From Gemmatimonadota bacterium (GTDB lineage: Bacteria; Gemmatimonadota; Gemmatimonadetes; Palauibacterales; KS3-K002), in contig CP070812.1 in the NCBI GenBank assembly GCA_020344015.1, forward strand, positions 2,740,126-2,804,125: a stretch of 64,000 bases of DNA. The letters are read 5' to 3'. Each line of letters opens with the position of its first letter. The stretch's first letter is position 1. The position numbers and the translations under genes were made by a program. The notes under the pieces are model-generated. The model was not told where the DNA came from, did not search any database, and saw nothing but the letters and a program-made list of their open reading frames with translations. This document shows, in pieces, positions 1-64,000 of this stretch.

Positions 1-330
1 ACCCGCTGTGGGAAGGACGATGAACAGAGTGGCCAGAAAGGCGAGGGTGCCCGATACCTGCATCTGGAACAGCCAGTGTTCCGGAAACGGCATGAAAAAG
101 GGACGCCCTGTGGCGATCATCAGGATCGCCCCGGCGACGACCGTGACGGTCGCCGCCACCGCGATCAAGCCGCGATAGAGTCGACGCGCCGTCGCATAGG
201 TGAAGGCGATTATTTCGTTGTTACCCGACGCCCGCGCCTTCCCAGTCCACAAGCTGAGCGTGAACATACCGCCAAGCCACAGAGCCACGCCGATGAGATG
301 TAGGAACAGCCAAATGCCCCAGAGCCTCAT
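1..330 (-). CDS. Membrane protein, CopD/DUF2269-like (runs off window edge)
   Basis: Not in ORF track. Hand translation from ATG at 330 (RBS AGGAGG upstream) gives MRLWGIWLFLHLIGVALWLGGMFTLSLW..., open to base 1, with several hydrophobic helices and an HLIGVALWLGG motif. Confidence 0.7.
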   Translation of the reverse strand, partial: MRLWGIWLFLHLIGVALWLGGMFTLSLWTGKARASGNNEIIAFTYATARRLYRGLIAVAATVTVVAGAILMIATGRPFFMPFPEHWLFQMQVSGTLAFLATLFIVLPTAG

Positions 331-360
331 CTCGCCTCCTGGTTCGGGTGCGACCCGCCG

Positions 361-2292
361 TCAATCGCCGGCGTACGGGTCATCGGGTACCGACACTGCC
401 CGCTGCGGCGGCCCGACAGATTCGCTCGAGACACTCTTTCTGAGCCTCGAGCGGAAGAAGGCCAGCGCATCGGCGGGCGACGCTCGCTCCGTGTGGTGAA
501 ACGCCTGCAGGACCTCAGACCGCTCGCGCCCCGCAATGAGGTCCTTCACTTCGTTTACGCGGACGCGGCCGTCGATACGCCTGAGCCCGTGTGCCACCGC
601 ATCCTCGAACGGCATCTCCTGGCGCGGCGGAAACATCTCGATCCCGTCACGTCCGCGCATCACAGCCGGCTTCGGAAACCGAATGAATATCGGCTGCGTG
701 AAGTGCGGGTGCCTGACCATCAGGTCGCCCTTGGGCAGGCTGGCCAGCTTCGTCTTGGTGGCCGGCGACAGCACCGAGTACCCCGGCGTCGCCAGCTCGT
801 CCATATCCATGCGACCGTAGACCGCCGAGCCGCAGTTGCCCACCACGCGCCGGTGGACCTGGGAACGGAACTGCTGCGCACCGAACATAACGAGCCCCAG
901 GTAGCGTCCCCGCTCGCTGATGTCGAGGAGCATTTTGCGCACGTAGGTGTCGGGGCCGTCGGACGGCGCGTATTTGTTGAGTTCGTCGGCGAACACGATG
1001 ACGTTCTTCACGCCCAGCGTGCCTGATTCGAGGCCCTCGCGAAGCCTCGAGACCACCCTTGCGAACACGAGGTCCTGAGCCTCGGGCTCGACATTCGCCA
1101 CGTCGATGACATAGACCGCCCGGTCCTCGAACTCGCCCCATGGCAAATCGCTAACCGCGTCATCGTTCACGACCAAACCATGCGCGCGACTGACGATCCC
1201 GTTGAGACGATTGCGCACCTTGCGGATCGTCGCCGTGTGGTGCGTCATCCAACGATCCGAGCCGCTCGCTTCGCAGCTGGCGAGCACGTCATCGAACCAG
1301 TCTTCCAGATCGCGGAACGTGCGCACCAAGTGGTTGCGCATCACCGGCTGTCCACCCTCCGGCCCGAACCGTTGGTCGAGGACTCGGTCGCGGATGAAAT
1401 CGATCAGCGCGTCAGCCTTCGCGTCGAGGTCGTCGCGTGTCAGCAAGACCTCGGAGAACTGCATAACCTCCTTGAGCCCCCAACGCAGTGGACGCACGCT
1501 GCCCATCAGGTCCGCGTGAGTCCGCAACGTGTTCAGGTTCCAGCCGTCGGCCCGATAGGGGGCAAAGAAGCGAACGTCCTTGAACGGCTCGGGCGGGACC
1601 GCGAGCAGCTCATACATGTGACGGTCGTCCTCATCCAGCTCGCCCGGCTGGTCGAGGAACAGCAGGTCGGGCCCTTTGACGTTGAAGCAGACTGCGGCGA
1701 CCGAGCCCTTGGACTCGGGCAGGTGCTCGAAGACCGAGGCGAGTAGGAACTCGACCAGGCTGGTCTTGGTGGCCAGGCCGCTCACACCGGTGATGTTCAG
1801 GTGTGCCGCTTCGGGCCCCAGCAAGAAATCGGCGTCCAGGTAGACCCGCGCCTCGAGGCCGCCGCTGGTGTAGATGCCGAGCGGGACTCCGGTCTCATCT
1901 TCCACGCCCACGTACGAGTCCATGCGCAACCCGACCACGACGTCGGTGTCGTCCGCCAGGTAGACCGCTCCCATGGGGACGGGCTGGACGGGCTCTTCGG
2001 GCTCGCGCCTGAGGACGGCGGCGGAGTAGAGTCGGATCTCGGGCCGAAGCGAGGGTGCATGCGCCCCCGCACCCGGGTCGGCGTCGGCACCGATGTAGTC
2101 GTGGAGCGGCGACACGAGGTCGGTGTAGCTGAAGCCCTCGACCACCACGCCGTAGACCGTCTGCGCGTCGGCGACGACTTTGACGATCGAGCCGATCCCG
2201 ATCTGCGCTTCGAGGCCGGTCCAGAAGTGGAACTCGTGGGTCGTGTTGGGCCTGCGCTCGGTCCCGACCACTCGCCCTGTTAACTGACTCAT
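361..2292 (-). CDS. HerA-like ATPase (N-terminal HAS-barrel-like region plus FtsK/HerA ATPase domain)
   Basis: Variant Walker A GVSGLATKTS, Walker B VFADELNKYAP, AQQFRS motif. Start set at MSQLTGRVV (2292), 2 nt after the carB stop. Confidence 0.8.
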   Translation of the reverse strand: MSQLTGRVVGTERRPNTTHEFHFWTGLEAQIGIGSIVKVVADAQTVYGVVVEGFSYTDLVSPLHDYIGADADPGAGAHAPSLRPEIRLYSAAVLRREPEEPVQPVPMGAVYLADDTDVVVGLRMDSYVGVEDETGVPLGIYTSGGLEARVYLDADFLLGPEAAHLNITGVSGLATKTSLVEFLLASVFEHLPESKGSVAAVCFNVKGPDLLFLDQPGELDEDDRHMYELLAVPPEPFKDVRFFAPYRADGWNLNTLRTHADLMGSVRPLRWGLKEVMQFSEVLLTRDDLDAKADALIDFIRDRVLDQRFGPEGGQPVMRNHLVRTFRDLEDWFDDVLASCEASGSDRWMTHHTATIRKVRNRLNGIVSRAHGLVVNDDAVSDLPWGEFEDRAVYVIDVANVEPEAQDLVFARVVSRLREGLESGTLGVKNVIVFADELNKYAPSDGPDTYVRKMLLDISERGRYLGLVMFGAQQFRSQVHRRVVGNCGSAVYGRMDMDELATPGYSVLSPATKTKLASLPKGDLMVRHPHFTQPIFIRFPKPAVMRGRDGIEMFPPRQEMPFEDAVAHGLRRIDGRVRVNEVKDLIAGRERSEVLQAFHHTERASPADALAFFRSRLRKSVSSESVGPPQRAVSVPDDPYAGD

Positions 2293-2294
2293 GA

Positions 2295-5200
2295 TTACAC
2301 TTCCGCCATTTCTCCGCGTCGCGCCCGCTCCTGCAGACTCAGCACCTGCAGCTTGCGGTGCCGCAGCGCGATCACCGCATCGCACAACGCCGACGCGGCT
2401 GACAGCGTCGTCGTGTACGGGACACCGCGCTGGATCGCGGCGCGCCGGATCTCGTAGTCGTCGAACTGGGCGTGCTTGCCCAACGGCGTATTGATCAACA
2501 AATCGATCTCGCCCGAGATCAGATGATCGACTATGTGGGGACGGCCCTCGTGTACCTTGAGGACGGGCCGCGCTGGTATCCCACGTGCCCGCAGGTAGCG
2601 AGCCGTGCCCGATGTCGCCCAGATCTCGAATCCCAGCTCGTGGAAGCGCCGCACGATCGGGGTCACATTCGGCTTGTCCTGCTCGTGGACGGTGACCACG
2701 ATGCGGCCCGACATCGGCAGCGGATTGCCGGCGGCGACCTGCGCCTTGGCCATCGCCAGGCCGAACGAGTCGGCGATTCCCATCACCTCGCCCGTCGAGC
2801 GCATCTCCGGACCGAGCAGCGCATCGACGCCAGGTAGTTTGTCGAACGGGAACACAGACTCCTTCACGGCGACGCCCTGGAATTCGTCGTCCGCTTTCAG
2901 TTCGAATTCCTTTAGTCTGCGGCCCACCATGCAGCGCGCGGCCAGCCGCGCCAGCGGGTTACCCGTCGCCTTGCTCAGGTAGGGTACGGTGCGACTGGCC
3001 CGCGGGTTCACCTCGAGCACGTATACCACCCCATCCTTGACGGCGAACTGCACGTTGATCAGTCCGACGACACCCAGCGCCTGTGCCAGCGCCCGGGTAC
3101 GCTGTCTCATCTGTTCCACGTGCTCGTCTCGTAGCAGGTACGGCGGCACGACACAGGCCGAATCGCCGGAGTGGATGCCGGCATCTTCGATGTGCTGCAT
3201 CACGCCGCCGACGACGACGTCCTCGCCGTCGGCGACCGCGTCGACGTCGGCCTCGAAAGCGTCCTCGAGAAAGCTGTCGATCAGTACCGGGTGTTCCGGC
3301 GATGCGCGGATCGCCCGCTCGAAGTAGTCCTCCAGCGACTCTTCGTCGTAGACGATCTCCATGGCGCGGCCACCGAGGACGTAGCTGGGACGGACGAGCA
3401 CGGGATAGCCGATTCGCTGCGCCACCTCGATGGCCTGGGCCTCACTCACCGCCAATCCGTTCGGCGGCTGGTCGATCTCGAGCTCGCGGGCCAGCGCCTC
3501 GAAGCGTTCCCGGTCTTCGGCCCGGTCGATGGCATCCACCGACGTGCCGAGTATCGGGACACCCATTTCGTGCAGCTTCGACGCCAGCTTGAGCGGCGTC
3601 TGGCCGCCCATCTGCACGACGACCCCCTCGGGTTGCTCGAGCTGCACTATCTCGAGCACGTTCTCGAGGGTGAGCGGCTCGAAGTAGAGCTTGTCGCTCA
3701 CATCGAAGTCGGTGGAGACGGTCTCGGGGTTCGAGTTCACCATGATGGTCTCGAAACCCTCTTCCGCCAGGGCGAAGGCGGCGGAGACACAGCAGTAATC
3801 GAACTCGACGCCCTGTCCGATCCGGTTGGGCCCGCTCCCCAGCACCACTACCTTGCGCCGATCGCTGCGGACCGACTCGTTCTCCTCCTCGTATGTGCTG
3901 TACAGATATGGGGTGGCGGCCGGGAATTCGCCGGCACACGTATCGACCATCTTATATGACGGGTGCATCCCCCAGCCCCAACGTCGCTCGCGGACGGCCG
4001 CGGCCGTTTCATCGCGGAGTTTGCCCAGCAGCTCATCGCTGAAGCCGAGACGCTTCATCTCCCACGTCGCCTCGCGGGTCGGCTCAGCCAGCGAAGCGTA
4101 GCAGCTCTCCGCCGTCACGAGCTCGCTCAGTTGTTCGATAAACCACGGGTCGATGTGGCTGACCTCGCTGACCTGCTCGACGCTCAAGCCGTTGGCCAGA
4201 GCGCGCTTGACCTGGAAGGCGCGATCCGCGGTGGGCCGGCGCAGCGCGGCCAGCAGGCTCTCGTCATCATCGGCGGTGAGCCCATCGTCGCCCGGCGTCG
4301 CGCCGTACTCCCAACCGGCACGGCCGTTCTCCAGCGAGCCAAACCCCTTCATCCAGGCCTCTTTGAATGTGCGGCCGATGGCCATCACTTCGCCGACCGC
4401 CTTCATCTGGACGCCGAGGATCGGATCGGCGCTGGGGAACTTTTCGAAGGCGAAGCGGGGGACCTTGACGACGACATAGTCGAGGACCGGCTCGAATGAG
4501 GCGGGCGTCTCCCGCGTGATGGCGTTCGGTAGCTCGTCGAGCCGATAACCCACGGCGACCTTGGCCCCGATCCGAGCGATCGGGAAGCCGGTCGCCTTCG
4601 AGGCGAGCGCCGAGGAGCGTGAGACCCGCGGGTTCATCTCGATCACCAGCATTTCGCCGTTCTGCGGGTTGACGGCGAATTGGATGTTGCAGCCACCGGC
4701 GGCGACCCCGATCTCGCGGATGCAGGCGATCGACGCGTCCCGCATCACCTGGTACTCCGCATCCGAGAGCGTCATTGCGGGCGCCACCGTGATCGAGTCA
4801 CCTGTATGCACCCCCATCGCGTCGAAGTTCTCGATCGAGCAGACGATGACGACGTTATCGGCGTGGTCGCGCATCACCTCGAGCTCGTATTCCTTCCAGC
4901 CGATAACGCTCTTATCGATCAGGATCTCGCCGATCGGCGACGCTTCCAGACCCGTGCGCGCAGCCTGCTCGAACTCATCTCGATTGTAGGCTATTCCACC
5001 GCCGGTGCCGCCCAGGGTGAACGACGGTCGGATGATCGCCGGAAAGCTCGTTTCCTCGGCGACCGCCAGCGCTTCCTCCAGCGAGTGAGCGAAGCCGCCG
5101 TGCGGTACCTCGAGGCCGATGCGGCGCATCGCCGTCGCGAACTGCTCACGGTCCTCCGCCAAGCGGATCGCCCGAGCGTCTGCCCCGATCAGCTCGACCC

Positions 5201-5534
5201 CGTACTTCTCCAGGGTCCCGGAGTCGTAGAGATCGAGGGAGACGTTGAGCCCTACCTGGCCACCCATGGTGGGAAGCAGCGCGTCGGGCCGTTCGGCCTC
5301 GATCACTCGCTCCACCCACTCGGGCGTCAGCGGCTCGACATAGGTCGCGTCCGCCAGGTCCGGGTCGGTCATGATCGTCGCCGGGTTCGAGTTCACCAGG
5401 ATGACCCGGTAACCCTCCTCCTTCAGCGCACGAACGGCCTGCGTGCCCGAATAGTCGAACTCGCAGGCCTGCCCGATCACGATCGGCCCACTGCCCAGCA
5501 GCAGGACGCTCTGGATGTCTTCCCGCTTCGGCAT
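2295..5534 (-). CDS. carB: Carbamoyl-phosphate synthase large subunit
   Basis: [30 protein letters not shown] start, duplicated ATP-grasp halves ([20 protein letters not shown]), C-terminal MGS domain. Confidence 0.98.
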
Positions 5535-5810
5535 CTAGGCCAGGGAGATCCTCCGCTGTATGGACGATTGAACGTGGTCCGTGCCCAATTCTACCCGAGC
5601 GAGACGGGCCGCGCCAGCGGGGGCGCGCGAGGGGCTGCCGTCGGCCCCCGGCGCCAACCCCGGGAATTGGGAATCCCAGACCAGCGGACTAATGGAGCAG
5701 TAGAATACTCGAGTTCAGAACGGCTGCGGCCGGTTGCCCAAATCGAGGATAGAAGCCACATTCCGGGGTCTTTTTGGCAAGATTTCACTGAAACACACTG
5801 GAGCAAGTCG

Positions 5811-8060
5811 ATGACCGCGAACGATTACAGCCTACGCACCATACAAGGTCGATTCCTGCTTATCCCGGCGCTCGTCCTGGCCGTAGGTTGCAGCACGTCG
5901 ACACCACCAGTAAGCGAGCCGACTCCCGCCGCCCCGGAGGAGGCGCCCACAGAGGTGGTACAGACGCCCGCCCTCCCCTCCGCAATGACCGAGGCAAAGG
6001 CGGGCGAGTTCGATAACGGCAAGATGTGGGCGTTCGAGTATGCCCCGTTGGAATACTTCGCCGAGACCTACGGCTTTCAGCCAGACAACGCCTGGTTCGA
6101 GAAGGCCCGACTCGGCACCCTGCGCCTCTCCAACTGTTCGGCATCCTTCGTCTCGCCGAACGGTCTCGTCATCACTAACCACCACTGCGCCCGCGAGAGC
6201 GTTACAGAGGTAAGCGGGCCCGGCGAGGCCCTCTTGGACGACGGCTTCTACGCCAGCTCGTTGGGCGACGAGCGCGAAACGAGCCGGTCGATCGACCAGC
6301 TCATCGCCATCCAGGACGTGACCGCCGAGGTGCATGCGGCAGTCGAGGGTACGGCCGCGGCCCAGAGGGCCCAGGCACAGCAAGCGATCGTGAACGAGCT
6401 ATCGCAGCGGATCGCTGCTGAGCACGGCGGTGAAGACGCCGGGATCGTGGTCGAGATTGTCGGGCTCTGGGACGGCGCCAAGTACTCGGCCTACGTGTTC
6501 CGTCGCTATTCCGATCTGCGCCTCGTGATGGCCCCCGAACTGCAGATCGGTTTCTTCGGCGGCGACTACGACAACTTCACCTTCCCGCGCTACAACCTCG
6601 ACTTCTCGTTCTACCGCATCTACGACGAGGAAGGAAACCCGGTCGAGCCCGAGTTCTGGTTCGAGTGGAGCGAGGGAGGCGTCGAGCAAGGGGATGCAGT
6701 CTTCGTCATCGGCAGCCCGGCCAGTACCAGCCGGCTGCAGACGGTCGCCCAGCTCGAGTGGCGCGCGGCGGCCGAAGACAGGACCATCTATGAGCTGTAC
6801 AAGAGCCGCGCCGATGCAATGCAGGCGTTCTACGACCAGGACCCGGAGACCGGCGAGGAGATGGACCTGCGCGACGAGATCTCCAACTTCCGGAACGCGG
6901 AGAAAGCATACTACGGTCAGTGGCAAGGCTTTCAGAACCCCGAGTACATGGCGCGGCGCCGTGACTCGGAGCGTCAGTTCCGCGAGGCCGCCGAACGCGA
7001 TCCGGCGCTCGGCCCACGGATCGGCCAGCTGATAGACCAGATGGCGGGTATCCAGAGTCAGCGTATGGAATACGCGGCCGACTGGGGCGCCTTCATCGCA
7101 TTCGGGAGCCCGGCCTTCGAGGCGGCGGCCGTGCAGCGCGCCCAGATGGCCTACATCTACGTCAGCGCAAGCCAGGCCGGTGCACCGCCGGATGCGCTCG
7201 CCGATCTGAAAGGTGACCTGCTCTCGGTCGAGGATCAGCCCGACGCCTTACAGCAGGGACTCTTCGCAGCCCGCTTGGCGGATTTCGAGGAACACCTCGG
7301 TGCCGAGAGCCCGATCGTCCAGAGCATCCTGCGGGGGCGCACACCGGACGCCGCTGCCGCCGCGATCCTCGCCCAGTCCGCCCTCGCCGACGCAGCGAGC
7401 ACGGCGGAGGCGCTGGAGAACGGATCGCTCACTACACAGGACCCTGCGATCCAGATGATCGGCGCGATCTTAGAGCGCCTGCGTGCCTACCTGCTTGCCT
7501 TCCGGGGTTTCGCGGAGCAGGAGGCCACCATAGCCAGTGAACTGGGCCGCGCCCGGTTCGACGTCTACGGGATCACCATTCCGCCGGACGCCACGTTCTC
7601 GCCGCGCATCGCCGACGGCGTGGTGAAGGGCTACGAGTACAACGGGACGGTCGCGCCAGTCTACACGACCCTCTACGGGCTCTACGACCATTACCACTCG
7701 TACGGCCCCGGCAGCGACTGGGACCTGCCGCCACGCTGGCTGAGCCCGCCGCAGACGCTGGATCTGGCGACGCCGGTCAACTTCGTGCTCACGTCCGACA
7801 CTACCGGTGGTAACTCGGGCTCGCCGGTGATCAACGCCGAGCTCGAGGTCGTGGGTCTCGTGTTCGACGGCAACATCGAGAGCCTGCCGGGCGACTACAT
7901 CTACGACACGAAGGTCAACCGGACGGTAGCCGTCGACGTGCGCGGCATACTCGAGGCGCTTGACGAGATCTACGACGCCGACCGCATCGTGCTCGAGCTG
8001 ACGACGGGCCAGCTCGTCGAGACCGAGGCGGAAGCGGACGCGGTTATCTCGGGCAGGTAG
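5811..8060 (+). CDS. S46-family dipeptidyl peptidase, predicted lipoprotein
   Basis: TNHHC and DTTGGNSGSPV catalytic motifs, GLVFDGN, lipobox LAVGC. The ORF-track extension to 4680 overlaps carB antisense, so the start is set at MTANDYS. Confidence 0.92.
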   Translation: MTANDYSLRTIQGRFLLIPALVLAVGCSTSTPPVSEPTPAAPEEAPTEVVQTPALPSAMTEAKAGEFDNGKMWAFEYAPLEYFAETYGFQPDNAWFEKARLGTLRLSNCSASFVSPNGLVITNHHCARESVTEVSGPGEALLDDGFYASSLGDERETSRSIDQLIAIQDVTAEVHAAVEGTAAAQRAQAQQAIVNELSQRIAAEHGGEDAGIVVEIVGLWDGAKYSAYVFRRYSDLRLVMAPELQIGFFGGDYDNFTFPRYNLDFSFYRIYDEEGNPVEPEFWFEWSEGGVEQGDAVFVIGSPASTSRLQTVAQLEWRAAAEDRTIYELYKSRADAMQAFYDQDPETGEEMDLRDEISNFRNAEKAYYGQWQGFQNPEYMARRRDSERQFREAAERDPALGPRIGQLIDQMAGIQSQRMEYAADWGAFIAFGSPAFEAAAVQRAQMAYIYVSASQAGAPPDALADLKGDLLSVEDQPDALQQGLFAARLADFEEHLGAESPIVQSILRGRTPDAAAAAILAQSALADAASTAEALENGSLTTQDPAIQMIGAILERLRAYLLAFRGFAEQEATIASELGRARFDVYGITIPPDATFSPRIADGVVKGYEYNGTVAPVYTTLYGLYDHYHSYGPGSDWDLPPRWLSPPQTLDLATPVNFVLTSDTTGGNSGSPVINAELEVVGLVFDGNIESLPGDYIYDTKVNRTVAVDVRGILEALDEIYDADRIVLELTTGQLVETEAEADAVISGR

Positions 8061-8107
8061 GGCCGACACCCGTTTCCCGGGTTTCCAAGAGTCTTTCGAG
8101 TAGCGAG

Positions 8108-8164
8108 AACAAAGTCCCAATCTCCAGATGCTCTACTGACGCAGATTGGAGATTGGGGCTTGTT
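8108..8164. terminator. Intergenic hairpin between convergent genes (probable bidirectional terminator)
   Basis: aacaaagtcccaatctcca (8108-8126) pairs with ttggagattggggcttgtt (8146-8164). Confidence 0.6.
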
Positions 8165-8241
8165 ATTTGGCTCTTGTGAGGACGAGGCCGGCGCACCACT
8201 GAGGCCGCGCCCCGCCGGCCCACCTTTCATCACGGATCAAC

Positions 8242-9453
8242 TCAACCCGCGAGCGCCTGGTCGAAGTCGGCGATGATGTCCTCCGCATCTTCCAGTCCTA
8301 CGCTAACGCGGATCAGGTTCTCCGAAATCCCGGCCTCGGCCCTCTGCTCCGGCGTCAGCCGCGCATGGATCATCGAGGCCGCGTGCACCGCCAGCGTCTC
8401 GGTGCCGCCCAGGCTGACCGCCCGCCGCGCCAACTGCATGCGTGCCGCGAAGTTCCGGGCCGCCTCGAAGCCGCCGGCCAGCTCGAATACGACCATGCCA
8501 CCGAAACCGTCCATCTGCTTTTTCGCCAGCTCGTGCTGCGGGTGGGTGGCAAGTCCCGGATAGTAGACGCGCTCGACAGCTCCGTGCGACTCGAGGAACT
8601 GGGCCACCGTCATGGCGTTCGAATTGTGGCGCGCCACCCGGAAGGGCAGAGTCTGAATACCGCGCGCCAGCAGCCACGACTCGAACGGGTGCGAGATACC
8701 GCCGTGGATGATAAGCCCGAACCACAGCGTCTCGATTCGCTCACGGTCGCCGACGATGATGCCGGCCGTGACATCGCTGTGGCCACCCAGGTACTTAGTC
8801 GCGCTGTGCACGACCAGATCGATCCCGTGCTCTATCGGCCGCTGGTTTATAGGCGTCGCGAACGTATTGTCCATGCAGGTCGTGATGCCACGCTGGCGCG
8901 CCAGCGCCGCGACACCCGCCAGGTCGGTCACCGCCAGCGTCGGGTTCACGGGAGTCTCGAGGAAGATCAGGCGCGTCTCGGGCCGGATCGCCGCCTCGAA
9001 CGCCCCCAGATCCGTCTGCTCCACCAGGGTCACGTCGATACCGTAGCGCGGTAGCCAGGCCTCCAGCGCCTTCATCGTGCCAACGTAGTGACAGGTCTGC
9101 GCGATCACGTGATCCCCGTTCTTCAACAGACCCAGGAAGACCAGCATGATCGCCGCCATCCCCGAAGCCGTTACCAGCGCCGCTTCCCCACCTTCCAGCA
9201 GCGCGATTGCCTCCTGCACAGCGGTAAAGTTGGGATTCCCGTAGCGAGTGTAGAACGTCTCGGGCCGGGTGGCCGTAGCGGCGTCCGCGACCTCACCGGG
9301 TTCACGGAAGGCGAAGGTCGAGCTCTGCCAGATCGGCGTCCCGATCGGGGCGCCCATACCGGGGCCGTAGACCTCCGGGCCGGACGCCGAATGGATCGCT
9401 CGCGTCGCCGTACCCCAGCGGTTGGAGTCCTGCTTCTTGCCCTTGCTCATCAT
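8242..9453 (-). CDS. PLP-dependent trans-sulfuration enzyme (methionine gamma-lyase/cystathionine gamma-synthase family)
   Basis: YTRYGNP, TASGMAAI, ETPVNP, DNTFATP, HSATKYLGGHSD (PLP lysine), RVSVGLED. Confidence 0.93.
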   Translation of the reverse strand: MMSKGKKQDSNRWGTATRAIHSASGPEVYGPGMGAPIGTPIWQSSTFAFREPGEVADAATATRPETFYTRYGNPNFTAVQEAIALLEGGEAALVTASGMAAIMLVFLGLLKNGDHVIAQTCHYVGTMKALEAWLPRYGIDVTLVEQTDLGAFEAAIRPETRLIFLETPVNPTLAVTDLAGVAALARQRGITTCMDNTFATPINQRPIEHGIDLVVHSATKYLGGHSDVTAGIIVGDRERIETLWFGLIIHGGISHPFESWLLARGIQTLPFRVARHNSNAMTVAQFLESHGAVERVYYPGLATHPQHELAKKQMDGFGGMVVFELAGGFEAARNFAARMQLARRAVSLGGTETLAVHAASMIHARLTPEQRAEAGISENLIRVSVGLEDAEDIIADFDQALAG

Positions 9454-9486
9454 CCCTCCGTTCTAGGTCCGCTCAAGCACGCCGGA

Positions 9487-12400
9487 TCAAGATCGGCCTT
9501 CCAAGACGATCCTCGACTGGCGTACGACCTCGCGCGTCGCGACGGTCAGCGCCGCCACGTTGATGTTATCGGATGCCAGCAATTCCTCGAGCACCTCGCA
9601 CATCGCCGATAAACGCTCGTCGTTCCTCTCGCGGAACTGGGCGAGCAGTTCATCGGTCGAAGTATCCCGAGGCTCGTGCGCCAGGAGTGCCAGCGTCAGA
9701 TTGCGCCGCGCTTCGCCCAGGTCCTGCATCAGCCCCTGCACGGCCCGCTGCTCCCAGACATCTTCGCCCGCCGCCATGTTCAGCAGTTCTAAGAGAAGCG
9801 CGAAGTCCACCTCATCCGTGAGCGCGAAATACGCGCCTCCCACATCGGCGACCGGGACTTCTACCTCCTTCGAGATGCGCGTAACCTCCATGAGCTCGCC
9901 GAGGAACTGGGTCGCTGCGATCTTCTGAGCCGTCCCCGTCGGTACGCCGCCTGCCTCGAGCTCTCCCAGCATCTCCGCGAACGACTGGCGCTGCGAGCCG
10001 AGGATCACCGAGGGAAGGATCTCGAACAATTCGGCTACGGGGGCCCTGAAAGTTTCGATCGCCTCACCGACCTCAGCTCCGGGCGGCAGATTCTCTACAG
10101 CCCAGCGGACAGTACGAGCGAGAATCCGCTCGAGTGCCAGCAGCCAGCGGTGCTCCTGCGCGGCGGGAATCGACGCTTCATTCTTCTCGATCCTGTCGAG
10201 CAGCTCGGGGACGCCGGCGATCTCCGCCGCCACGAACCATCCGCGGGCGACGTCGGCCGACCTCGCGCCGCTATCGCGCGTTACCGTCGGCACGAAGGTC
10301 GAGCCCATCAGATCGATCAGTCTGTTGGTGAGCACAGTGGCGACGATCTCGCGCTGAAGTCGATGACGGCGCAGGTCGCCCTCAGGAACGCGCACGACAA
10401 TGGCATCCGGGAAGTAGTCGTGCAGAAGCCGCAGAAAAGCGGGGTCATCGGGGAGCGTCGAGTCGAGGATCGAGCGTTTCAGATGCAGCTTGCTATAGGC
10501 GAGTAGAATTGCCAGCTCGGGGCGCGTCAGGCTCTTGCCGTGCTCCTGCCGTTGCTGCAGACGACTCCAACCGGGGAAGAACTCGAGCGACCGCTTGAGC
10601 CCCGCCTTGGCCTCGAGGTAATAAGAGGCGTCGCGGAAATCGCCCAACCGATCGGCGGCCCTGAGCTGCTCGAGACTCAATGCCCGGGCCTGCGCCCGAT
10701 TGTTCCCCAAAACCATCTCCGCCACGTCGTCGCACACCCGCTCGAGCATCGCGTTGCGCTCGGCAGGCGAAAGCTCATCCCGATCGACCAGGGCGCGAAG
10801 CAAGATCTTCAGGTTGACCTCGTGGTCGGACATGTCCACGCCGCCCGAGTTGTCGACGGCGTCGGTATTGACCCAACCTCCCTCAAGTGCGAAGTCGATC
10901 CGGGCCCGCTGCGTGAGCCCGAGGTTGCCGCCCTCTCCAACCGCCTTCAGCCGCAAGTCGCCCGCGTCGACCCGAACCGCGTCGTTGCTCGAGTCACCCA
11001 CATCGGCGTGCGTTTCATCGCCGGCCTTCACGTAGGTACCGATTCCGCCGTTCCACAAAAGATCGACAGGCGCCTGCAGGATCAGTCGGATCAGCTCCTG
11101 CCCGTTCACCGCGCTCGCGTCCGTGCCCAGCGCCCGCTGCGCCTGCGGCGACAGTCGGATCTCCTTGGCGCCGCGCGGATAGACGCCACCACCCTCGCTG
11201 ATCAGCGCCCGGTCGTAGTCCTCCCAACTCGAGGTCGGCAGACGGAAGAGTCGCCTCCGCTCCTCGTACGATCTCCCAGCGTCGGGATCGGGATCGATGA
11301 AAATGTGCCGGTGGTCGAACGCCGCAATCAGCTCGATCGTCCGGCTGAGGAGCATGCCGTTGCCGAAGACGTCGCCGCTCATGTCGCCGATTCCGACGAC
11401 GGTCACCGGCTCACGCATGATATCCTTACCCATCTCCCGGAAGTGACGCTTAACGCACTCCCAGGCGCCGCGCGCCGTGATCCCCTCCTTCTTGTGGTCG
11501 TAGCCGTGAGAGCCGCCGGATGCGAATGCGTCGTCCATCCAGAAGCCGTAGTCCGCCGCTATCTCGTTCGCCGTGTCCGAGAACGCGGCCGTGCCTTTGT
11601 CGGCAGCGACGACTAGGTAGGGGTCTTCATCATCGTGGACGACGGTCGCCGGCGGCCGCACGACCGCACCGTCGACTATGTTGTCGGTCACATCCAGCAG
11701 AGCGGAGATGAAGTCGCGATAGCACTCGCGGACCTCGGCGCCCAGCGCCGATCGGTCCGCCGGCATCCTCCTCACGCAGAAGGCGCCCTTCGCACCGCTG
11801 GGAACTATCACGGCGTTCTTGGTTTGCTGGGTTTTCACCAGCCCGAGAACCTCGGTACGAAAATCGTCCGGCCGCTCGCTCCAACGGATACCGCCGCGTG
11901 CCACCGGGCCGAACCGCAGGTGCGCTCCGGCGACGCGGACGCTGTGCACGAACATCTCGCGGGCGGGCCGCGGTTCCGGCATCTGCTCGACCGCCGCGCA
12001 GTCGATCTTGAACGTGAGGCGCGGACAGGCGAGCTGGCGCTCTCTGTTTCTGAAGTAGCTCGTCCGAACGGTCGCCTCGATCAGGTTGTGCAACCGCCTC
12101 AGGGTCAGATCATCGGCGATGCTCTCGACCGCCTGCAGCGAGTCCCTGAAGCGGCCGGCGGCCGTCTCCACGGCGATCGCCCGATCACCGGTCAGCTCGG
12201 GGTCGAACCTGGCACGGAAGGCCTCGCAGAGCAGTTGCGCCACTTCGGGGTGCGCGATCAGAGCATCCGGCGCCGCTCGGCGGCTGGGCACCGCACCCAA
12301 CTGAAAAGCATAGGCGGAGTAGGCTCGCAACACTGAGACCTCGTCCCAGCCGAGGCCGGCGGTGATGACGAGCCGGTTGAATCGATCGTTGTCGGCCCGG

Positions 12401-14328
12401 CCGCTCTGGACGGCGCGCAGCGTCTCGGTAAGCGATTCGGCCAGGCTGGCGGGGCCGAGCGGCCGCCCGTCCGGCCCCTGGACGACGAAGGTATGGATCG
12501 TCGCCGCACCCTTACCTGCAGCCTCGATGTCGAGTGCGTCGGCCTTGATCACCCGCAGGCCGAGGTTCTCGAGGATCGGCATGGTGTCGGCCAGGATCAT
12601 CGTGCCGCGCTCGACGAAGAGGCGAAGCTGGGTCGCTTCGATGCCCCCAGTCGCGTGGGGCTCCAGCGCCACCTGCATCTGGCCGGTTCGTTCCAGCGCC
12701 TCGAGCCGCTCGATATCCTCGACCGCCGTGTCTATATCAACGGTGGCCACGTACTCCGGCGAGAATGCGTCGAAATACCTCTCCTCCAGCCGGTGGACGT
12801 CCTCGGCGCCGTGCCGTTCGCCCAGCGCGCCGCGCAGCCGTTGCTTCCAGGTCTGAGCGATCTTCGCGGCGTGGTCGCGAAGCGCCTTCACGTCGACCTC
12901 GGCGATGCGGTCCGGGCTGGCCGAGATATAGAAATGCATGCGCACGGCCTCACCCTCACCGAGTGCCAGATGGTCGTTCAGAATGCTGCCGCCCAGTAAC
13001 TCGGCTATCTCGCGCCGCAACCGGCCACGTACCTCGTCCGAATAGTTACGCTTAGGGAGAATGACCATGACGATCACACCCCGGCCCATAATATCGGGCG
13101 TGAACAGGAGGCGAACATCGCCGGAGTCCTCCGCCGCCATTACGACCCGGATCTGCTTGCGCAGGTCTTCGACACTGACCAGGAAGAGCTCTTCCTTCGG
13201 CATATCGTTGAAGAGCTGCACGACTGCCTTGTAGTCGTGCGATCCCTCGGGCAGGTTCTCCGAAGCCAGCACTTTCTCCAGCTTCTGACGTAGGATCGGG
13301 ATGTCGCCCGAGTTCTCGGAGTAGGCCTTCCAGGTAAAGAGACCCAAGAAGCGATGCTCGCCGGCAACCTCGCCGTCTGCATCCAGCCTCTTTATTCCGA
13401 CGTAGTCCATCCGTGCCCGGCGGTGCACGTGCGACTCCGAATTCGCTTTGGACACGATCAGCAGCGGGCCGAGCAGCGCGCGTGCCCGCAGATCCGCCGG
13501 GAACTCCTCAAGTGCCTTGGGCACCCACGCGGACGAGTCGGTCTCGCGCCGCAGAATGCCCAGCCCCGAACCGCGCTCGACACCGGCCAGGCGTCGGCCT
13601 CCCGCATCCGTGCGGAACTCGTACCCGCGGTAACCCAGGAAGACGAAGCCTCCGTCCTTCAACCATTGGAGGAAGGCCGTGACCTCGTCGACCTCAGAAG
13701 CGCGATCGGGGAATCGAGCTCCGACCCGCACGAGCTCCTCGCACACCAGGTCCGTCATTTTTCGCATCGCCTGGAAGTCGTCGGTCGCCAGCCGGACCTC
13801 TTCCATGCAGTTGCGGATCTCGGCCTGCAGGGAGCGTGTGATATCCCCGTCGAGGTGGCCCTCGAACTCGCAGTACGGCACCGCGTACTTGGGACCCTCG
13901 GCCCTCCAGTCGCTGACCTCGGCCACCTTGCCCGCTTCATCCCGCTCGGCGACAACGATCGGGTGGAGCTCGTTCCGGATCTCGAAGCCCCTGGAGGTCA
14001 GCAGTTGGTGCAGCGTATCGACGACGAACGGTCGGTCGCTGATCGCTACCGCGACGCAACCCGTGTGACCGTATCCGGGCAGCCGGTCCACGCGGACACC
14101 GACGGCGCCTGGTGCCGTCCCGTCAAGCAGATCGAAGTTCTTCGAGACGAGCTCGAACACCTCGGCGTCGGTTCGTCCTCGGAAGAAATCGGCAGGTGCC
14201 CGACCCAGGGCAGCATGGGCGAAGGCCCTCAGCCTCCGCCCTCTATCGGGATCGGCACCGGCCTCGATGACCTGTAGGACTCCCTCCAGCACCTCGAGAG
14301 CTGGCCCGTCTCTTGCCTCTTTATCCAT
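9487..14328 (-). CDS. gdhB: Large NAD-specific glutamate dehydrogenase (~1610 aa)
   Basis: ARGGIRWSER, KNAVIVPSGAKG, YLVVAADKGTA, GIGDMSGDVFGNGML, NTDAVDNSGGVDMSDHEVNLKI. Start set at MDKEARD. Confidence 0.95.
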   Translation of the reverse strand: MDKEARDGPALEVLEGVLQVIEAGADPDRGRRLRAFAHAALGRAPADFFRGRTDAEVFELVSKNFDLLDGTAPGAVGVRVDRLPGYGHTGCVAVAISDRPFVVDTLHQLLTSRGFEIRNELHPIVVAERDEAGKVAEVSDWRAEGPKYAVPYCEFEGHLDGDITRSLQAEIRNCMEEVRLATDDFQAMRKMTDLVCEELVRVGARFPDRASEVDEVTAFLQWLKDGGFVFLGYRGYEFRTDAGGRRLAGVERGSGLGILRRETDSSAWVPKALEEFPADLRARALLGPLLIVSKANSESHVHRRARMDYVGIKRLDADGEVAGEHRFLGLFTWKAYSENSGDIPILRQKLEKVLASENLPEGSHDYKAVVQLFNDMPKEELFLVSVEDLRKQIRVVMAAEDSGDVRLLFTPDIMGRGVIVMVILPKRNYSDEVRGRLRREIAELLGGSILNDHLALGEGEAVRMHFYISASPDRIAEVDVKALRDHAAKIAQTWKQRLRGALGERHGAEDVHRLEERYFDAFSPEYVATVDIDTAVEDIERLEALERTGQMQVALEPHATGGIEATQLRLFVERGTMILADTMPILENLGLRVIKADALDIEAAGKGAATIHTFVVQGPDGRPLGPASLAESLTETLRAVQSGRADNDRFNRLVITAGLGWDEVSVLRAYSAYAFQLGAVPSRRAAPDALIAHPEVAQLLCEAFRARFDPELTGDRAIAVETAAGRFRDSLQAVESIADDLTLRRLHNLIEATVRTSYFRNRERQLACPRLTFKIDCAAVEQMPEPRPAREMFVHSVRVAGAHLRFGPVARGGIRWSERPDDFRTEVLGLVKTQQTKNAVIVPSGAKGAFCVRRMPADRSALGAEVRECYRDFISALLDVTDNIVDGAVVRPPATVVHDDEDPYLVVAADKGTAAFSDTANEIAADYGFWMDDAFASGGSHGYDHKKEGITARGAWECVKRHFREMGKDIMREPVTVVGIGDMSGDVFGNGMLLSRTIELIAAFDHRHIFIDPDPDAGRSYEERRRLFRLPTSSWEDYDRALISEGGGVYPRGAKEIRLSPQAQRALGTDASAVNGQELIRLILQAPVDLLWNGGIGTYVKAGDETHADVGDSSNDAVRVDAGDLRLKAVGEGGNLGLTQRARIDFALEGGWVNTDAVDNSGGVDMSDHEVNLKILLRALVDRDELSPAERNAMLERVCDDVAEMVLGNNRAQARALSLEQLRAADRLGDFRDASYYLEAKAGLKRSLEFFPGWSRLQQRQEHGKSLTRPELAILLAYSKLHLKRSILDSTLPDDPAFLRLLHDYFPDAIVVRVPEGDLRRHRLQREIVATVLTNRLIDLMGSTFVPTVTRDSGARSADVARGWFVAAEIAGVPELLDRIEKNEASIPAAQEHRWLLALERILARTVRWAVENLPPGAEVGEAIETFRAPVAELFEILPSVILGSQRQSFAEMLGELEAGGVPTGTAQKIAATQFLGELMEVTRISKEVEVPVADVGGAYFALTDEVDFALLLELLNMAAGEDVWEQRAVQGLMQDLGEARRNLTLALLAHEPRDTSTDELLAQFRERNDERLSAMCEVLEELLASDNINVAALTVATREVVRQSRIVLEGRS

Positions 14329-14595
14329 CTCGCTTTGTGACGATTGACGACATCGGATGTCTAAGTGACCCGCGAGGCCCGGCTTGCGAAATCTGGCGCG
14401 ATCCCTCAACCGGCCGCAATATACGTAACTGCGCGCAGATCGCTGCAAAACCGGGGCCGCCGAGGGCCCCGATCGACGGCACTCTCCCCCGCCGTCCGGC
14501 CGAGGCTGACCGCTCGGGTGAACCGTATCCGAGCCCGCCGGTGTAGAAGAGAGCTGGCCGGATACCGTCACCGCACCAGGCACCAGCAAGATCCA

Positions 14596-15663
14596 GTGAG
14601 CGAAGCTAGGCAAAAAGCGGAAGGTCGCGAAGAGCGGCAGGTGGGCCCGTTCAAGGCCGCCTGGTGGCTCCGCGGTCGACATCGCCAGACTATCTGGAAC
14701 CGCATGCTGCGGCCCCGCCAACACGTCGCCACCACCCGTGCCCGCTGGACTACGCCGGACGGCGACTTTCTCGACCTCGACTTCATGGACGGCCCGGTGG
14801 CCTCACCGCAACTGGTCGTAGTTCACGGGCTCGAAGGCTCTTCCGATCGGAAGTACGTGCGCGGGTTCCTCGGCCTGGCGGCGGAGCGGGGCTGGCGCGG
14901 CGTCGCTCTCAACTTCCGGGGCTGCAGCGGGACCCCGAACCGCGCGCCGCGGCTCTATCACTCCGGCGACACATCCGACCTCGACTGGGTGATCGGCGAG
15001 CTGGCCAAGCGGGACCCCGGAGCGCCGATCCTGCCCGTCGGCATGTCGCTGGGCGGTAACGTGCTGCTCAAGTGGTTGGGCGAGGAGGGAGAGCAGGTCG
15101 CAGACGAGGTGGTGGCCGCGGCCGCCATCTCCACGCCGTACGACCTGGCGGCGGCGGCCGAGAAGATGTCGCGCGGCATCTGCCGGCTGTACACCCACTT
15201 TTTCCTTCGCACCCTCAAGCAGAAGGCGCTGCTGAAGGCTGAGCAGTACCCCGACATCCTCGACGCCGCGGCGATCCGCCGGGCCCGGAACTGGCGCCAG
15301 TACGACGACGCCGCCACCGCGCCGCTACACGGCTTCCGTGACGCCGCCGACTACTGGGAGCGCTCGAGCTCGATCAACTTCCTCGACCAGATCCGCCGCC
15401 CAGTGCTGCTACTCAGCGCCGGAGACGACCCGTTCATCCCGACGGACACCTTACCCGTCGAGGCGGTCGAGCGCTCGCCGTGGCTGCACGCCGAGTTCAC
15501 CGAGCGCGGCGGCCACGCCGGTTTCATCGCCGGCTCATTTCCCTGGCGACCGGTCTACTGGGCGGAGCGCCGCGCCGTGGAGTTCCTAGCCAGCTACGTT
15601 CCGAGCATCCGCCCGACCCGGGCGCCGTCGCCGCGCCCCGACTCCGAGGCGCCGTCGCCCTGA
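14596..15663 (+). CDS. YheT-like alpha/beta hydrolase
   Basis: HRQTIW, DGDFLDLD, HGLEGSS, NFRGCSG, GMSLGGN nucleophile elbow, DDPFI, GGHAGF. GTG start inferred. Confidence 0.9.
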   Translation: MSEARQKAEGREERQVGPFKAAWWLRGRHRQTIWNRMLRPRQHVATTRARWTTPDGDFLDLDFMDGPVASPQLVVVHGLEGSSDRKYVRGFLGLAAERGWRGVALNFRGCSGTPNRAPRLYHSGDTSDLDWVIGELAKRDPGAPILPVGMSLGGNVLLKWLGEEGEQVADEVVAAAAISTPYDLAAAAEKMSRGICRLYTHFFLRTLKQKALLKAEQYPDILDAAAIRRARNWRQYDDAATAPLHGFRDAADYWERSSSINFLDQIRRPVLLLSAGDDPFIPTDTLPVEAVERSPWLHAEFTERGGHAGFIAGSFPWRPVYWAERRAVEFLASYVPSIRPTRAPSPRPDSEAPSP

Positions 15664-15669
15664 GCGGCG

Positions 15670-16560
15670 CTACTGCCGACGAACGCCCGTCGGCACGGTG
15701 AACAGCAGGTTGCCACCCTCGGTCGGCGCGATGATGACATTGCCTTCCTTCTGCCCGACCTCCTGCAGCGTCTGCATATAGAAGTACGACAGGTACGCGG
15801 AAGTCAGGCTCTGGCCGATGATGTTCTGCGAGTCACGGATACCCAGAGCCTCCTGCCGCTTCTGCTCCGCCTGCTCCATGACGATCTCGGTCTGGAACTT
15901 CTGCGCCTGCACTTCCTGCTCGCGCTGCAGCTTCAGCTCGATCGCTTGTCGCACCGCCGGCGGCGGCTGGATCTCGCGGACGAAGAAACGGACGACCTCG
16001 ACACCCTTAGACGCCAGCTCCTCGGCCATTAGCTCCCTGACCCGGCCGGCGATCTGCAGCCGCTCGGTGGAGAGAATCTGGGTGCCCGTGAGCTCGGCGA
16101 TCGCGTCACGTAGGGCGCTGCGGTACGTCGTGTACACGTACTGGTTGACCGCGCGCATGTCGCCGACGATCAGGTACAGGTCGACGGCGCTCTCGGGCGT
16201 TACGCGATAGCGGTACGATGCATCGATGGTAATCGTCAGCTGGTCCGCCGTCAGCGCCTCCGCTATCTCGCTCTGCGCGCCCGGCGGCCACTGGATCTCG
16301 CGGGTATCGTACTTCGAGTACTGCTTCCAGAAGACGGCCGGCGCCGCGAAGTACAGGCCCTGTCCGAAAGAATTGTCCGCCACGTTCCCCGTGACCGGGT
16401 TCTTGAGCACCGCCACCTCGTAGTCGGTGACGGTCGTGCAGGAGAACGGCATCGTGACGGCGAAAAGGAGTACCGCCGCCGCCGGCACCATCACCATGGA
16501 CTTGGCGAGCGTGGGTCGCCGCATCGCGCGGAACTCGCGAGGAATGATCGGGTCTGCCAT
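15670..16560 (-). CDS. SPFH/prohibitin (band 7) family membrane protein
   Basis: N-terminal TM helix, TADQLTITIDASYRY, RSALRDAIA, AIELKLQREQE coiled coil. RBS GAGGTG before ATG 16560. Confidence 0.88.
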   Translation of the reverse strand: MADPIIPREFRAMRRPTLAKSMVMVPAAAVLLFAVTMPFSCTTVTDYEVAVLKNPVTGNVADNSFGQGLYFAAPAVFWKQYSKYDTREIQWPPGAQSEIAEALTADQLTITIDASYRYRVTPESAVDLYLIVGDMRAVNQYVYTTYRSALRDAIAELTGTQILSTERLQIAGRVRELMAEELASKGVEVVRFFVREIQPPPAVRQAIELKLQREQEVQAQKFQTEIVMEQAEQKRQEALGIRDSQNIIGQSLTSAYLSYFYMQTLQEVGQKEGNVIIAPTEGGNLLFTVPTGVRRQ

Positions 16561-16651
16561 GATCTCACCTCTCCAGTCTGGAGTATCCAAGTTCAGTGTT
16601 CATCATCATCTACACGGACGAGTACTGCTCTATTCTCCAACCCGCCGCTGT

Positions 16652-16768
16652 TCAGCCCTCCCCTGCTTTTTGCCTCTCTTTCCGGATCCCGTAGGTCAGA
16701 AGCACCAGGAAGCCGCCCCAGATGAAGCCGCAGGTCAGCGCCATAGCAACAATCGCGGATGTGTTCAC
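16652..16768 (-). CDS. MetS-like small subunit of NSS transporter (38 aa)
   Basis: Hand translation from GTG: MNTSAIVAMALTCGFIWGGFLVLLTYGIRKERQKAGEG*. Single TM helix with the IWGG motif and a purine-rich RBS. Below the ORF-track cutoff. Confidence 0.8.
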   Translation of the reverse strand: MNTSAIVAMALTCGFIWGGFLVLLTYGIRKERQKAGEG

Positions 16769-16790
16769 GATCTCTCTTCCCCTTCTCGGT

Positions 16791-18182
16791 TCAGGTTCGA
16801 GCCGCGAGGGGCTCGAACCTGGCGGTGAAGTGCCTGAGGAACGGTGCCTGGTAAGTTAAGCGATAACCGCCGATCTGCTCGCGGCGTTTCCAGACCTCGA
16901 TAATCGCCTCCACCGCGTAATCGACGTGGCTCTGCGTGTACACCCGACGCGGTATCGCCAGCCTCAGCAACTCCTTCTCGGCGGGCGTCTCGGCGCCGGT
17001 CTCGGGATCGACCTGTCCGAACATCACGCTGCCGATCTCCACGCCGCGGATACCCGCCTCGACATAGAACTCTACGGCCAACGCGATGCCGGGATACTGA
17101 AGCGGCTTGAGGTGCGGCAGGAAGGCACTGGCGTCGATGTAGATAGCGTGGCCGCCCGGCGGCTGAACGATCGGCACACCCTCCCGCGAGATGTGCTTAC
17201 CCAGGTATTCGGTCGAGACGATTCGATACTGCAGGTAGTCCTCGTGCACCACTTCGTCCAGACCGACGGCGATCGCCTCCAGGTCGCGACCCGCCAAACC
17301 GCCATACGTCGGATAGCCCTCGGTCAGAATCAGCAAATCCTTTTCCTGCCGGGCCAGTTCTTCGTCGTTCGTCGCCAGGAAGCCGCCGATGTTCGCCAGT
17401 CCATCTTTCTTAGCCGACATCGTGCAGCCGTCGGCATAGCTCATCAGAACGCGGGCGATCTCGGCCACCGATTTGTTTTCAAAGCCGGGCTCGCGCAACT
17501 TGATGAAGTAGGCGTTCTCGGCGAAGCGGCAGGCATCGATATAGAACGGTATCCCACCTCGGCGACAGATATCCGATACGGCGCGCACATTGGCCATCGA
17601 CACCGGCTGACCGCCGCCCGAGTTGTTCGTGATCGTCATCATGACGAGCGGGACTTTTTCGGGGCCCTCCCGCTCGAGGGTCGCCTCCAGCGCTCCCACG
17701 TCCATGTTGCCCTTGAACGGGTGCGGTTCCGCGATATCGCGTGATTCCGCACACGGCAGATCGAGAGCCGTGGCACCCCGGTATGCTATGTTGGCGCGGG
17801 TAGTGTCGAAGTGTGTGTTGTTCGGAACGATTTGGCCGGGCTCACAGGTAACGCTGAACAATATTCGCTCGGCCGCTCGCCCCTGGTGCGTGGGGATGAT
17901 GTGCTTGAACGGGAAGAGCCGCTTCGCCGATTCCTCGAACCGGTAGAACGACGGGCTACCGGCGTACGACTCGTCGCCCCGCATTACGGCAGCCCACTGA
18001 TTCGAGCTCATCGCGCCCGTGCCGCTATCGGTGAGCAGGTCGATCAGAACATCGTCGGCATGCAGGCGGAAGACGTTGTAGGACGCTTCCCGGATCTTGG
18101 CCAGGCGCTCGGCACGCGTGGTCATCCGGATCGGCTCGACCGCTTTGATCCTGAAAGGCTCGATGATCGTCTTTATCGCCAT
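16791..18182 (-). CDS. tnaA: Tryptophanase (tryptophan indole-lyase)
   Basis: IDLLTDSGT, MSAKKDG (PLP lysine). HFDTT and LRHFTARF carry the Asp/His typical of tryptophanase, where tyrosine phenol-lyase has Thr/Phe. Confidence 0.9.
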   Translation of the reverse strand: MAIKTIIEPFRIKAVEPIRMTTRAERLAKIREASYNVFRLHADDVLIDLLTDSGTGAMSSNQWAAVMRGDESYAGSPSFYRFEESAKRLFPFKHIIPTHQGRAAERILFSVTCEPGQIVPNNTHFDTTRANIAYRGATALDLPCAESRDIAEPHPFKGNMDVGALEATLEREGPEKVPLVMMTITNNSGGGQPVSMANVRAVSDICRRGGIPFYIDACRFAENAYFIKLREPGFENKSVAEIARVLMSYADGCTMSAKKDGLANIGGFLATNDEELARQEKDLLILTEGYPTYGGLAGRDLEAIAVGLDEVVHEDYLQYRIVSTEYLGKHISREGVPIVQPPGGHAIYIDASAFLPHLKPLQYPGIALAVEFYVEAGIRGVEIGSVMFGQVDPETGAETPAEKELLRLAIPRRVYTQSHVDYAVEAIIEVWKRREQIGGYRLTYQAPFLRHFTARFEPLAART

Positions 18183-18199
18183 AGCTCCAGCAGCAGGCC

Positions 18200-18787
18200 T
18201 CAGCCGGACCCGCTCCCTCCCAGACCCAGCTCGTCCTGGATCTCTGTCATCGCTTCGACTACCAGCTGCACGTGTTCGGCGAATGCTACACCCAACTCCG
18301 CCACACCTTTGTTCACGTCATCACGATTCACGCCACGGGCGAAGCTCGAGTCTTTGAACTTCTTCTTTACCGACTTCACCTTCATACCGTTGATGCCCTC
18401 GGGCCGCACCAGCGCACAGGCGGTAAGGAACCCGGTCAGCTCGTCAACGGCGAATAGTGTCTTGGCCATCAGCGTTTCCCGCGGCACACCGGTATGCTCC
18501 GCGTGCCCGAGGACCGCCTGCAGGAGCTCCTCCGGATATCCCTTCTCCCGCAAGATCTTGACGCCGGTACTCGGGTGCTCGTCGTCAGGTTTGCGCTCGT
18601 CGTTCGGCCAGCGCTCGTAGTCGAAATCGTGTAGCAGGCCGGTTATACCCCAAAGCTCCTCGTCCTCGCCGAATTTGCGGGCGTAGACGCGCATTGCGGC
18701 CTCCACCGCATACATGTGTCGACGCAGGTTCTCGTTCTGCGTGTACTCGTGCATCAAAGACAACGCGTTCTCGCGGGTTACGTCCAT
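18200..18787 (-). CDS. HD-domain (HDIG-type) metal-dependent phosphohydrolase
   Basis: RRHMYAVEA, GLLHDFDYE, LFAVDELTG, FARGVNRDD. Confidence 0.88.
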   Translation of the reverse strand: MDVTRENALSLMHEYTQNENLRRHMYAVEAAMRVYARKFGEDEELWGITGLLHDFDYERWPNDERKPDDEHPSTGVKILREKGYPEELLQAVLGHAEHTGVPRETLMAKTLFAVDELTGFLTACALVRPEGINGMKVKSVKKKFKDSSFARGVNRDDVNKGVAELGVAFAEHVQLVVEAMTEIQDELGLGGSGSG

Positions 18788-18808
18788 AACACTGCTCCGT
18801 GTTTCGTC

Positions 18809-19474
18809 TCACCAAGTCCCCGCTGTGGGACAAAGTTCCTCCAGGGCACAGCCATCACATTGCGGGCTGCGCGCGCTGCACCTGTAACGTCCATGCTGGA
18901 TCATACGCAGCGAAAACTCGGTCCAACCTTCTCGGGGCGCCAACTTCATCAGGTCCCGCTCGATCTTGTCCGGATCGTCCTCGGCGCTGAACTCGAGACG
19001 CCGCGCGACCCGCTTCACATGTGTGTCTACGGCTATCCCCTGGTTGACCCCGAAGGCCGAGCCGAGGATCACATTGGCCGTCTTTCGACCGATCCCTGCG
19101 AGCTGAACCAGCTCGTCCATCGTCTCGGGAACGACTCCGTCGTGTACCTCGACCAACGAGCGAGCGAAGGAAACGATCGAGCGTGTCTTGTTCCGGAAAA
19201 ATCCCGTCGAGCGAATCTCTTCCTCGAACACATCGGGATCCGCGTTCGCGTAGTCTTCAGCGGTCCGGTATTTCCTGAACAGCTCCTTCGTGACCTCGTT
19301 AACCCGCGCATCGGTGCACTGGGCCGAGAGGATCGTGGCGACGGCCAGCTCCAGCGGGTTGCTGAACTCGAGCTCGATCCTGGCCGGGTATGCCTCCGCC
19401 AGTCGCTCGATGATCCGGCCGGCACGTTTCTTCAAAGCGGTCGCAGGTTCTCGGCGCTTCTTCCTGGCCGGCAC
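18809..19474 (-). CDS. nth: Endonuclease III
   Basis: LSAQCTD, HhH motif LAGIGRKTANV, AVDTHVKRV, 4Fe-4S motif CSARSPQCDGCALEELC. Confidence 0.96.
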   Translation of the reverse strand: MPARKKRREPATALKKRAGRIIERLAEAYPARIELEFSNPLELAVATILSAQCTDARVNEVTKELFRKYRTAEDYANADPDVFEEEIRSTGFFRNKTRSIVSFARSLVEVHDGVVPETMDELVQLAGIGRKTANVILGSAFGVNQGIAVDTHVKRVARRLEFSAEDDPDKIERDLMKLAPREGWTEFSLRMIQHGRYRCSARSPQCDGCALEELCPTAGTW

Positions 19475-19501
19475 TGGCCCTCCCTCGGGGTGATTTCAAC
19501 A

Positions 19502-20626
19502 TCAATGCAGCTGCTGGTACCTATCCAGCCAAGCCGCCACGTCCGCATTCGATATCAAGCCTTCCAGGCGCCCGTCCTGAACGACTAGCGCACGCCCAAC
19601 ACCTGCCTTCTCGAGCTTGGTCAGCACCTGGGCCAGGGAGTCCTCCGGGCGAACCGTCACCGCCTCGCAGATCTGCGTCATCACACTGCTCACCTGCGTC
19701 GTCGGCCACTTGTCCCGATCGATCTCTTTGACCTGTCTCAGCGTGATGAGTCCCAACGGCCGGCCATCGCTGTCTAGCACCGGAAAGACGCTGTAACGGC
19801 GAACCAGGAAGTAGTTGTCGACCAGATCCCGCAGTGTCACATCGGCGGCCACGGTCTCGGGGTTACGCGTCATAGCTTCCTGGACCTGCACGCCCTGGAG
19901 GATCCTCCGCATGATCAGCTGCCGGTAGCTAAAAGCGGCTGCCTGCGAGAGGAACCAGCCGATGAAGATCAGCCAGATCCCACTGACCAGGAAACCGCGG
20001 AACAGACTGAGGACGCCGAAGCCGATCATCAGGTAGCCGAACCCCTGCCCTGTGTACGCCGCCAGGCGCGTCGCCTTGCGCACGTCCTTCGTTATGTGCC
20101 AGACGAGGGAACGCAACAGGCGGCCACCGTCCAGCGGGAACCCGGGGATCAGGTTGAACACCGCGAGGATGAAATTGAGGATGGCTAGATACTCGGCAAC
20201 GTCGACAAAGGCCCGGTGCAAACCGAGCGAATCCCCTACCCGCGCGACGACGAGCAGGATACCACCGATCAGCGCACTGGAGAGTGGCCCGACGACGGTG
20301 ATCAAGAACTCGTCCTTCGGGTTCGTCGCCTCGGACCGGATCCGGGCCATGCCGCCGAATATGAATAGAGTGATCCCCTCGACCTGGATGCCGCGTGCTC
20401 TCGCCATGGCGGAATGGGCCAGCTCGTGCAGCAGGACGGAAGCGAAGAAGAGCGAAGCGCCGACCAAAGCCATCGTGAAGTACGTGCCGACGCTCAGCCC
20501 GGGTGTACGCCCGGGGAACACGCTCTGCGCGAACGTCCAGAGGACGAGCAGGAAGACCACGAACCAGGAGTAATCCAGCCGGACCTCGAATCCGAAGAAC
20601 CGACATATGCGGATCCCACCGTTCAT
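19502..20626 (-). CDS. Site-2 protease (M50) with tandem CBS domains
   Basis: HELAH, FNLIPGFPLDGG, C-terminal CBS pair. Confidence 0.94.
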   Translation of the reverse strand: MNGGIRICRFFGFEVRLDYSWFVVFLLVLWTFAQSVFPGRTPGLSVGTYFTMALVGASLFFASVLLHELAHSAMARARGIQVEGITLFIFGGMARIRSEATNPKDEFLITVVGPLSSALIGGILLVVARVGDSLGLHRAFVDVAEYLAILNFILAVFNLIPGFPLDGGRLLRSLVWHITKDVRKATRLAAYTGQGFGYLMIGFGVLSLFRGFLVSGIWLIFIGWFLSQAAAFSYRQLIMRRILQGVQVQEAMTRNPETVAADVTLRDLVDNYFLVRRYSVFPVLDSDGRPLGLITLRQVKEIDRDKWPTTQVSSVMTQICEAVTVRPEDSLAQVLTKLEKAGVGRALVVQDGRLEGLISNADVAAWLDRYQQLH

Positions 20627-21408
20627 CCGTAGCTCCGTTCGATCAGGGACACCCGATAATGGTCCAGCGCGGTCGCAGCATCGTGCTCGGTTACATCTCG
20701 CGCGCCGCTACCTTTCACCGCTTCGCACGACGCCGGATACGCGTCGAGATACCAGAGAGTGCGTAGAGCCGTTGTCGCAGCTTCGGAGTAGCGTTGTAGT
20801 GAATATAGTCCGGACTGTTCGGCGCCGGGAATGTCGGATTCGAACTTTACGGGTTCGTCGAGCTGGCGCGCCTGCCCGGGATCCAGGCGCAGGCCGGCGA
20901 CGCTGAACCCGGGTCGATCTGACCGCAGCCCCAGGACCACGAGTATGTCGGTTTCGGCCGCCGGGCTACCGGCCTCGCGCGCCGCGAACATCCCCGCGAC
21001 CGGTTCGGGCGGCCCCGATTCGGTCACCTGCGCCCAGAACAGGTTTTTCGGCAACTCGACATATAGGGCCGGCGCGGGTGCGCGAAACGGCCACTCACGG
21101 AGTTCGGGTGGTACCTCTATCAGGCTCCGCATAACAGGCGCCTCGAACGCGTAGATCGGGCACCCGGCGCTCCAGAAGTGGTAGCAGTGATAAAGGATCC
21201 GAATGTACTGATCGACGGCTGCCGGCTCCGCATTTTCGGGAAGCACCTGTTCGAGCAGCGCCCCCACGTGCTCCAATTGTGTGAAGTGATCGTATCGCCA
21301 AGTGCTCATGCTGCGACGCTCGCTCTCGTCGGCAAGCGCCGGGAAATCCTGTTCCCCAAACCTCTCTTCCCCGAACGCGACTTCGTAAGGCGTAATCCGG
21401 CCGACCAT
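20623..21408 (-). CDS. Hypothetical protein
   Basis: Fills the gap between the NSS and S2P genes, with an ATGA overlap with the S2P start. Start set at MVGRITPY because the longer ORF overlaps the NSS gene. Confidence 0.75.
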   Translation of the reverse strand: MVGRITPYEVAFGEERFGEQDFPALADESERRSMSTWRYDHFTQLEHVGALLEQVLPENAEPAAVDQYIRILYHCYHFWSAGCPIYAFEAPVMRSLIEVPPELREWPFRAPAPALYVELPKNLFWAQVTESGPPEPVAGMFAAREAGSPAAETDILVVLGLRSDRPGFSVAGLRLDPGQARQLDEPVKFESDIPGAEQSGLYSLQRYSEAATTALRTLWYLDAYPASCEAVKGSGARDVTEHDAATALDHYRVSLIERSYG

Positions 21409-21437
21409 CACTTGTCGTTCTTCCCCTGCTCGGTCCC

Positions 21438-22910
21438 TCAGGTCACACGCTCCAGCTCTGCCTTGCCCTCCGGCACGCCCGACCTCTTCGCCAGCCAGTT
21501 GTTGCCGAGCCAGAACAGCACAAGCACTATCAGCCACTGGAACAGCACAGTGCCAATGCTGAACGAGCTGAACGGATCGAAGGCGGTCCGCCAGCCCTCT
21601 CCCCGCGCCTGAAGGAACCACCAGACGATGAGCACGACCGAGCCGATCAGGCAGAGCACCATCGTCACTTCCCACCAGCGACCGATCTTCATGTCCGCTC
21701 CCGCCTGGTTGACCAGCTCAACCCGGAACCGGCGGACGCCGTACTTCAACACCGCGAAGGCGAAGAAGAAGCCGGAAAGCATGAGCCCGACGCTCCAGAC
21801 GAAGTCCTGATTCGCGAAGAAGCCCATCGACAGAGCGCTCGGCACCCCGGCAAGGAAGCCGACGACGCCGACGAACCATATCGCCCGGTTCCGCGGCAGC
21901 CCCGTGTCCCTGAGGACGCGGGTGGCCAGTTCGATCATCGAGATCAGACTGGTCCAGGCGGCGAAGACGAGTGCGAGGAAGAAGAGCGCCATGAAGAAGC
22001 GGCCGCCGGGCATCATCGAGAAGAGCTGCGGCACCCAAATGAACGTCAGCCCTTCGTTGCCCGCCCCGACTATCTCGTTCGCCACCTCAGGCCCGGCCAT
22101 GGCGAATGCCGTACAGAGGACCATGATCCCGGCCAGCAACGACATGGAGTTGTTCCCGAAGCCCAGCGTAAAGGCGTTCAGGGTCGTGTCCTCGCGGCGG
22201 CGCAGGTAGACGGCGTACGTCAGGATGAGGCCCCAACCCGCCCCGGTGTCCCAGGCGTTCTGGGTCAGCGCGGCTAGCCACACACGGTAGTCAGACAGCT
22301 GAGCCCAATCGGGAGTGAACATGAACTCGAGGCCGCGCACCGCGCCGGGCAGCGTCACGGCGCGTATGGCGAGCACGATCACCAGCACGACCAGGCTGGG
22401 GATCAGCACCCGTGCTACCTGCTCGATCCCGCGCACGCCGCGAGCGACCACGAGTACGCCCAGCGTCATGGCAACTGCGTGGGTCAGCAGCGCGCTCGGC
22501 GATGCGGCGAAGCTCTCCCAGAAAGCCTCCGGCGTCGCACCGGGTATCGCCCCCGTCAGCGCCGCCACGAAATGCCGAATGCACCAGCCCATGACGACGG
22601 AGTAGTAGAACATGATCGCCGTCGCACACCATCCGACCCAAGCCCCCATCCAAGCGAACTTACGGCCGATCAACTTGCCGAACGCGGCAACCGTCCCCGA
22701 GCGCGTCGCCTTGCCGACCGCGAACTCGACGAGGATCAGGGGTACCGACCAGACGAGCAGGAAGATGACCCAAGCGAAGAGGAAGCTGCCGCCACCGTTC
22801 GTCGCTACGATCCGTGGGAATCGCCAGATGTTGCCGGTGCCCACGGCCATCCCGAGCATGGCGAGCATCATCCCCCAGCGGGAAGCGAAGACCTCAGATC
22901 GAGAAGCCAA
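21438..22910 (-). CDS. Sodium-dependent transporter, NSS/SNF family
   Basis: RWGMMLAMLGMAVGTGNIWRFP, GGGSFL, LVEFAVG, ~12 TM helices. Confidence 0.95.
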   Translation of the reverse strand: MASRSEVFASRWGMMLAMLGMAVGTGNIWRFPRIVATNGGGSFLFAWVIFLLVWSVPLILVEFAVGKATRSGTVAAFGKLIGRKFAWMGAWVGWCATAIMFYYSVVMGWCIRHFVAALTGAIPGATPEAFWESFAASPSALLTHAVAMTLGVLVVARGVRGIEQVARVLIPSLVVLVIVLAIRAVTLPGAVRGLEFMFTPDWAQLSDYRVWLAALTQNAWDTGAGWGLILTYAVYLRRREDTTLNAFTLGFGNNSMSLLAGIMVLCTAFAMAGPEVANEIVGAGNEGLTFIWVPQLFSMMPGGRFFMALFFLALVFAAWTSLISMIELATRVLRDTGLPRNRAIWFVGVVGFLAGVPSALSMGFFANQDFVWSVGLMLSGFFFAFAVLKYGVRRFRVELVNQAGADMKIGRWWEVTMVLCLIGSVVLIVWWFLQARGEGWRTAFDPFSSFSIGTVLFQWLIVLVLFWLGNNWLAKRSGVPEGKAELERVT

Positions 22911-22922
22911 AGCCTGATAACC

Positions 22923-23873
22923 TCACGCTGTTTCGGCGGCCACCGACTGAACTCCGGCCAGCCAGCCTTGCACCACCTCGTTGAACTCCTCGGCGTGCGA
23001 AATTAGCAATAGGTGCCCACCGTATTCGATCTCGACGTAAGTCGAGTTCGGCAGCAGATCGGCTATCTCACGCTGCCACTCGGCTGGGGTGTAGGTGTCC
23101 GACGTGCCGCAAATCACCAGCGCCGGCTGCCGAATTCGGGGCAGATCGGACCGAAGATCACAGCTCTTGAACGTGTCCATGCGGGCGCTGCCAACCGACA
23201 TAGGCACACGCACAGGTGTAGTCAACTCGTAGTCGATGATTCGCTCGTTGCCCGGCGATGGGTCGAACACCCAGATCCCGTAACGTCCCCAGAAGTCCGC
23301 CAGCCGACGCATCAGCGGTTCCGGCAGGAAGCGCGAGGTCCAGCGCGCTACCGGAATCAGCAGTGTGCGGTTGAGGCCGACATGCGAAAGATCGAGCCGC
23401 GCCAGCGTGTTGGTGAGGACCAGCCCCCAGGTACGGTTCGGGTAGAGTGCCGCGAAGCGCATGGCGATTGGGCCGCCGAACGACAGCCCCAAGGGGCAGG
23501 CTGCGGATACGCCCAACGCGTCCAGTACCGTGGTCACATCGTGGGCAAACTGATCGAAGCGCTGCTCGACTCCGTTGAAATCGACCCGCAGATTCGGCGC
23601 GATCACCCGGTAGTTCTCCGACAGCGCCGCGATCTGGTAGCGGAAGACCCCGCTGTCGCCGGTCAGCCCGGGAATCAGCACCACGACCGGGCCCTCACCC
23701 CCGTCGATCACCGGGACACACTCGCCGCCCGCCAGCTCGACGAAGACCGGCTCGAGCGTGCCACCGCGATGTTCCCGCAGCGGCCGCGGCGGCCTCGCCT
23801 GGTTACGGCGCCAGCGGTCGACCAGATAGGCGCCGACTGCAGCGCCCGCGCCGAGCGCGAGGAGGCGTCTCAA
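22923..23873 (-). CDS. Alpha/beta hydrolase with N-terminal membrane anchor
   Basis: IPGLTG oxyanion motif, GLSFGG nucleophile elbow, GTSD, GGHL. TTG start. Confidence 0.88.
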   Translation of the reverse strand: MRRLLALGAGAAVGAYLVDRWRRNQARPPRPLREHRGGTLEPVFVELAGGECVPVIDGGEGPVVVLIPGLTGDSGVFRYQIAALSENYRVIAPNLRVDFNGVEQRFDQFAHDVTTVLDALGVSAACPLGLSFGGPIAMRFAALYPNRTWGLVLTNTLARLDLSHVGLNRTLLIPVARWTSRFLPEPLMRRLADFWGRYGIWVFDPSPGNERIIDYELTTPVRVPMSVGSARMDTFKSCDLRSDLPRIRQPALVICGTSDTYTPAEWQREIADLLPNSTYVEIEYGGHLLLISHAEEFNEVVQGWLAGVQSVAAETA

Positions 23874-23880
23874 AGTCTCT

Positions 23881-25185
23881 CTAGCCGATCCTCTCCGCCA
23901 GGTAGCCGCTCAGCTTGCCCACCGCTACGCGATCCTGGGCCAGAGTGTCCCGATCGCGGACGGTGACGGTCTCGTCCTCGAGCGTCTGGCCGTCGACGGT
24001 GATGCAGAACGGCGTGCCCGCCTCATCCTGGCGACGGTAGCGGCGACCGATAGAGCCGGATTCGTCGTGAAAGGCCGGGAATCGGGATCTCAGATCGTCG
24101 TAAATCTTCTGCGATAGCTCGGGCATGCCGTCCTTTTTCACCAGCGGAAAGACCGCCACCTTGAGCGGTGCCAGCTTCGGCTGCAGGCTGAGCACCACGC
24201 GGGCTTCGCCTTCGACTTCTTCTTCGCGGTAGGCATCCGCGAGCAGAACCAGCATCAAGCGGTCGACGCCGCCCGATGTCTCGATGATGTACGGGATATA
24301 CCTCTCGTTCGCCGACTGATCGAAGTATTCGAGCTTCTTCCCCGAGCGCTTCTGATGAGCACCCAAGTCGTAGTCGGTACGATTATGGATCCCCTCGAAC
24401 TCCTGCCAGCCGAACGGGAACTCGTACTGGATGTCGTAGGCGTCGTAAGCGTAGTGAGCGAGCTCCTCGCGCGTGTGCTGTTCGAGGCGCAGCTTCTCGG
24501 CTCGGATGCCAAGCGACTTCATCCACTCGAGCCGCTCGTTTCTCCAGTAATCGAACCACTCTGTGTCCGTACCCGGCTTCACGAAGAACTGCATCTCCAT
24601 CTGTTCGAATTCGCGGGTCCGGAATATGAAGTTCCCCGGTGTGATCTCGTTGCGGAACGCTTTGCCGATCTGCGCGATCCCAAATGGGATCTTCTGGCGC
24701 GACGCGTTAAGCACGTTCAGGAAGTTCACGTAGATGCCCTGCGCCGTCTCGGGACGCAGGTAGACCTGCGCCGCTTCTTCCTCGACCGGGCCCATGAACG
24801 TCTTGAACATCAGGTTGAACATCCGCGGTTCGGTGAACTCGTGCTTGACACCGCAGATCGGACACTGGTCGCCGGTAATCTCGTCGGCTCTGAAGCGGCG
24901 GTGGCAGTTCTTGCACTCGACCAGCGGGTCGGTGAAGCCCTCGACGTGACCGCTCGCCACCCACACCTCCGGGTGCATGAGGATGCCGGCGTCGAGCCCC
25001 TCGATGTCGGGACGCGACACCATATCTCGCCACCAGCGGTCCTTGACGTTCCGCTTGAGCTCGACACCGAGTGGGCCGTAGTCCCACACCGAGCCCAGTC
25101 CGCCGTACACCTCGGACGATTGGAAGACATAGCCGCGCCGCTTACATAGCGAGACCAGCTTCTCCATCAGATCGTTGTTCGACAT
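23881..25185 (-). CDS. glyQS: Glycine--tRNA ligase, homodimeric (alpha2) type
   Basis: [52 protein letters not shown]. Confidence 0.97.
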
Positions 25186-25209
25186 CTATGGCCTCTCTAG
25201 GTGTGAGCC

Positions 25210-26313
25210 TCACAGTCTATGCCCGTCGGCGCGGCCGCGGCAAGCGTTGCGGGTGAGACGGGATATCCCGGACGCGTCCAGAGACCGGCCACCGGAGTCG
25301 GCCGACTCGACGCCGCCGGGCAGCGGGCCGTCCACGCGCCCGCAGACCAGCAGCACCGGAACGCCGGCCCGGCGCGCCGCCGCCACGACCCGGCCCGTCA
25401 ACTTCCCCATCCCGCTCTGCGCGTCGTAGCGACCCTCGCCGGTCACGACAAGATCGGCAGAAGCCAGTAGATCGCGCAGGCCCGTCGCCCCGATCATCCA
25501 CTCGGCGCCGGAAACCAGCTCGGCCCCCAGGAACGCCCTTGCTCCGGCGCCCAGGCCGCCTGCAGCGCCGGCGCCCGAGAGCCCGGCCACCGCCAGCCCC
25601 AGCTCCGTCTTCAGGACATCGGCCAGCCGGGCGAGCCCCGCCTCCAACACCTCGACCTCTTCAGGGCCCGCCCCCTTTTGGGGGCCATAGACCCGCGCCG
25701 CGCCCTCGCCTCCGAGCAGCGGGTTCTCCACGTCGCACAGCGCCTTAACCCCCACTCCAACGGGATGCGGGGGCGCGTAGATCCTTGCCAGCCCAGTGAG
25801 CGAGCCACCACCCTCGAGAAGCGGCGCCCCCGCCTCGTCCTCGAACCGCCAGCCGAGCGCCCGCGCCATCCCCGTCCCACCGTCTACGGTCCCGCTGCCG
25901 CCCAGCCCGAGCACGACCTCAGAGGCGCCGCCTTCGATCACCAAGTGCAACAGCTCGCCGACGCCACGCGTCGTCGCTCGCAACGGCGCTCTCCGCTCCG
26001 GCGGAATCAGGTGTAGTCCGCAAGCCTCAGCCGACTCGATCACCGCCCGCCGCCCGGCCTGCAGTGTCCGGGCGCGAACCGGCTCACCCAATGGGCCACT
26101 CACCTCATGCTCCGAGAGCCTGCCGCCCAGCAGCGGCGCGCAGGCCTCGAGAAGGCCGTTGCCGCCGTCCGACAGCGGCCGCTCGATGACCTCGGCCGAC
26201 GGCCACACCGCGGTCACCCCAGCGGCCATCGCGCGGGCCACCGCGCTCGGGCCTAGTGTGCCCTTGAAGGCGGTGGGAGCCACCAGGACATTCCTCACGG
26301 AGCTACTTGTCAT
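25210..26313 (-). CDS. glxK: Glycerate kinase (GlxK/GarK family)
   Basis: APTAFKGTL, PLSDGGNG, GLGGSGTVDGG, CDVENPL, YGPQKGA, GAGAAGGLG, TGEG. Confidence 0.93.
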   Translation of the reverse strand: MTSSSVRNVLVAPTAFKGTLGPSAVARAMAAGVTAVWPSAEVIERPLSDGGNGLLEACAPLLGGRLSEHEVSGPLGEPVRARTLQAGRRAVIESAEACGLHLIPPERRAPLRATTRGVGELLHLVIEGGASEVVLGLGGSGTVDGGTGMARALGWRFEDEAGAPLLEGGGSLTGLARIYAPPHPVGVGVKALCDVENPLLGGEGAARVYGPQKGAGPEEVEVLEAGLARLADVLKTELGLAVAGLSGAGAAGGLGAGARAFLGAELVSGAEWMIGATGLRDLLASADLVVTGEGRYDAQSGMGKLTGRVVAAARRAGVPVLLVCGRVDGPLPGGVESADSGGRSLDASGISRLTRNACRGRADGHRL

Positions 26314-26404
26314 GCCATTTCTCGGCCACTAAGATGCCCCACATTCTCACACAATTCCTGCAAATTTAGCCGCAGGCGGCCGACCGAATGTATAGGAGAA
26401 AGCG

Positions 26405-26926
26405 ATGGCCAAGATCAACAACGTCAACGTCGAGGCGATGGCTCGCTTCGCCGCCCAGGTCGAGCAGGATCCCGGAACAGCCAAGAAGCTCAAGTCTGTG
26501 ACCGGACGGTGGAACTTCGAGGACGGCGCGCCCCAGTTCCGGGCCGAGGTCGAGTACCCCGGCGGCGCCCACGCCGTTGAGACAGACTTCGCTCCCTTTA
26601 TGGGCGGTGAAGGGCTCCGACCCGACCCCGTATCCTATTGTATGTACGGCTTCGCCTCCTGCTTCGCGGGGACCTTCGTGGCCATCGCTGCAGCGGAGGG
26701 CGTCGCGCTCGAAGCGCTCGAGGTCACCGTCGAGAACCAGGTCGATCTGAGCAGGGCAATGGGTGTGGCGGATCGCCCAGTTACGGAGGGGATGAACGCC
26801 ACCCTGATGGTCAAATCCAGCGCGCCGCAGGAACATCTAGAGGAGATCAGGCGGCTGGCGGAGGAGCGTTGCCCGGGAGTCTACTGCATCACCAATCCGA
26901 TCCCGTTCAATTCGCGGCTGGCCTGA
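26405..26926 (+). CDS. OsmC/Ohr-family protein
   Basis: GGEGLRPDPVSY, ASCFAGT and ERCPG cysteine pair, RBS AGGAGA. Confidence 0.85.
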   Translation: MAKINNVNVEAMARFAAQVEQDPGTAKKLKSVTGRWNFEDGAPQFRAEVEYPGGAHAVETDFAPFMGGEGLRPDPVSYCMYGFASCFAGTFVAIAAAEGVALEALEVTVENQVDLSRAMGVADRPVTEGMNATLMVKSSAPQEHLEEIRRLAEERCPGVYCITNPIPFNSRLA

Positions 26927-27062
26927 GGGGCCGGCCGGCGGCGGGCGGAATGTCCGGCCGGTTACCCGGCCGGTATTGCGAAATAGCTGCTCGTATCTTT
27001 TCTTACGAGCACTCCAAAACACAATATCGGGAACCTTAACCAGGTCGCGAGGGGGGGTGACA

Positions 27063-27458
27063 ATGCACAAGGTGGCTCCACAGAGGGCGACGGAGCGCGC
27101 CGTACTGACCCATGTCATGCTCGATGTGTACGGCGTCGACTTCGATACGCTCAACGACCCCGACGTGATCGGCGAGATACTGACCGGCGCCGCGGCGACG
27201 GCCGGAATGCACCCGCTGGCCGAGCCTGCGGTCTACCGCTACCCGGGTCAGGGACTCACCGTCTTCCTGCCGATACGCGAGTCACACGACGCAATCCACA
27301 CCTACCCCGAATTCGGCTACGCGTCCATCGACATCGTCAGCTGCGCCCTGGCCGAGCGGGCCCAGCGCGCAGGCGACCACGTGGTCGAGAGCCTAGGTGG
27401 GGAACGGGTCGAAAGCGATATCGTGTATCGGGGATTCTTGGAGGACCGCGGGTTCTGA
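27063..27458 (+). CDS. speD: S-adenosylmethionine decarboxylase proenzyme (class 1B) or homolog
   Basis: HVMLDVYG, ESHDAIHTYPE (E-S self-cleavage site), SIDIVSC. Confidence 0.85.
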   Translation: MHKVAPQRATERAVLTHVMLDVYGVDFDTLNDPDVIGEILTGAAATAGMHPLAEPAVYRYPGQGLTVFLPIRESHDAIHTYPEFGYASIDIVSCALAERAQRAGDHVVESLGGERVESDIVYRGFLEDRGF

Positions 27459-27476
27459 TGTCTTAGCCAACACTCG

Positions 27477-27620
27477 ACAGCCGACTGTCGACGACCGGCT
27501 TCACTTCAACTGACGACGTTCGACGTCCGACTCTCGACGTTCGAGTGCGTCGTCGCGACGAGCGTGGAACGCTGAGCGTCGTTTGCTGAAGAGAAGCCGA
27601 GGGATCGGTAGTCGGCTGTC
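27477..27620. repeat. Long imperfect hairpin built from short CGAC/GTCG-rich units
   Basis: gacagccgact pairs with agtcggctgtc, and cggcttcacttca pairs with tgaagagaagccg. Lies between convergent speD and speE. Confidence 0.65.
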
Positions 27621-27637
27621 CGCTGTTGAACGTCGAA

Positions 27638-28564
27638 TTAGCCCCAGGGATAGTAATCGGTAAACTCGAGCGGTTCAGCGTCAGTCGACACCCTATCGCA
27701 AGTCCGAAGATATTCCTGCATCAGCGCCGGCTGGAACGCGATTCGCCGAACAAAATCCCCCGTCACATACCTTAACTCAGCGCTCGCCGACAGAGCCGCG
27801 TACCGTGCGGCGAATGGCTCACTCGGAAAGGAGCCGGTGTCGACGGCTGGAGATGCATAGGCGAATGCAATCTCCATCCCGTAGCTGGGGACATGAACCG
27901 GGAAGACCGCGACGTGACGGAATACCGACCGTAACGTCGCCACAATCGAGCCGCTAACCTTCGGATGGTGAAACCAGCCACCGGTGTGCGTCACGACCAC
28001 GCCGGTATCCGTCAATCGCTCCGATAGATGTCCGTACGCCTCGCGCGTATAGAGCGACGTCGAGGGGCCTATCGGATCGGTGAGATCGAGGATGATAGTA
28101 TCGAAACGCTCACGGCTTTCCTCTATGTACTTTCTTCCATCCCCTATGTGGAGCTCCGTCCTCGGATCATCCCACGCTTCTCCGCAGATGCCCTGTAAGT
28201 ACTCCCGCGAGGCGTCGACCACCATACCATCGACTTCAACGACCACGGCTCGCCTCACGCTCGAATGCTTGAGCAGCTCGACCAAGATCCCTCCGTCCCC
28301 ACCCCCGATGACGAGCACCTCCACCGGCTGGTCTTGCATGAGCAGCGGCGGATGGACGAGCACCTCGTGGTAGATAAACGTGTCTCGCTCCGTCGCCTGG
28401 ATCGTGCCGTCTAAGATCAGCGCCCTCCCGTAGTCGTACGTATCAACGACTTCGATCCGCTGGAAAGCGCTCGACGCGGAGTAGATCCTGCTGCGCAGCC
28501 TCACGCAACGCTGATGCGTCGGCGATAGGTCTTCTATGTAAACCTCATCTTCAGGAGAATGCAT
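27638..28564 (-). CDS. speE: Polyamine aminopropyltransferase (spermidine synthase)
   Basis: LDGTIQATERD..YHE, IGGGDGG, EVDGMVV, GDGR, DLTDP. TGATG coupling to nadE. Confidence 0.92.
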   Translation of the reverse strand: MHSPEDEVYIEDLSPTHQRCVRLRSRIYSASSAFQRIEVVDTYDYGRALILDGTIQATERDTFIYHEVLVHPPLLMQDQPVEVLVIGGGDGGILVELLKHSSVRRAVVVEVDGMVVDASREYLQGICGEAWDDPRTELHIGDGRKYIEESRERFDTIILDLTDPIGPSTSLYTREAYGHLSERLTDTGVVVTHTGGWFHHPKVSGSIVATLRSVFRHVAVFPVHVPSYGMEIAFAYASPAVDTGSFPSEPFAARYAALSASAELRYVTGDFVRRIAFQPALMQEYLRTCDRVSTDAEPLEFTDYYPWG

Positions 28565-30306
28565 CACGCCTTGTAGCGGCTAGTAATAGGAAGGCGCCGG
28601 TCCTTACCGAAGGCGCGGCGCGAGATACGGATGCCGGGTGGCGCCTGGCGCCGCTTGTATTCGGCGTGGTCGATCATCTCGACGACCCGGCGGACGACCT
28701 GCCGATCGAAGCCCTGGTCCTCTATCTCCTCGGGGCTGCGGTCCTCCTCGACGTAGGCCTCGATGATCGGATCGAGGATGTCGTAGGGTGGCAGGCTGTC
28801 AGTGTCGAGTTGGTTCTCGCACAGCTCGGCTGAGGGCGGCTTGTCGATGACGCGTTGCGGGATAACCTCATCCTCACGATTCCGCCACCGCGTCAGTCTA
28901 TAGACCCAAGTTTTCGGTACGTCCTTGAGTACGGCGAAGCCGCCGGCCATATCGCCGTAGAGGGTGGCGTAGCCGACGCTCATCTCGCTTTTGTTTCCGG
29001 TCGCCAGCACAAGCCAGCCGAACTTGTTCGAGAGGGCCATGAGGAAGTTGCCACGGATGCGCGCCTGGATGTTCTCCTCCGCGACATTGGGCTCGGTTCG
29101 CTGGAAGTGTTCTTTGAGCGACTCGAGGTAGCAATCGAACACACCGTCGATCGGTATCTCGAAGAAGTCAACGCCGAAGCGCCGAGCGATCTCGGCGGCG
29201 TCCTCGCGATTCGTGGCCGCCGTGTAGCGGGAGGGCATCGAGACGGCGGTGACGGCTTCTACCCCCAGGGCATCCACCGCGAGGGCAAGTGCGAGGGCCG
29301 AGTCGATCCCGCCGGATAGCCCGAGCACGACGTGCCGAAAATCGTTCTTGTGGAAGTAGTCGGAGATGCCCAGCAGCAGGGCCTGATAGACTTCGGCCTC
29401 CGGATCGAGGAGTTCGGTCGACGGCTTGACCTCGAGCTCGGGCTTCTTACGTCGAGGTCGGCGCACCGGCGCCACCTGCACCCGGTTGGCCGGCGCCTCG
29501 ACCCGCTGGCGCCAGCGCGGATCCTGCAAGCGCCGGCGCGACACGCCACTCAAGTCGAGATCGATCACCACGTGATCTTCAGCGAACTGCTTCGCCCTGG
29601 CGCGGACTATGCCGCTCGGGTCGATCACCAGGCTGTGCCCATCGAAAATCAGCTCGTCCTGCCCCCCGATCGTATTGCAGAAGGCGAGGAAGCAGCCGTA
29701 GTCCTCACAGCGAGTCGCCAACATCCGCTCGCGGGTCGGCCCCTTCCCGCGACTATACGGGGACGCCGAGATGTTCACGAGTAGATCGGCCTTACCGTCC
29801 AGCACGGCACGCTGTGCCGGACCGCCGGGGTACCACAGATCCTCGCATATTGTCACTCCCACCTTCACCCCATCCATGTCGAGCACCAGAGTGTCCACTC
29901 CACGAGCGAAGTACCTCTGCTCGTCAAAGGGGCCGTAGTTGGGGAGGTAGTGCTTGCGGTACCTGGCGGCTATAGCGCCTCCCGTGACCACCGCTGCGGT
30001 GTTGAACAGGTCGTCGCCGAGCTCTGGGAACCCGATCACGGCGACCAGGTCCTCCACCTCAGCGGCGAGGTCTCGGAGCGCAGCCTGCGCCCGCTCGGCA
30101 AAGTGCGGCTTGAGCAGCAAATCCTCGGGCGGATAGCCGGTGATTGTCAGTTCGGGGAATAGCGCGAGGTCGGTCCCCAGCTCGCGCGCGCGCGCGAGGC
30201 TCTCGCGGACCTTGTCGACGTTCCCGTCGATGTCCCCGACAACGAGATTGCGTTGGCAGAGCGCCACGCGAATGACCCGATCATCGCCTGGAGATGACTT
30301 GCCCAT
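28564..30306 (-). CDS. nadE: Glutamine-dependent NAD+ synthetase
   Basis: Nitrilase domain (FPEL, KHYLPNY, ICEDLW), GLSGGIDS, NIQARIR, TGNKSE, PPSAEL. Confidence 0.97.
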   Translation of the reverse strand: MGKSSPGDDRVIRVALCQRNLVVGDIDGNVDKVRESLARARELGTDLALFPELTITGYPPEDLLLKPHFAERAQAALRDLAAEVEDLVAVIGFPELGDDLFNTAAVVTGGAIAARYRKHYLPNYGPFDEQRYFARGVDTLVLDMDGVKVGVTICEDLWYPGGPAQRAVLDGKADLLVNISASPYSRGKGPTRERMLATRCEDYGCFLAFCNTIGGQDELIFDGHSLVIDPSGIVRARAKQFAEDHVVIDLDLSGVSRRRLQDPRWRQRVEAPANRVQVAPVRRPRRKKPELEVKPSTELLDPEAEVYQALLLGISDYFHKNDFRHVVLGLSGGIDSALALALAVDALGVEAVTAVSMPSRYTAATNREDAAEIARRFGVDFFEIPIDGVFDCYLESLKEHFQRTEPNVAEENIQARIRGNFLMALSNKFGWLVLATGNKSEMSVGYATLYGDMAGGFAVLKDVPKTWVYRLTRWRNREDEVIPQRVIDKPPSAELCENQLDTDSLPPYDILDPIIEAYVEEDRSPEEIEDQGFDRQVVRRVVEMIDHAEYKRRQAPPGIRISRRAFGKDRRLPITSRYKA

Positions 30307-30486
30307 CTTGCTCTCCGGTCTTGGACCCCGACCTGAGATCCACCCTACAATTTGCCCATCGCGGCGGGTGGCGCAAACCCCGCGGTAACCACTAGCGCCG
30401 GGGGGCCCAAGCGTGCATCCTTTATTGACTTTGCCTGCCGTCGGTAGCGGGTAAGCTCTCCACAGTCGCGCCGGAGGCGTTCAGAG

Positions 30487-31194
30487 ATGACCCAACAGGA
30501 GTCAGGCACAAACTGGCCAGTGGTTGGAGCGGGCGCCCTGTTCCTGGCCCTGGCGGTGCTCGCCTTCAACGAACCGGTGCTCCGTGCCGTTGTGGCGGTC
30601 GTGGTCTTCATCGCGGCGTTCCTCATGGCCCGGTCACGCGAAGAGTCCCCAGTCGAGAATCCTCTGCTCGAGCAGCTGAGAACGCACAAGGACGGACTCG
30701 ACCGGCGCAAGTACGGACGCCTCCGCTCGACCACCGAGCGATTGCTCGACAACGTCCGGCAGATGAACAAGATCGCCATCGACGGCCGCGAGGGACGGCT
30801 GTCACCACGTCACGCGCACGCCGAGCTCGACCGGCTGGCCGCGGTCATGCGCGACGTCATCGACGAGATCCGCAAGGCCGCCGGCGTGCCGACGCCGGCA
30901 GAGGAGCCTGGTAGCCGATCCGCCAAGGCTACGCCACCTTCAGTCGTTCTCCCGAAGGCCGCTCGCGAGGCCGAGGCAGAGTCACCGGCGACCGCCGCAG
31001 CGAAAGAAGCGGAGCCGGAGGATGAAGACGTCGAGGAAGACGAGACAGACAAGATGCTCGACGAACTAGAGGCCCAGGCGAAAGCCGAGGCGGCCCAGGC
31101 TATCGGCGAGGAAGACGAAGCGGAACCCGAGGAAGACGAAGCGGAATCCGAGGAGGACGAAGCGGAGCCCGAGGAGGACGAAGAGGAGAAGTAA
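30487..31194 (+). CDS. Two-TM hypothetical protein with helical domain and acidic tail (paralog of 32794..33234)
   Basis: Two N-terminal hydrophobic helices, a helical domain alignable by eye to the 32794 product, and an E/D-rich C-terminus. Confidence 0.8.
   Translation: MTQQESGTNWPVVGAGALFLALAVLAFNEPVLRAVVAVVVFIAAFLMARSREESPVENPLLEQLRTHKDGLDRRKYGRLRSTTERLLDNVRQMNKIAIDGREGRLSPRHAHAELDRLAAVMRDVIDEIRKAAGVPTPAEEPGSRSAKATPPSVVLPKAAREAEAESPATAAAKEAEPEDEDVEEDETDKMLDELEAQAKAEAAQAIGEEDEAEPEEDEAESEEDEAEPEEDEEEK
31108..31182 (+). repeat. 21-bp coding tandem repeat (EEDEAE[P/S]) x ~3.5
   Basis: gaggaagacgaagcggaaccc / gaggaagacgaagcggaatcc / gaggaggacgaagcggagccc / gaggaggacgaa. Confidence 0.85.
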
Positions 31195-31214
31195 TCACTT
31201 TCCAAATCGGAGCG

Positions 31215-31262
31215 CCCCGAATCCCCGAATCCCTGAATCCCCGAATCCCCAACTCTCCGACT
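31215..31262. repeat. Intergenic 8-bp tandem repeat (CCCCGAAT)-like x6
   Basis: ccccgaat ccccgaat ccctgaat ccccgaat ccccaact ctccgact, between convergent stops. Confidence 0.85.
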
Positions 31263-31264
31263 CC

Positions 31265-32719
31265 CTAGTGCCGCTCGGCCGACACCGACACGTACTTGGA
31301 GATCAGATCGAACAGCTCTTCCAATTCGTGCCGCAGCCCGTCGGCATCCGGCCCGACGAGTCGGTTCAGCCGCTCGTCGATCCGCGTCCGCAGCGCCAGC
31401 GCCTGCTGGAGCGCCGCGTCGGGATCGAACTCGGCTGCCACCTCCGCTGCCGCCTCGACATGCCCACCCTCGATCGCCCGCTGCAAAGACGCTTCGGCGT
31501 CTCTCAGCGCCCGGCTGCGAACCGCCTCGTCCTCGGTCCCGACGTAGGCCAGCAGATTGGCGAAGACCGGGCCGAACCCCGTCGCCAGCGCTTTCAGTTG
31601 AGCAGGCGGCCTTACCAGCTGGGCGCGCAGTGCGGCTGCCGCACGACGGACGACGCGCCCCATCGGCATGTGGTTGAAGGCCGCTGCCCGCTCCCGCAGG
31701 TGGCGGAGCGTGTTGGCCAGCGACTCACCGGCGAGCCGCATCTGCTCCGTGTTCGACTTGAGCATCGTGTTCCGCAGGTTCTCGCTACGCTCGAGTCTCT
31801 GAGTCGCCTCATTGATGAAGTAGCGCTCGGGTGAGCCGCTCTGTTCGGTTGCCACCGGGCACTCCACGATGTGCGGCCCCTCCGGGAAGAAGAATTCGCT
31901 TACCCAGACCACTTGTCGCGCCCGGCGCACCTTCTCCATCACGCTTTCTTTGAGCCGGTCGACCTCGACGGCCCGACCGCCGACCTTGGTGACCGACGGC
32001 GCATCCGGTCCGCCGACCTGCATCCCTTCCAGCACCTCACGAGCGTGACGAAAGACCGTAAGGTAGCCCGGCCCCACAGTCGCATTCAGATCGGCGATCT
32101 GCAGTATCAACTCCTCTACGGCACTCAGCGCTTTGTCCTCGGGCGACAGCACTTCGATCCGCTCCAACTCGCGCAGCCGACGGATCTTGCGGAGCATCGC
32201 CTTGAGCGGTTCCCGGTCGCGCGGATCGTTCTCGAGGCGCTCGACAGCATCACCGAGGTCACCGATCAGAGCCGTCAGCACGGCCTCCGCCTCGTCCGGG
32301 TCCACATCCACCGTGGCAGCATCGGGGTCCGCCTCATCCACGGTCTCCGGGGTAACCGATGCCGGCTCGTCGCTCAGAGCGTCGGCGGCCTTTCGCAAGC
32401 GGTCTTCCGCCGCCGTGTCCTCCTGCGGCAGGGCCGAGACCACCGAGTCGAGCTCCTTTACGACTTCCTGCAGCGCACGGTCCAGTTCCTCGGTCCATTC
32501 GCGTTTCCCGGCGATCACCTGAACCGAGACCTTCTGGAGCGCCGTCGACGCATAGGCAGCCGGCTCGTGGTTGGCGAGCACGGCAGCGTGTTGAAGGCGC
32601 CGCGCCGCACGACGAATACCGTCGACACTCGCACCGCCCTCTCCACCCAGCGCCTCATGCAGGCGTTCCAGGTACTTGCGCGCGTCAGTGGCGAATATCT
32701 CGAATAGATTGGAGCTCAT
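31265..32719 (-). CDS. All-helical protein with two degenerate Hpt/CheA-P1-like domains
   Basis: LFEIFATDARKYLERL...IRRAARRLQHAA and YFINEATQRLER...LANTLRHLRERAAAF resemble Hpt bundles but lack the HxLKG histidine. Confidence 0.7.
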   Translation of the reverse strand: MSSNLFEIFATDARKYLERLHEALGGEGGASVDGIRRAARRLQHAAVLANHEPAAYASTALQKVSVQVIAGKREWTEELDRALQEVVKELDSVVSALPQEDTAAEDRLRKAADALSDEPASVTPETVDEADPDAATVDVDPDEAEAVLTALIGDLGDAVERLENDPRDREPLKAMLRKIRRLRELERIEVLSPEDKALSAVEELILQIADLNATVGPGYLTVFRHAREVLEGMQVGGPDAPSVTKVGGRAVEVDRLKESVMEKVRRARQVVWVSEFFFPEGPHIVECPVATEQSGSPERYFINEATQRLERSENLRNTMLKSNTEQMRLAGESLANTLRHLRERAAAFNHMPMGRVVRRAAAALRAQLVRPPAQLKALATGFGPVFANLLAYVGTEDEAVRSRALRDAEASLQRAIEGGHVEAAAEVAAEFDPDAALQQALALRTRIDERLNRLVGPDADGLRHELEELFDLISKYVSVSAERH

Positions 32720-32793
32720 TGATGATTGGACCCGGGACTCGGTGAATGTCAGATGCCCCTGGTTCTAGGGATGGCGGGGCGCGCTAGCGAGGT

Positions 32794-33234
32794 TCAATCT
32801 GCCTCAGCCTCCCCACCCCCCGCTGCTGCGGTCTTTTCTTGCTCGGCTGACATCTGGCCGGCGGTAACGCGTATCTCTTCGATCAGATCCTTGAGTCGGC
32901 CCTCGATCCTGTCCATCTCCTTGAGCGCCGCCTCCCGACTGCGGAAGCCGCGCTCGGCGTCCACCGCCATCCAGTTGAGCCGGCGGATCTCATCAAGCAG
33001 CTGCCCAACCTGCGATCGCAGCTGCACGAAGCGGCGCTTGTGCACTTTGTCGGCCGGCGACTGGGTCACGAGCTCGACGACACCGAGCCGCGCCGACGAC
33101 CAGACGATCGGCGCCAGCAAGAGGAGGCCGAGACTGAGCCGGGCCGCAGGCTCCTCGGCGAAGTAAAGGACGGCGGCGTCCGCCAGAAGGGAAGCGACGA
33201 GGACGACGACTTCTAGAGTTGGACGACGTGGCAT
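32794..33234 (-). CDS. Two-TM hypothetical protein (paralog of 30487..31194)
   Basis: Two TM helices, then KRRFVQLRSQVGQLLDEIRRLN...LIEEIRVTAG. Confidence 0.8.
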   Translation of the reverse strand: MPRRPTLEVVVLVASLLADAAVLYFAEEPAARLSLGLLLLAPIVWSSARLGVVELVTQSPADKVHKRRFVQLRSQVGQLLDEIRRLNWMAVDAERGFRSREAALKEMDRIEGRLKDLIEEIRVTAGQMSAEQEKTAAAGGGEAEAD

Positions 33235-33349
33235 CAGGGCCTCCGCCTGGGTTTCACTTTGGCGTGTGGAACATGTCGGCAGGGGGAGCTAGGCGATCAG
33301 CCAACTGTGTAAACTAGACAGAATAGGGCATTTGCGCCAGTTTCCCCCG

Positions 33350-33649
33350 ATGAATCCGGACGAGGCGGCCCGCCTGCTCCGCGAGGAGCTCGAGGAGACC
33401 CTGGCCCACCCGGGTGACGGTCCGGCAACGCCGATCGGGCTGACCATCGTCCCGCCAGCCGACCTGGCGCCCGACACCGCATTCCGCATCCGCGCCTCGC
33501 GCGGCCCCCATACGGTAGATACCGAGCTGCCCACTGGCCTCGCCATCGCCTACCTCGCCGACGAGGAAGCGGCGGTCGATGAATGGAAAGTCTGGGTGGC
33601 GGAGCTACGACAGTCTCTATTGTGTGGGAATTCGGCAATCCACGACTAA
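33350..33649 (+). CDS. Hypothetical protein (~99 aa)
   Basis: Only plausible ORF in the gap, with GC3-rich codons. Its 3' end overlaps an inverted-repeat element. Confidence 0.65.
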   Translation: MNPDEAARLLREELEETLAHPGDGPATPIGLTIVPPADLAPDTAFRIRASRGPHTVDTELPTGLAIAYLADEEAAVDEWKVWVAELRQSLLCGNSAIHD

Positions 33650-33758
33650 TTGACTGATTGTACAAGTGAATACTCGAAATAGGAACCGTGACGGCGGTTC
33701 TGATTTCGAGTATTCACTTGTTCTATTGGTCCTCTTGTTCTCGGATTGCCGAATTCCC
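33626..33758. repeat. Nested long inverted repeat (MITE/REP-like or bidirectional terminator)
   Basis: Perfect 16-bp outer arms (33626-33641 / 33743-33758) and perfect 18-bp inner arms (33663-33680 / 33703-33720). Confidence 0.85.
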
Positions 33759-33764
33759 AGCAAC

Positions 33765-35594
33765 TCATCCACCAAGCACCTTTTCCACTTCCTGAACCGC
33801 CGACGCCGCGAGCTCCTCACATTCCTTCACCAGCGCGCCCACCTGCTCCCGCATCTCTTTGTTGAACGCCTCGTCCGAGATATGCCGCAGGTTGATTCGC
33901 ACGTTATAGGCGGCGGCGTGCGCGCCCGCCCGAGCCATGTGAGCGCCGGTCCCGACGTCGCTCACCATATCGGGATCGGCAAGTTCTGCCATCTCCGTGC
34001 ACAGGACCAACGCATCGCGGCACGACTCGACCGTAGCTAGTGGAACGCGGGAAGCCGCCTTGTAACCTTCCTCCATGGCCTGCGCACGGTCCGCTCGTTC
34101 CGTCTCGCTGTCCTTTGGCATGCGCATGGCCTCGATAACGGAATCGAACGCCCGAGTGTCCTCGTCGACGCCGCGGATCAGCGCGTCTTTGACATCCTGA
34201 GCCCGCTCAGCAATTGAGCATAAAGCGCCGTAATGCTGATCGAACTCGCCCTTGCCCACCGAGAGGTTCGCCACCATGCCGGCCAGTGCACCGCCCAACG
34301 CCCCGGCGAGCGCCGCCACCGAGCCACCGCCGGGGGCGGGCGTGTCACGCGAGACCTCATCGACGAAGTCGTAGGTCGGGCGCAGGACAAGCGGACCCTC
34401 GACCTGCGGCATGCCCAGCACTTTATCCTCGGCCTCGAAGGGTGCCACATCCCGAAGTCCCATCGACTGGATGGCAGTCTCCATGAGATCGGGGATCGGA
34501 AGCCCGGTCGACTTCTGCATTCGCCGCAGATAGAACCTGGCCGACTCGCGCAACGCCGCGAAGGGGATGACGCCGACGATCTCGGAGCCGGTGATCGCGA
34601 TCCCCCGCTTATGCGCCTCCTCCCGGGCCGCCTCCAGGACCTCGTGCGGTGGACTCACTTTATAGTCGGTGAGGTTCATGCTGATCTGCGCTTTGTGGTA
34701 GTCGTCGATCACCCAGCCGATCGCCTTCACCTGCTTGAAGCGGCCGTCGGTGAAGACGGGGCCACTGGGGTTTTCGGGATCGATTCCCAGATCCTCGTAG
34801 CGCTGGCGGAGGTCTCCGCCGTGAACCTCGCGGTAGTGTTCCGCCAGAGCTTCGAACGACTCGCCGACGAAATCGCAGGGGCCGCATGGGTAGGTGCCGT
34901 CCTCAGGAAAGCGGACTACGTCACCCTTGTAATAAAACGGCTCGGTATTTCCGCGGCGCTTCCAGCGTCCGCGCTCGCGCAGCACATAGGCGATCTCGTT
35001 GGCGTAGCGGCGGTCGGTCGTGTTGAGGTTGATGTTGTAGGCGATGAGGAACTCGCGCGCCCCAACCGCGGTGGCGCCAGCCGTCGGATTGAACTTCGGC
35101 GGGCCGAAATCGGGCTTCCAAGCCGGATCTTTCAGCCTTTCCTCCAACCCCTCGTATTCGCCGGAACGCACCTTGGCCAGGTTCCTGCGCTCGGGGGCGC
35201 TGGCCGCGTGCTCGTAGAGGTAGACAGCTATCCCGAGCTCGTCGCCGATGCGCCGACCGACGGCGCGCGCGATATCGGCGCAGTCCTCCATCGTCACGCC
35301 GGAGACCGGCACGAACGGGCACACATCCGTCGCACCGAAACGCGGGTGGGCGCCCTGGTGGCGACGCATATCGATGACTTGGGAGGCGCGCCTCACGGCG
35401 CGGAATGCCGCCTCAGCGACACCGTCGGGCGGCCCCACGAACGTGACGACGGTCCTGTTGGTGTCACGCCCCGGGTCGACATCGAGCAGGCGCACACCCT
35501 GAACCGCTTCGATGGCGTCGGTGATCTCTTTGATGACCCCGTCCTTCCTTCCCTCAGAGAAGTTGGGGACGCACTCGACGATCTTCTCCATCAT
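33765..35594 (-). CDS. ftcD: Glutamate formimidoyltransferase / formiminotetrahydrofolate cyclodeaminase (bifunctional), with inserted C2H2 motif
   Basis: IVECVPNFSEG, NRTVVT, HPRFGATDVCPFVP, AYNINL, QISMNLTD, TPAPGGGSVAA, NVRINL. Confidence 0.95.
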   Translation of the reverse strand: MMEKIVECVPNFSEGRKDGVIKEITDAIEAVQGVRLLDVDPGRDTNRTVVTFVGPPDGVAEAAFRAVRRASQVIDMRRHQGAHPRFGATDVCPFVPVSGVTMEDCADIARAVGRRIGDELGIAVYLYEHAASAPERRNLAKVRSGEYEGLEERLKDPAWKPDFGPPKFNPTAGATAVGAREFLIAYNINLNTTDRRYANEIAYVLRERGRWKRRGNTEPFYYKGDVVRFPEDGTYPCGPCDFVGESFEALAEHYREVHGGDLRQRYEDLGIDPENPSGPVFTDGRFKQVKAIGWVIDDYHKAQISMNLTDYKVSPPHEVLEAAREEAHKRGIAITGSEIVGVIPFAALRESARFYLRRMQKSTGLPIPDLMETAIQSMGLRDVAPFEAEDKVLGMPQVEGPLVLRPTYDFVDEVSRDTPAPGGGSVAALAGALGGALAGMVANLSVGKGEFDQHYGALCSIAERAQDVKDALIRGVDEDTRAFDSVIEAMRMPKDSETERADRAQAMEEGYKAASRVPLATVESCRDALVLCTEMAELADPDMVSDVGTGAHMARAGAHAAAYNVRINLRHISDEAFNKEMREQVGALVKECEELAASAVQEVEKVLGG

Positions 35595-35642
35595 CGCTCC
35601 CTGATAGCTGGATCGCGAAGGGGCTAGCTGGGTCCTGGAAAC

Positions 35643-38042
35643 CTAACTGGCGTCGGGCCCCGTGCCGAGGAGCCGCCCGACCTCCCTCACCATCGCCGCT
35701 GGAGCGAACGGCTTGCCTATTACCTGGGCGCGCAGCGACCGGATCGCCTCCAGTGCCTCGGCCGTTTGGTGTCCCGTGATCACGATCGCCGGGACGTCGA
35801 GGAGCCTGGGGTCTTCTCGGAACTCGCGCAATACCTCGAGCCCATCCTTCTCCGGGACCTCAAGGTCGGTGAGCAGAATATCGGGAGGCCTTTGCCGTGC
35901 GAACTCCACGGCCCGCGCGCCGCTGGCTACCTCGAGGCAGGCGAACCCCGCGCGCCGGAGACCGCGGGCCACGGCCAGGCGAACCGTGGGATCGTCCTCG
36001 ATCAACAGAACGACACGGCGTCGCGGGCTCGAGATCAGGCGTGCCGCTTCGGCCACCAGAGCGTCCGGATCGCCGGCGATCCAGCCGTCGGCGCCGTAGG
36101 CTATCGCCTGGTTCAGATCGCCGCCCGGACCCGTCAAAAGGACCGGGATGTCGACCGTGGCCGGCGCGCTCCTCAGCCGCCCCACGAACTCCAGCCCGTG
36201 TATGTCCTCGAGTTCCAGCCCGGCCAGCACGAGGTCGACCCCCTCCGCCCCCAGAATCTCCAGCGCCTCCGCGCCGCGCGCCGCGTCCCGCACCTCCCAA
36301 CCCTCATCCTCGAGCTGGGCCCGCAACAGCTGCTTGAGGTCCGGATCCCTTTCCAACAGCAGCGCCTTCTTCGGGCCTGCCGGGGCCCGCGGCGTCTCCT
36401 CCTCCGCCCTCGGCTCACCGTAGGCGAGGCGTAGGCGAACGAAGAACCTCGAGCCTTCACCTTCCTCGCTCTCTGCCCACAGGTCGCCGCCAAAAGCTTC
36501 GACTATCGCCCGGCAGATGGCGAGCCCCAGGCCGGCACCGCCGTGCGAGCGCGTCGCCGAACGCTCCAGCTGCCGGAACTTCTCGAAGACCTCCTCCAGT
36601 TGATCCGCCGGGATGCCCGGCCCTTCGTCCGTGATCCGCAACACCGCCTGCTCGCTCTGTCTCCACCAAGCCAGGCGAACACGCCCGCCGGCCGGAGAGA
36701 ACTTCACCGCGTTCGACAGCAGGTTGACGATCACCTGCTGAAGACGATCGGCGTCAGCTACGACCAGCGCCTCGGGATCCGACTCCTCCTGCTCGATGCT
36801 GACACCCTGTTCCTCGGCGAACGCCTCCACTGCATCGATCGCGCGAGCGGCCGCTTCGTCTATTGCGATCGGCTCCAGCTTCGTCACCACCAGACCGCTC
36901 TCGATCCGCGAGAGATCAAGAAGATCGTCGACCAGCCGGATGAGACGATCGAGGTTACGCAGAGCGATCTCGAGTAGTCCGTAAGTTTCCTCGGAGACCT
37001 CGCCGGCCGCTCCTCGCGTCAGAAGGTTGAGCGAGGTCTTGACCGACGTGAGCGGGGTGCGCAGCTCGTGACTCACCAGCGACACGAACTCGCTCTTGCT
37101 CGCCTCCGCCTCGGCCTCCGTGGTAACGTCGCGATAGACTACGATCTGCCCCAGCACCTCGTCTTCCGCTCCGCGAACCGTGGCCACCGTCCGCTGGCAG
37201 ACAAGCTTGCGCGGGAACTCGAACTCCACCCGATCGCGCAACGGCGCGCCGCCACTCCGCAGTGCGGCAACCTGAGTCGTCAGCGCCTCCGGGTTGGCGA
37301 ACGATCGTGCCAGCACCCGGTTCACCTCTTCCAGCGAGCCGCCGACAATCACCTCCTGCGGCAGGCCGAGAAGCTCGGCCATCTCCCGGTTGGCGTAGGC
37401 GACCCGATCGTCGCTCACCATGAGAATCGCCGCATCGCTCGCATCGATCAGCGATTCCAACCGTGAACGTTCCGACTGGACGCGCACGTGCTCGCGCTCC
37501 AGCGCCTCGCGCTGTGCCTGAATGGTGGCGAGCAGTCGCGAGTAGTAGAGGGAAGTGGCAAGCTGCCGTCCCAGTAGAACCGCGAGCTCCAGGTCCTCGT
37601 CGCCATAGGTCGCCGACACTTCCGCGCCGAAGTTCAGCGTCCCGATGACCTCGTCGCCCACCTCGAGCGGCACTATCAGTGCCGAGACGTTATGCTCGCT
37701 GCCCGTCCGGATACCCTCGGTTCCTTCGAACGCGTCGACGAGGATCGCCTCGCCGGTCCGGATCGCCTGGCCGGTGAGTCCCTGCCCGATCGGAAACGTC
37801 AGCTCTTGCTTGACGAACCCGCCCAGCGCTTCGTCGTACAGCGTGTGGAGGTGGTAGGACTCGAGATCATAGGACACGAGGACTACGCTGGCACGCCTGA
37901 ATTGCAATACCTGCCGGATCTTGAGGATCGCCGTCTGGAAGATCTCGTCGAGATCGAAGGTGGTGTTGATCAGCGAGGCCAACTCGGCCACGACCTCGAG
38001 CCGCTTGGCCCAGAGGCTGCGGGCTTCCTTCTCAGGGCTCAT
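35643..38042 (-). CDS. Cytoplasmic hybrid histidine kinase (GAF-PAS-HisKA-HATPase-pseudoREC-REC)
   Basis: [35 protein letters not shown]1 has VLAGLE (Asp replaced by Gly), REC2 has ILLTDLEVP. No TM helix seen. Confidence 0.93.
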
Positions 38043-38416
38043 CAGACCGCGTCACCCTCGACTCGTTCCACATAACGCTGCACCGCCCCCTCCAGCTCTT
38101 CCAGGTGCCGGTAAGCAGCTTTGACCTCGAGCGGATCGAGCTCGCCGTCCTCGAGCCAGCGCAACCCCACGTCGGCCAGGCCCTTCGCCGGTTCGACCAG
38201 CTCGTCCGCCTCGAAGGATGCCGCCGTCCCCTTGAGAGTGTGAGCGGTCCGGTAGAACGTGTCTGCCGCACCGGCATCATAGCCGGCGGCCAGCCGCTCG
38301 AGCGCCGACCGTATGGTGTCGGCGCGGCCCGCCAGCCCATCACGGAACTCGCGGTATACTTCAGCCAGCAGCTCGTCGGGGCTCTTACCCTCGTCGGCCA
38401 TCGGGCACATCGTCAC
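38042..38416 (-). CDS. Stand-alone Hpt phosphotransfer protein
   Basis: AHTLKGTAASF motif. Alternative start at 38401. Confidence 0.9.
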   Translation of the reverse strand: MTMCPMADEGKSPDELLAEVYREFRDGLAGRADTIRSALERLAAGYDAGAADTFYRTAHTLKGTAASFEADELVEPAKGLADVGLRWLEDGELDPLEVKAAYRHLEELEGAVQRYVERVEGDAV

Positions 38417-38796
38417 GTCCCTTCGCCTGCGCTCAATGCGAGCAACTTCTCCGCCAACTCGTCGGGCTCGAACGGCTTGAACACCACGCCGGCGACGTCC
38501 AGTTCCCTCACCCGCTCCGCATCGAGCTCTTTGCGGGCGGTCAGGAAAACCACCGGGATTCTCGCGGTCTCCGGATCACCCTTCAGCCGCTCGCACACCT
38601 CATAGCCATCCATCCCGGGCATCATGATATCGACCACAGCGACGTCCGGCTTGTGCGTCCGCACCGCTTCGATCCCTTCGGCGCCGTCGGCCGCCACCTC
38701 CACTTCCCAACCTGCCGTGAACTCCAGCGTCAACTTGACTAGCTTGCGGAGGTCGGGATCATCGTCGACCATGACGACCCGGAATGAGGTTTCCAT
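38413..38796 (-). CDS. Single-domain response regulator (CheY-like)
   Basis: VVMVDDD, VVDIMMPGMDG, FLTA, KPF. Confidence 0.93.
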   Translation of the reverse strand: METSFRVVMVDDDPDLRKLVKLTLEFTAGWEVEVAADGAEGIEAVRTHKPDVAVVDIMMPGMDGYEVCERLKGDPETARIPVVFLTARKELDAERVRELDVAGVVFKPFEPDELAEKLLALSAGEGT

Positions 38797-38875
38797 CGGC
38801 ACCCAGCGGTTTGCGGCGGGGAGGAGAGGAGAGCTAAACTTGTAACTTCAGCAACGATTGGTAAATATTGCATTG

Positions 38876-40258
38876 ATGATACCGAAAGTCTACATCCTCG
38901 ACGACGATCTCACCTACGCCAAGCTGCTGGCGGCCAATCTGGGCAAAGTCGGCAGGTTCCGAAACGAGGTCTTCGACAACTACCAGGCGCTGTTCGACCG
39001 GCGAGCCGAGGAACCGCCCGACGTAGTGATAACCGACCTCGTCATGCCGGGGCTCAGCGGTATCGAGGTGACGCGCCGGCTTAGGCAATCGGACCCTCAT
39101 CTGCCGATCTTCGTGCTCACCGCCCACGCCGACCTCGAGACGGCCATCGAGGCGCTGAAGGCCGGCGCCGACGAATACCTCACCAAGCCCGTCAACATGG
39201 AGGAATTAACCACCCTCCTGAGCCGGGCCCTCGAGGAAAAGCCGCTCCGTGAGGAAGCCGCCTCGATCCAAAAGGTCCGCCAGGAGGAATTCTCGCTCCG
39301 CGCCATCCTCGGCGATCACAAACTGATCGAGGAGGTCCGGGCGTTCGTGGGGCGAGTCGCCGAAATACCGCGCCCGACGGTGCTGCTGCTCGGCGAGAGC
39401 GGGACCGGGAAGAACCTGGTGGCGCGCACCATCCACTACTCGAGCGCACATTCCGCCGGCCGCTTCGTCGAGATCAACTGCTCGGCGCTACCCTCGCAAC
39501 TCCTCGAGGCCGAGCTGTTCGGATACCAGAAGGGAGCCTTCACCGACGCCCGTGAGTCGAAGCGCGGCCTGATCGAGGTCGCTGACGCGGGGACCCTCTT
39601 CCTCGACGAGATCGGTGATCTGTCGAAAGAGCTTCAGGCCAAGCTGCTCAACTTCCTCGAGTCAAGACGGTTCCGCAGGCTCGGCGGTACCGAGGAGATC
39701 GAAGTCAGCCAGCGCATCATCACCGCCACCAACCGCGACCTCGAGTCACTGGTCAAGAAAGGCGAGTTCCGCACCGACCTCTACTATCGGATCAGCGTCG
39801 CCACTCACTCACTGCCACCGCTACGCGACGTCAAGAGCGACCTGCCGCTACTCGCCGAGCATTTCCGCGACTTGTTCAACGGCGAATTCCGCAAGCAGGT
39901 CGAGCGCATCAGCCCCGCCGCCCTCGCGACCCTCGAAGCGTGGGACTGGCCAGGCAACGTGCGAGAGCTCAGAAACGTCATCGAGCGCGCCATGATCTTC
40001 GCCGACGCCTCCGAGCTCACTCCTCACGACCTGCCCGAGCTCGGCTCCCTCGAGGTCGCCGAGGGGCTGGAAGCCGACGACGGCGACTCCTTCAGAGTGC
40101 CCAGCGGCCTCACCCTGGCGGAAGCCGAAAAGGTGTACATCCAGAGCACCTTGGATGCATGTGAGAACAGCGTGCAGCGCGCGGCCGAAACCCTCGGCAT
40201 CTCTCGCAAGAACCTCTGGGAAAAACGCAAGAAATACGGCCTACTGGAGAACCAGTAG
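38876..40258 (+). CDS. Sigma54-dependent response regulator (REC-AAA+-Fis HTH; NtrC/AtoC family)
   Basis: ITDLVMP, GESGTGK, GAFTDA, LFLDEIG, ATNRDL, WPGNVREL, LGISRKNL. Confidence 0.96.
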   Translation: MIPKVYILDDDLTYAKLLAANLGKVGRFRNEVFDNYQALFDRRAEEPPDVVITDLVMPGLSGIEVTRRLRQSDPHLPIFVLTAHADLETAIEALKAGADEYLTKPVNMEELTTLLSRALEEKPLREEAASIQKVRQEEFSLRAILGDHKLIEEVRAFVGRVAEIPRPTVLLLGESGTGKNLVARTIHYSSAHSAGRFVEINCSALPSQLLEAELFGYQKGAFTDARESKRGLIEVADAGTLFLDEIGDLSKELQAKLLNFLESRRFRRLGGTEEIEVSQRIITATNRDLESLVKKGEFRTDLYYRISVATHSLPPLRDVKSDLPLLAEHFRDLFNGEFRKQVERISPAALATLEAWDWPGNVRELRNVIERAMIFADASELTPHDLPELGSLEVAEGLEADDGDSFRVPSGLTLAEAEKVYIQSTLDACENSVQRAAETLGISRKNLWEKRKKYGLLENQ

Positions 40259-40268
40259 ACGGTGGTCA

Positions 40269-40320
40269 GTAGCCGGTAGTCGGTGGGCTGCCAGCCGCCG
40301 GCCACCGGCCGCTGGCTACC
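40269..40320 (+). terminator. GC-rich imperfect hairpin after the activator gene
   Basis: gtagccggtagtcggtgg pairs imperfectly with ccaccggccgctggctac, in ~7-nt units. Confidence 0.45.
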
Positions 40321-40458
40321 TGCACCGATGTGGAACTTTTTCCCTCTAAATCGTTATAGTTTATAGTCCTACCTCCCGTCGTCCCGGCGGCTTAGCGACC
40401 ACCCCCCAAACCCAGAGCCCCAGGCAGTCTCAGGCGCTCTCACGGCGATCACCCCGCC

Positions 40459-40533
40459 GTAACACGTCCAGTTACCGTTTGGTAACAACGGGTTCCGTCC
40501 CGGATCGACTTCCCCAGCGTAACCTGCTGTTAT
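40459..40533 (+). promoter_or_regulatory. Putative upstream activator sequences (GTAAC/GTTAC half-site cluster)
   Basis: GTAAC-N7-GTTAC-N6-GTAAC at 40459-40486, plus a further GTAAC at 40519. Same architecture recurs at 49036. Confidence 0.6.
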
Positions 40534-40557
40534 CTAACGAGTTAACCAGTGCGCCCA

Positions 40558-40575
40558 CTCGGCACGACTCATGCC
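40558..40575 (+). promoter_or_regulatory. Putative sigma54 -24/-12 promoter of the giant surface protein
   Basis: CTCGGCACGACTCATGCC has GG(40561)-N10-GC(40573), matching TGGCACG-N4-TTGC, ~100 nt before ATG 40672. Confidence 0.7.
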
Positions 40576-40671
40576 GCCATGAGCCGTGGTGAGGTGTGTG
40601 CCCACGTCCAGGTTCGACGGGGTCACTCCGTGGCAAACACCCCGCGGGCCGGGGGTTTTAGAGGCGTCGGA

Positions 40672-43600
40672 ATGGAAGACAGATTTGGATCACAGGTCAG
40701 CAGCGCCGCCGTCGGGGGCGAGGGCAGAGCCCCTGGCGAACGCGTGCCGCGCCGATCCGGCTCGCTCGGCCTGAAGAGGATCACCCTCGCCCTCGCCGCG
40801 GGCGTCTCGCTGCTCACCCTGCCCGGGGCAGCACTCGGCCAGGGTTGGTACGATCCCGATTGGGGCTATCGGAAGAAGATCACGATCGACAACACGATGG
40901 TGGCCGGCGACCTCACCAACTTCCCTGTTCTTCTCGACTTCACCGACACCGATCTCAGAGACAAGGCGCGCAACGACGGTTGGGACATCCTCTTCACCGA
41001 GGACAACGGCACGACCAAGCTCGACCACGACTTCGAGGACTATGACGGCTCGACGGGCGCAATAATCGTCTGGGTGGAGGTAACGAATCTCTCCGGGAGC
41101 GTCGACACCGACATCTACATGTACTACGGGTACGCCACCGTACCATCCAACCAGGAGAACGAGACCGGGACGTGGGGGAACGGATACGAGGCTGTCTACC
41201 ATCTACACAACAACAGCTTCGCGGATGCGACGGGTAATCACACCGCGACGAACAGTGGCTCGGCCAATGCTACCGGCATAGCCGGCGACGGGCGCAACTT
41301 CCTTCGCAGCGAAGACGATTACATCGACACGGGTTGGAACCCGAGCCTGACCGGCGACTTCAGCTTCGAGGGTTGGTTCCGGGCGCTTGGCCAGAGCGGC
41401 AGTGGCGATGTCTGGGGCGTTGAGGATCGAGGCGGCGGTGACAACTCGGAGATCCGTCTGGCGATTCGCGACACCGACGCCAACAACTCTGCCGACGGCT
41501 ACAATCTAGAGATCAAGGCCGATGCAGCAGGAGACATAAGCGACGAAGGCCCACTACCCGGCGACCCCGACGACGGCAACTGGCATCACATTGCCCTGGT
41601 ACGGGAAGGTTCGACCGGGCGCCTGTACTACGATGGCAGCTACATCACTCTGAACGACAGCCTCACCACTTCAGGCACCGCCGGCTTCCCAGTCAGCCTA
41701 CTGATGGGCGCACAGTGGGACACGGATGGCGGCGGCCCCCCCGCAGTCCGCAACCGCCTGAATGGCGATCTGGACGAGACCCGTGTCTCGACGGTACTGA
41801 GAACAGGAGACTACTTCGCCACCCAGGTCGCCAACGTCAACAACAGCGCGCCCGGCGGTTTCTACGACTTCCTCAGCGGCGAGGAGTTAACCGGCCTGAT
41901 CGGGCACTGGAATTTCAACGAGGGCAGCGGCCAGGTCGCAGCCGACGCCTCGCCCAGTAACAACGACGGTACCCTCGGACCGACTGCCGGCGTGGAGAGT
42001 GGTGACCCGACCTGGACCTGCAGCGGCACCGCCCTCGAGTTCGACGGCATCGACGATGAGGTCAAGCTCTCCAACGTAACCATCGGCGACAGGGCCGCCT
42101 GGTCGATTAGTGCCTGGATCAAGATGGGTCCCGATGCGGCGGACAAACGAACCATTTACGGTGAAGGCGATACCACGCAAAGGGAGTATCTCTACCTGGA
42201 CGTAGCTGAGGCCGGCTCTTACGTCACATTCTATTCTGAGGACTCCCCCGGAAGCGTGTACACCGAGCTCAACGGCACAACGAACGTAGAAGACGATACG
42301 TGGCACCTGGTCACCGTGGTACAGCGCTCGAAGACCGACCGGGTGCTATATGTCGATGGTACTCCCGAAGATAGCAGTACCCAAAACGCCGGGACGCTCG
42401 TCTTCAACACAGCCTCCATCGGCTACCTGAGATCCGAAGGCTGGGTTGCGGATCCGTTCCTGGGAACGATCGACGACGTCCGCATCTATGACTACGCCCT
42501 GAGCACGGCCGAAATCGCCACTCTTAACGCCAACCCTCCCGGCGCTTGCGGAGCTGCTGCCGGCGACGTGGTGATGATGGTGGTCGCCAACGCCGCCACC
42601 CGCGACCTGGTCGATGACAGCCTCGCGGCCTATCTGCAGACCCAAGGGCTAACGGTCGTCTTCGCCGACGACGACGATACCCGGGCCACCTACGACTCCA
42701 TCGTCGCCGCAGATGGTGTCGACGTGATCTACGTCTCGCCGACCTCCGGCTCGGCCGCTATCGGCACCAAACTGTACGACATCGGCACCGGCCTCGTGAT
42801 GTCGAACCGGGGTAACTGGGACAACTTCGAGCTGAGTGCCAACGACAACGAGGACAGCGGCACCACCACAGAGATCGTCGACAATACACACTTCATCACC
42901 CAGCCGTTCTCAACAGGCCTGTTGACGATCAACTCGGTCTCTGATTTCAGAGGCTGGGGGTCGGGTGGGTTCGGCGCCGGCGCCCAGCTGCTCGCGCAGT
43001 ATCCAAGCGATCCCACCCGAGCGATGATCCTCGTCTACGAAGCGGGGGCGCTATTGCAGAACGGCCAACCGGCCGTGGCGCGGCGCGTCGGCATGTACGT
43101 CGAGACGGAAACCTGGAGTAACTACACCGCCGACACGAAGACGCTGATCTACCGGTCGATCCTCTGGGGCGGCGGCCTCGCCGGCGCCCCCGGCGGCGAC
43201 GCCGTGACCTCAGCGGTGGCCGAGATATCGCCCAACGATGTCACGACCAACGACACCGGCATCGAGTTCATCTACGCGATACTCGCCACTATCGGCGGCA
43301 CCGACACCGGCGTCGATCGAGTCACGATCACCGTTCCCAACAGCTTCGGGCTTCCCACAGTCGATAGCGTCCGCGTCGGCGGCACGGCCGTGACGTATAC
43401 CAACAACACGGCGGCACGGCTGACGAGCTTCGACCTCGACACCAAGCTCGCCAGCACCGACAGCATCCAGGTCTACTTCACGGCCGACGCGCCGACCGCG
43501 CCGGACGCCACCGGTCAGGACTTCACCTCGACTGTCGATGACTCGGGAACCGGCGCGGCAGCTCAGTCGACGACCGAAGGCAGCGCCGACGGCGACGCGG

Positions 43601-46600
43601 GCGACAACAACGACTGGACCGTGACGACCACGGACAGCGGTGGAAGCGGGCCCACGCCCCCCGGCGGAATCTGTCCGGCGGCAGATATCGTCAGCACCGG
43701 ATCGACCATCACCAACGAGATGAAGATCCAGCACACCACATCGGCGGGCCCCGACAGGTTGATGCTTGTTGGCGTGTCCATCAACAACGACGACTCAGCG
43801 GATACGGTGATATCAGTCACCTACAACGGCGCCGGGCTCTCGCGCATCGGAACGGTACAGAACGCCGATGATGCCCGGGTCGAGATCTGGCAGCTCGTAA
43901 ACCCGCCGGCTCTGAGTGACACCGTCACCATCACTTTCGGCAAGGACCTTCTACGGAGCGCCGTTGCCGGCGTGATCACCTTCGCCGGCGCCGACCAGAC
44001 TCCCATCGCCGACTTCTACGGCGACTTCGCCGACGGTACGACCTCCAGCGTCACCGTCACCTCCGCCGCTGGCGAGATGGTATTCGCCCTCATGTCGGGT
44101 GAAACGACGGGCGTGCCGACGCTCCAGAACAGCCCGCCGGCGATCGAGCGCTGGAACCTGCTCGAGGCGGGGGCCCCGCCTGAGGAGTACGGCGCGGCCG
44201 CCACGGACAGCGGCGCCGCACCGAACGTCACGGTTAGCTGGACACACGGCAACGACCACTGGGCGGCGGGGGGTGTTTCGATAGTGCCAGCAGCCGCGTG
44301 CCTCAACGCCGCGCCCAGCATCTCGTCGGCGGCGGACCAGACCTTCCAGGTCGGAGACCCGACTACTGCCGCCTCGACCATCATCATCGCCGAAGACACG
44401 CTCTACCAGACGATCACTGACACCACCGACCTGCGTGTCCGCATCCCCGCGGGTCTCGACATGATCTGGGACACGCTGCAGGCCACCATCGTCGTCGGCG
44501 GCAACGCCTCCTCAAAGGTCAGCACCACGGTCAGCTACGAGGACGCCGGCAAGACCGCGGTGATAGATGTAACTACGAGCTTCGCTGCGCTCGACACGAT
44601 CACCGTCGACAGCCTCAAGTTCATGGACTTCGGCTCGGTCTCGGCAGCCGACAGCCTCGAGCTCGAAGTCAAGAACGACGGCCTCGTCTCCGCAGTCGAC
44701 GACAAGACCAAGGAGATCACCGCCGCCTCCAGTCCCACGATTCTCGGCCGCTACTGCTTCAACGAAGCGGCAGCCGATTCGAGCCCGTCGCAGGTACTGG
44801 ACGACCAGGCGAACCCGCTCCACCTGGGCATCACCTACAACGGGATGTCGTGGACGGAGCTGAGCGGAAACCGCGGTCTGGGCGCGGCGACGCATTCGGG
44901 AATCGCGAGCGCCGATGCGGCCGGCTCCAAGTACCCGACGAACCTCGACGGGGCCCTGCAGGCCACGCTCGTCGCAGTTACCGAGTGGACGGGCGGGAAC
45001 GGCGATCGAGTCGCGGGCTTCGTGGAAAGTGATGGGACCCGCATCTTCTTCCTGCTGACGAATGACGCCCCGGGCATCGAGCTTCGCATGCAAACCCAGT
45101 CCCGCAATATCCGGGCGGTGTGGTTCGGTCCGTGGGACGATGGCACGCGGCGCGTTTTCCACGCCGTCTACGATGCCCCCAACGCCACGCAAACGAAGCG
45201 TATCCGTCTCTACGTGGACGGCGCCGACCAGGGAGAGCCCGACCAGTGGGTCGCCGGAACCTGGCCCGACCAGACCGAGGGTCTGGACTTTAGCCCTGCA
45301 ACCGTCAGGGTCATCTCGCTGAACGAGCCCGCCCTCAGCAACCCACTGCCCGGGCACGTCTTCTACTTCGCCGTCCATGACGCGGCGTTCACTGACTCAG
45401 ATGCGTCCTCGTCCGCCACAGCGCTGCTCGTCGACGACGATTGCGGCGCCGTCGGCACCCCGGCCGTTACGTCGGCCACGGCCGAAATCGAACCCAACGA
45501 CGTGGCGACCGGCTCCACGGCGAACGAGTTCGTCTACGCGATCCTCGCCACGATCAGCGGCTCAGCCACCGGCGTCGACAGCGTAGCGATAACGGTCCCG
45601 GCCACTTTCGGCGATCCCACGGTTGACAGCGTCAGGGTCGGCGGCACTGCGGTGACGTACACCGACAACACAGCGGGCAGACTGATCAGCATCGTCCTGG
45701 ACACCAAGGTCTCCAGCACCGACAGCATCCAGGTCTATTTCGCCGCCGACGCACCAGGCTCGGCCGACCCGACGGGCCAGGACTTCACCTCCGCGGTTGA
45801 CGACACGAGCACGTCGGAGCTTCCCCAGACCACGACCGAGGGCAACGCCGACGGCGATGCGGGCGACAACAACAGCTGGACGGTGACGACCACGGACGCC
45901 TCCGGGGCCACGCTGCTCGGCCGCTACTGGTTCAACGAGGCGCCCTCGGGACAGACGCCGACCACGGTCTACGACGACCAGCCAAGTCCGGTCAACCTGA
46001 CCACCATCGTCTACGACACGCCGGTGGAGTGGACAGTAGTCAATGATCATCGCGGCCTAAACGGCGCTTCGGACCCACACTCAGGGATCGCCTACGGGAC
46101 CGCTTCGGGCACCAAGTACACGACCAATCTCGATGGTGCGCTAGAGGCGGCTTTCGTGGCGGTGGCCGAGTGGGCGCCCGCCGCCGGCAGTCAGCGCATC
46201 GCCGGTTTTGTCAGGTCCGGCGGTGCCCGAGTTGCCGAGCTCGTACCAGCGTCAGTCGGCGGTTTGAGTATCCGAATAATGACACAGGCACAGTCCATAA
46301 CGGCGCGGTGGCCCAGTGTAGCGAGCGATTCTACACGGCGAGTGTTCCACATCGTCTACGACGCCGACCACCCTGTTGATAGCCTACGGATCCGGCTGTA
46401 CGTGAATGGATCCCTTATGCCGGCCCCCACACTGGACAGTGGAACGTGGCCTGACCCAACCGACGGGTTGGACTTCAGCGCCGCCGACATCTTGCTGACG
46501 GCGGTCAACAACACCCCCGGCGACGCGACCAACCCGCTCAACGGCACGGTGTTCTACTACGCCGTCTACGCCGGCGCGCTTACCGATTCGGAGATCTCGA

Positions 46601-48894
46601 CAAACGCCACGGCGCTGCTCGCCGACGACGACAACATCACGCCGTCCGTCGCGGTCACGCCCGACGGGCTCGGCGCGCCGATCTTGCGGCAGGCGGGCAC
46701 CGACTACAGCTACGAGTTCGTCGTAGAGAACACCTCCAGCGTCCTGGACGACTACGACCTCCTGGCGAGCACCGATCCAGCCTCATCGTTCGTCAGCGTC
46801 GACTCGATCACCTTCAACGGCCTGAGCTTCACCTCGCCGCCCGACAGCGCGCTGCTCGTCGGCCTGGCCGCCGGTGTCTTTGACACGATCACGGTCTGGT
46901 ACACCGTGGCCAGCGATACCGACGGCAATGTCGATACGCTATACCTCGCCGGCCGCTCGGTGACCGAGGCCGCTGCAATAGACAGCGGCTACGTCGAGAT
47001 CGAGTACGACGTGCCGGTCGCGGGGACCCCGCTGGTCCGCTACTGGATCGACGAGGCGCCGAGCGGACAGGGCGTGGCGAATCTGATCGACTCGGAGTCG
47101 AACCCGATCAGCATGCCACTCACGTACGTCGACTCGATCCCGTACTTCGCCGGTGACCACGGCGGCTACCGCCACCTGCGATTCAACGGCCCGGACAACA
47201 CCGATACCGGCGGCGGCCTGGTAGACGTGGGCGGCACCAAGATGGACGGGGTCCACGGCTCGACGGTCGTCACGATCGAGGCGAAGTACGCCTTCGAGCC
47301 GGGCAGCGCCTGCACCGGTCAGGACGAGCGGATATTCGGAATCTCCGAGGATCGCGGTAGCGCTTACGGGCAGCTGCAGGTCCGCGGAATATCCGGCGCG
47401 CACACCCTGTCAGTCATGTGGGCCGGCGTCGGGACCGTCTACAGATACGGTCTGACCGGTGGCTGTAACCTGACCAGCGCCTCGGTGGTTCACTGGGTCG
47501 TAGACACCAACGAGGCCACGGACTCCGACCGCGTTCGGGCCTACGTCGGCGGCGTCCGCCAGACGGTCACCGTCCAGACCGGTGCCTGGCCTTCAGCTGG
47601 GGCGACTATCGACCTCGGGGCCGTGGGAACGCGAAAGATGTACGTGGGCCGTCCCTACTCCGGGCTAGCGACGATGAAAGGCAGGATCTGGTACGTCGCG
47701 CTATACCTGGGCGAGATGTCCGACGCCCAAATCGCGTCCAACGCATCGGCCCTCGCCTCGTCGGACGATACCAACACTTATGCGGCCACGGTCACTCCCG
47801 ACGGCGCGTCCGTCATGCGACTGGCCGGCACCGACTACAGTTACGCCTTCACGCTGAACAACGGTTCGAGTGTGCTCGAGGATTTCGACCTCTTGGCCAG
47901 CACCGACCCGGCCTCGTCGTTCATCACGATCGACTCGATAACCGGCGGCGGCATAAGCGATAGCGGCGTGGCTGATAGCACGCGCATCTACGGTGTCGAC
48001 GCGAGCGCCGATAGCACGGTCACCGTCTGGTACACGGTAGCGGCCGACACCGATGGCAACATCGACACGCTCTATCTCAGGGGCCGCTCGATCTCCGACA
48101 CGGCGCAATCGGACCTCGGCTGGATACAGATCGAGTACGAGACGATGGCGTTCACGGTCGCGCCCGACGGCGCCGACACCCTACAGCTCATGCCGACCGG
48201 CACCGCCGCCTCGTCGTCGTACAAGTTCACGATCACCAACAATTCAGCGTTGAGTGAGACGTTCGATCTGCTCGCCTTCGACGGCGCCGTTTTGACCGTC
48301 GACTCGATCACCGGACCCAACGTGAGCGGTGGCTCGCCCGGCGACAGCGCCCGCACCGGCGCCATCGCGGCGAGCGCCGAGGACAGCGCCTTCGTCTGGT
48401 TCACCATATCGGTCGGCACCGCCGGCGCCCTCGATTCTCTCTACCTCATGGGCCGCTCGGTGGGTGACCCCTCGGCCACCGACTCGGGTTGGGTATTCGT
48501 CGAGCTGCTGCAGCCGGATCTGGTGACATCGAAGGTCGCCAATCCGAACGGCACGCAGCCACCGGGCACCGACCTGACGTACACGCTGACGATCACGAAC
48601 AACGGGACGGCGGATGGAGTGAACGTGGTGACCGTCGACTCGCTGGCTGCGGAGGTCTACTTCCAGGTCGGCAGTGTCGTCACGACGCTGCCCGGCGGCA
48701 TGACCGACAGCATCGAATACTACGACGGTTGCGGCAGCGACGGCTGGAGCTACACGCCGGTCTCGGGCGGCGGTGGTGCACCCGCCGGCTACGATGCCTG
48801 CGCTGTCCGAATCCGCTGGACGTTGCTGAACGACTTCAGCTACGTCGCACCGAACAACACCGCAGACCTGGAGTTCGTCGCGAGAATAAAGTGA
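40672..48894 (+). CDS. Giant secreted surface protein (~2740 aa): DUF2341, LamG/concanavalin-like repeats, Ig-like repeats, C-terminal DUF11
   Basis: Signal peptide ending PGAALG|Q; WYDPDWGYRKKITID (DUF2341-like); GHWNFNEGSG...IDDVRIYDYALS (LamG); three repeat families; TSKVANP...YTLTITNNG...DSL (DUF11). Confidence 0.9.
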   Translation: MEDRFGSQVSSAAVGGEGRAPGERVPRRSGSLGLKRITLALAAGVSLLTLPGAALGQGWYDPDWGYRKKITIDNTMVAGDLTNFPVLLDFTDTDLRDKARNDGWDILFTEDNGTTKLDHDFEDYDGSTGAIIVWVEVTNLSGSVDTDIYMYYGYATVPSNQENETGTWGNGYEAVYHLHNNSFADATGNHTATNSGSANATGIAGDGRNFLRSEDDYIDTGWNPSLTGDFSFEGWFRALGQSGSGDVWGVEDRGGGDNSEIRLAIRDTDANNSADGYNLEIKADAAGDISDEGPLPGDPDDGNWHHIALVREGSTGRLYYDGSYITLNDSLTTSGTAGFPVSLLMGAQWDTDGGGPPAVRNRLNGDLDETRVSTVLRTGDYFATQVANVNNSAPGGFYDFLSGEELTGLIGHWNFNEGSGQVAADASPSNNDGTLGPTAGVESGDPTWTCSGTALEFDGIDDEVKLSNVTIGDRAAWSISAWIKMGPDAADKRTIYGEGDTTQREYLYLDVAEAGSYVTFYSEDSPGSVYTELNGTTNVEDDTWHLVTVVQRSKTDRVLYVDGTPEDSSTQNAGTLVFNTASIGYLRSEGWVADPFLGTIDDVRIYDYALSTAEIATLNANPPGACGAAAGDVVMMVVANAATRDLVDDSLAAYLQTQGLTVVFADDDDTRATYDSIVAADGVDVIYVSPTSGSAAIGTKLYDIGTGLVMSNRGNWDNFELSANDNEDSGTTTEIVDNTHFITQPFSTGLLTINSVSDFRGWGSGGFGAGAQLLAQYPSDPTRAMILVYEAGALLQNGQPAVARRVGMYVETETWSNYTADTKTLIYRSILWGGGLAGAPGGDAVTSAVAEISPNDVTTNDTGIEFIYAILATIGGTDTGVDRVTITVPNSFGLPTVDSVRVGGTAVTYTNNTAARLTSFDLDTKLASTDSIQVYFTADAPTAPDATGQDFTSTVDDSGTGAAAQSTTEGSADGDAGDNNDWTVTTTDSGGSGPTPPGGICPAADIVSTGSTITNEMKIQHTTSAGPDRLMLVGVSINNDDSADTVISVTYNGAGLSRIGTVQNADDARVEIWQLVNPPALSDTVTITFGKDLLRSAVAGVITFAGADQTPIADFYGDFADGTTSSVTVTSAAGEMVFALMSGETTGVPTLQNSPPAIERWNLLEAGAPPEEYGAAATDSGAAPNVTVSWTHGNDHWAAGGVSIVPAAACLNAAPSISSAADQTFQVGDPTTAASTIIIAEDTLYQTITDTTDLRVRIPAGLDMIWDTLQATIVVGGNASSKVSTTVSYEDAGKTAVIDVTTSFAALDTITVDSLKFMDFGSVSAADSLELEVKNDGLVSAVDDKTKEITAASSPTILGRYCFNEAAADSSPSQVLDDQANPLHLGITYNGMSWTELSGNRGLGAATHSGIASADAAGSKYPTNLDGALQATLVAVTEWTGGNGDRVAGFVESDGTRIFFLLTNDAPGIELRMQTQSRNIRAVWFGPWDDGTRRVFHAVYDAPNATQTKRIRLYVDGADQGEPDQWVAGTWPDQTEGLDFSPATVRVISLNEPALSNPLPGHVFYFAVHDAAFTDSDASSSATALLVDDDCGAVGTPAVTSATAEIEPNDVATGSTANEFVYAILATISGSATGVDSVAITVPATFGDPTVDSVRVGGTAVTYTDNTAGRLISIVLDTKVSSTDSIQVYFAADAPGSADPTGQDFTSAVDDTSTSELPQTTTEGNADGDAGDNNSWTVTTTDASGATLLGRYWFNEAPSGQTPTTVYDDQPSPVNLTTIVYDTPVEWTVVNDHRGLNGASDPHSGIAYGTASGTKYTTNLDGALEAAFVAVAEWAPAAGSQRIAGFVRSGGARVAELVPASVGGLSIRIMTQAQSITARWPSVASDSTRRVFHIVYDADHPVDSLRIRLYVNGSLMPAPTLDSGTWPDPTDGLDFSAADILLTAVNNTPGDATNPLNGTVFYYAVYAGALTDSEISTNATALLADDDNITPSVAVTPDGLGAPILRQAGTDYSYEFVVENTSSVLDDYDLLASTDPASSFVSVDSITFNGLSFTSPPDSALLVGLAAGVFDTITVWYTVASDTDGNVDTLYLAGRSVTEAAAIDSGYVEIEYDVPVAGTPLVRYWIDEAPSGQGVANLIDSESNPISMPLTYVDSIPYFAGDHGGYRHLRFNGPDNTDTGGGLVDVGGTKMDGVHGSTVVTIEAKYAFEPGSACTGQDERIFGISEDRGSAYGQLQVRGISGAHTLSVMWAGVGTVYRYGLTGGCNLTSASVVHWVVDTNEATDSDRVRAYVGGVRQTVTVQTGAWPSAGATIDLGAVGTRKMYVGRPYSGLATMKGRIWYVALYLGEMSDAQIASNASALASSDDTNTYAATVTPDGASVMRLAGTDYSYAFTLNNGSSVLEDFDLLASTDPASSFITIDSITGGGISDSGVADSTRIYGVDASADSTVTVWYTVAADTDGNIDTLYLRGRSISDTAQSDLGWIQIEYETMAFTVAPDGADTLQLMPTGTAASSSYKFTITNNSALSETFDLLAFDGAVLTVDSITGPNVSGGSPGDSARTGAIAASAEDSAFVWFTISVGTAGALDSLYLMGRSVGDPSATDSGWVFVELLQPDLVTSKVANPNGTQPPGTDLTYTLTITNNGTADGVNVVTVDSLAAEVYFQVGSVVTTLPGGMTDSIEYYDGCGSDGWSYTPVSGGGGAPAGYDACAVRIRWTLLNDFSYVAPNNTADLEFVARIK

Positions 48895-49035
48895 TGTGCT
48901 CCGGGTCACCCCCCGGCCCGGAAGAAAACCTCCCGCCACACACCCCGCCGGAACGAGCGCCTCCCCCGCGTGAGACCGGATGAACGGAGTAGCAACCGAC
49001 GTGGTCGAAGCGGCCCGGTCAGTCCTGCGACGGAC

Positions 49036-49111
49036 GTTACCGGGGCCGTTACTCACGGGTAACCGCCGAGGGCGTCACGCCCGCGGCCGGGGACTGGCCT
49101 GTCCCTGTAAC
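49036..49111 (+). promoter_or_regulatory. Second putative UAS cluster
   Basis: GTTAC-N7-GTTAC-N6-GTAAC at 49036-49063, plus GTAAC at 49107. Confidence 0.6.
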
Positions 49112-49156
49112 CCAATACAATACATCATCTTAGCCGATTCGAATCAAACCGGGCCT

Positions 49157-49174
49157 ACAGGCATGGAGCCTGCT
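49157..49174 (+). promoter_or_regulatory. Putative sigma54 -24/-12 promoter of the DUF11/OmpA operon
   Basis: ACAGGCATGGAGCCTGCT has GG(49160)-N10-GC(49172), followed by RBS AGGAGA and ATG 49218. Confidence 0.7.
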
Positions 49175-49217
49175 TTTCATTGGTCCGGCGTCCCCCGCCC
49201 TGAACTAGGAGACTCAC

Positions 49218-49418
49218 ATGCTTCTCAGGTGCCCACACTGCAGTCGATCTGGAGAACACGTACGCAGCGACTTCTTCGGCGATTGGGTCGTCTGCTCGGT
49301 TTGCGAGCTGCCCTTCGCCTGGCGCGAGGCGCGCTCCGAGTCGGACTCGGAGGGCGGCAACGGCAACGGGCGATCGTCGATCCAGCCACACGCAACACGG
49401 ACCCGCAACGACAGGTAA
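49218..49418 (+). CDS. Small zinc-ribbon protein (CxxC-x17-CxxC), 66 aa
   Basis: MLLRCPHC...WVVCSVCELPF, strong RBS, stop 5 nt before the next ATG. Confidence 0.7.
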   Translation: MLLRCPHCSRSGEHVRSDFFGDWVVCSVCELPFAWREARSESDSEGGNGNGRSSIQPHATRTRNDR

Positions 49419-49423
49419 CCACC

Positions 49424-49972
49424 ATGACAACCAGTTGGCGTAATGCCGCGACCGTGACGGCGGCGGCAGTTCTACTGCTATGCCCCCCCGCGTCGGCACA
49501 GGAGAGCGAGCAACCGAAGGCGTTGGTCATCACGGCCGAGAACCTGATGGCGGACGATGCCACCCACCAGGAGATAGCGAGAGAGGGTGGCGATCCAAAC
49601 ACGGTGCTCCCCGGCGACGTCATCCTCTATCGCCTGACATTCACGAACACCACCGAAGTCCCGGTCCGCAACGTCGAGTTCAAGGACCCGATCCCGACGG
49701 GCTTCCACCTCCTGATCGAGTCCGCGACGGCCGATCGGGATGACGTGGTGGTCACCTACTCGATCGACGGCGGCCAGGTCTATTCGGCCGAGCCGATGAT
49801 CGAGGAAGTGGTCGACGGCGAGCGCCTGACCCGCCCGGCGCCGCCAGAACTGTTCACCCACATCCGCTGGCTGGTGACGGGCTGGGTTCAGCCCGGCGCT
49901 CAGGTCACAGCGGAATTCCGCGCACAGCTACCCGCTGCTGACGCGCCCGAGGAGCCCGGCGAGCCCAACTGA
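49424..49972 (+). CDS. Small secreted DUF11 (conserved repeat domain) protein
   Basis: Signal peptide ending PPASA|Q; VLPGDVILYRLTFTN...DPIP; YSIDGG; THIRW. The longer ORF from 48980 covers the promoter, so the start is set at 49424. Confidence 0.88.
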   Translation: MTTSWRNAATVTAAAVLLLCPPASAQESEQPKALVITAENLMADDATHQEIAREGGDPNTVLPGDVILYRLTFTNTTEVPVRNVEFKDPIPTGFHLLIESATADRDDVVVTYSIDGGQVYSAEPMIEEVVDGERLTRPAPPELFTHIRWLVTGWVQPGAQVTAEFRAQLPAADAPEEPGEPN

Positions 49973-50017
49973 GGCCCGGGCAGAAGTCTTTCATTCGTCG
50001 CCTCATAGGAGGTAGCC

Positions 50018-51292
50018 ATGAGTAGCAAGGCATTGAAGGCAGCCCGGACCTTGATCTTGGCTGGGTTAGCCGCCGCCTTCGCCGCCACGACGGCGGAGGC
50101 ACAGACGGCGGAAGGCGATACCATACGGAACATCGCTACCGCGACCTTCACCGACGCGAACAGCAATTCGTACGCAGCGGTGGCGGACACGGTCGATATC
50201 ATCGTGGGGTTCCAAGCCGGTATCTCCGTTACGCCCGATGCGGGCACAGCGAGCCCACCGTCACCGAGCACTGCCCTAACGATGGCGTTCACCGTCGAGA
50301 ACATCGGTAACGGCGTCGATACGGTGCAGGTTGCCGAGGACTTGGGCCTCACGCCCGCGATGTTCGACAGCGTCGGGTACAACTGGAACTCGACCGATTA
50401 CACAACGCTGGCGGCCCTCAACACCGCTCTGGCCAGCTTCGAGCTGACGGCAAGCGCCACGACGACTATCAACGTCGTCTACAAGATCGCCGCAGATCAG
50501 GGTGGTGAGAGCACGGTCTACCAGCTGACGGCCACATCGGTTCGCGATGCCGGCGAATCGGATCCCGGCCAGTACACACTCACCGCCGGCGAGACGTTCG
50601 GCGTCACCGTCGTCGAGCAGGGCTCGGGCGTAGACACAACGACGGCCAACCTGCTTCCCGGCAACGGCCAGACGGTCGTGTTCACGGTGACGAACACCGG
50701 TAACGGTACCGAGTCGTTCGACCTGCTCACGAGTCAGGTCCCAGGGACTATGCTCTCGGTGACTGCGATGGCCGGAACAGGCGTCTCCCAGGGCGGTGAT
50801 CCTGACAGCGCCCGCGTCACCGACCTCGGACCCGGCTCCTCGGTCGACGTGACCGTGACGTTCAACGTGGCCGACCTGGCCGCGGGTACCGTCGACTCGT
50901 TGTTCTTCCTGGCGCGCTCGGTGGCGCAGCCGGCCACGAACGACGAGGGCGCCTACATAGTCACACTCGTCAAGCCTGCCTTGACCATACTCAAGGAGGC
51001 GTTCACCGACGCCGGCTTGACGACGGCGGTGGCTGGCAACGTGCTCCCGGGCCAGTCGATCTGGTACAAGATCACGGTCAGCAACGCGGCGGGCACGGCA
51101 GCCGCCCAGACCATCGACATCGACGACGACCTGCCGACGCAGGTCACCTACGTGGGCAGCGGCGATGACGGCAACCCGAACTGGACTATCTCCGGGACGG
51201 GCGGTCCGCCGTGGACTCACGTCGATGCACAGCTGACCACTCTGGGAGCAGGAGCCTCAGCCTACTTCTGGATCGAGGTCACGATCAACTAG
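50018..51292 (+). CDS. Secreted multi-Ig/DUF11 protein (candidate major subunit)
   Basis: RBS GGAGG, signal peptide ending TAEA|Q, AEGDTIRNIATAT N-terminal module, two Ig-like repeats (ENIGNGVDT / TNTGNGTESFDL), terminal DUF11 ending in Asn. Confidence 0.9.
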   Translation: MSSKALKAARTLILAGLAAAFAATTAEAQTAEGDTIRNIATATFTDANSNSYAAVADTVDIIVGFQAGISVTPDAGTASPPSPSTALTMAFTVENIGNGVDTVQVAEDLGLTPAMFDSVGYNWNSTDYTTLAALNTALASFELTASATTTINVVYKIAADQGGESTVYQLTATSVRDAGESDPGQYTLTAGETFGVTVVEQGSGVDTTTANLLPGNGQTVVFTVTNTGNGTESFDLLTSQVPGTMLSVTAMAGTGVSQGGDPDSARVTDLGPGSSVDVTVTFNVADLAAGTVDSLFFLARSVAQPATNDEGAYIVTLVKPALTILKEAFTDAGLTTAVAGNVLPGQSIWYKITVSNAAGTAAAQTIDIDDDLPTQVTYVGSGDDGNPNWTISGTGGPPWTHVDAQLTTLGAGASAYFWIEVTIN

Positions 51293-51310
51293 TGACCGAT
51301 CAGGCTTAGC

Positions 51311-54300
51311 ATGAGGCTCCTCGGCGTCATGGCGGGTAAAGGGCACGAGCCCCACGGTGATCGGAAGGTCGCCTTGGGGCTCTGCGTCCTTTTCTGCCTG
51401 ATTCTGGCACCCGAAGCTTGGGCGCGAGGGACACCGGCTGGCACCCAAATCCAAAACCAAGCGACAGTTAGCTACCAGGCCTCCAACGGATTCACGTTCA
51501 ACCTGGTCTCCAACACGGTCACCCTCACCGTCGGACAGGTGGCGGGTGTCGACCTGGAGCCACCGCGGAACAGCGTGGCCAATCCGGGGGTCACGGTACT
51601 CTTCAGTCACACGCTAGAGAACATCGGCAACGGGACCGACAGCTTCGCCCTGAGCGCGATCTCGCAGGCGGGCTGGACGACGCGCATCTACCTCGACGCG
51701 AATGGGGATGGCGCGCTGGACGCCGGTGATTCGCAGATCGTAGGCCCCATCACTCTGGCGGCCGACGACACCGTATACATCCTCGTTGCGGTAGACGTAC
51801 CGGGTTCGGCGACGGTCCGCGGGACAACCGATCTCGTCGACGTGCAGGCCACCAGTCAGTTCGACGGCTCGGCGACCGATGCGCTCCAGGATGTCATCGA
51901 CGTCCCGAGCGTTGGAATCACCGCGAGCCTCACAAAGATCGTCGATCTCGGAAGTGCGATGGTCGGCGATGTCCTCACATACACGATCAACTACAGCGGG
52001 GTTGGCCCGAACACCGCGACCAACTTCCAGACCTTTGATCCTATCCCGCTGGGTACGACCTACGTGCCCGGCACGATGCAGTGGAACGGCACGCCGATAA
52101 CCGACATCACCGGCGACGACGAAGGCTACTTCGACGGTGTGGCGAACCTCGTCGTCTTCCAGTTGCCGACGATCGCAGGCGGCGATGCCGGTACGTTCTC
52201 GTTCCAGGTCCGCGTCGACGGGCCTAACGACCCAACCACCGTGGCCGCGGCGACCTACGAGACGATCGCAGGCACCGACTCGGTCGCGTCCAACGTCGTG
52301 ACAACGACTCTCATCCAACCCGAACTCAGCATTCAGAAGCTGCTGAACAGCGCCAACATCGCCTATGTCGGCGATCAGGTAAGCTACACGCTGCAGTACG
52401 CCAACTCGTCAGCGTCGGTCGTCGCTCAGAGCGTCGAAGTGAGTGACACCCTGCCGACGGGTCTCGATTTCGTATCCGCCGTGCCGGCGCCGACGGCAGT
52501 GAACGGCCAGGTCCTCACCTGGACGATCGGCGACGTCAACCCCGGCGAAAGCTTCGACATCCAGCTCACCGCACAGGTCAGCGACATCGTGCGCGACACG
52601 ATGACGGTCACCAACATCGCGGTGATGGCTGCGCTGAACGCTACCGCCCAGGAGCTAGCACTCTCCCAGGCGGTCCAGCTCGTCGGACTACTCGCCGACC
52701 AACTGACGCTCGACAAAGCCGCCGACGTAATCGAGGTCGGCATCGGCGAAGTCGCGCCTTACACGCTGGCCGTAGAGAACAACGGACTAGTCGCGCTTTC
52801 CGATGTCCGTGTCCACGACAGGCTGCCAAACGGCACCGTCTACTCGGAGGGCAGCGCGACCGGTGTCGACTCGGTGCAGGTCGACGGACGCAGAATCACC
52901 TTCTTCTACGCGGGGCCCATCGACCCCGGCGACACGCACTACATCCACTACGCGATCGCGGTCGTGTCCGCCGCCGAACCGACGCTGGCCAACGTTGCCT
53001 ACGCCACCGCCGAGAACGACTTCGTCAGATCGGAGGACGTGACAGCCTGGGTCCGTGTGCGCAACGCCTATCCGCTCGAGACACGCGTCGCGATCGGAAA
53101 GGTCTGGATCGACCTGAACGACAACGGCGGCCAGGACCCCGGCGAGCCCGGTCTACCCGGCGCCGACATCTGGACCGACGACGGCGATGTCGCCAGCTCC
53201 GACAGCGACGGGAAGTTCTCGTTCAGGAATCTGCGCTCCGGGCGCCACGCCTTCCGGCTCGACCCGGCGACGATACCAGCCGGCTATCGGCTAGCAGGGA
53301 CCAGTGCTTCGGAGGACCTGATCACCCTCAACGCCGACGGCTGGACGACACCGCGGATCAATTTCCGCCTCGTCCCGCTCGAGACGACATTGTCCGAGGT
53401 CCACCTGCCCATCAGCTGGCGCTTCGCGGCCCGTCCGCTGTGCGCGAGCCTCGACGAGATCTTCCCCACCGCGGAAGGTGACCGTGCGACGCTCACCCAC
53501 TTCGAGACGAACAGCGCGAACCTGCAGGACGGCCAGGCCCTCGCTCAGCGCGTCGCCCTCGCGCTCGCCAATAGGCCCAGGTGCCGTGTCGAGCTCACTG
53601 GACACGCCGACCCACGCCCCGTGCGAGGCGGCCCGTACTTCAGCAACCTGAACCTGTCACAGGCGCGAGCCGATTCGGTTCGCGGCGCATTGCAGGCCTC
53701 GGGCCTCGACAACAGCATCAGCATCCGCGCCCTCGGAGCGACGGATCTGGTGGCGGAAGGGGATGATCCTTACTCGCTCTGGCTCAACCGTCGCGTCGAA
53801 CTGCGTTTGAGCGGGCCCGAGAGCAATGCCCTCTCGCGGCCGGTGGTCGAGTACGACGTCCTGATCACCAACGAGTACGACGTGGCGCTCTCCGGCCTCG
53901 CCATCCGTTTCGTGCCGGCGGCCGACTCGGTGGTCCTCATAGTCGACGACTCGGTCCAGCTCAGCCTGTACGGCCACCCCACCGTCCTGCCGCCCATCGA
54001 TCCGTACTCGCGCGTGACGCTGCGCGCCTGGACGGTCTCGGGCGCCGACTCGGCGGTCGCCGTGCTCGAGCGAAACGAGCGCTCCAGCGGCTGGCTCGCC
54101 GCCGCCGTGCACAACTACACGATCCCGGTCAGCGGCACCGATGACGTCCACGCTGTCGCTGACAGGCTGCCCAGCCCCAGCAAGCTGCCGCCGGGAACTA
54201 GTGTCGAGATCGTCTTGCTGCCCGCACCGGCAGGCTGGCCGGAAGCGACTTACTCGCTGCCCGAGGGCTGGAAGCTGGTCGAGGGCTCGGTCACGGTCGG

Positions 54301-57300
54301 CGGTCTGCCGGCGCCCGATCCCGAGATCCGCCGCGATTTGACAGGCGCTCAAGTGCTTTACTGGCGGTTCCGCGGCCGCGCGATCGAGCCGATCGCCTTG
54401 AAGCTGGGTCCGAGCGACGCGGCCGAGCCGCTAGAGGTTGTGAACGTTGCGCGGCTGCGAACCGATGAGCAGCGACAGGAAGAGCACCGACGAGCGTTCC
54501 TGGCGGGGCCGGCTGTCGAGATCTTCAGCCCGAAGGACGGCACGGTGCTGCGCAGCGACAAGCTGTTCATCGGAGTGCGCGGCGAGCCGCGCGCCCCGGT
54601 CACGCTGTTCGACGGGGACTCGGTGATCGCGGAAGAGCACATGCGCGTCGACGGCGTTCACGATTTTGTCGCGATTCCGCTCTCACGTGGCCCGCACACG
54701 TTGCGCGTCCGCATGACGAACTCCTGGGGGCAGGAGCGCTGGGACAGCCTCGCGGTGCACGTGACTGGCCTGCCGGCTGAAATCGCCAGCGAGGTCACGG
54801 CGCTACCCATGGTCGCCGACGGGCACACCATCGCAACGATCCGGGCCCGCGTGCTCGATCGTTGGGGTGTCCCCATGGTCAACCCGACAAACGTTACGGT
54901 CGTGAGCGACGGCGCCGAGGTGCTGGGCTCCGACACCGATCTCTCGTCCGTCGGCCTTCAGCTACTCTCCGACGCGGCCGGCTGGTTGCGGATCGACCTG
55001 CGTCCGGGGCTCGAGATCGGAACCGGCAAGCTGACGCTAACAGCAGGTGACGCGGAGACCGAGATCGAGCTCGAGCTGGTTCCCCCGGCACGGCCGCTGA
55101 TGATCACCGGCGTGGGCCAGGTCGGTGTGGGCGCAGCTCCCGACGCTTTCGGCGCCATCACCGCACGCGGCCGGATCGACGACAAGACCTCGGTTATCCT
55201 CAGTTACGATAGCCGCCGCCTCGACGCCGGTCGCAATTTCTTCGGCCGTTCCTTCGACCCGCTCGAGGAAGCGCGCTACCCGATCCTCGGGGATGCGAGT
55301 CAGATCCGAACGATGAGCGCCTCGCAGTACGCGTTCTCAGCCCGCGTCCAGCGCGGCTTCGACTGGCTGGCCCTCGGTGACGTCTCGACTAATGAGTTCA
55401 GCAACGGACTATTACTGAACAGCTACAACAGAGCTTTGCCCGGCGCCGCGGCCCGGATCTCCACCGGCCCTGTCGTCTGGAAGGGGTTCGGCAGTTCGAC
55501 GAGTCAGAGCCTGCAACAACTCCAGATCCGCGGCGCCGGCACGTCAGGCCCTTACAGCCTGCAGCCGAACATTCGCCCGGGCACCGACCACGTGGTCATC
55601 GAGACCCGCGCGACCGAGAACACGCAGCGCATCATCAGCCAGCAGCAGCTGGTCCGCTACGTCGACTACCAGATCGACTACAGCCGCGGCACGCTCCTGT
55701 TTAAGCGCCCGGTGCCAGCCGCCGATCCCTACGAGAACCCGGTCTTCATCGTGGTGTCGTACGAGGCAGAGGGCGGTGGTCGGGAACAGATCGTTTGGGG
55801 CGCTCGCGCCGCGGCCGACGCTGGATACCTCATCAACGTCGACTCGCTACGCATCGGCGCTACCTACATCAGCGACGAGCAGGCGGCCGGTGGCAGACAG
55901 GTCCTGGCCGGCGCCGATGTCCGATTGATCCATCACGGTGCCGTCGACGTCGGCGCCGAGCTCTCTTACTCCCAGTCGCCCAGCTCCGACTCCGCCGACA
56001 TCGCCACCGCGATCGACGGTACGGTTAACCTGTTCGGCGGCCACGTGAACCTCTCGGCCGGCTGGATGCGGGTCGGCCAAGAGTATCGCAACCCGTCGAA
56101 CCTGGGGCTGCGCGCCGGGACCGAGGAGATCAGAGCGGCCGGCGGCTTGCGGATCGGTCCCAGCGAGCTGCGCTTCGAGCACGAGCGTCAGAACTTCAGG
56201 GCGGAGCGGGTCCGCCGCGAGCGCACCACCGGCGGCATCATTCAGTCTGTCGGCAGGCAGCTGCAGATCGATCTGCGCGCCGCTCAGGATCGGTTCGTCA
56301 ACGCCGGCACCACCGACCGATCGCAGGCCGGCGAGGCAAAGATCACCTGGAACCCGACGCCGCAGTTCAGCCTCTGGACCGAAGGCCGCTACCAGTTCGA
56401 GACGACAGGCAACATCGTCCTGCCGAACCACCTCGGTGCCGGCGCGATGTACCGGGTGTCGCCCAGACTCGCCCTGGAGACCGGCTTCCGTCAGGTGATG
56501 ATGCCCGACTCGCTCGGCTACTCCATCGCCAGCCTCGGTGTACGGAGCGATATCGGGCTCGGCACCCAGGCCTACGGTGAGTACCAGCTGATCGGTGGGG
56601 CCGACGGCTCACACAACGCCGCCGTCGTCGGGCTCAACAACCAGCTCCGCCTCGCCGACGCCTGGGCTCTCAACACGATGTTCGAACGGCGTTTCGGCCT
56701 CGACGACGCCTCGCTCGCCGACCCGGTCCGCGCGCTACCCTTCTCGCAGCCCGAAGAGGACTACTGGGCCGCCGGTCTCGGCGTCGAGCTACTGCCGCCC
56801 GACGCGCCCTAACGGCTCAGCGCGCGCGGTGAGTACCGCGACGGCGAGTTCATGACCAGTCGCCTGGCCACGCTGGCCGGCGACGTCGCGCTGGATCGCT
56901 CGCTGGCGATCCTATCGCGGAGCGAGTACCTGTGGACCGAGAACACCGCCGCGCTCGGAAGTCCGATCAGCCAGCGCAAATCCACGCTTTGGGGGCTTGC
57001 CTTCCGTCCCACCGGCAGCGACGCGCTCAACGTGCTGACCAAGTTCCAGTGGCTCGAGGAGAACAACCCGATGAGCGGCGGCGTGCTGGGCGCGGACGGT
57101 GACGAGCGGCGCATCATCGGTATCGCGGAGGCGATCTGGGCACCGTTCAAGTTCAGCGAGCTCGCCGCCCGCTACGCCGCTCGCCGTACCGAGGGTGAGC
57201 TGGTCCACGCCGACTCCACCGTCCAGAACCTCGTCTCCTGGGCCGACTACGTCGGCAGCCGCATCAACCTCGACTTCACTCGCTGGCTCGCCGTCCGCGG

Positions 57301-57535
57301 TGAGGGCCGCCTCTTACTCGAACACAACACCAACACTCAACGCTGGGACGCCGCACCCTCGCTCGTCCTCATCCCGATCGAAGGATTCGAGGTCCAGGCG
57401 GGCTACCGCTTCGGCGACCTCCGCGACCCGGACTTCGCGGTGCGCGGCGGTGACGGTTGGTTCGCCGTCTTCAGCGCGCGGCTGACCGAGACCGTGTTCC
57501 CCACCTCGGCCGATTTCTGGCGCCACCGCTTCTAG
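51311..57535 (+). pseudogene. Large outer-membrane protein (DUF11 x3, SdrD-B-like, OmpA-like, Ig-like, C-terminal beta-barrel) interrupted by in-frame TAA at 56810-56812
   Basis: ORFs 51311..56812 and 56852..57535 are in the same frame and read DAP*RLSARGEYRDG across the stop. OmpA motifs GHAD, LSQARA, NRRVE. Terminal Phe. Could be a real nonsense allele or a sequence error. Confidence 0.8.
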
Positions 57536-57605
57536 GCCCCGTAATACATCAACCCTGGCCCTGCATTGCACCTTCGAATCCCGTGATGTGATGGTCCGGC
57601 ATCCG

Positions 57606-57964
57606 GGTTTTGGGCGTCGGGGGGGTCGTCTCGCTCCGGCCTCCCCCGCGCTCGCGGCTGGGCCGCGATCGCAGGGTCGCTAAAACCAGCTCCGCTCGGA
57701 CGACCCGCCCCGACGCCCCCAACCGATGAGTGAGTACGCACCGCTGGTCAGCAGCCTCGATCCAAGCCGGGAGGAGCCGGGGGACCAACGAGCGAAGCTG
57801 GTGTTAGCGACCCGGCTCAGATCCTCAGGCAGAGTCTGTGGGTGAGGCGACGGACGACCTTGCGGGAACCACTGATCCTGACTGCCGGGTCGGCCGGAGC
57901 GAGCGGTCCCCCGGTTCCGACCCCCCGGGTCGGCCGGAGCGAGCCGTCCCCCGGCTCTGACCCG
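57606..57964. repeat. REP/BIME-like mosaic of interlocking inverted repeats plus a 40-bp tandem duplication
   Basis: IR 57606-57633/57697-57724; IR 57674-57698/57789-57813; direct repeat 57885-57924/57925-57964. Confidence 0.75.
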
Positions 57965-58047
57965 CCGAACACGGAGTCAGGCAAGCCTCGGATATTGAAC
58001 TTATCCGCCGGCGCTGCCATCCTATGAGCGGTGCCTGGAACGGGGGG

Positions 58048-59058
58048 ATGATGAAGATCGCCGTCTGCTTCGATACGCCGTCAGCAGGCTTGGAACACGC
58101 CGATTTCAAGGAGGAGCTCGAGGCCGAAGTCGCCGAGGCCGAGTACGACGTCGCCCAGGCCCTGATCGAGAACGGCCACGAGGTGTACCTAGTAGGCTTT
58201 CACGACAACCTTCGCCGTTTGCTCGACCGCCTAGAGAACTTCGAGCCCGAGCTCGTCTTCAACGCAACCGAGTCGTTCATGGGCAAGCCTCGCTACGACT
58301 ACGGCGTCACGGCCCTCCTCGAGATGAAGGGATACCGCTACACCGGCTCCTCACCCGAGGCGCTGCTGCTCGCCCGCGACAAAGCGACCAGCAAGAAGAT
58401 TCTCGAGTACCATTCGATCAACGTCCCGCGCTTCACCGATTTCCCGGTAGACGAAGAGATCACGGAACCGGACATCGGTTTTCCACTTATCGTGAAGCCC
58501 ACGCATGAGGACGCGTCGGTCGGGATCGCCCAGTCATCCGTCGTCGGCGACTTCGCCGGCCTACGCGAGCGTGTCGAGTTCATCCATCGCAGCCTCAACC
58601 AGTCCGCCATCGCCGAGGAGTTGATCGACGGGCGCGAGTTGTACGTCGGCATCATCGGCAACAGACGTCTCGAGATCTTGCCGACGGTCGAGCTGATCTT
58701 CGAAAAGATCGACGACCCCGCGAAGCGGATCGCCACCTACAGCGCCAAGTGGGACCTCGAGTACCGAAATCGCTGGGGGATCAAGAACATCTTCGCACGG
58801 CGGATCGGGCAGGAAGCACTCGAGGAGATACAGCGTGCCGCTACGCTCGCCTACACGGCGCTCGGGCTGCGCGACTACGGGCGCGTAGATTTTCGCCTCA
58901 CGAAGGACCAGCAGGCCTACGTGATAGAGGTCAATCCTAACCCCTACATCAGCTTCGGCGAGGATATGGCCAATTCCGCCGAGCGAGCCGGCATGAATTA
59001 CAACCAGTTCATCGAGCGCATCGTGCGTGAGGCACTGAAGCGATATGAGAAAGCTTAA
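58048..59058 (+). CDS. D-Ala-D-Ala-ligase-like ATP-grasp peptide ligase (non-canonical)
   Basis: YTGSSP, DKATSK, PLIVKP..EDASVGI, EELIDGRELYV, GRVDFR, EVNPNP. Lacks the Ddl GGxSxE start motif. Confidence 0.85.
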   Translation: MMKIAVCFDTPSAGLEHADFKEELEAEVAEAEYDVAQALIENGHEVYLVGFHDNLRRLLDRLENFEPELVFNATESFMGKPRYDYGVTALLEMKGYRYTGSSPEALLLARDKATSKKILEYHSINVPRFTDFPVDEEITEPDIGFPLIVKPTHEDASVGIAQSSVVGDFAGLRERVEFIHRSLNQSAIAEELIDGRELYVGIIGNRRLEILPTVELIFEKIDDPAKRIATYSAKWDLEYRNRWGIKNIFARRIGQEALEEIQRAATLAYTALGLRDYGRVDFRLTKDQQAYVIEVNPNPYISFGEDMANSAERAGMNYNQFIERIVREALKRYEKA

Positions 59059-60046
59059 ATCGGAGACCTGGGTCGCAGGCGACTGCACGCGCTGCGGGCG
59101 CCAGTTGCGCCGCTACTGGCACTTCTGCCCCGACTGCGCCAAACGACTGACCTGGCGCGATGAGCGCAAGGAAACGGGATGCGAGTGCTACTACTGCGGC
59201 TGGATCGTCTCCGACAGCTTCTGGTTCTGCCCCTGGTGCGGCAGAAAGATCGCCGACGAAGCGTCCAGCGAGGAGCCGCTGAAGAAACCGCGCGGCTTCC
59301 TCTACCACGCACGCTGCCCCTATCTGAGCTGTCGCGGCGGTGTGCAGTACCCGATGGACTATTGCCCCTGGTGCGGCCGCCAACAGCACTGGCCGTTCGA
59401 CGACGAGTTCGACGGTGAATGTCCCCACTGCGATGGCGGGGTCGACGATTTGATGGACTACTGTCCCTGGTGCGGCAAAGACGCCACCGGCAGGGACCTG
59501 CTGCGGCCGGCGCTGCAGCGCGTGCGCGGTCTGTTCCGGGCCGCGCGCGTTCCCGACTGGGGCTACCGGATCCTGGTGCGGCCCGGAATTTCCGGAGTCG
59601 ACCCCAACTTCCCGAAGGTCGTCGAGATCGAGCGCCGCCTAGTGGAGCGCCGCGACGAGATCTCCTGGCCAAACCTGGTAGGGCTCCTCACCCACGAGCT
59701 CGGCCACAGCTTCCTCTTCCACCATTGGCGGTTCGCCCGCTCGCGGCGCTTCCGCAACGCCTTTGGCGACGTCAGCAAAGCCTATCGCGGTGTCGACGAG
59801 AGCTGGGTCTCGTTCCGCAAGCGAAACTTCCCCGAAACGCCGGTAAACTATGTCACCGCCTACGCGTCGAAGCACCCGCTCGAGGACTTCGCCGAGACAT
59901 TTCGCTTCTACGTGATCCGCCGCGGCCGACTGAAAGACCTACTAGCGGAGATCGGGCGGAAGGGCAAAGGCGTAATCGTATTCGAGAAATTCCTCACGCT
60001 GCACACCTACCTGCAGGAGCTGCGGCGGAAGAAACGAGCGCGCTGA
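59045..60046 (+). CDS. Zinc-ribbon-array protein fused to putative zinc metallopeptidase (Peptidase_Mx-like)
   Basis: Eight Cys-pair motifs (repeating Y/F-C-P-W-C-G), then HELGH and YASKHPLEDFAETF. Overlaps the ATP-grasp stop by 14 nt. Confidence 0.85.
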   Translation: MRKLKSETWVAGDCTRCGRQLRRYWHFCPDCAKRLTWRDERKETGCECYYCGWIVSDSFWFCPWCGRKIADEASSEEPLKKPRGFLYHARCPYLSCRGGVQYPMDYCPWCGRQQHWPFDDEFDGECPHCDGGVDDLMDYCPWCGKDATGRDLLRPALQRVRGLFRAARVPDWGYRILVRPGISGVDPNFPKVVEIERRLVERRDEISWPNLVGLLTHELGHSFLFHHWRFARSRRFRNAFGDVSKAYRGVDESWVSFRKRNFPETPVNYVTAYASKHPLEDFAETFRFYVIRRGRLKDLLAEIGRKGKGVIVFEKFLTLHTYLQELRRKKRAR

Positions 60047-60051
60047 TTGTT

Positions 60052-60143
60052 GTAGTGAACATGGAACATTGGACATCGAACACTAAACATTGAAGGAAGC
60101 CTCGAGGTTCGAAGTTCGATGTGCGACGTTCGATGTTCATTAC
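60052..60143. repeat. Heptamer-periodic (GAACATC-like) imperfect hairpin between convergent genes
   Basis: gtagtgaacatggaacattggacatcgaac versus the reverse complement of the right arm, gtaatgaacatcgaacgtcgcacatcgaac. Confidence 0.8.
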
Positions 60144-60208
60144 CATTAGGAAGCGGGGCCGCTCCCGTTCCGGAAGCGACCCCGCTGACCCGGCAGCAGT
60201 TCGTTCTA

Positions 60209-61309
60209 TTAGCTTGCCGATGCCGCCTCGGTAATAGCTCGAGCCGTCACCGCGACGTACCACAGGATGTGGACTGCACGGCGCGGGAAGGTGTCCGAGA
60301 TCTGAATCGCACGGATTTGCACGAGCCTCGCATGCACCAGCAATGCCGCCAGGAACTCGTCGGACGGCGGATCACCGAGAGCGAGCTCGGCCTGCTCGAG
60401 CGCACCTTCGCTGACGGCGATCAGTGCCAGGACCTTGTTCTCCGGCAGGTCGGGATCGAGGATCACGACGACCATGCTGAGGTTCACCACGGCGCGTGAC
60501 AGTGCGAGCGACAGCCGCCAGCGACCGGCTTCGAGTGCCAACACGGCATCGTTGCGGAGGTGCACTGCGTGCCTGAACACGCGCTCTTGTTCAGGTGTGA
60601 ACTCGCCCGCGACCTCCTCGGCCAGCGCCAGCGCCATCGTGGCCATGAAGATCGAGTGCTGGGCGTGCCGGTGAATCTGCTCGCGCCGCTGATGGACGCG
60701 CTCGCGGTGCGCGATCTGCACTGCCAGAAGCAGTCGTTCAACCGCGGCATGAAGATCCGCGACATCCTGCGACCCCTGATAGTCCGCGTAGAACGCCTCC
60801 GCCTCGGATTTCAGCTGACGGATGCGGGTCAGCAGCTCGGAGGCCTCCTCGTCGATCTGTTCCTCGAGCCACGTGATGATCTGGTCGACACGCTCCAGTA
60901 GCTGCACGTAAGCTTCCTCGCCGAGGACCAGGACCATCGCTTCGGCGACGAGTAAGCGGCCCTCCAAGGCCAACTCCGCCGCCCGCTGTGTGTCCCCACC
61001 GATCCAGGCCTGACGCGCCTGACGGAACTTCTCGCGCGCCTGCTCCAGCAGGGCACGCGCCTGATCGGCCGCGTCCGGGTTCGGCTGGGCGGTGAGCGCA
61101 CCGCTCGACGGCGCCCCCACGTCCAGGACGCCGGCTATGGCCGCCTCGACATCGATGATCAGCGCCTCGGTGAGATCCTCGTCCACCATGAGCTGGACGA
61201 TCGTACCCTCGATCCCGTCGTCCGGGCCAAGCACGCTGCTGTCGTCGCAGGCCGCCAGACCGCCCACGAGCGCCAAGGCAAGCAGCGTGTTGATAGTCGG
61301 CTTTCTCAT
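60209..61309 (-). CDS. Predicted all-alpha-helical lipoprotein
   Basis: RBS AGGAGG, MRKPTINTLLALALVGGLAAC lipobox, amphipathic helical repeats. Confidence 0.82.
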   Translation of the reverse strand: MRKPTINTLLALALVGGLAACDDSSVLGPDDGIEGTIVQLMVDEDLTEALIIDVEAAIAGVLDVGAPSSGALTAQPNPDAADQARALLEQAREKFRQARQAWIGGDTQRAAELALEGRLLVAEAMVLVLGEEAYVQLLERVDQIITWLEEQIDEEASELLTRIRQLKSEAEAFYADYQGSQDVADLHAAVERLLLAVQIAHRERVHQRREQIHRHAQHSIFMATMALALAEEVAGEFTPEQERVFRHAVHLRNDAVLALEAGRWRLSLALSRAVVNLSMVVVILDPDLPENKVLALIAVSEGALEQAELALGDPPSDEFLAALLVHARLVQIRAIQISDTFPRRAVHILWYVAVTARAITEAASAS

Positions 61310-61566
61310 TTCTCCCTCCTCTAGGATTCCGCCCTGCTCGACGGGGAAGCCGGGCCTGCGGACCCGATTACGGTCTCTCCGAATGTTAGACGGCTGGGGT
61401 GGAGAAACGTTAAACCTGGTGGACCGGCCCCGGATGTCGTTGTGTCCCTGTGACTTGACGGGGTGACCCTGACGTGTTACAGTAGATCGCGTCCCTGTCC
61501 CACCACCCGTGGCACCCCCCGACGACACGATTTTACGCGAACCGCCATCGTGGGGGGAGACTAGCC

Positions 61567-62064
61567 GTGCCAGACTACAGGATCCTCGCCGGACAGACCG
61601 ACGCTCAGGCGCCGGACCACACCTCGGTCGTGGAAACCCTGATCCACAGAGCCGAAGACATCGCCAACCGCTACAGGCTCGTCGCGGCCAACCTCCCCTA
61701 CCGCGCTTTCGCCCAGCAGCTTCAACCGGAAGACATCTCCGGCCTGACGGCCCAGCTGGCCGCCGCCACCTGGAAGCGCATCGGCGACGAGGTTCCCAGC
61801 TATGCGTTTGCCGAGAAGCTGGGCCGCCGCTACCGGCAACAGGGTGTGCCGGAGAGCGCGCTGCTTCTCCACTGGCAGATCTTACGCCGGGCGATCCACC
61901 TGGTGCTAGCCGATCGCAGGATGCGGACAGGCCAGGGGAGTGAGGATCTGCTACGCCAGGCGACGCTGATGGACTACACGCTGGACTGGGCGACCGAGGC
62001 GTCCCTGGTGGCGTACGTCATCACCCAACCACACGAGGTGAGAACCGCAGAGAGACCCGACTGA
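61567..62064 (+). CDS. Stand-alone RsbRD_N/globin-like helical domain protein
   Basis: LGRRYRQQGVPESALLLHWQILRRAI pattern is typical of RsbRD_N-type domains. GTG start. Confidence 0.6.
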   Translation: MPDYRILAGQTDAQAPDHTSVVETLIHRAEDIANRYRLVAANLPYRAFAQQLQPEDISGLTAQLAAATWKRIGDEVPSYAFAEKLGRRYRQQGVPESALLLHWQILRRAIHLVLADRRMRTGQGSEDLLRQATLMDYTLDWATEASLVAYVITQPHEVRTAERPD

Positions 62065-62143
62065 CCGGGAGTCCTCGGGCAGATATGACAAGGCCCGCAG
62101 GTGGCGAGTGCGGGCCAGCACGACTGTCGTGGGGCGGCGGTGA

Positions 62144-63088
62144 CTAGATGCGGTTCTTCTCGTAGCGCAGGTTCCTGGGTGCCACGTACCAGACCGACGT
62201 CTTCGTGAGCAGCTCACCACCATTCACCCTCGGATCGGTCCGTTCCGCCCGCACCGTCACCCGCACCTTCACAGCGATTACATCGTCATAGTCGTTCGAG
62301 TAATCCGAGTCATAAGGATTGGGTCGCTCGAGCTCATCCCCATCCTCGAAGACCACGCTTATCTCGAAGTCATCCACGCCATAGGCGACGATCTCGCCGT
62401 CGGGCGAGCCGTCCATGTTCATCCGATCCGCCCGAATCAGGCGGTCTTGGTCGTCCAGGTAGAACATGACCACACCGAGCTTCTGGATGAAGGTGCCCGG
62501 CACCTCGACCTGTAGGTTCCCGCTCAATCCCGCCGGCTGGCGGAGCAGCGTGTCGGCTGCGGTAAACGAGACCTCGAGCGCGAAACCATCGACGGTCACG
62601 TCGTTGATCACGATCAGGCGACGTACTCCATTCACCTCGAGGCGCGCTAGATCGCCCGCCAGCAGCTCGACCGGCTCGGACATGTCGTACAACACGTCGA
62701 TACACCGCTCGCCGCACGTACCCTCCCCCGCGGGCGGTTGAAACTGGGTCGGATCGATGTCGTGTATGGGCGCCGGCGCCGGCTCATACGGCACGTACAG
62801 CACGAACAGCGTGTCGCCCCTCGAGCCCGGCCAGGCTCCCACCGTGCCGAACTCGGTGCTGCTCTCGATGTCGATGCCCGCCATCTGCAAGTCGTGCCGC
62901 AGCAGCGCGCCAACGTAGCGGTCGTTGCGGACAACGTTCTCCCGGATGTCGCTGCCCTCCAACGAGCGCATGTGGGTGATCAGGAAGCTGATCGCCGCTG
63001 TGATGATGACGGTCCCCAGCATCAACCCCACGAGCAACTCGATGAGAGTGAAGCCTCGATCCTGCGAGCTTCTGGCTGTACGGTTCAC
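62144..63088 (-). CDS. Type IV minor pilin, PilW-like
   Basis: Class III signal RG|FTLIELLVGLMLG with E+5, LLRHDLQMAG, and a C-terminal IAVKVRVTVR...YVAPRNL. Confidence 0.88.
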   Translation of the reverse strand: MNRTARSSQDRGFTLIELLVGLMLGTVIITAAISFLITHMRSLEGSDIRENVVRNDRYVGALLRHDLQMAGIDIESSTEFGTVGAWPGSRGDTLFVLYVPYEPAPAPIHDIDPTQFQPPAGEGTCGERCIDVLYDMSEPVELLAGDLARLEVNGVRRLIVINDVTVDGFALEVSFTAADTLLRQPAGLSGNLQVEVPGTFIQKLGVVMFYLDDQDRLIRADRMNMDGSPDGEIVAYGVDDFEISVVFEDGDELERPNPYDSDYSNDYDDVIAVKVRVTVRAERTDPRVNGGELLTKTSVWYVAPRNLRYEKNRI

Positions 63089-63469
63089 TATGACTCGACT
63101 CCTTACTCAACCGCAGACCGGCGCCAGCTCGCCCGGCCGCACCACCAGCCTTCAGCATTCCGTATGCCGCCCCGGCCCTATTGGGCTAACCCAATCTGTG
63201 GCAAGCTATTAGGGTCGCGGACCGCCCAGCTCGACCGGGGAACGGGCCTGTCGTCTCGGTCAGGCTGACCGGCATGATCCGCAATCTGTCCACTCTGCAG
63301 CGTTCACCCCTGTCACGGCTCAGCGATCGGGAGTCGGTTCACCATCCTAACTCACAGGCGGGAAAAGGGTTAGCCGATCCGGCCGCCGACGCCATGGGGG
63401 TCCGCTTCTTGCCAACTGCGGTGCGCGCCGGATAAGCACGGTCTCCCCGCCGGTGCAACTTCCCGCGAA

Positions 63470-64000
63470 ATGAACCAGGTATCCAAGATGGAACTGCGAA
63501 TGCAGCTGTCAGACCGACGTCTCGGGCGGCGCCGTCCCCGGGAGGCTGGCCTGTACCGGAGGCAACGCTCGCACGTGGACGGTGAGGGAGGGATCGCGCT
63601 CTTCACCACGTTGCTGGTGATCGTGCTTGCCGCCGTGGTGATCGCGGCGGCGGTGGAAGCCTCGATGAGCGTGACACGCACCGCGACGGCGGACTACTTC
63701 GGCACCCGGGTGTTCTATGCGGCCGAGGCAGGGGCTGAGGCGGCCCTCAGCCAGATCGAGACGGCGTTGCAGAACGATGGCGTCGTGGACTCGACCGAGC
63801 TAGCGGACATCGTTGCGCCGGCCCTCGACGGGTTCACGTTCGAGGAGTTGGCGGTAGTGAAGGACGGGCCGCAGATCACGGAGACGCTGAGCGATGGGCC
63901 GTTCTCGGGCATGTACTCACTTACCCAGAACTTCACCATCACGTCGCGGGTGACCGACCGCATGAACAACCACGGCGCGGTCGTCCTCGGAGCCAAGGGC
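63470..64000 (+). CDS. PilX-like minor pilin (runs off window edge)
   Basis: Not in ORF track. Hand translation gives ...EGGIALFTTLLVIVLAAVVI...FYAAEAGAEAAL (PilX N-terminal pattern), open to the window end. Confidence 0.8.
   Translation, partial: MNQVSKMELRMQLSDRRLGRRRPREAGLYRRQRSHVDGEGGIALFTTLLVIVLAAVVIAAAVEASMSVTRTATADYFGTRVFYAAEAGAEAALSQIETALQNDGVVDSTELADIVAPALDGFTFEELAVVKDGPQITETLSDGPFSGMYSLTQNFTITSRVTDRMNNHGAVVLGAKG

Follow-up and report, generated by a model that had tools for sequence, protein, structure and literature searches.

A shared enhancer, candidate bend site and sigma-54-type promoter ahead of two surface-protein units in a Gemmatimonadota genome

At the sigma-54 promoters served by NtrC (glnAp2), NifA (nifH) and XylR (Pu), palindromic upstream sites lie about 100–130 bp from the transcription start, and the activator oligomer nucleates on several such sites. 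Between them and a promoter of the form GG-N10-GC the DNA is bent by IHF, and activation is sensitive to the helix face. These traits have counterparts, a candidate one in the case of the IHF bend and a predicted one for the helix face, in the module described here, which lies in a window of 64,000 nucleotides from an uncultured Gemmatimonadota bacterium (GCA_020344015.1, CP070812.1:2740126-2804125; positions are counted from its first letter). The module differs from the classical systems in its DNA motif, in the contact loop of its activator (GAFTDA instead of GAFTGA), in a -12 region that reads C-N-TGC in Gemmatimonadota units rather than TTGC, and in its targets, which are large secreted DUF11 and Laminin_G proteins. 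It leaves the known mechanism of sigma-54 activation unchanged. We regard it as a real regulatory module of classical kind with a newly defined motif; judged by its sequence, it appears to follow the textbook plan for sigma-54, here newly recognised, and with unusually strong conservation, in a phylum that has been little studied.

CbrB of Pseudomonas, known from the crcZ, crcY and PP2810 promoters, shares its REC-AAA+-HTH architecture with the activator of the window, and the GTTAC core recurs in its half-sites TGTTAC and GTAACA. However, its role is carbon catabolite regulation, and its subsites are ordered F1, R1, R2, whereas those of the window run forward-forward-reverse. Abdou et al. are said to have described, in 2011, forward and reverse CbrB half-sites N12 apart, compared with N4-N6 in the window. 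Each CbrB promoter holds three subsites, with an IHF site between enhancer and promoter, and its activation is IHF-dependent (PMC6296734).

AioR, the sigma-54 activator of arsenite oxidase aioBA in Agrobacterium tumefaciens GW4, Herminiimonas and Rhizobium NT-26, is likewise an NtrC-family protein, and its palindrome takes the same form as that of the window. Its binding to the 16-bp palindrome GTTCGGATTTCCGAAC, which fits GT[TC][AC][CG]-N6-[..]AAC, has been demonstrated by EMSA and a DNase I footprint (PMC5335332). In two Alcaligenaceae loci (L130, L163), an exact GTTACC-N4-GGTAAC stands ahead of aioB (TIGR02694), and the activator near aioB ends in KISRKNLWEKMKRHNI, with the same recognition helix as the activator of the window. 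The systems differ in target (arsenite oxidase versus surface proteins) and in sensor (AioX/AioS versus a cytoplasmic GAF-PAS phosphorelay). AioR also belongs to another phylum, with only ~34–36% overall identity to the activator of the window, and the aio loci have no conserved third half-site, unlike the Gemmatimonadota units. In Geobacteraceae and Desulfobulbaceae, GTTACC-N4-GGTAAC lies directly past the gene for the activator of nrfHA (cytochrome c nitrite reductase), as in the window; it stands 88–116 bp upstream of a -24/-12 element, and the helix GISRK[NT]LW is the same. These activators control respiratory genes, however, and several have no receiver domain (alignment from residue 118 of the activator of the window).

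The candidate regulatory genes of the window are contiguous, with the phosphorelay genes encoded divergently from the activator gene:

35643..38042, minus strand: hybrid histidine kinase, GAF-PAS-HisKA-HATPase_c-REC-REC (Pfam)
38042..38416, minus strand: Hpt phosphotransfer protein (Pfam PF01627, E = 2.1e-9)
38413..38802, minus strand: single-domain receiver, CheY-like (NCBIfam receiver-domain matches)
38876..40258, plus strand: NtrC-family enhancer-binding protein with REC, AAA+ sigma-54 interaction domain (GAFTDA loop) and HTH_8; recognition helix GISRKNLWEKRKKYGLL

By tblastn, the hybrid kinase, presumably the sensor here, lies in synteny with the activator gene at L137, L134, L156, L106 and other loci. 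A plus-strand ORF at 38105-38605 was discarded as spurious, the true genes there being those for Hpt and the receiver on the minus strand. The activator combines the three parts of an NtrC-family protein: a receiver (Response_reg PF00072, 1.6e-26), an AAA+ sigma-54 interaction domain (Sigma54_activat PF00158, 4.1e-62, with AAA_lid_14 PF25601) and a C-terminal Fis-type HTH (HTH_8 PF02954, 1.5e-12). Its Walker A (GESGTGK) and Walker B (DEIG) motifs are visible, and GAFTDA in place of GAFTGA is conserved in all aligned orthologues. FlgR, a functional activator, naturally carries the same G5-to-D exchange, which has been placed among the variants compatible with activity (PMC3162934, Fig. 3 legend). 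No named NCBIfam equivalog reached its cut-off (AtoC 406.8 against 714, NtrC 357.8 against 558.6, PEP-CTERM regulator 357.5 against 502.6), and the PEP-CTERM regulator PrsR was rejected as its identity on that score. The protein appears from these matches to be a generic NtrC-family member without a named orthologue. The closest solved structure for its HTH is 7vbs, with the helix ISRKVLWEKMRKY.

Two sites, ahead of a giant gene and of a zinc-ribbon/DUF11/OmpA operon, carry the same series of elements:

40459..40486, plus strand: enhancer (UAS) 1, GTAACA-N6-GTTACC-GTTT-GGTAAC; three half-sites, centres 12 and 10 bp apart
40519..40545, plus strand: central element 1, GTAACCTGCTGTTATCTAACGAGTTAA; IHF-like, 32 nt past the palindrome, its TTA starting 19 nt before the GG
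40561..40574, plus strand: sigma-54-type -24/-12 promoter 1, GGCACGACTCATGC; predicted transcription start ~40586
49036..49063, plus strand: enhancer (UAS) 2, GTTACC-N6-GTTACT-CACG-GGTAAC
49107..49133, plus strand: central element 2, GTAACCCAATACAATACATCATCTTAG; IHF-like, 43 nt past the palindrome, its TTA starting 30 nt before the GG
49160..49173, plus strand: sigma-54-type -24/-12 promoter 2, GGCATGGAGCCTGC; predicted transcription start ~49185

A sequence-only reading had described GTWAC-N7-GTTAC-N6-GTAAC together with GG-N10-GC at both sites, and every coordinate it gave proved correct. At site 1 the enhancer comprises GTAAC 40459-63, GTTAC 40471-75 and GTAAC 40482-86, and at site 2 GTTAC 49036-40, GTTAC 49048-52 and GTAAC 49059-63, with intervals of N7 and N6 in each case. 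The palindrome centres, which that reading put ~82 and ~104 bp upstream of the -24 GG, lie at 82.5 bp (site 1) and 104.5 bp (site 2). Both sites have the layout of a UAS, a palindrome ~80–150 bp upstream of the promoter with more than one copy or half-site. The promoters read cGGCACG-ACTC-aTGCc (40560-40575; GG 40561-62, GC 40573-74) and aGGCATG-GAGC-cTGCt (49159-49174; GG 49160-61, GC 49172-73). Both have GG and GC exactly 10 nt apart and match the extended TGGCACG-N4-TTGCW, and a matrix from relatives gives them 12.6 and 18.5 bits. GGCAYG-N4-HTGC occurs three times in the window, the third time within a 1745-aa ORF. Outside the two sites, sigma-54-like matches at 9941 and 13486 fall inside a 1745-aa ORF and were taken as chance. 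By score, promoter 2 doubles as a weak terminator-like hairpin. No sigma-70-like site was found between the activator stop and the giant gene or in the intergenic region of site 2. RpoN was present in the sole finished Gemmatimonadetes genome surveyed in 2011 (PMC3372290, Table 1). The predicted 5' UTRs measure ~86 nt (to ATG 40672) and ~33 nt (to ATG 49218). The RNA contigs of relatives (few, short and of low depth, from three RNA runs) cover the operon from 49209 onward and none reaches upstream; they gave nothing usable for site 1, all holders of which are DNA metagenomes.

Comparing the window with its relatives reveals the same order of enhancer, central IHF-like element and -24/-12 promoter in ~64 non-identical Gemmatimonadota units, a count that overstates the number of independent observations because the units are phylogenetically related. 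Their consensus consists of the enhancer GTTACC-N6-GTTACC-N4-GGTAAC, the central core CAA-N4-TTA and the promoter GGCACG-N4-nTGC. Enhancer 1 and its unit are also present in L001 and L002, and enhancer 2 has an orthologous unit in L003. In orthologous Gemmatimonadota loci, whose activators are 63–96% identical, the palindrome lies 33–213 bp past the activator stop, and in more than 20 genomes the enhancer directly follows the activator orthologue. Many of these loci hold a second copy of the palindrome 1.4–3.4 kb further on, each copy 87–116 bp upstream of a -24/-12 element. In 471 kb around activator orthologues, every one of the 25 exact palindromes has a -24/-12 element behind it, ~85–135 bp from the palindrome start, whereas such an element occurs in 0.54% of random 50-nt windows. 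This pairing supports the earlier assignment of the two elements as sigma-54 promoters and of the palindrome as their enhancer. The search of orthologous upstream regions proposed at the same time likewise found enhancer and promoter kept across Gemmatimonadota relatives, the promoter at orthologous positions ahead of the gene start. The upstream third half-site, which played no part in selecting the units, is conserved at 76–97% (G 91, T 88, T 86, A 79, C 97, C 76%).

The sequence-only reading had also noted one more GTAAC nearer each promoter. It is present at both sites (40519-23 and 49107-11), but as the 5' end of a separate conserved central element and not as a standard activator half-site. 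This element scores at least 7 in 42 of the 64 units, against 0.9 in shuffles; CAA-N4-TTR is found in 27 of 64, against 1.7, and an unguided Gibbs sampler recovers the element. The family consensus keeps CAA-N4-TTA and is T/A-rich in its 5' part, features that suggest a bend site for an IHF/HU-type protein. Against this, both elements of the window match only 6 of the 9 positions of the E. coli IHF consensus WATCAANNNNTTR. The spacers around the element are quantised, with 32–33 or 43–45 nt from palindrome to central element and 18–22 or 28–32 nt from central element to GG. Each of the two spacers thus has a short and a long form that differ by ~11 bp, and this accounts for the 22 bp by which the two sites differ; the two helical turns by which they had been said to differ are one extra turn in each of the two arms flanking the element. 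Taken as simple helical phasing, the total distance from palindrome to GG (peaks near 90, 105 and 113 bp) leaves the 105-bp class as a misfit, and this is resolved when the distance is split at the central element. Such quantised spacers constitute a natural spacing experiment on helical phasing around a bend, without engineered constructs.

We give a probability of about 0.8 to the reading that both sites would be genuine sigma-54 promoters, built on one plan of enhancer, bend site and promoter and activated by the adjacent phosphorelay-fed protein. The short words GTWAC and GG-N10-GC are each common alone, but the chance that the shared motifs are accidental matches, or remnants of duplicated or mobile sequence without a regulatory role, appears negligible. 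GTTAC-N6-GTAAC with at most one mismatch occurs only at these two places in the 64 kb; this count is not decisive alone, because 7 of 100 shuffles also reach two (mean 0.41). On average GTWAC turns up every 1.1 kb or so, yet sites 1 and 2 each pack in four copies, over 65 and 76 bp respectively. With a 28-bp enhancer matrix built from relatives only, the window being left out, the two sites score 30.0 and 25.6 bits, and the rest of both strands (128 kb of strand) stays below 8 bits. No extended repeat links the two regions, which are not copies of a repeat, and motif positions are kept in dozens of genomes while the intervening bases vary freely. The elements are confirmed as real and far from chance; conservation of the motif, the matrix scan and the 25/25 pairing of palindrome and promoter effectively refute an origin as chance or remnant. 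It is also very improbable that GG-N10-GC at 49158-49181 is an intrinsic terminator hairpin that ends upstream transcription and not a promoter. A terminator scan does list CAGGC-ATGGA-GCCTG followed by CTTTTC at this position, with a 5-bp stem, 4 G-C pairs and a T-rich tail. However, the element lies 265 bp past the stop of the giant gene and always at a set distance from the enhancer, and orthologous units such as GGCACGACCTCTGC and GGCACGCGCCCTGC keep the GG/GC spacing without self-complementarity or a T-run.

Two further alternatives concern the proteins on the DNA. The central element may consist of two weak half-sites for the activator (GTAAC...GTTAC, at a distance of 23 bp), a reading close to that of the sequence-only reader, or the site of another regulator, without an IHF/HU bend; we consider this somewhat unlikely. 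Its two ends, (G)TAA(C) and (G)TTA(C), look like everted half-sites, and its agreement with the E. coli IHF consensus is confined to CAA-N4-TTR. Against this, the flanking G/C is kept at only 39–46% in the central element, versus 91–100% in true half-sites, and conserved internal positions (T at 9, 75%; A at 15, 63%; A at 18, 74%) are foreign to a half-site. The position between enhancer and promoter, the A/T-rich 5' half and the arms of whole turns fit the known role of IHF at sigma-54 promoters (PMC6296734). Improbable in our view is that promoters and enhancer are real while another protein, either a paralogous activator with the same helix or an unrelated regulator, binds the palindrome and the adjacent activator acts elsewhere. 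Since ISRK[NT]LW occurs in several unrelated activator families, a paralogue could share its specificity, and the orthologues L006 and L008 have no palindrome nearby. L008, however, comes from a MAG in which a separate contig (L153) carries a unit built to this design, and more than 20 genomes have the enhancer immediately behind the activator gene. Among activators of other phyla whose genes adjoin, as in the window, the same palindrome with its promoter, the helix ISRK[N/T]LW is found in all 17, two of them at the aioB loci, whereas 2 of 57 background homologues have it (p = 7e-15). Among FCB-group homologues with a near-identical helix, L025, L026, L028 and L030 have no palindrome within 10 kb and only L032 has one. 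We infer, on strong grounds, that the neighbouring activator binds the shared palindrome. The pairing of ISRK[N/T]LW with GTTACC-N4-GGTAAC spans phyla, from aioBA and nrfHA to the Gemmatimonadota surface-protein units, and such a rule linking helix and palindrome could help to predict the targets of orphan activators in metagenomes.

From the observed elements, their conservation, fixed order and quantised spacing, and the correlation of helix with motif, we infer binding by the neighbouring activator, an IHF-like role, a phosphorelay input and the transcription starts, which may be combined as follows. The divergently encoded cytoplasmic phosphorelay (GAF-PAS hybrid kinase, Hpt and receiver) would phosphorylate the receiver domain of the activator, whose HTH_8 dimer would occupy the palindrome (GTTACC-N4-GGTAAC, 16 bp). 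On the same face of the DNA and 12 bp further upstream, the third half-site could recruit a further subunit and aid assembly of the AAA+ ring. At the central element (cGTAA...ACAA-N4-TTA) the DNA would be bent, either by an IHF/HU-type protein or through its intrinsic curvature, and the ring brought to the closed sigma-54 holoenzyme complex. ATP hydrolysis, relayed through the GAFTDA loop, would then open the promoter. Transcripts are predicted to begin at about 40586 (giant secreted protein) and 49185 (zinc-ribbon/DUF11/OmpA operon). Driven by a common activator and enhancer design, the two surface-protein units would be co-induced.

The two units and the stem-loop that precedes them are as follows:

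40261..40320, plus strand: long stem-loop just past the activator stop; fold -48.5 kcal/mol, z = -4.0
40672..48894, plus strand: giant secreted protein with signal peptide, DUF2341 and Laminin_G_3; tblastn match from residue 1 in L137
49218..49418, plus strand: 66-aa zinc-ribbon protein (MLLRCPHC...CSVC), the conserved first gene of the operon; AGGAG 6 nt before the ATG
49424..49972, plus strand: small DUF11-repeat protein with signal peptide (NCBIfam TIGR01451)
50018..51292, plus strand: 424-aa DUF11 protein (Pfam, NCBIfam)
51311..56812, plus strand: 1833-aa protein with DUF11, SdrD_B and OmpA (Pfam)
56852..57535, plus strand: 227-aa protein, no family match; syntenic in L142

The stem-loop, for which Rfam gave only sub-threshold matches of hairpin type, may be a terminator or insulator ahead of enhancer 1. 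The start of the giant gene was set at ATG 40672 because GTG 40549 lies upstream of the promoter. No known RNA family was found in the leaders of the two units, and that of site 1 has no unusual structure. The 227-aa protein is probably encoded by the last gene of its unit. What the module offers is a testable switch: its activator, 28-bp enhancer and candidate bend site, with a proposed input from the phosphorelay and two predicted starts, would together govern a cluster of uncharacterised, very large secreted proteins. Surface-protein targets fit the proposal that sigma-54 is a controller of the cell exterior (PMC3162934). We found no described transcription-factor regulon for Gemmatimonadota in the literature, and a full-text search for the motif words gave only irrelevant eukaryotic matches. 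Gemmatimonadota are abundant in soils and sediments.

It is conceivable, though rather doubtful, that the module represents a widespread regulon of the sampled Gemmatimonadota for an undescribed DUF11 surface-fibre system, in which the zinc-ribbon protein would serve the sigma-54/activator machinery, either as a dedicated cofactor or by regulating it through feedback. A loose parallel is FlgZ, which stabilises RpoN in Helicobacter. Homologues of the zinc-ribbon protein are encoded directly past the promoter in 11 loci, and a metatranscriptome contig of a relative spans 49209-49418. The zinc-ribbon gene is the conserved first gene in two operon types of this proposed regulon.

The two enhancer and promoter sets, here called site 1 (ahead of the giant gene) and site 2 (ahead of the DUF11 operon), carry the proposed elements at all the coordinates given by the sequence-only reading. 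A sigma-54 activator adjoins them, as that reading had also stated. The elements and neighbouring genes are as follows:

35643-38042, minus strand: GAF-PAS hybrid kinase, divergent from the activator
38042-38416, minus strand: Hpt protein, divergent from the activator
38413-38802, minus strand: single-domain receiver, divergent from the activator
38876-40258, plus strand: NtrC-family activator with receiver, AAA+ sigma-54 interaction and HTH_8 domains (domain search)
40459-40463, 40471-40475 and 40482-40486, plus strand: site 1 half-sites GTAAC-N7-GTTAC-N6-GTAAC
40519, plus strand: further GTAAC of site 1
GG 40561 and GC 40573, plus strand: site 1 promoter, cGGCACG-ACTC-ATGCc
After promoter 1, plus strand: giant secreted protein of 2740 aa with DUF2341 and Laminin_G_3 (domain search)
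49036-49040, 49048-49052 and 49059-49063, plus strand: site 2 half-sites GTTAC-N7-GTTAC-N6-GTAAC
49107, plus strand: further GTAAC of site 2
GG 49160 and GC 49172, plus strand: site 2 promoter, aGGCATG-GAGC-CTGCt
49218-49418, plus strand: zinc-ribbon gene (66 aa) preceded by a good ribosome-binding site, first after promoter 2
Thereafter, plus strand: three DUF11 proteins (OmpA domain in the largest), then a 227-aa protein

With up to one mismatch allowed, GTTAC-N6-GTAAC occurs only at these two sites in the whole 64-kb window. A 28-bp enhancer position matrix, trained on relatives with the window excluded, scored 30.0 bits at site 1 and 25.6 bits at site 2, and no other match reached 8 bits on either strand of the window. 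The motifs shared by the two sites are real and not due to chance; an extended repeat joining the two regions was not found. The promoter pattern GGCAYG-N4-HTGC has three matches in the window, the third within a long ORF. Apart from the two sites, GG-N10-GC matches at 9941 (plus strand, 14.1 bits) and 13486 (minus strand, 10.9 bits) fall within a 1745-aa minus-strand ORF (9487-14724); they are probably chance matches, because neither has an upstream enhancer.

We scanned loci of activator orthologues (63-96% identity, the nearest at 96%) from about 27 Gemmatimonadota genomes, 471 kb in all. In most of them the 16-bp palindrome GTTACC-N4-GGTAAC lies 33-213 bp past the activator stop, and in many a second copy follows 1.4-3.4 kb downstream. 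Each of the 25 exact palindromes has a -24/-12 element downstream, roughly 85-135 bp from where the palindrome begins; among random 50-nt windows, just 0.54% contain such an element. The combined palindrome and promoter pattern matched at least 119 stretches in a species-genome collection, at least 40 of them from Gemmatimonadota as counted by record title; several of the Gemmatimonadota matches listed are on contigs other than the activator's.

Pooling the matches listed with the orthologous loci gave about 64-66 non-identical units. In these, a third half-site, GTTACC, lies 12 bp upstream of the palindrome and is conserved at 76-97% per position. Because these six upstream bases played no part in unit selection and are nevertheless conserved, the enhancer is tripartite and reads GTTACC-N6-GTTACC-N4-GGTAAC. 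With 12 and 10 bp between successive half-site centres, the three half-sites share one helix face. The palindrome's four central bases and the sequence around the enhancer vary freely. The 25/25 pairing and the conserved third half-site thus support both window elements as sigma-54 promoters with a shared enhancer. Overall, we put the probability of a regulatory unit of sigma-54 promoters, shared enhancer and neighbouring activator at roughly 0.8.

A promoter scan of both intergenic regions gave no sigma-70-like candidate. The site 2 promoter doubles as a weak terminator-like hairpin in scoring; in orthologous units GG and GC persist and the hairpin is lost. In metatranscriptomes, which offered few short contigs and only from relatives, one short contig spans 49209-49418, none lies upstream of 49209, and no informative one maps to site 1. 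The one Gemmatimonadetes genome surveyed in 2011 has rpoN (PMC3372290).

Palindrome-to-GG distances in the pooled units form three groups, near 90, 105 and 113 bp, which differ by non-whole helical turns because a conserved central element, c-GTAA-s-y-C..T.....ACAA-N4-TTA, splits the distance. A simple score detects this element in 42/64 units versus 0.9 in shuffles, and an unguided Gibbs sampler found it again in all units. Its core, CAA-N4-TTA, matches the best-conserved portion of the IHF consensus WATCAANNNNTTR, and its 5' half is A/T-rich; the window's two copies match only 6/9 positions of that consensus, which is the E. coli one. The further GTAAC at 40519 and 49107, which the earlier reading placed nearer the promoter, is indeed present and forms the 5' end of this IHF-like element. 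The element lies 32-33 or 43-45 nt from the palindrome, and its TTA 18-22 or 28-32 nt from GG. Site 1 has the 32 + 19 form, whereas site 2 has the 43 + 30 form, so that the 22-bp difference, proposed as two turns overall, holds in total and resolves into one extra turn per arm. Whole-turn arms are what a rigid enhancer-bend-promoter geometry predicts, and IHF-dependent sigma-54 promoters such as CbrB's have a parallel layout (PMC6296734). An IHF/HU homologue is the presumed source of the bend. The design is of the classical enhancer/IHF/sigma-54 type, already known; what is new is the tripartite motif, defined here in a little-studied phylum.

The enhancer adjoins the activator gene in more than 20 genomes. 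Outside Gemmatimonadota, 17 matches listed had an activator C-terminus aligned inside the 8-kb piece, and many of these genes end right beside the palindrome. The recognition helix ISRK[N/T]LW is present in 17/17 of these activators, and in the window's own (GISRKNLWEKRKKYGLL), compared with 2/57 background homologues picked by similarity to the window's activator (Fisher's exact p = 7e-15). This association argues, independently of adjacency, for the neighbouring activator as the putative binder of the palindrome. Its sigma-54 contact loop reads GAFTDA, not GAFTGA, in all orthologues, a natural variant found in the functional activator FlgR (PMC3162934). In two loci (L013, L021) the helix is SRKSLW (Asn to Ser) and several palindromes have GTTCCC instead of GTTACC, a hint of protein-site co-variation that stays anecdotal because L011 keeps Asn yet also has GTTCCC variants.

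For AioR, binding to a 16-bp palindrome, GT[TC][AC][CG]...AAC, is established experimentally: a DNase I footprint maps to GTTCGGATTTCCGAAC (PMC5335332). Both window palindromes match the AioR palindrome at its half-site positions. In two Alcaligenaceae loci (L130, L163), aioB (TIGR02694, above cut-off) follows the palindrome and promoter, and the apparent AioR orthologues carry ISRK[N/T]LW; a characterised regulator therefore binds this site form. Palindrome and -24/-12 element also precede nrfH/nrfA-type cytochrome genes in Geobacteraceae, Desulfobulbaceae and others (L083, L085, L118, L131, L150, L193), with nrfH and nrfA in the Desulfobulbaceae loci and an nrfA-like gene below cut-off in Geobacteraceae. 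In each nrf and aioB locus the palindrome adjoins an activator with the ISRK[NT]LW helix. These data point to a cross-phylum specificity class, AioR included, that would hold the window's module. Seven Actinomadura/Spirillospora loci (L126, L138, L141, L151, L159, L164, L165) match palindrome and GG-N10-GC as well; Actinobacteria generally lack sigma-54 (PMC3162934), and what is conserved in these loci looks like a different sort of element that fits by coincidence.

The Gemmatimonadota units compared fall into three recurrent types. Type A units (spacing near 90 bp) stand ahead of the gene that comes next after the activator; the secreted product of that gene varies in size and has a C-terminal module of about 250 aa in common with the window's giant protein. 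The zinc-ribbon/DUF11 operon is headed by type B (100-116 bp). Type C has a spacing of 104-106 bp, fixed at 105-106 bp in L086, L088, L095, L101, L112, L135, L152, L153, L154, L168 and L177. At -24 it reads GGTAYR rather than GGCAYR, and its upstream third half-site is consistently GTTCCC or GTTTCC instead of GTTACC; behind it come a paralogous zinc-ribbon gene and then a DUF5916/CBM9 protein. CP070815, a complete genome, has its type C unit 0.3 Mb away from the activator. Type C is an operon-specific module variant encoded apart from the activator. The window has types A and B, and a 95%-identical relative (L154) has type C. Every recognisable product of the units is an envelope or surface protein, in agreement with the proposed link of sigma-54 to the cell exterior (PMC3162934).

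Two of the operon types that the enhancer heads begin with a conserved gene for the zinc-ribbon protein (about 65-85 aa, M[LV]LRCPxC...). Paralogues lie at 6806-7063 of L152 and 1455-1652 of L154 (both minus strand), the former with a sub-threshold Zn_ribbon_9 match (E = 0.0099). Zn_ribbon_9 is the ribbon of the FlgZ/DUF164 family, which stabilises RpoN in Helicobacter (PMC3372290).

Just 3' of the activator stop, a long, nearly perfect stem-loop (40261-40320; -48.5 kcal/mol, z = -4.0) belongs to about 170 bp of extra spacer absent from more distant relatives, where the enhancer begins 33-50 bp past the stop. Possible identities for the stem-loop are a terminator, an insulator or an insertion. 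No Rfam family reached gathering score in either leader, and sub-threshold matches were microRNA-type only, on this hairpin. Taken whole, the giant-gene leader is no more stably folded than shuffled sequence (z = 0.59); at 40640-40665, just 5' of the ribosome-binding site, it has a short G+C-rich hairpin with TTTT (CCCCG-CGGGC-CGGGG-GTTTT). The giant gene likely starts at ATG 40672, since GTG 40549 precedes promoter 1. Its internal repeats (43182-48711), a 300-nt pair at 43182 and 45444 (75% identical) and a 157-nt pair at 46671 and 47802, are consistent with tandem domain modules.

Follow-up and report, generated by a model that had tools for sequence, protein, structure and literature searches.

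The locus analyzed here can be compared with chaperone-usher pili, as its operon likewise encodes a tip and a repeating subunit together with a small accessory protein and a single outer-membrane barrel. The operon lies within the window, the 64,000-nucleotide stretch of DNA that was analyzed, and its host is a sediment Gemmatimonadota bacterium. Matches to the Usher, PapD-type chaperone, and Fimbrial Pfam models are all absent, the operon includes neither a chaperone, an usher, nor a sortase, and PapC and FimD are absent from the best 50 Foldseek matches of the barrel model. The operon is an analogue of chaperone-usher pili that stands outside that family, and the analogy, which had been drawn in a first-pass annotation, is supported by the conserved operon, the predicted barrel fold, and the complementation evidence described below. 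We propose, with a probability of roughly 0.6, that the operon encodes a surface fibre that would be built head to tail by completion of a naturally split CLIPPER domain (DUF11, CnaA-like), based on sequence comparisons and structure models. No published description of the operon was found in the literature, in line with the initial statement that no functional characterization of the gene set is known.

Table 1. Features of the operon and its upstream region, in window coordinates.
Feature	Position	Strand	Basis
Sigma-54-dependent response regulator (REC, AAA+ sigma-54 interaction domain, HTH_8)	38858..40258	+	Pfam
Candidate sigma-54 -24/-12-like element, GGCACGACTCATGC	40561..40574	+	exact GGCAC-N6-TGC
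Tip (giant) protein, 2740 aa from ATG at 40672	40672..48894	+	ORF, profiles
DUF2341 in tip protein	40975..41163	+	Pfam/NCBIfam
LamG_3 in tip protein, first stretch	42043..42519	+	Pfam/NCBIfam
Tip acceptor module, CLIPPER-like, truncated, end ...LEFVARIK-stop	48511..48891	+	Pfam DUF11, alignment
Tip acceptor residues Lys2621, Asp2656	48532, 48637	+	alignment
Zn-ribbon peptide, 66 aa, CxxC...CxxC, without signal peptide	49218..49418	+	ORF
Small secreted protein, 182 aa, single acceptor-type CLIPPER domain, donor absent	49424..49972	+	TIGR01451
Mid subunit, 424 aa	50018..51292	+	ORF, profiles, alignments
Mid donor segment, residues 29-68, QTAEGDTIRNIATATFTDANSNSYAAVADTVDIIVGFQAG; Asn38 at 50129	50102..50221	+	conservation
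Mid acceptor module, end ...YFWIEVTIN-stop; Lys326 (50993), Asp370 (51125)	50969..51289	+	Pfam, alignment
Basal/barrel protein, 2074 codons with 56810-12 read as Tyr	51311..57535	+	ORF, homologues
Barrel donor segment, residues 40-82, GTPAGTQIQNQATVSYQASNGFTFNLVSNTVTLTVGQVAG; Asn49 at 51455	51428..51556	+	motif conservation
Three complete CLIPPER/DUF11 stalk domains	51917..53050	+	Pfam DUF11, TIGR04226
SdrD_B-like domain	53099..53317	+	Pfam PF17210, 36.6 bits vs cut-off 29.7
OmpA-like peptidoglycan-binding domain	53501..53764	+	Pfam PF00691, 40.5 bits vs cut-off 27.2
Two Ig-like domains just N-terminal of barrel	54515..55087	+	AF2 model residues 30-220, pLDDT about 85-93
Giant beta-barrel region, about 40 predicted strands	55100..57484	+	AF2
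In-frame TAA, codon 1834, start of about strand 29 of 40	56810..56812	+	ORF reading

The ORF list together with Pfam and NCBIfam profile scores, on which our domain calls are based, recovers all five co-oriented genes (giant, Zn-ribbon, small, mid, and barrel) and the domains claimed for them at the outset. Signal peptides were judged from the sequence by eye, and each of the four large proteins shows a hydrophobic stretch at its N-terminus with an AxA-type site after it, Sec-type features consistent with the four signal peptides annotated earlier. The giant protein consists of a signal peptide, DUF2341 (32 bits), LamG_3 (137 bits, with a second stretch in addition to the one tabulated), a series of Ig-like modules that recur, and an acceptor at the C-terminus; a donor segment is lacking. 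Profiles for autotransporter, RTX, T9SS-CTD, LPXTG, and PEP-CTERM regions have no match in it at E <= 0.01, in agreement with the original reading that it bears none of these export or anchor signatures. Its N-terminal 1000 residues match close relatives only, and 34 of 39 loci have its C-terminal module ahead of the barrel gene; tips elsewhere are 417-2142 residues long, all with a signal peptide and none with the donor motif. The absence of a donor segment and the highly variable N-terminal part are as expected of the distal tip that the giant protein had been taken for, and the variable LamG/DUF2341 lectin-like head suggests adhesion to carbohydrate-rich surfaces.

Small and mid genes directly precede the barrel gene in 43/43 Gemmatimonadota loci, a count that takes in loci with enough upstream DNA, and the tip-small-mid-barrel layout recurs, terminal motifs included, in Smithella (Thermodesulfobacteriota); the co-occurrence of small and medium DUF11 genes with barrel homologues, on which the earlier proposal hinged, is thus borne out by the neighborhood survey. 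The tip, small, and mid proteins all terminate in a DUF11/CLIPPER domain whose final strands are missing, and the alignments of the acceptor families end in common at the same strand. In the tip acceptor the DUF11 match covers profile positions 1-50 of 114, and in the mid subunit (DUF11, 28.4 bits) it ends at position 84 of 114, where the protein itself ends. At their mature N-termini the mid and barrel proteins resemble the missing strands, and the alignments of tip and small homologues contain no donor motif. The mid subunit comprises a signal peptide, the N-terminal donor, two or three Ig-like middle domains, and the C-terminal acceptor; carrying donor and acceptor both, it fits the polymerizing role first suggested for it. 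Its donor, with the mature N-terminal motif TPEGTVITNTATVTYTDANGN.Y......V.VTVGF, shows the highest conservation within the family (77% mean column identity), and the barrel donor motif is conserved and related to it.

Natural variants also indicate that donor and acceptor belong to one domain. In eight loci of other genomes, two genes share the first CLIPPER domain of the barrel protein (residues 203-340): a secreted protein of about 300 residues ends ...GTVTFQVRVG-stop and a second protein starts with its own signal peptide followed by TVVSNTAAATYETIAGTDSV.SN; the two halves are contiguous in the fused barrel protein of the window. Conversely, a mid acceptor is fused in frame to a barrel-type donor in one locus (L017) via a 12-residue linker, with neither a stop codon nor a signal peptide between them. 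We modeled a read-through fusion of mid residues 313-424, both stops, and the signal peptide and donor of the barrel protein with AF2 (pTM 0.70). In this construct, in which donor and acceptor are artificially tethered by a disordered linker (pLDDT <50), the donor is predicted to form four strands (pLDDT 86-91) and the mid acceptor, at pLDDT 80-94, is its only folded partner. In Foldseek alignments over the whole construct, the model resembles isopeptide pilin domains, matching BcpA (E 2e-7, rmsd 2.9 A) as well as SpaD and GBS80, and it matches the CLIPPER structure 9IFR with a TMt of 0.63. Two profile-based tests gave weak signals. With the true donor appended, the Pfam score rose from 30.9 to 36.6 or 37.2 bits, but reversed, shuffled, or unrelated peptides also gave 31.2-35.1 bits; hhalign places the donor on the expected columns, but with E 0.012 and a probability of 3.7%. 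The split and fused forms and the fusion model agree in favoring donor-strand complementation, which had been named as a check, and in our reading what is complemented is a set of two to four strands in a CLIPPER domain of CnaA-like type.

The joint probably includes an isopeptide lock. Lys and Asp are conserved in 47/47 mid acceptors, and donor position 38 is Asn in 45/47 and Asp in 2/47 mid homologues. These residues are kept even where the tip has no Lys or the barrel donor no Asn, which points to a covalent mid-mid joint. In the tip alignment (36 tips) Lys is present in 26/36 and Asp in 37/38, and the barrel donor Asn is present in 30/41 fused-type proteins, so many species may have end joints that are non-covalent. 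The small protein (TIGR01451, 41 bits) has Ala38 at the would-be Lys position and retains Asp88; of 49 aligned small homologues, 46 carry Ala at that position, 1 carries Val, and 2 have a gap, and the domain ends ...qVtaef.a before a variable tail, the TAE motif being shared with Smithella. The chaperone or accessory function ascribed to this protein holds insofar as an acceptor-only protein fits an accessory or cap; a chaperone of the strand-donating kind fits poorly, since the small protein, truncated and without a donor, would be the recipient of a strand and not its donor.

The barrel protein combines the donor with a stalk (DUF11, 92 bits over three stretches; the TIGR04226 isopeptide-domain model, 39 bits) and a C-terminal region ending ...FWRHRF. 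For its last 800 residues AF2 predicts a large barrel of about 40 strands (pLDDT 80.8, pTM 0.67) with a disordered loop at model residues 266-298 and a small inserted beta domain at model residues 388-425 containing DYQIDYSRG, in keeping with the barrel fold that had been set beforehand as a test. The region has no match to the PDB by sequence, and its best large-barrel Foldseek matches, LptD, SlpA, and SprA, reach a TMq of only 0.17-0.22. The predicted barrel would be a very large one in the outer membrane, without relation to the machinery of known pili. The Ig-like pair preceding it matches GH2 Ig-like modules and intimin/invasin D0-D1. The family comprises 3279 representatives at 50% clustering, with members that include Latescibacterota, Thermodesulfobacteriota, and Syntrophorhabdaceae, and many of the more distant homologues have no match to the OmpA-like domain. 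Bearing a donor only, the barrel protein is what would be expected of a base, as its earlier designation as platform implied.

Conservation, the natural split and fused forms, and the AF2 fusion model together identify the ~40 residues at the start of the mature mid and barrel proteins as the strands that the acceptors lack. We envision a chain of tip, (mid)n, and barrel protein with one reconstituted domain per joint. A spontaneous isopeptide bond would form between the first-strand Lys of the acceptor (mid K326, tip K2621) and the donor Asn (mid N38, barrel N49), catalyzed by the acceptor Asp, with the mid-mid joint as the invariant one; if formed in this way, the Lys-Asn lock would be similar to a natural SpyTag/SpyCatcher pair. 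The small protein would bind donors reversibly and could serve in the periplasm as a cap or chaperone, or instead cap the distal end. The barrel protein would double as last subunit and outer-membrane component, with the ~40-strand barrel as fibre anchor and sole candidate portal and the OmpA-like domain tying it to peptidoglycan. Given that this periplasmic domain lies between stalk and barrel, the stalk would either thread the barrel or stay periplasmic.

The response regulator upstream of the operon (Sigma54_activat 209 bits, Response_reg 93, HTH_8 47) is its probable activator, and of the 27 related loci with at least 6 kb of flank, 20 have a homologue upstream in the same orientation. The sigma-54-like element about 100 nt upstream of the ATG of the giant gene is a promoter candidate only, as GGCAC-N6-TGC has four matches in the window versus 2.65 expected by chance. 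The operon is probably switched on by the adjoining sigma-54 activator and a phosphorelay.

Several alternatives share part of this evidence. The operon logic, the incomplete Ig-type domains and N-terminal extensions of the subunits, and the small inserted domain of the barrel model, which could serve as a plug, would also fit a narrower analogue of chaperone-usher pili, in which the small DUF11 protein donates a strand as chaperone and the barrel, as catalytic usher, swaps that strand for the N-terminal extension of the next subunit in non-covalent joints. We consider this distinctly unlikely given the missing Pfam matches to such machinery, the absence of PapC and FimD from the best 50 Foldseek matches, a small protein truncated like the acceptors, and the Lys, Asp, and Asn of the mid subunit, whose invariance would not be called for in a non-covalent exchange. 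It is likewise unlikely that there is no polymer and that the proteins act independently as adhesins, on the surface or secreted, their N-terminal segment being a sorting tag for a giant-barrel translocon dedicated to a new secretion pathway: a conserved peptide right after the signal peptide is a frequent look of sorting tags, and with ~40 strands the barrel would be comparable in size to the T9SS translocon SprA, yet the tip and small protein would need the same route without a tag, the barrel protein itself bears the tag, and natural fused forms show the tag running on from a CLIPPER domain and completing it, while in the AF2 model it docks as strands on the acceptor. Finally, the order of stalk, OmpA-like, Ig-like, and barrel domains implies a periplasmic stalk unless it is threaded through the pore, and the best barrel matches, weak as they are, include Deinococcus SlpA (TMq 0.21), as for an envelope scaffold, that is, an outer membrane-to-peptidoglycan tether, or a major porin akin to SlpA/OmpM, that keeps stalk and subunits in the periplasm. 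This reading is quite improbable in view of the highly variable, lectin-like tip heads and the stalk of CLIPPER domains, features typical of exposed adhesins (PMC12617251), the absence of the OmpA-like domain from many family members, and the sigma-54 switch, which speaks against a housekeeping envelope component.

The surface fibre that we favor requires us to account for the in-frame TAA in the barrel gene. The barrel protein of ~2070 residues first annotated is supported by full-length homologues, four of which (P0001-P0004) are uninterrupted at 2068-2075 aa and 82-92% identity; in the window, however, the ORF is split into 1833 aa and a 227-aa ORF in the same frame. If the TAA is real, as it stands in the assembled sequence, the barrel would be truncated after about 28 of 40 strands and the system would be dead here, its operon decaying. 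We give this very little credence, as the other operon genes are all undamaged, the barrel gene of the closest relative (L023, 95% identity) is intact, and independent contigs of this strain from three runs (X1, X2, X3) all have C at 56812 (TAC). Because at least 90% of 54 aligned homologues have Tyr at this position, 69/69 related loci are open there, and an 894-nt same-strain contig from X1 (18x depth) differs from the window solely by A>C at 56812, the TAA is most likely an assembly error for TAC (Tyr) or a minor allele, judging from these sequences.

The sole Pfam match of the Zn-ribbon peptide is a weak one to the zinc-ribbon-type Lar_restr_allev model (20.9 bits, below cut-off), and tblastn locates the peptide at the same position in 20 of 39 loci.

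Five closely packed genes on the + strand occupy 40.5 to 57.5 kb of the window (see table), in the number and orientation that the first-pass annotation had claimed. Searches with Pfam/NCBIfam profiles also bear out the domains it had named (LamG, DUF2341, DUF11, SdrD_B, and OmpA). The giant first protein, which we refer to as the tip, scores 137 bits with LamG_3 and 32 bits with DUF2341; the 424-aa mid protein scores 28.4 bits with DUF11, above the PF01345 cut-off of 24.6; and the 182-aa small protein scores 41.2 bits with TIGR01451 (cut-off 24). The last protein, the barrel protein, matches DUF11 (92.3 bits over three stretches, cut-off 24.6), SdrD_B (36.6 bits), the isopeptide-forming fimbrial-domain model TIGR04226 (39 bits), and, at residues 731-818, the OmpA-like model PF00691 (40.5 bits, cut-off 27.2); this OmpA-like domain, of the periplasmic type, sits between the stalk and the barrel. 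The four large proteins all have an N-terminal hydrophobic segment and an AxA-type cleavage site, as read by eye from the sequence. DUF11 (PF01345) is now named CLIPPER in Pfam (PMC12617251), and is a CnaA-like Ig domain with an Asp-catalysed Lys-Asn isopeptide bond (structure PDB 9IFR; PMC12617251). The tip falls under the cut-offs of both CLIPPER models (19.2 bits with PF01345 and 21.2 bits with TIGR01451) because its domain is truncated. It has no match to autotransporter, RTX, T9SS-CTD, LPXTG, or PEP-CTERM models in Pfam/NCBIfam, in agreement with the earlier statement that it lacks each of these C-terminal ends.

Genes of the proposed fibre operon in the window
Gene	Coordinates	Strand	Product
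Giant (tip)	40672..48894	+	2740 aa from an ATG coinciding with the gene start called in a relative
Zn-ribbon peptide	49218..49418	+	66 aa
Small protein	49424..49972	+	182 aa
Mid protein	50018..51292	+	424 aa
Barrel protein	51311..57535	+	very long frame

The one part of the earlier description of the gene set that does not stand as read is the continuity of the last gene, which an in-frame TAA at 56810-56812 divides into stretches of 1833 and 227 codons. In the four closest homologues (82-92% identity, 2068-2075 aa) the sequence ...PPNAPYRLSARGEYRDGEF runs across the stop position, and across 54 family members conservation of the Tyr at this position is at least 90%. The frame is open in each of the 69 related loci with coverage here, L023 (95% identity) among them. 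Contigs of public sediment-metagenome assemblies were compared at the same site. In run X1, which holds the same strain at ~18x depth, an 894-nt contig over 56759-57652 has a single difference from the window, 56812 A>C, and the contigs neighbouring it are identical to the window; contigs of runs X2 and X3 also have C at 56812. Given that the homologues encode Tyr and that the contigs of all three runs read TAC, the TAA is most likely either a consensus error of the MAG, and hence a false pseudogene, or a minor allele. Recoding or read-through of the TAA was considered and rejected on the same two grounds. We therefore took the barrel gene as intact, with 2074 codons. Barrel or mid genes are also broken or truncated in some long-read MAGs, as in L049 (CAWJMT010000037.1) and in several 'barrel-only' proteins of ~1000-1200 aa; these forms are probably frameshift errors rather than real variants.

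A search with the barrel region returned hundreds of full-length homologues, the named ones from Gemmatimonadota, and a scan of one genome per species yielded 80 loci, all in Gemmatimonadota (Gemmatimonadales and Longimicrobiales), down to ~41% identity. Carriers of the operon include two MAGs with the label Gemmatimonas sp. (L032 and L040). Gene order was counted by tblastn of the window proteins against the related loci. A mid and then a small homologue lie directly upstream of the barrel gene, giving the order small-mid-barrel, in all 43 loci with at least 3.2 kb of upstream sequence; the co-occurrence of the two with barrel homologues, for which the first-pass annotation had proposed a neighborhood survey, holds in every one of these loci. 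The C-terminal ~135 residues of the tip are encoded farther upstream in 34 of 39 loci, and in a few further loci this module is found downstream or on the opposite strand. The N-terminal LamG/DUF2341 part of the tip is confined to close relatives, and the tip genes of the related loci encode proteins of 417 to 2142 aa that have unrelated heads and, always, a signal peptide. The Zn-ribbon peptide was detected in 20 of 39 loci, and 20 of 27 have a sigma-54 activator upstream. Searching 1.8 billion cluster representatives with a profile yielded 3279 members of the barrel family (1436 at E <= 1e-30), and the named distant members belong to Latescibacterota, Thermodesulfobacteriota, Smithella, and Syntrophorhabdaceae. 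The layout of the window recurs in the Smithella locus (tip 1017 aa, small 172 aa, mid 627 aa, barrel protein 2460 aa), whose proteins carry the terminal motifs found in Gemmatimonadota. This operon (Smithella sp., L083:2377-15383) adjoins a Fur-family regulator, not a sigma-54 activator, and an AsmA/YhdP-like gene lies downstream of it on the opposite strand. Downstream of the operon in the window, two overlapping genes (58024-60046) encode a Ddl-like ATP-grasp ligase and a multi-zinc-ribbon Peptidase_Mx metallopeptidase; we rejected this pair as part of the operon, given that it is found next to it in the closest relatives only.

The ends of these proteins suggest how they might be joined. 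The Pfam DUF11 matches of the tip and mid proteins stop at profile positions 50 and 84 of 114, respectively, exactly at the C-terminus, and in the alignments the tip (...fvarIr-stop), mid (...fw.rv.iN-stop), and small proteins (...qVtaef.a and a variable tail) all end at the same strand. We refer to these C-terminal domains, which are missing their last strands, as acceptors. The best-conserved part of mid is its first ~40 mature residues, AQ/TPEGTVITNTATVTYTDANGN.Y......V.VTVGF (77% mean column identity; the slash marks the end of the signal peptide), and the barrel protein has a related N-terminal segment, GTPAGTQI.N.A.v.Y....G.....S.Tv.l.VgQvAG. Both of these segments, the donors, resemble the strands that close a complete CLIPPER domain, N.A.v.y...G...S..v...v, and the family alignments of the tip and small proteins contain no donor-type segment. 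In eight loci (L006, L010, L011, L013, L028, L058, L061, and L068) the single barrel gene of the window is replaced by two, such that an extra gene for a secreted subunit of ~300 aa lies between the mid and barrel genes and the cut falls inside the first CLIPPER domain. The product of the first gene ends ...GGDSGTVTFQVRVG-stop and that of the second has its own signal peptide (...AQ) followed by TVVSNTAAATYETIAGTDSVASNSVQTTLVFP; in the window the two pieces are contiguous within CLIPPER domain 1 of one chain, ...GGDAGTFSFQVRVDGPNDPTTVAAATYETIAGTDSVASNVVTTTLIQP. Depending on the genome, this domain is thus either encoded whole or divided, ahead of its last strands, between two exported proteins, and the number of separate subunits differs among species. 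At L017:1193-3271, a mid acceptor (...ASRFFWIRV) is followed in frame by a 12-residue linker and then by a donor of the barrel type (EIRSVVQASYEASNGLAYQAQSDTLVMFF...), with neither a stop codon nor a signal peptide between the parts and with ~300 further residues after the donor; the acceptor Lys is replaced by Gln. This fusion may be a naturally occurring cis counterpart of the joint that we propose in trans, although we are cautious about it given that it comes from a single MAG, in which an assembly artefact is possible.

The mid and barrel genes of the window share a frame, with TAG TGA and five codons between them, and we modelled the joint with AF2 as a fusion of mid 313-424, the stops as Gly, and the signal peptide and donor of the barrel protein, using an alignment of 17 naturally in-frame paired rows together with unpaired rows. 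The model has a pTM of 0.70, with pLDDT of 80-94 in the acceptor and below 50 in the linker and signal peptide; the donor forms four strands (barrel residues 46-49, 51-56, 62-66, and 70-74) at pLDDT 86-91. The construct offers the donor no folded partner other than the acceptor, on which it must therefore be docked. In Foldseek, alignments of the model cover the whole construct (191-209 columns), the best matches being the Gram-positive isopeptide pilin domains of BcpA (E 2e-7, rmsd 2.9 A), SSA1632, SpaD, and GBS80, together with the CLIPPER structure 9IFR (TMt 0.63). In hhalign the donor aligns on the expected columns, 106-122 of 141, of the complete-domain alignment, but at E 0.012 and a probability of 3.7%, a weak result that is no more than suggestive and that we discount. 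Concatenation of the true donor extends the DUF11 match of the acceptor in Pfam and adds ~6 bits; we give this test little weight because it is non-discriminating, the reversed, shuffled, and unrelated control peptides also raising the score (+0.3-4.2 bits).

Lys, Asn, and Asp residues are conserved at homologous CLIPPER positions, from which we predict an isopeptide bond across the joint. The acceptor Lys and Asp of mid (K326 and D370 in the window) are both invariant (47/47), and the donor Asn (N38) is found in 45 of 47 sequences, the remaining two having Asp. The tip acceptor Lys is present in 26 of 36 sequences and the barrel donor Asn in 30 of 41 fused and 9 of 11 split forms; judged from these residues, the two end joints would be covalent in about three quarters of species. 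Tip K2621, mid N38 and K326, and barrel N49 are all present in the window. The ten loci in which the tip lacks the Lys retain the mid Asn, and the ten in which the barrel donor lacks the Asn retain the mid Lys. Given that another mid subunit as partner explains the invariance of both residues, we favor a covalent mid-mid joint, with mid as the polymerising subunit. The small protein has Ala at the Lys position in 46 of 49 sequences (Val in one and a gap in two), and that of Smithella has a TAE motif with Ala at this position.

The C-terminal part of the barrel protein (residues 1040-2074, with Tyr in place of the TAA) was modelled with AF2 from a 69-sequence alignment (mean pLDDT 80.8, pTM 0.67). 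The model consists of two Ig-like domains and then ~40 long strands that extend up to the C-terminal ...FWRHRF, and the region that had been described from the sequence as a beta-barrel does fold as one. Within it one loop is disordered and a small beta domain is inserted, the latter bearing the best-conserved motif of the family, DYQIDYxxG, and the Ig-like pair resembles intimin/invasin-type and GH2 Ig modules in Foldseek. The barrel is in the size class of the very large barrels SprA of the T9SS (36 strands), Deinococcus SlpA (30), and LptD (26). These largest barrels, although its best structural neighbors, are matched only weakly by Foldseek (SprA, 6h3j, TMq 0.22; SlpA, 0.21; LptD, 0.17-0.19; TM-scores of 0.17-0.22 in all), and they have no sequence or Pfam relationship to the window barrel and differ in flanking domains and operon context. 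Since the family profile matched no PDB sequence and Foldseek gave no convincing global match, the barrel of ~40 predicted strands belongs, as modelled, to no known barrel family.

The conservation of the operon, its Sec-type signals, the match between donors and truncated acceptors, and the giant barrel are well supported, and from them we propose a head-to-tail split-domain fibre. The chain would consist of the tip, then (mid)n, then the barrel protein, with isopeptide bonds locking the joints; the small protein may cap donor strands reversibly, in the role of a chaperone or of an alternative distal cap, and the barrel would be both anchor and portal. The evidence is computational throughout, and we assign this fibre a probability of about 0.6. 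The earlier interpretation of the locus, a fibre system analogous to chaperone-usher pili, is supported and sharpened by the same evidence. The broader reading is evenly poised: the system may be an unrecognised pilus class of outer-membrane bacteria in many phyla, in which secreted subunits polymerise without chaperone, usher, or sortase by self-locking covalent assembly of a split CLIPPER domain, and in which the last subunit carries, as a fused part, a new ~40-strand barrel that is both anchor and portal. The operon of such a class would be present in at least Gemmatimonadota and Smithella, and its barrel family also in Latescibacterota, other Thermodesulfobacteriota, and Syntrophorhabdaceae.

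Chaperone-usher pili (type 1/P, with FimA/PapA subunits, a FimH/PapG tip, a FimC/PapD chaperone, and a FimD/PapC usher) resemble this system in outline: in both, one operon encodes a single outer-membrane barrel together with a tip adhesin, a repeating subunit, and a small accessory protein of the periplasm, an incomplete Ig-type fold would be closed by an N-terminal extension from the following subunit, and growth would proceed tip first and base last. Membership of the chaperone-usher family is nevertheless rejected on every count. No operon protein matches the usher models (PF00577; plug, PapC N-/C-terminal domains) in Pfam/NCBIfam, and PapC and FimD are absent among the best 50 Foldseek matches of the barrel model. 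There is likewise no Pfam match to the PapD-like two-domain chaperone (PF00345/PF02753), the small protein being a single truncated CLIPPER domain without a donor, and none to the Fimbrial model (PF00419), the subunits being CLIPPER/CnaA-like rather than of the fimbrial fold. The usher has 24 strands, whereas the window barrel has ~40 (AF2) and is fused to the last subunit. Chaperone-usher pili donate one G strand, and the window system would donate between two and four from a CnaA-like domain. The donated piece is modelled as four short strands over ~40 residues, compared with an extension of ~10-20 residues in PF00419 subunits, such that the principle is shared and the fold is not. A PapD-like chaperone donates a G1 strand whereas the small protein resembles an acceptor, and a covalent lock is predicted here, unlike in chaperone-usher pili.

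The closest structures to the reconstituted domain are the CnaA-type isopeptide domains of sortase pili (BcpA, SpaD, GBS80, and RrgB), and subunits would be covalently linked in both systems if our model holds. In sortase pili, however, a Thr-Lys bond is made by sortase, whereas here the Lys-Asn isopeptide of the domain itself would form in trans, in a diderm host with an outer-membrane barrel as the anchor. The gene lists of the locus include no sortase family, and the C-termini (...EFVARIK, ...IEVTIN, and ...FWRHRF) have no LPXTG. Fibrillar adhesins with CLIPPER/DUF11 stalks (9IFR; PMC12617251) have in common with the window system the domain family, the predicted Lys/Asp/Asn triad, and sometimes an OmpA-like anchor. 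CLIPPER is known solely from stalks, as a repeat with intramolecular cross-links, and the described stalks are tandem repeats in one polypeptide (PMC12617251), unlike the window, where the domain appears to be split between polypeptides as a joint. Sortase-free fibres that combine an N-terminal donor strand with an intermolecular isopeptide bond have been described in archaeal threads (Saci_0406; PMC9715654), in which the bond links subunits n and n+2 (PMC9715654), and in the 'exchange and lock' fibres of Clostridium perfringens BsaA (bioRxiv 10.1101/2024.11.04.621531). Threads are type-I-pilin-like and BsaA is TasA-like, folds and families unrelated to the window system, and their organisms have no outer membrane, barrel, or dedicated tip or base subunits. 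SpyTag/SpyCatcher shares with the proposed joint an isopeptide domain that is cut before its last strand and reassembles with a covalent lock, but it is an engineered single pair from CnaB2, whereas the split here would be natural, in a CnaA-like fold, and used repeatedly for polymerisation. Type V pili (Bacteroidia Fim/Mfa) are built from lipoprotein precursors with C-terminal donors, an N-terminal strand being removed by a protease; the donors of the window are N-terminal, and no lipobox Cys follows the signal peptides (…TTAEA/QTAEG and …EAWA/RGTPAG). The operon proteins have no Pfam match to type V secretion models (PF03797/PF11924), and autotransporter barrels have 12-16 strands with a passenger threaded through, in contrast to ~40 strands and an OmpA domain before the barrel. 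The operon proteins also have no SprA match in Pfam and no T9SS C-terminal domain. On these tests the operon falls outside sortase pili, type V pili, autotransporters, and the T9SS.

What defines a pilus class is its assembly machinery, be it of the chaperone-usher, type IV, curli, type V, or sortase kind. The operon has none of these, yet it contains every part that a fibre needs and is conserved phylum-wide and beyond. Among full texts, a body in which subscription journals are largely outside coverage, we found no DUF11/CLIPPER split-domain fibre and no description of this operon in Gemmatimonadota. If the model is true, self-catalysed covalent polymerisation through a split isopeptide domain would be a new assembly principle for Gram-negative fibres, and the barrels would form a new family of very large outer-membrane barrels, possibly passing folded proteins. 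The joints would also supply natural orthogonal tag/catcher pairs of possible use in protein engineering, and the system would give a first handle on surface attachment by Gemmatimonadota, an abundant and little-studied phylum of soil and sediment. A small set of recombinant proteins and point mutants would allow a direct test of the model.

Conserved adjacency suggests that the neighboring REC-AAA+-HTH sigma-54 activator and the divergent hybrid kinase/Hpt/REC genes regulate the operon. The latter (35643-38802, - strand), divergent from the activator, encode a hybrid histidine kinase (GAF-PAS-HisKA-HATPase-REC), an Hpt protein, and a single-domain receiver, and are probably a phosphorelay controlling the fibre operon. 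A GGCAC-N6-TGC element is located at 40561, ~100 nt upstream of the giant gene, a relaxed motif that is by itself not above chance; a scan for the canonical sigma-54 consensus, TGGCAC-N5-TTGCW, with two mismatches gave 15 matches against 18 expected by chance, none of them at the operon. Repeated GTAAC/GTTAC half-sites (ccgtaacacgtccagttaccgtttggtaacaacgg ... gcgtaacc) upstream of the sigma-54-like element, at 40440-40540, are candidate activator binding sites. Type IV pilin-like genes with the N_methyl motif are encoded downstream (62144-63088, - strand), on the strand opposite to the operon, and GspH- and PilX_N-like type IV pilin-like genes are found in a related locus (L001:21505-23473); a link between such genes and export of the fibre is conceivable.
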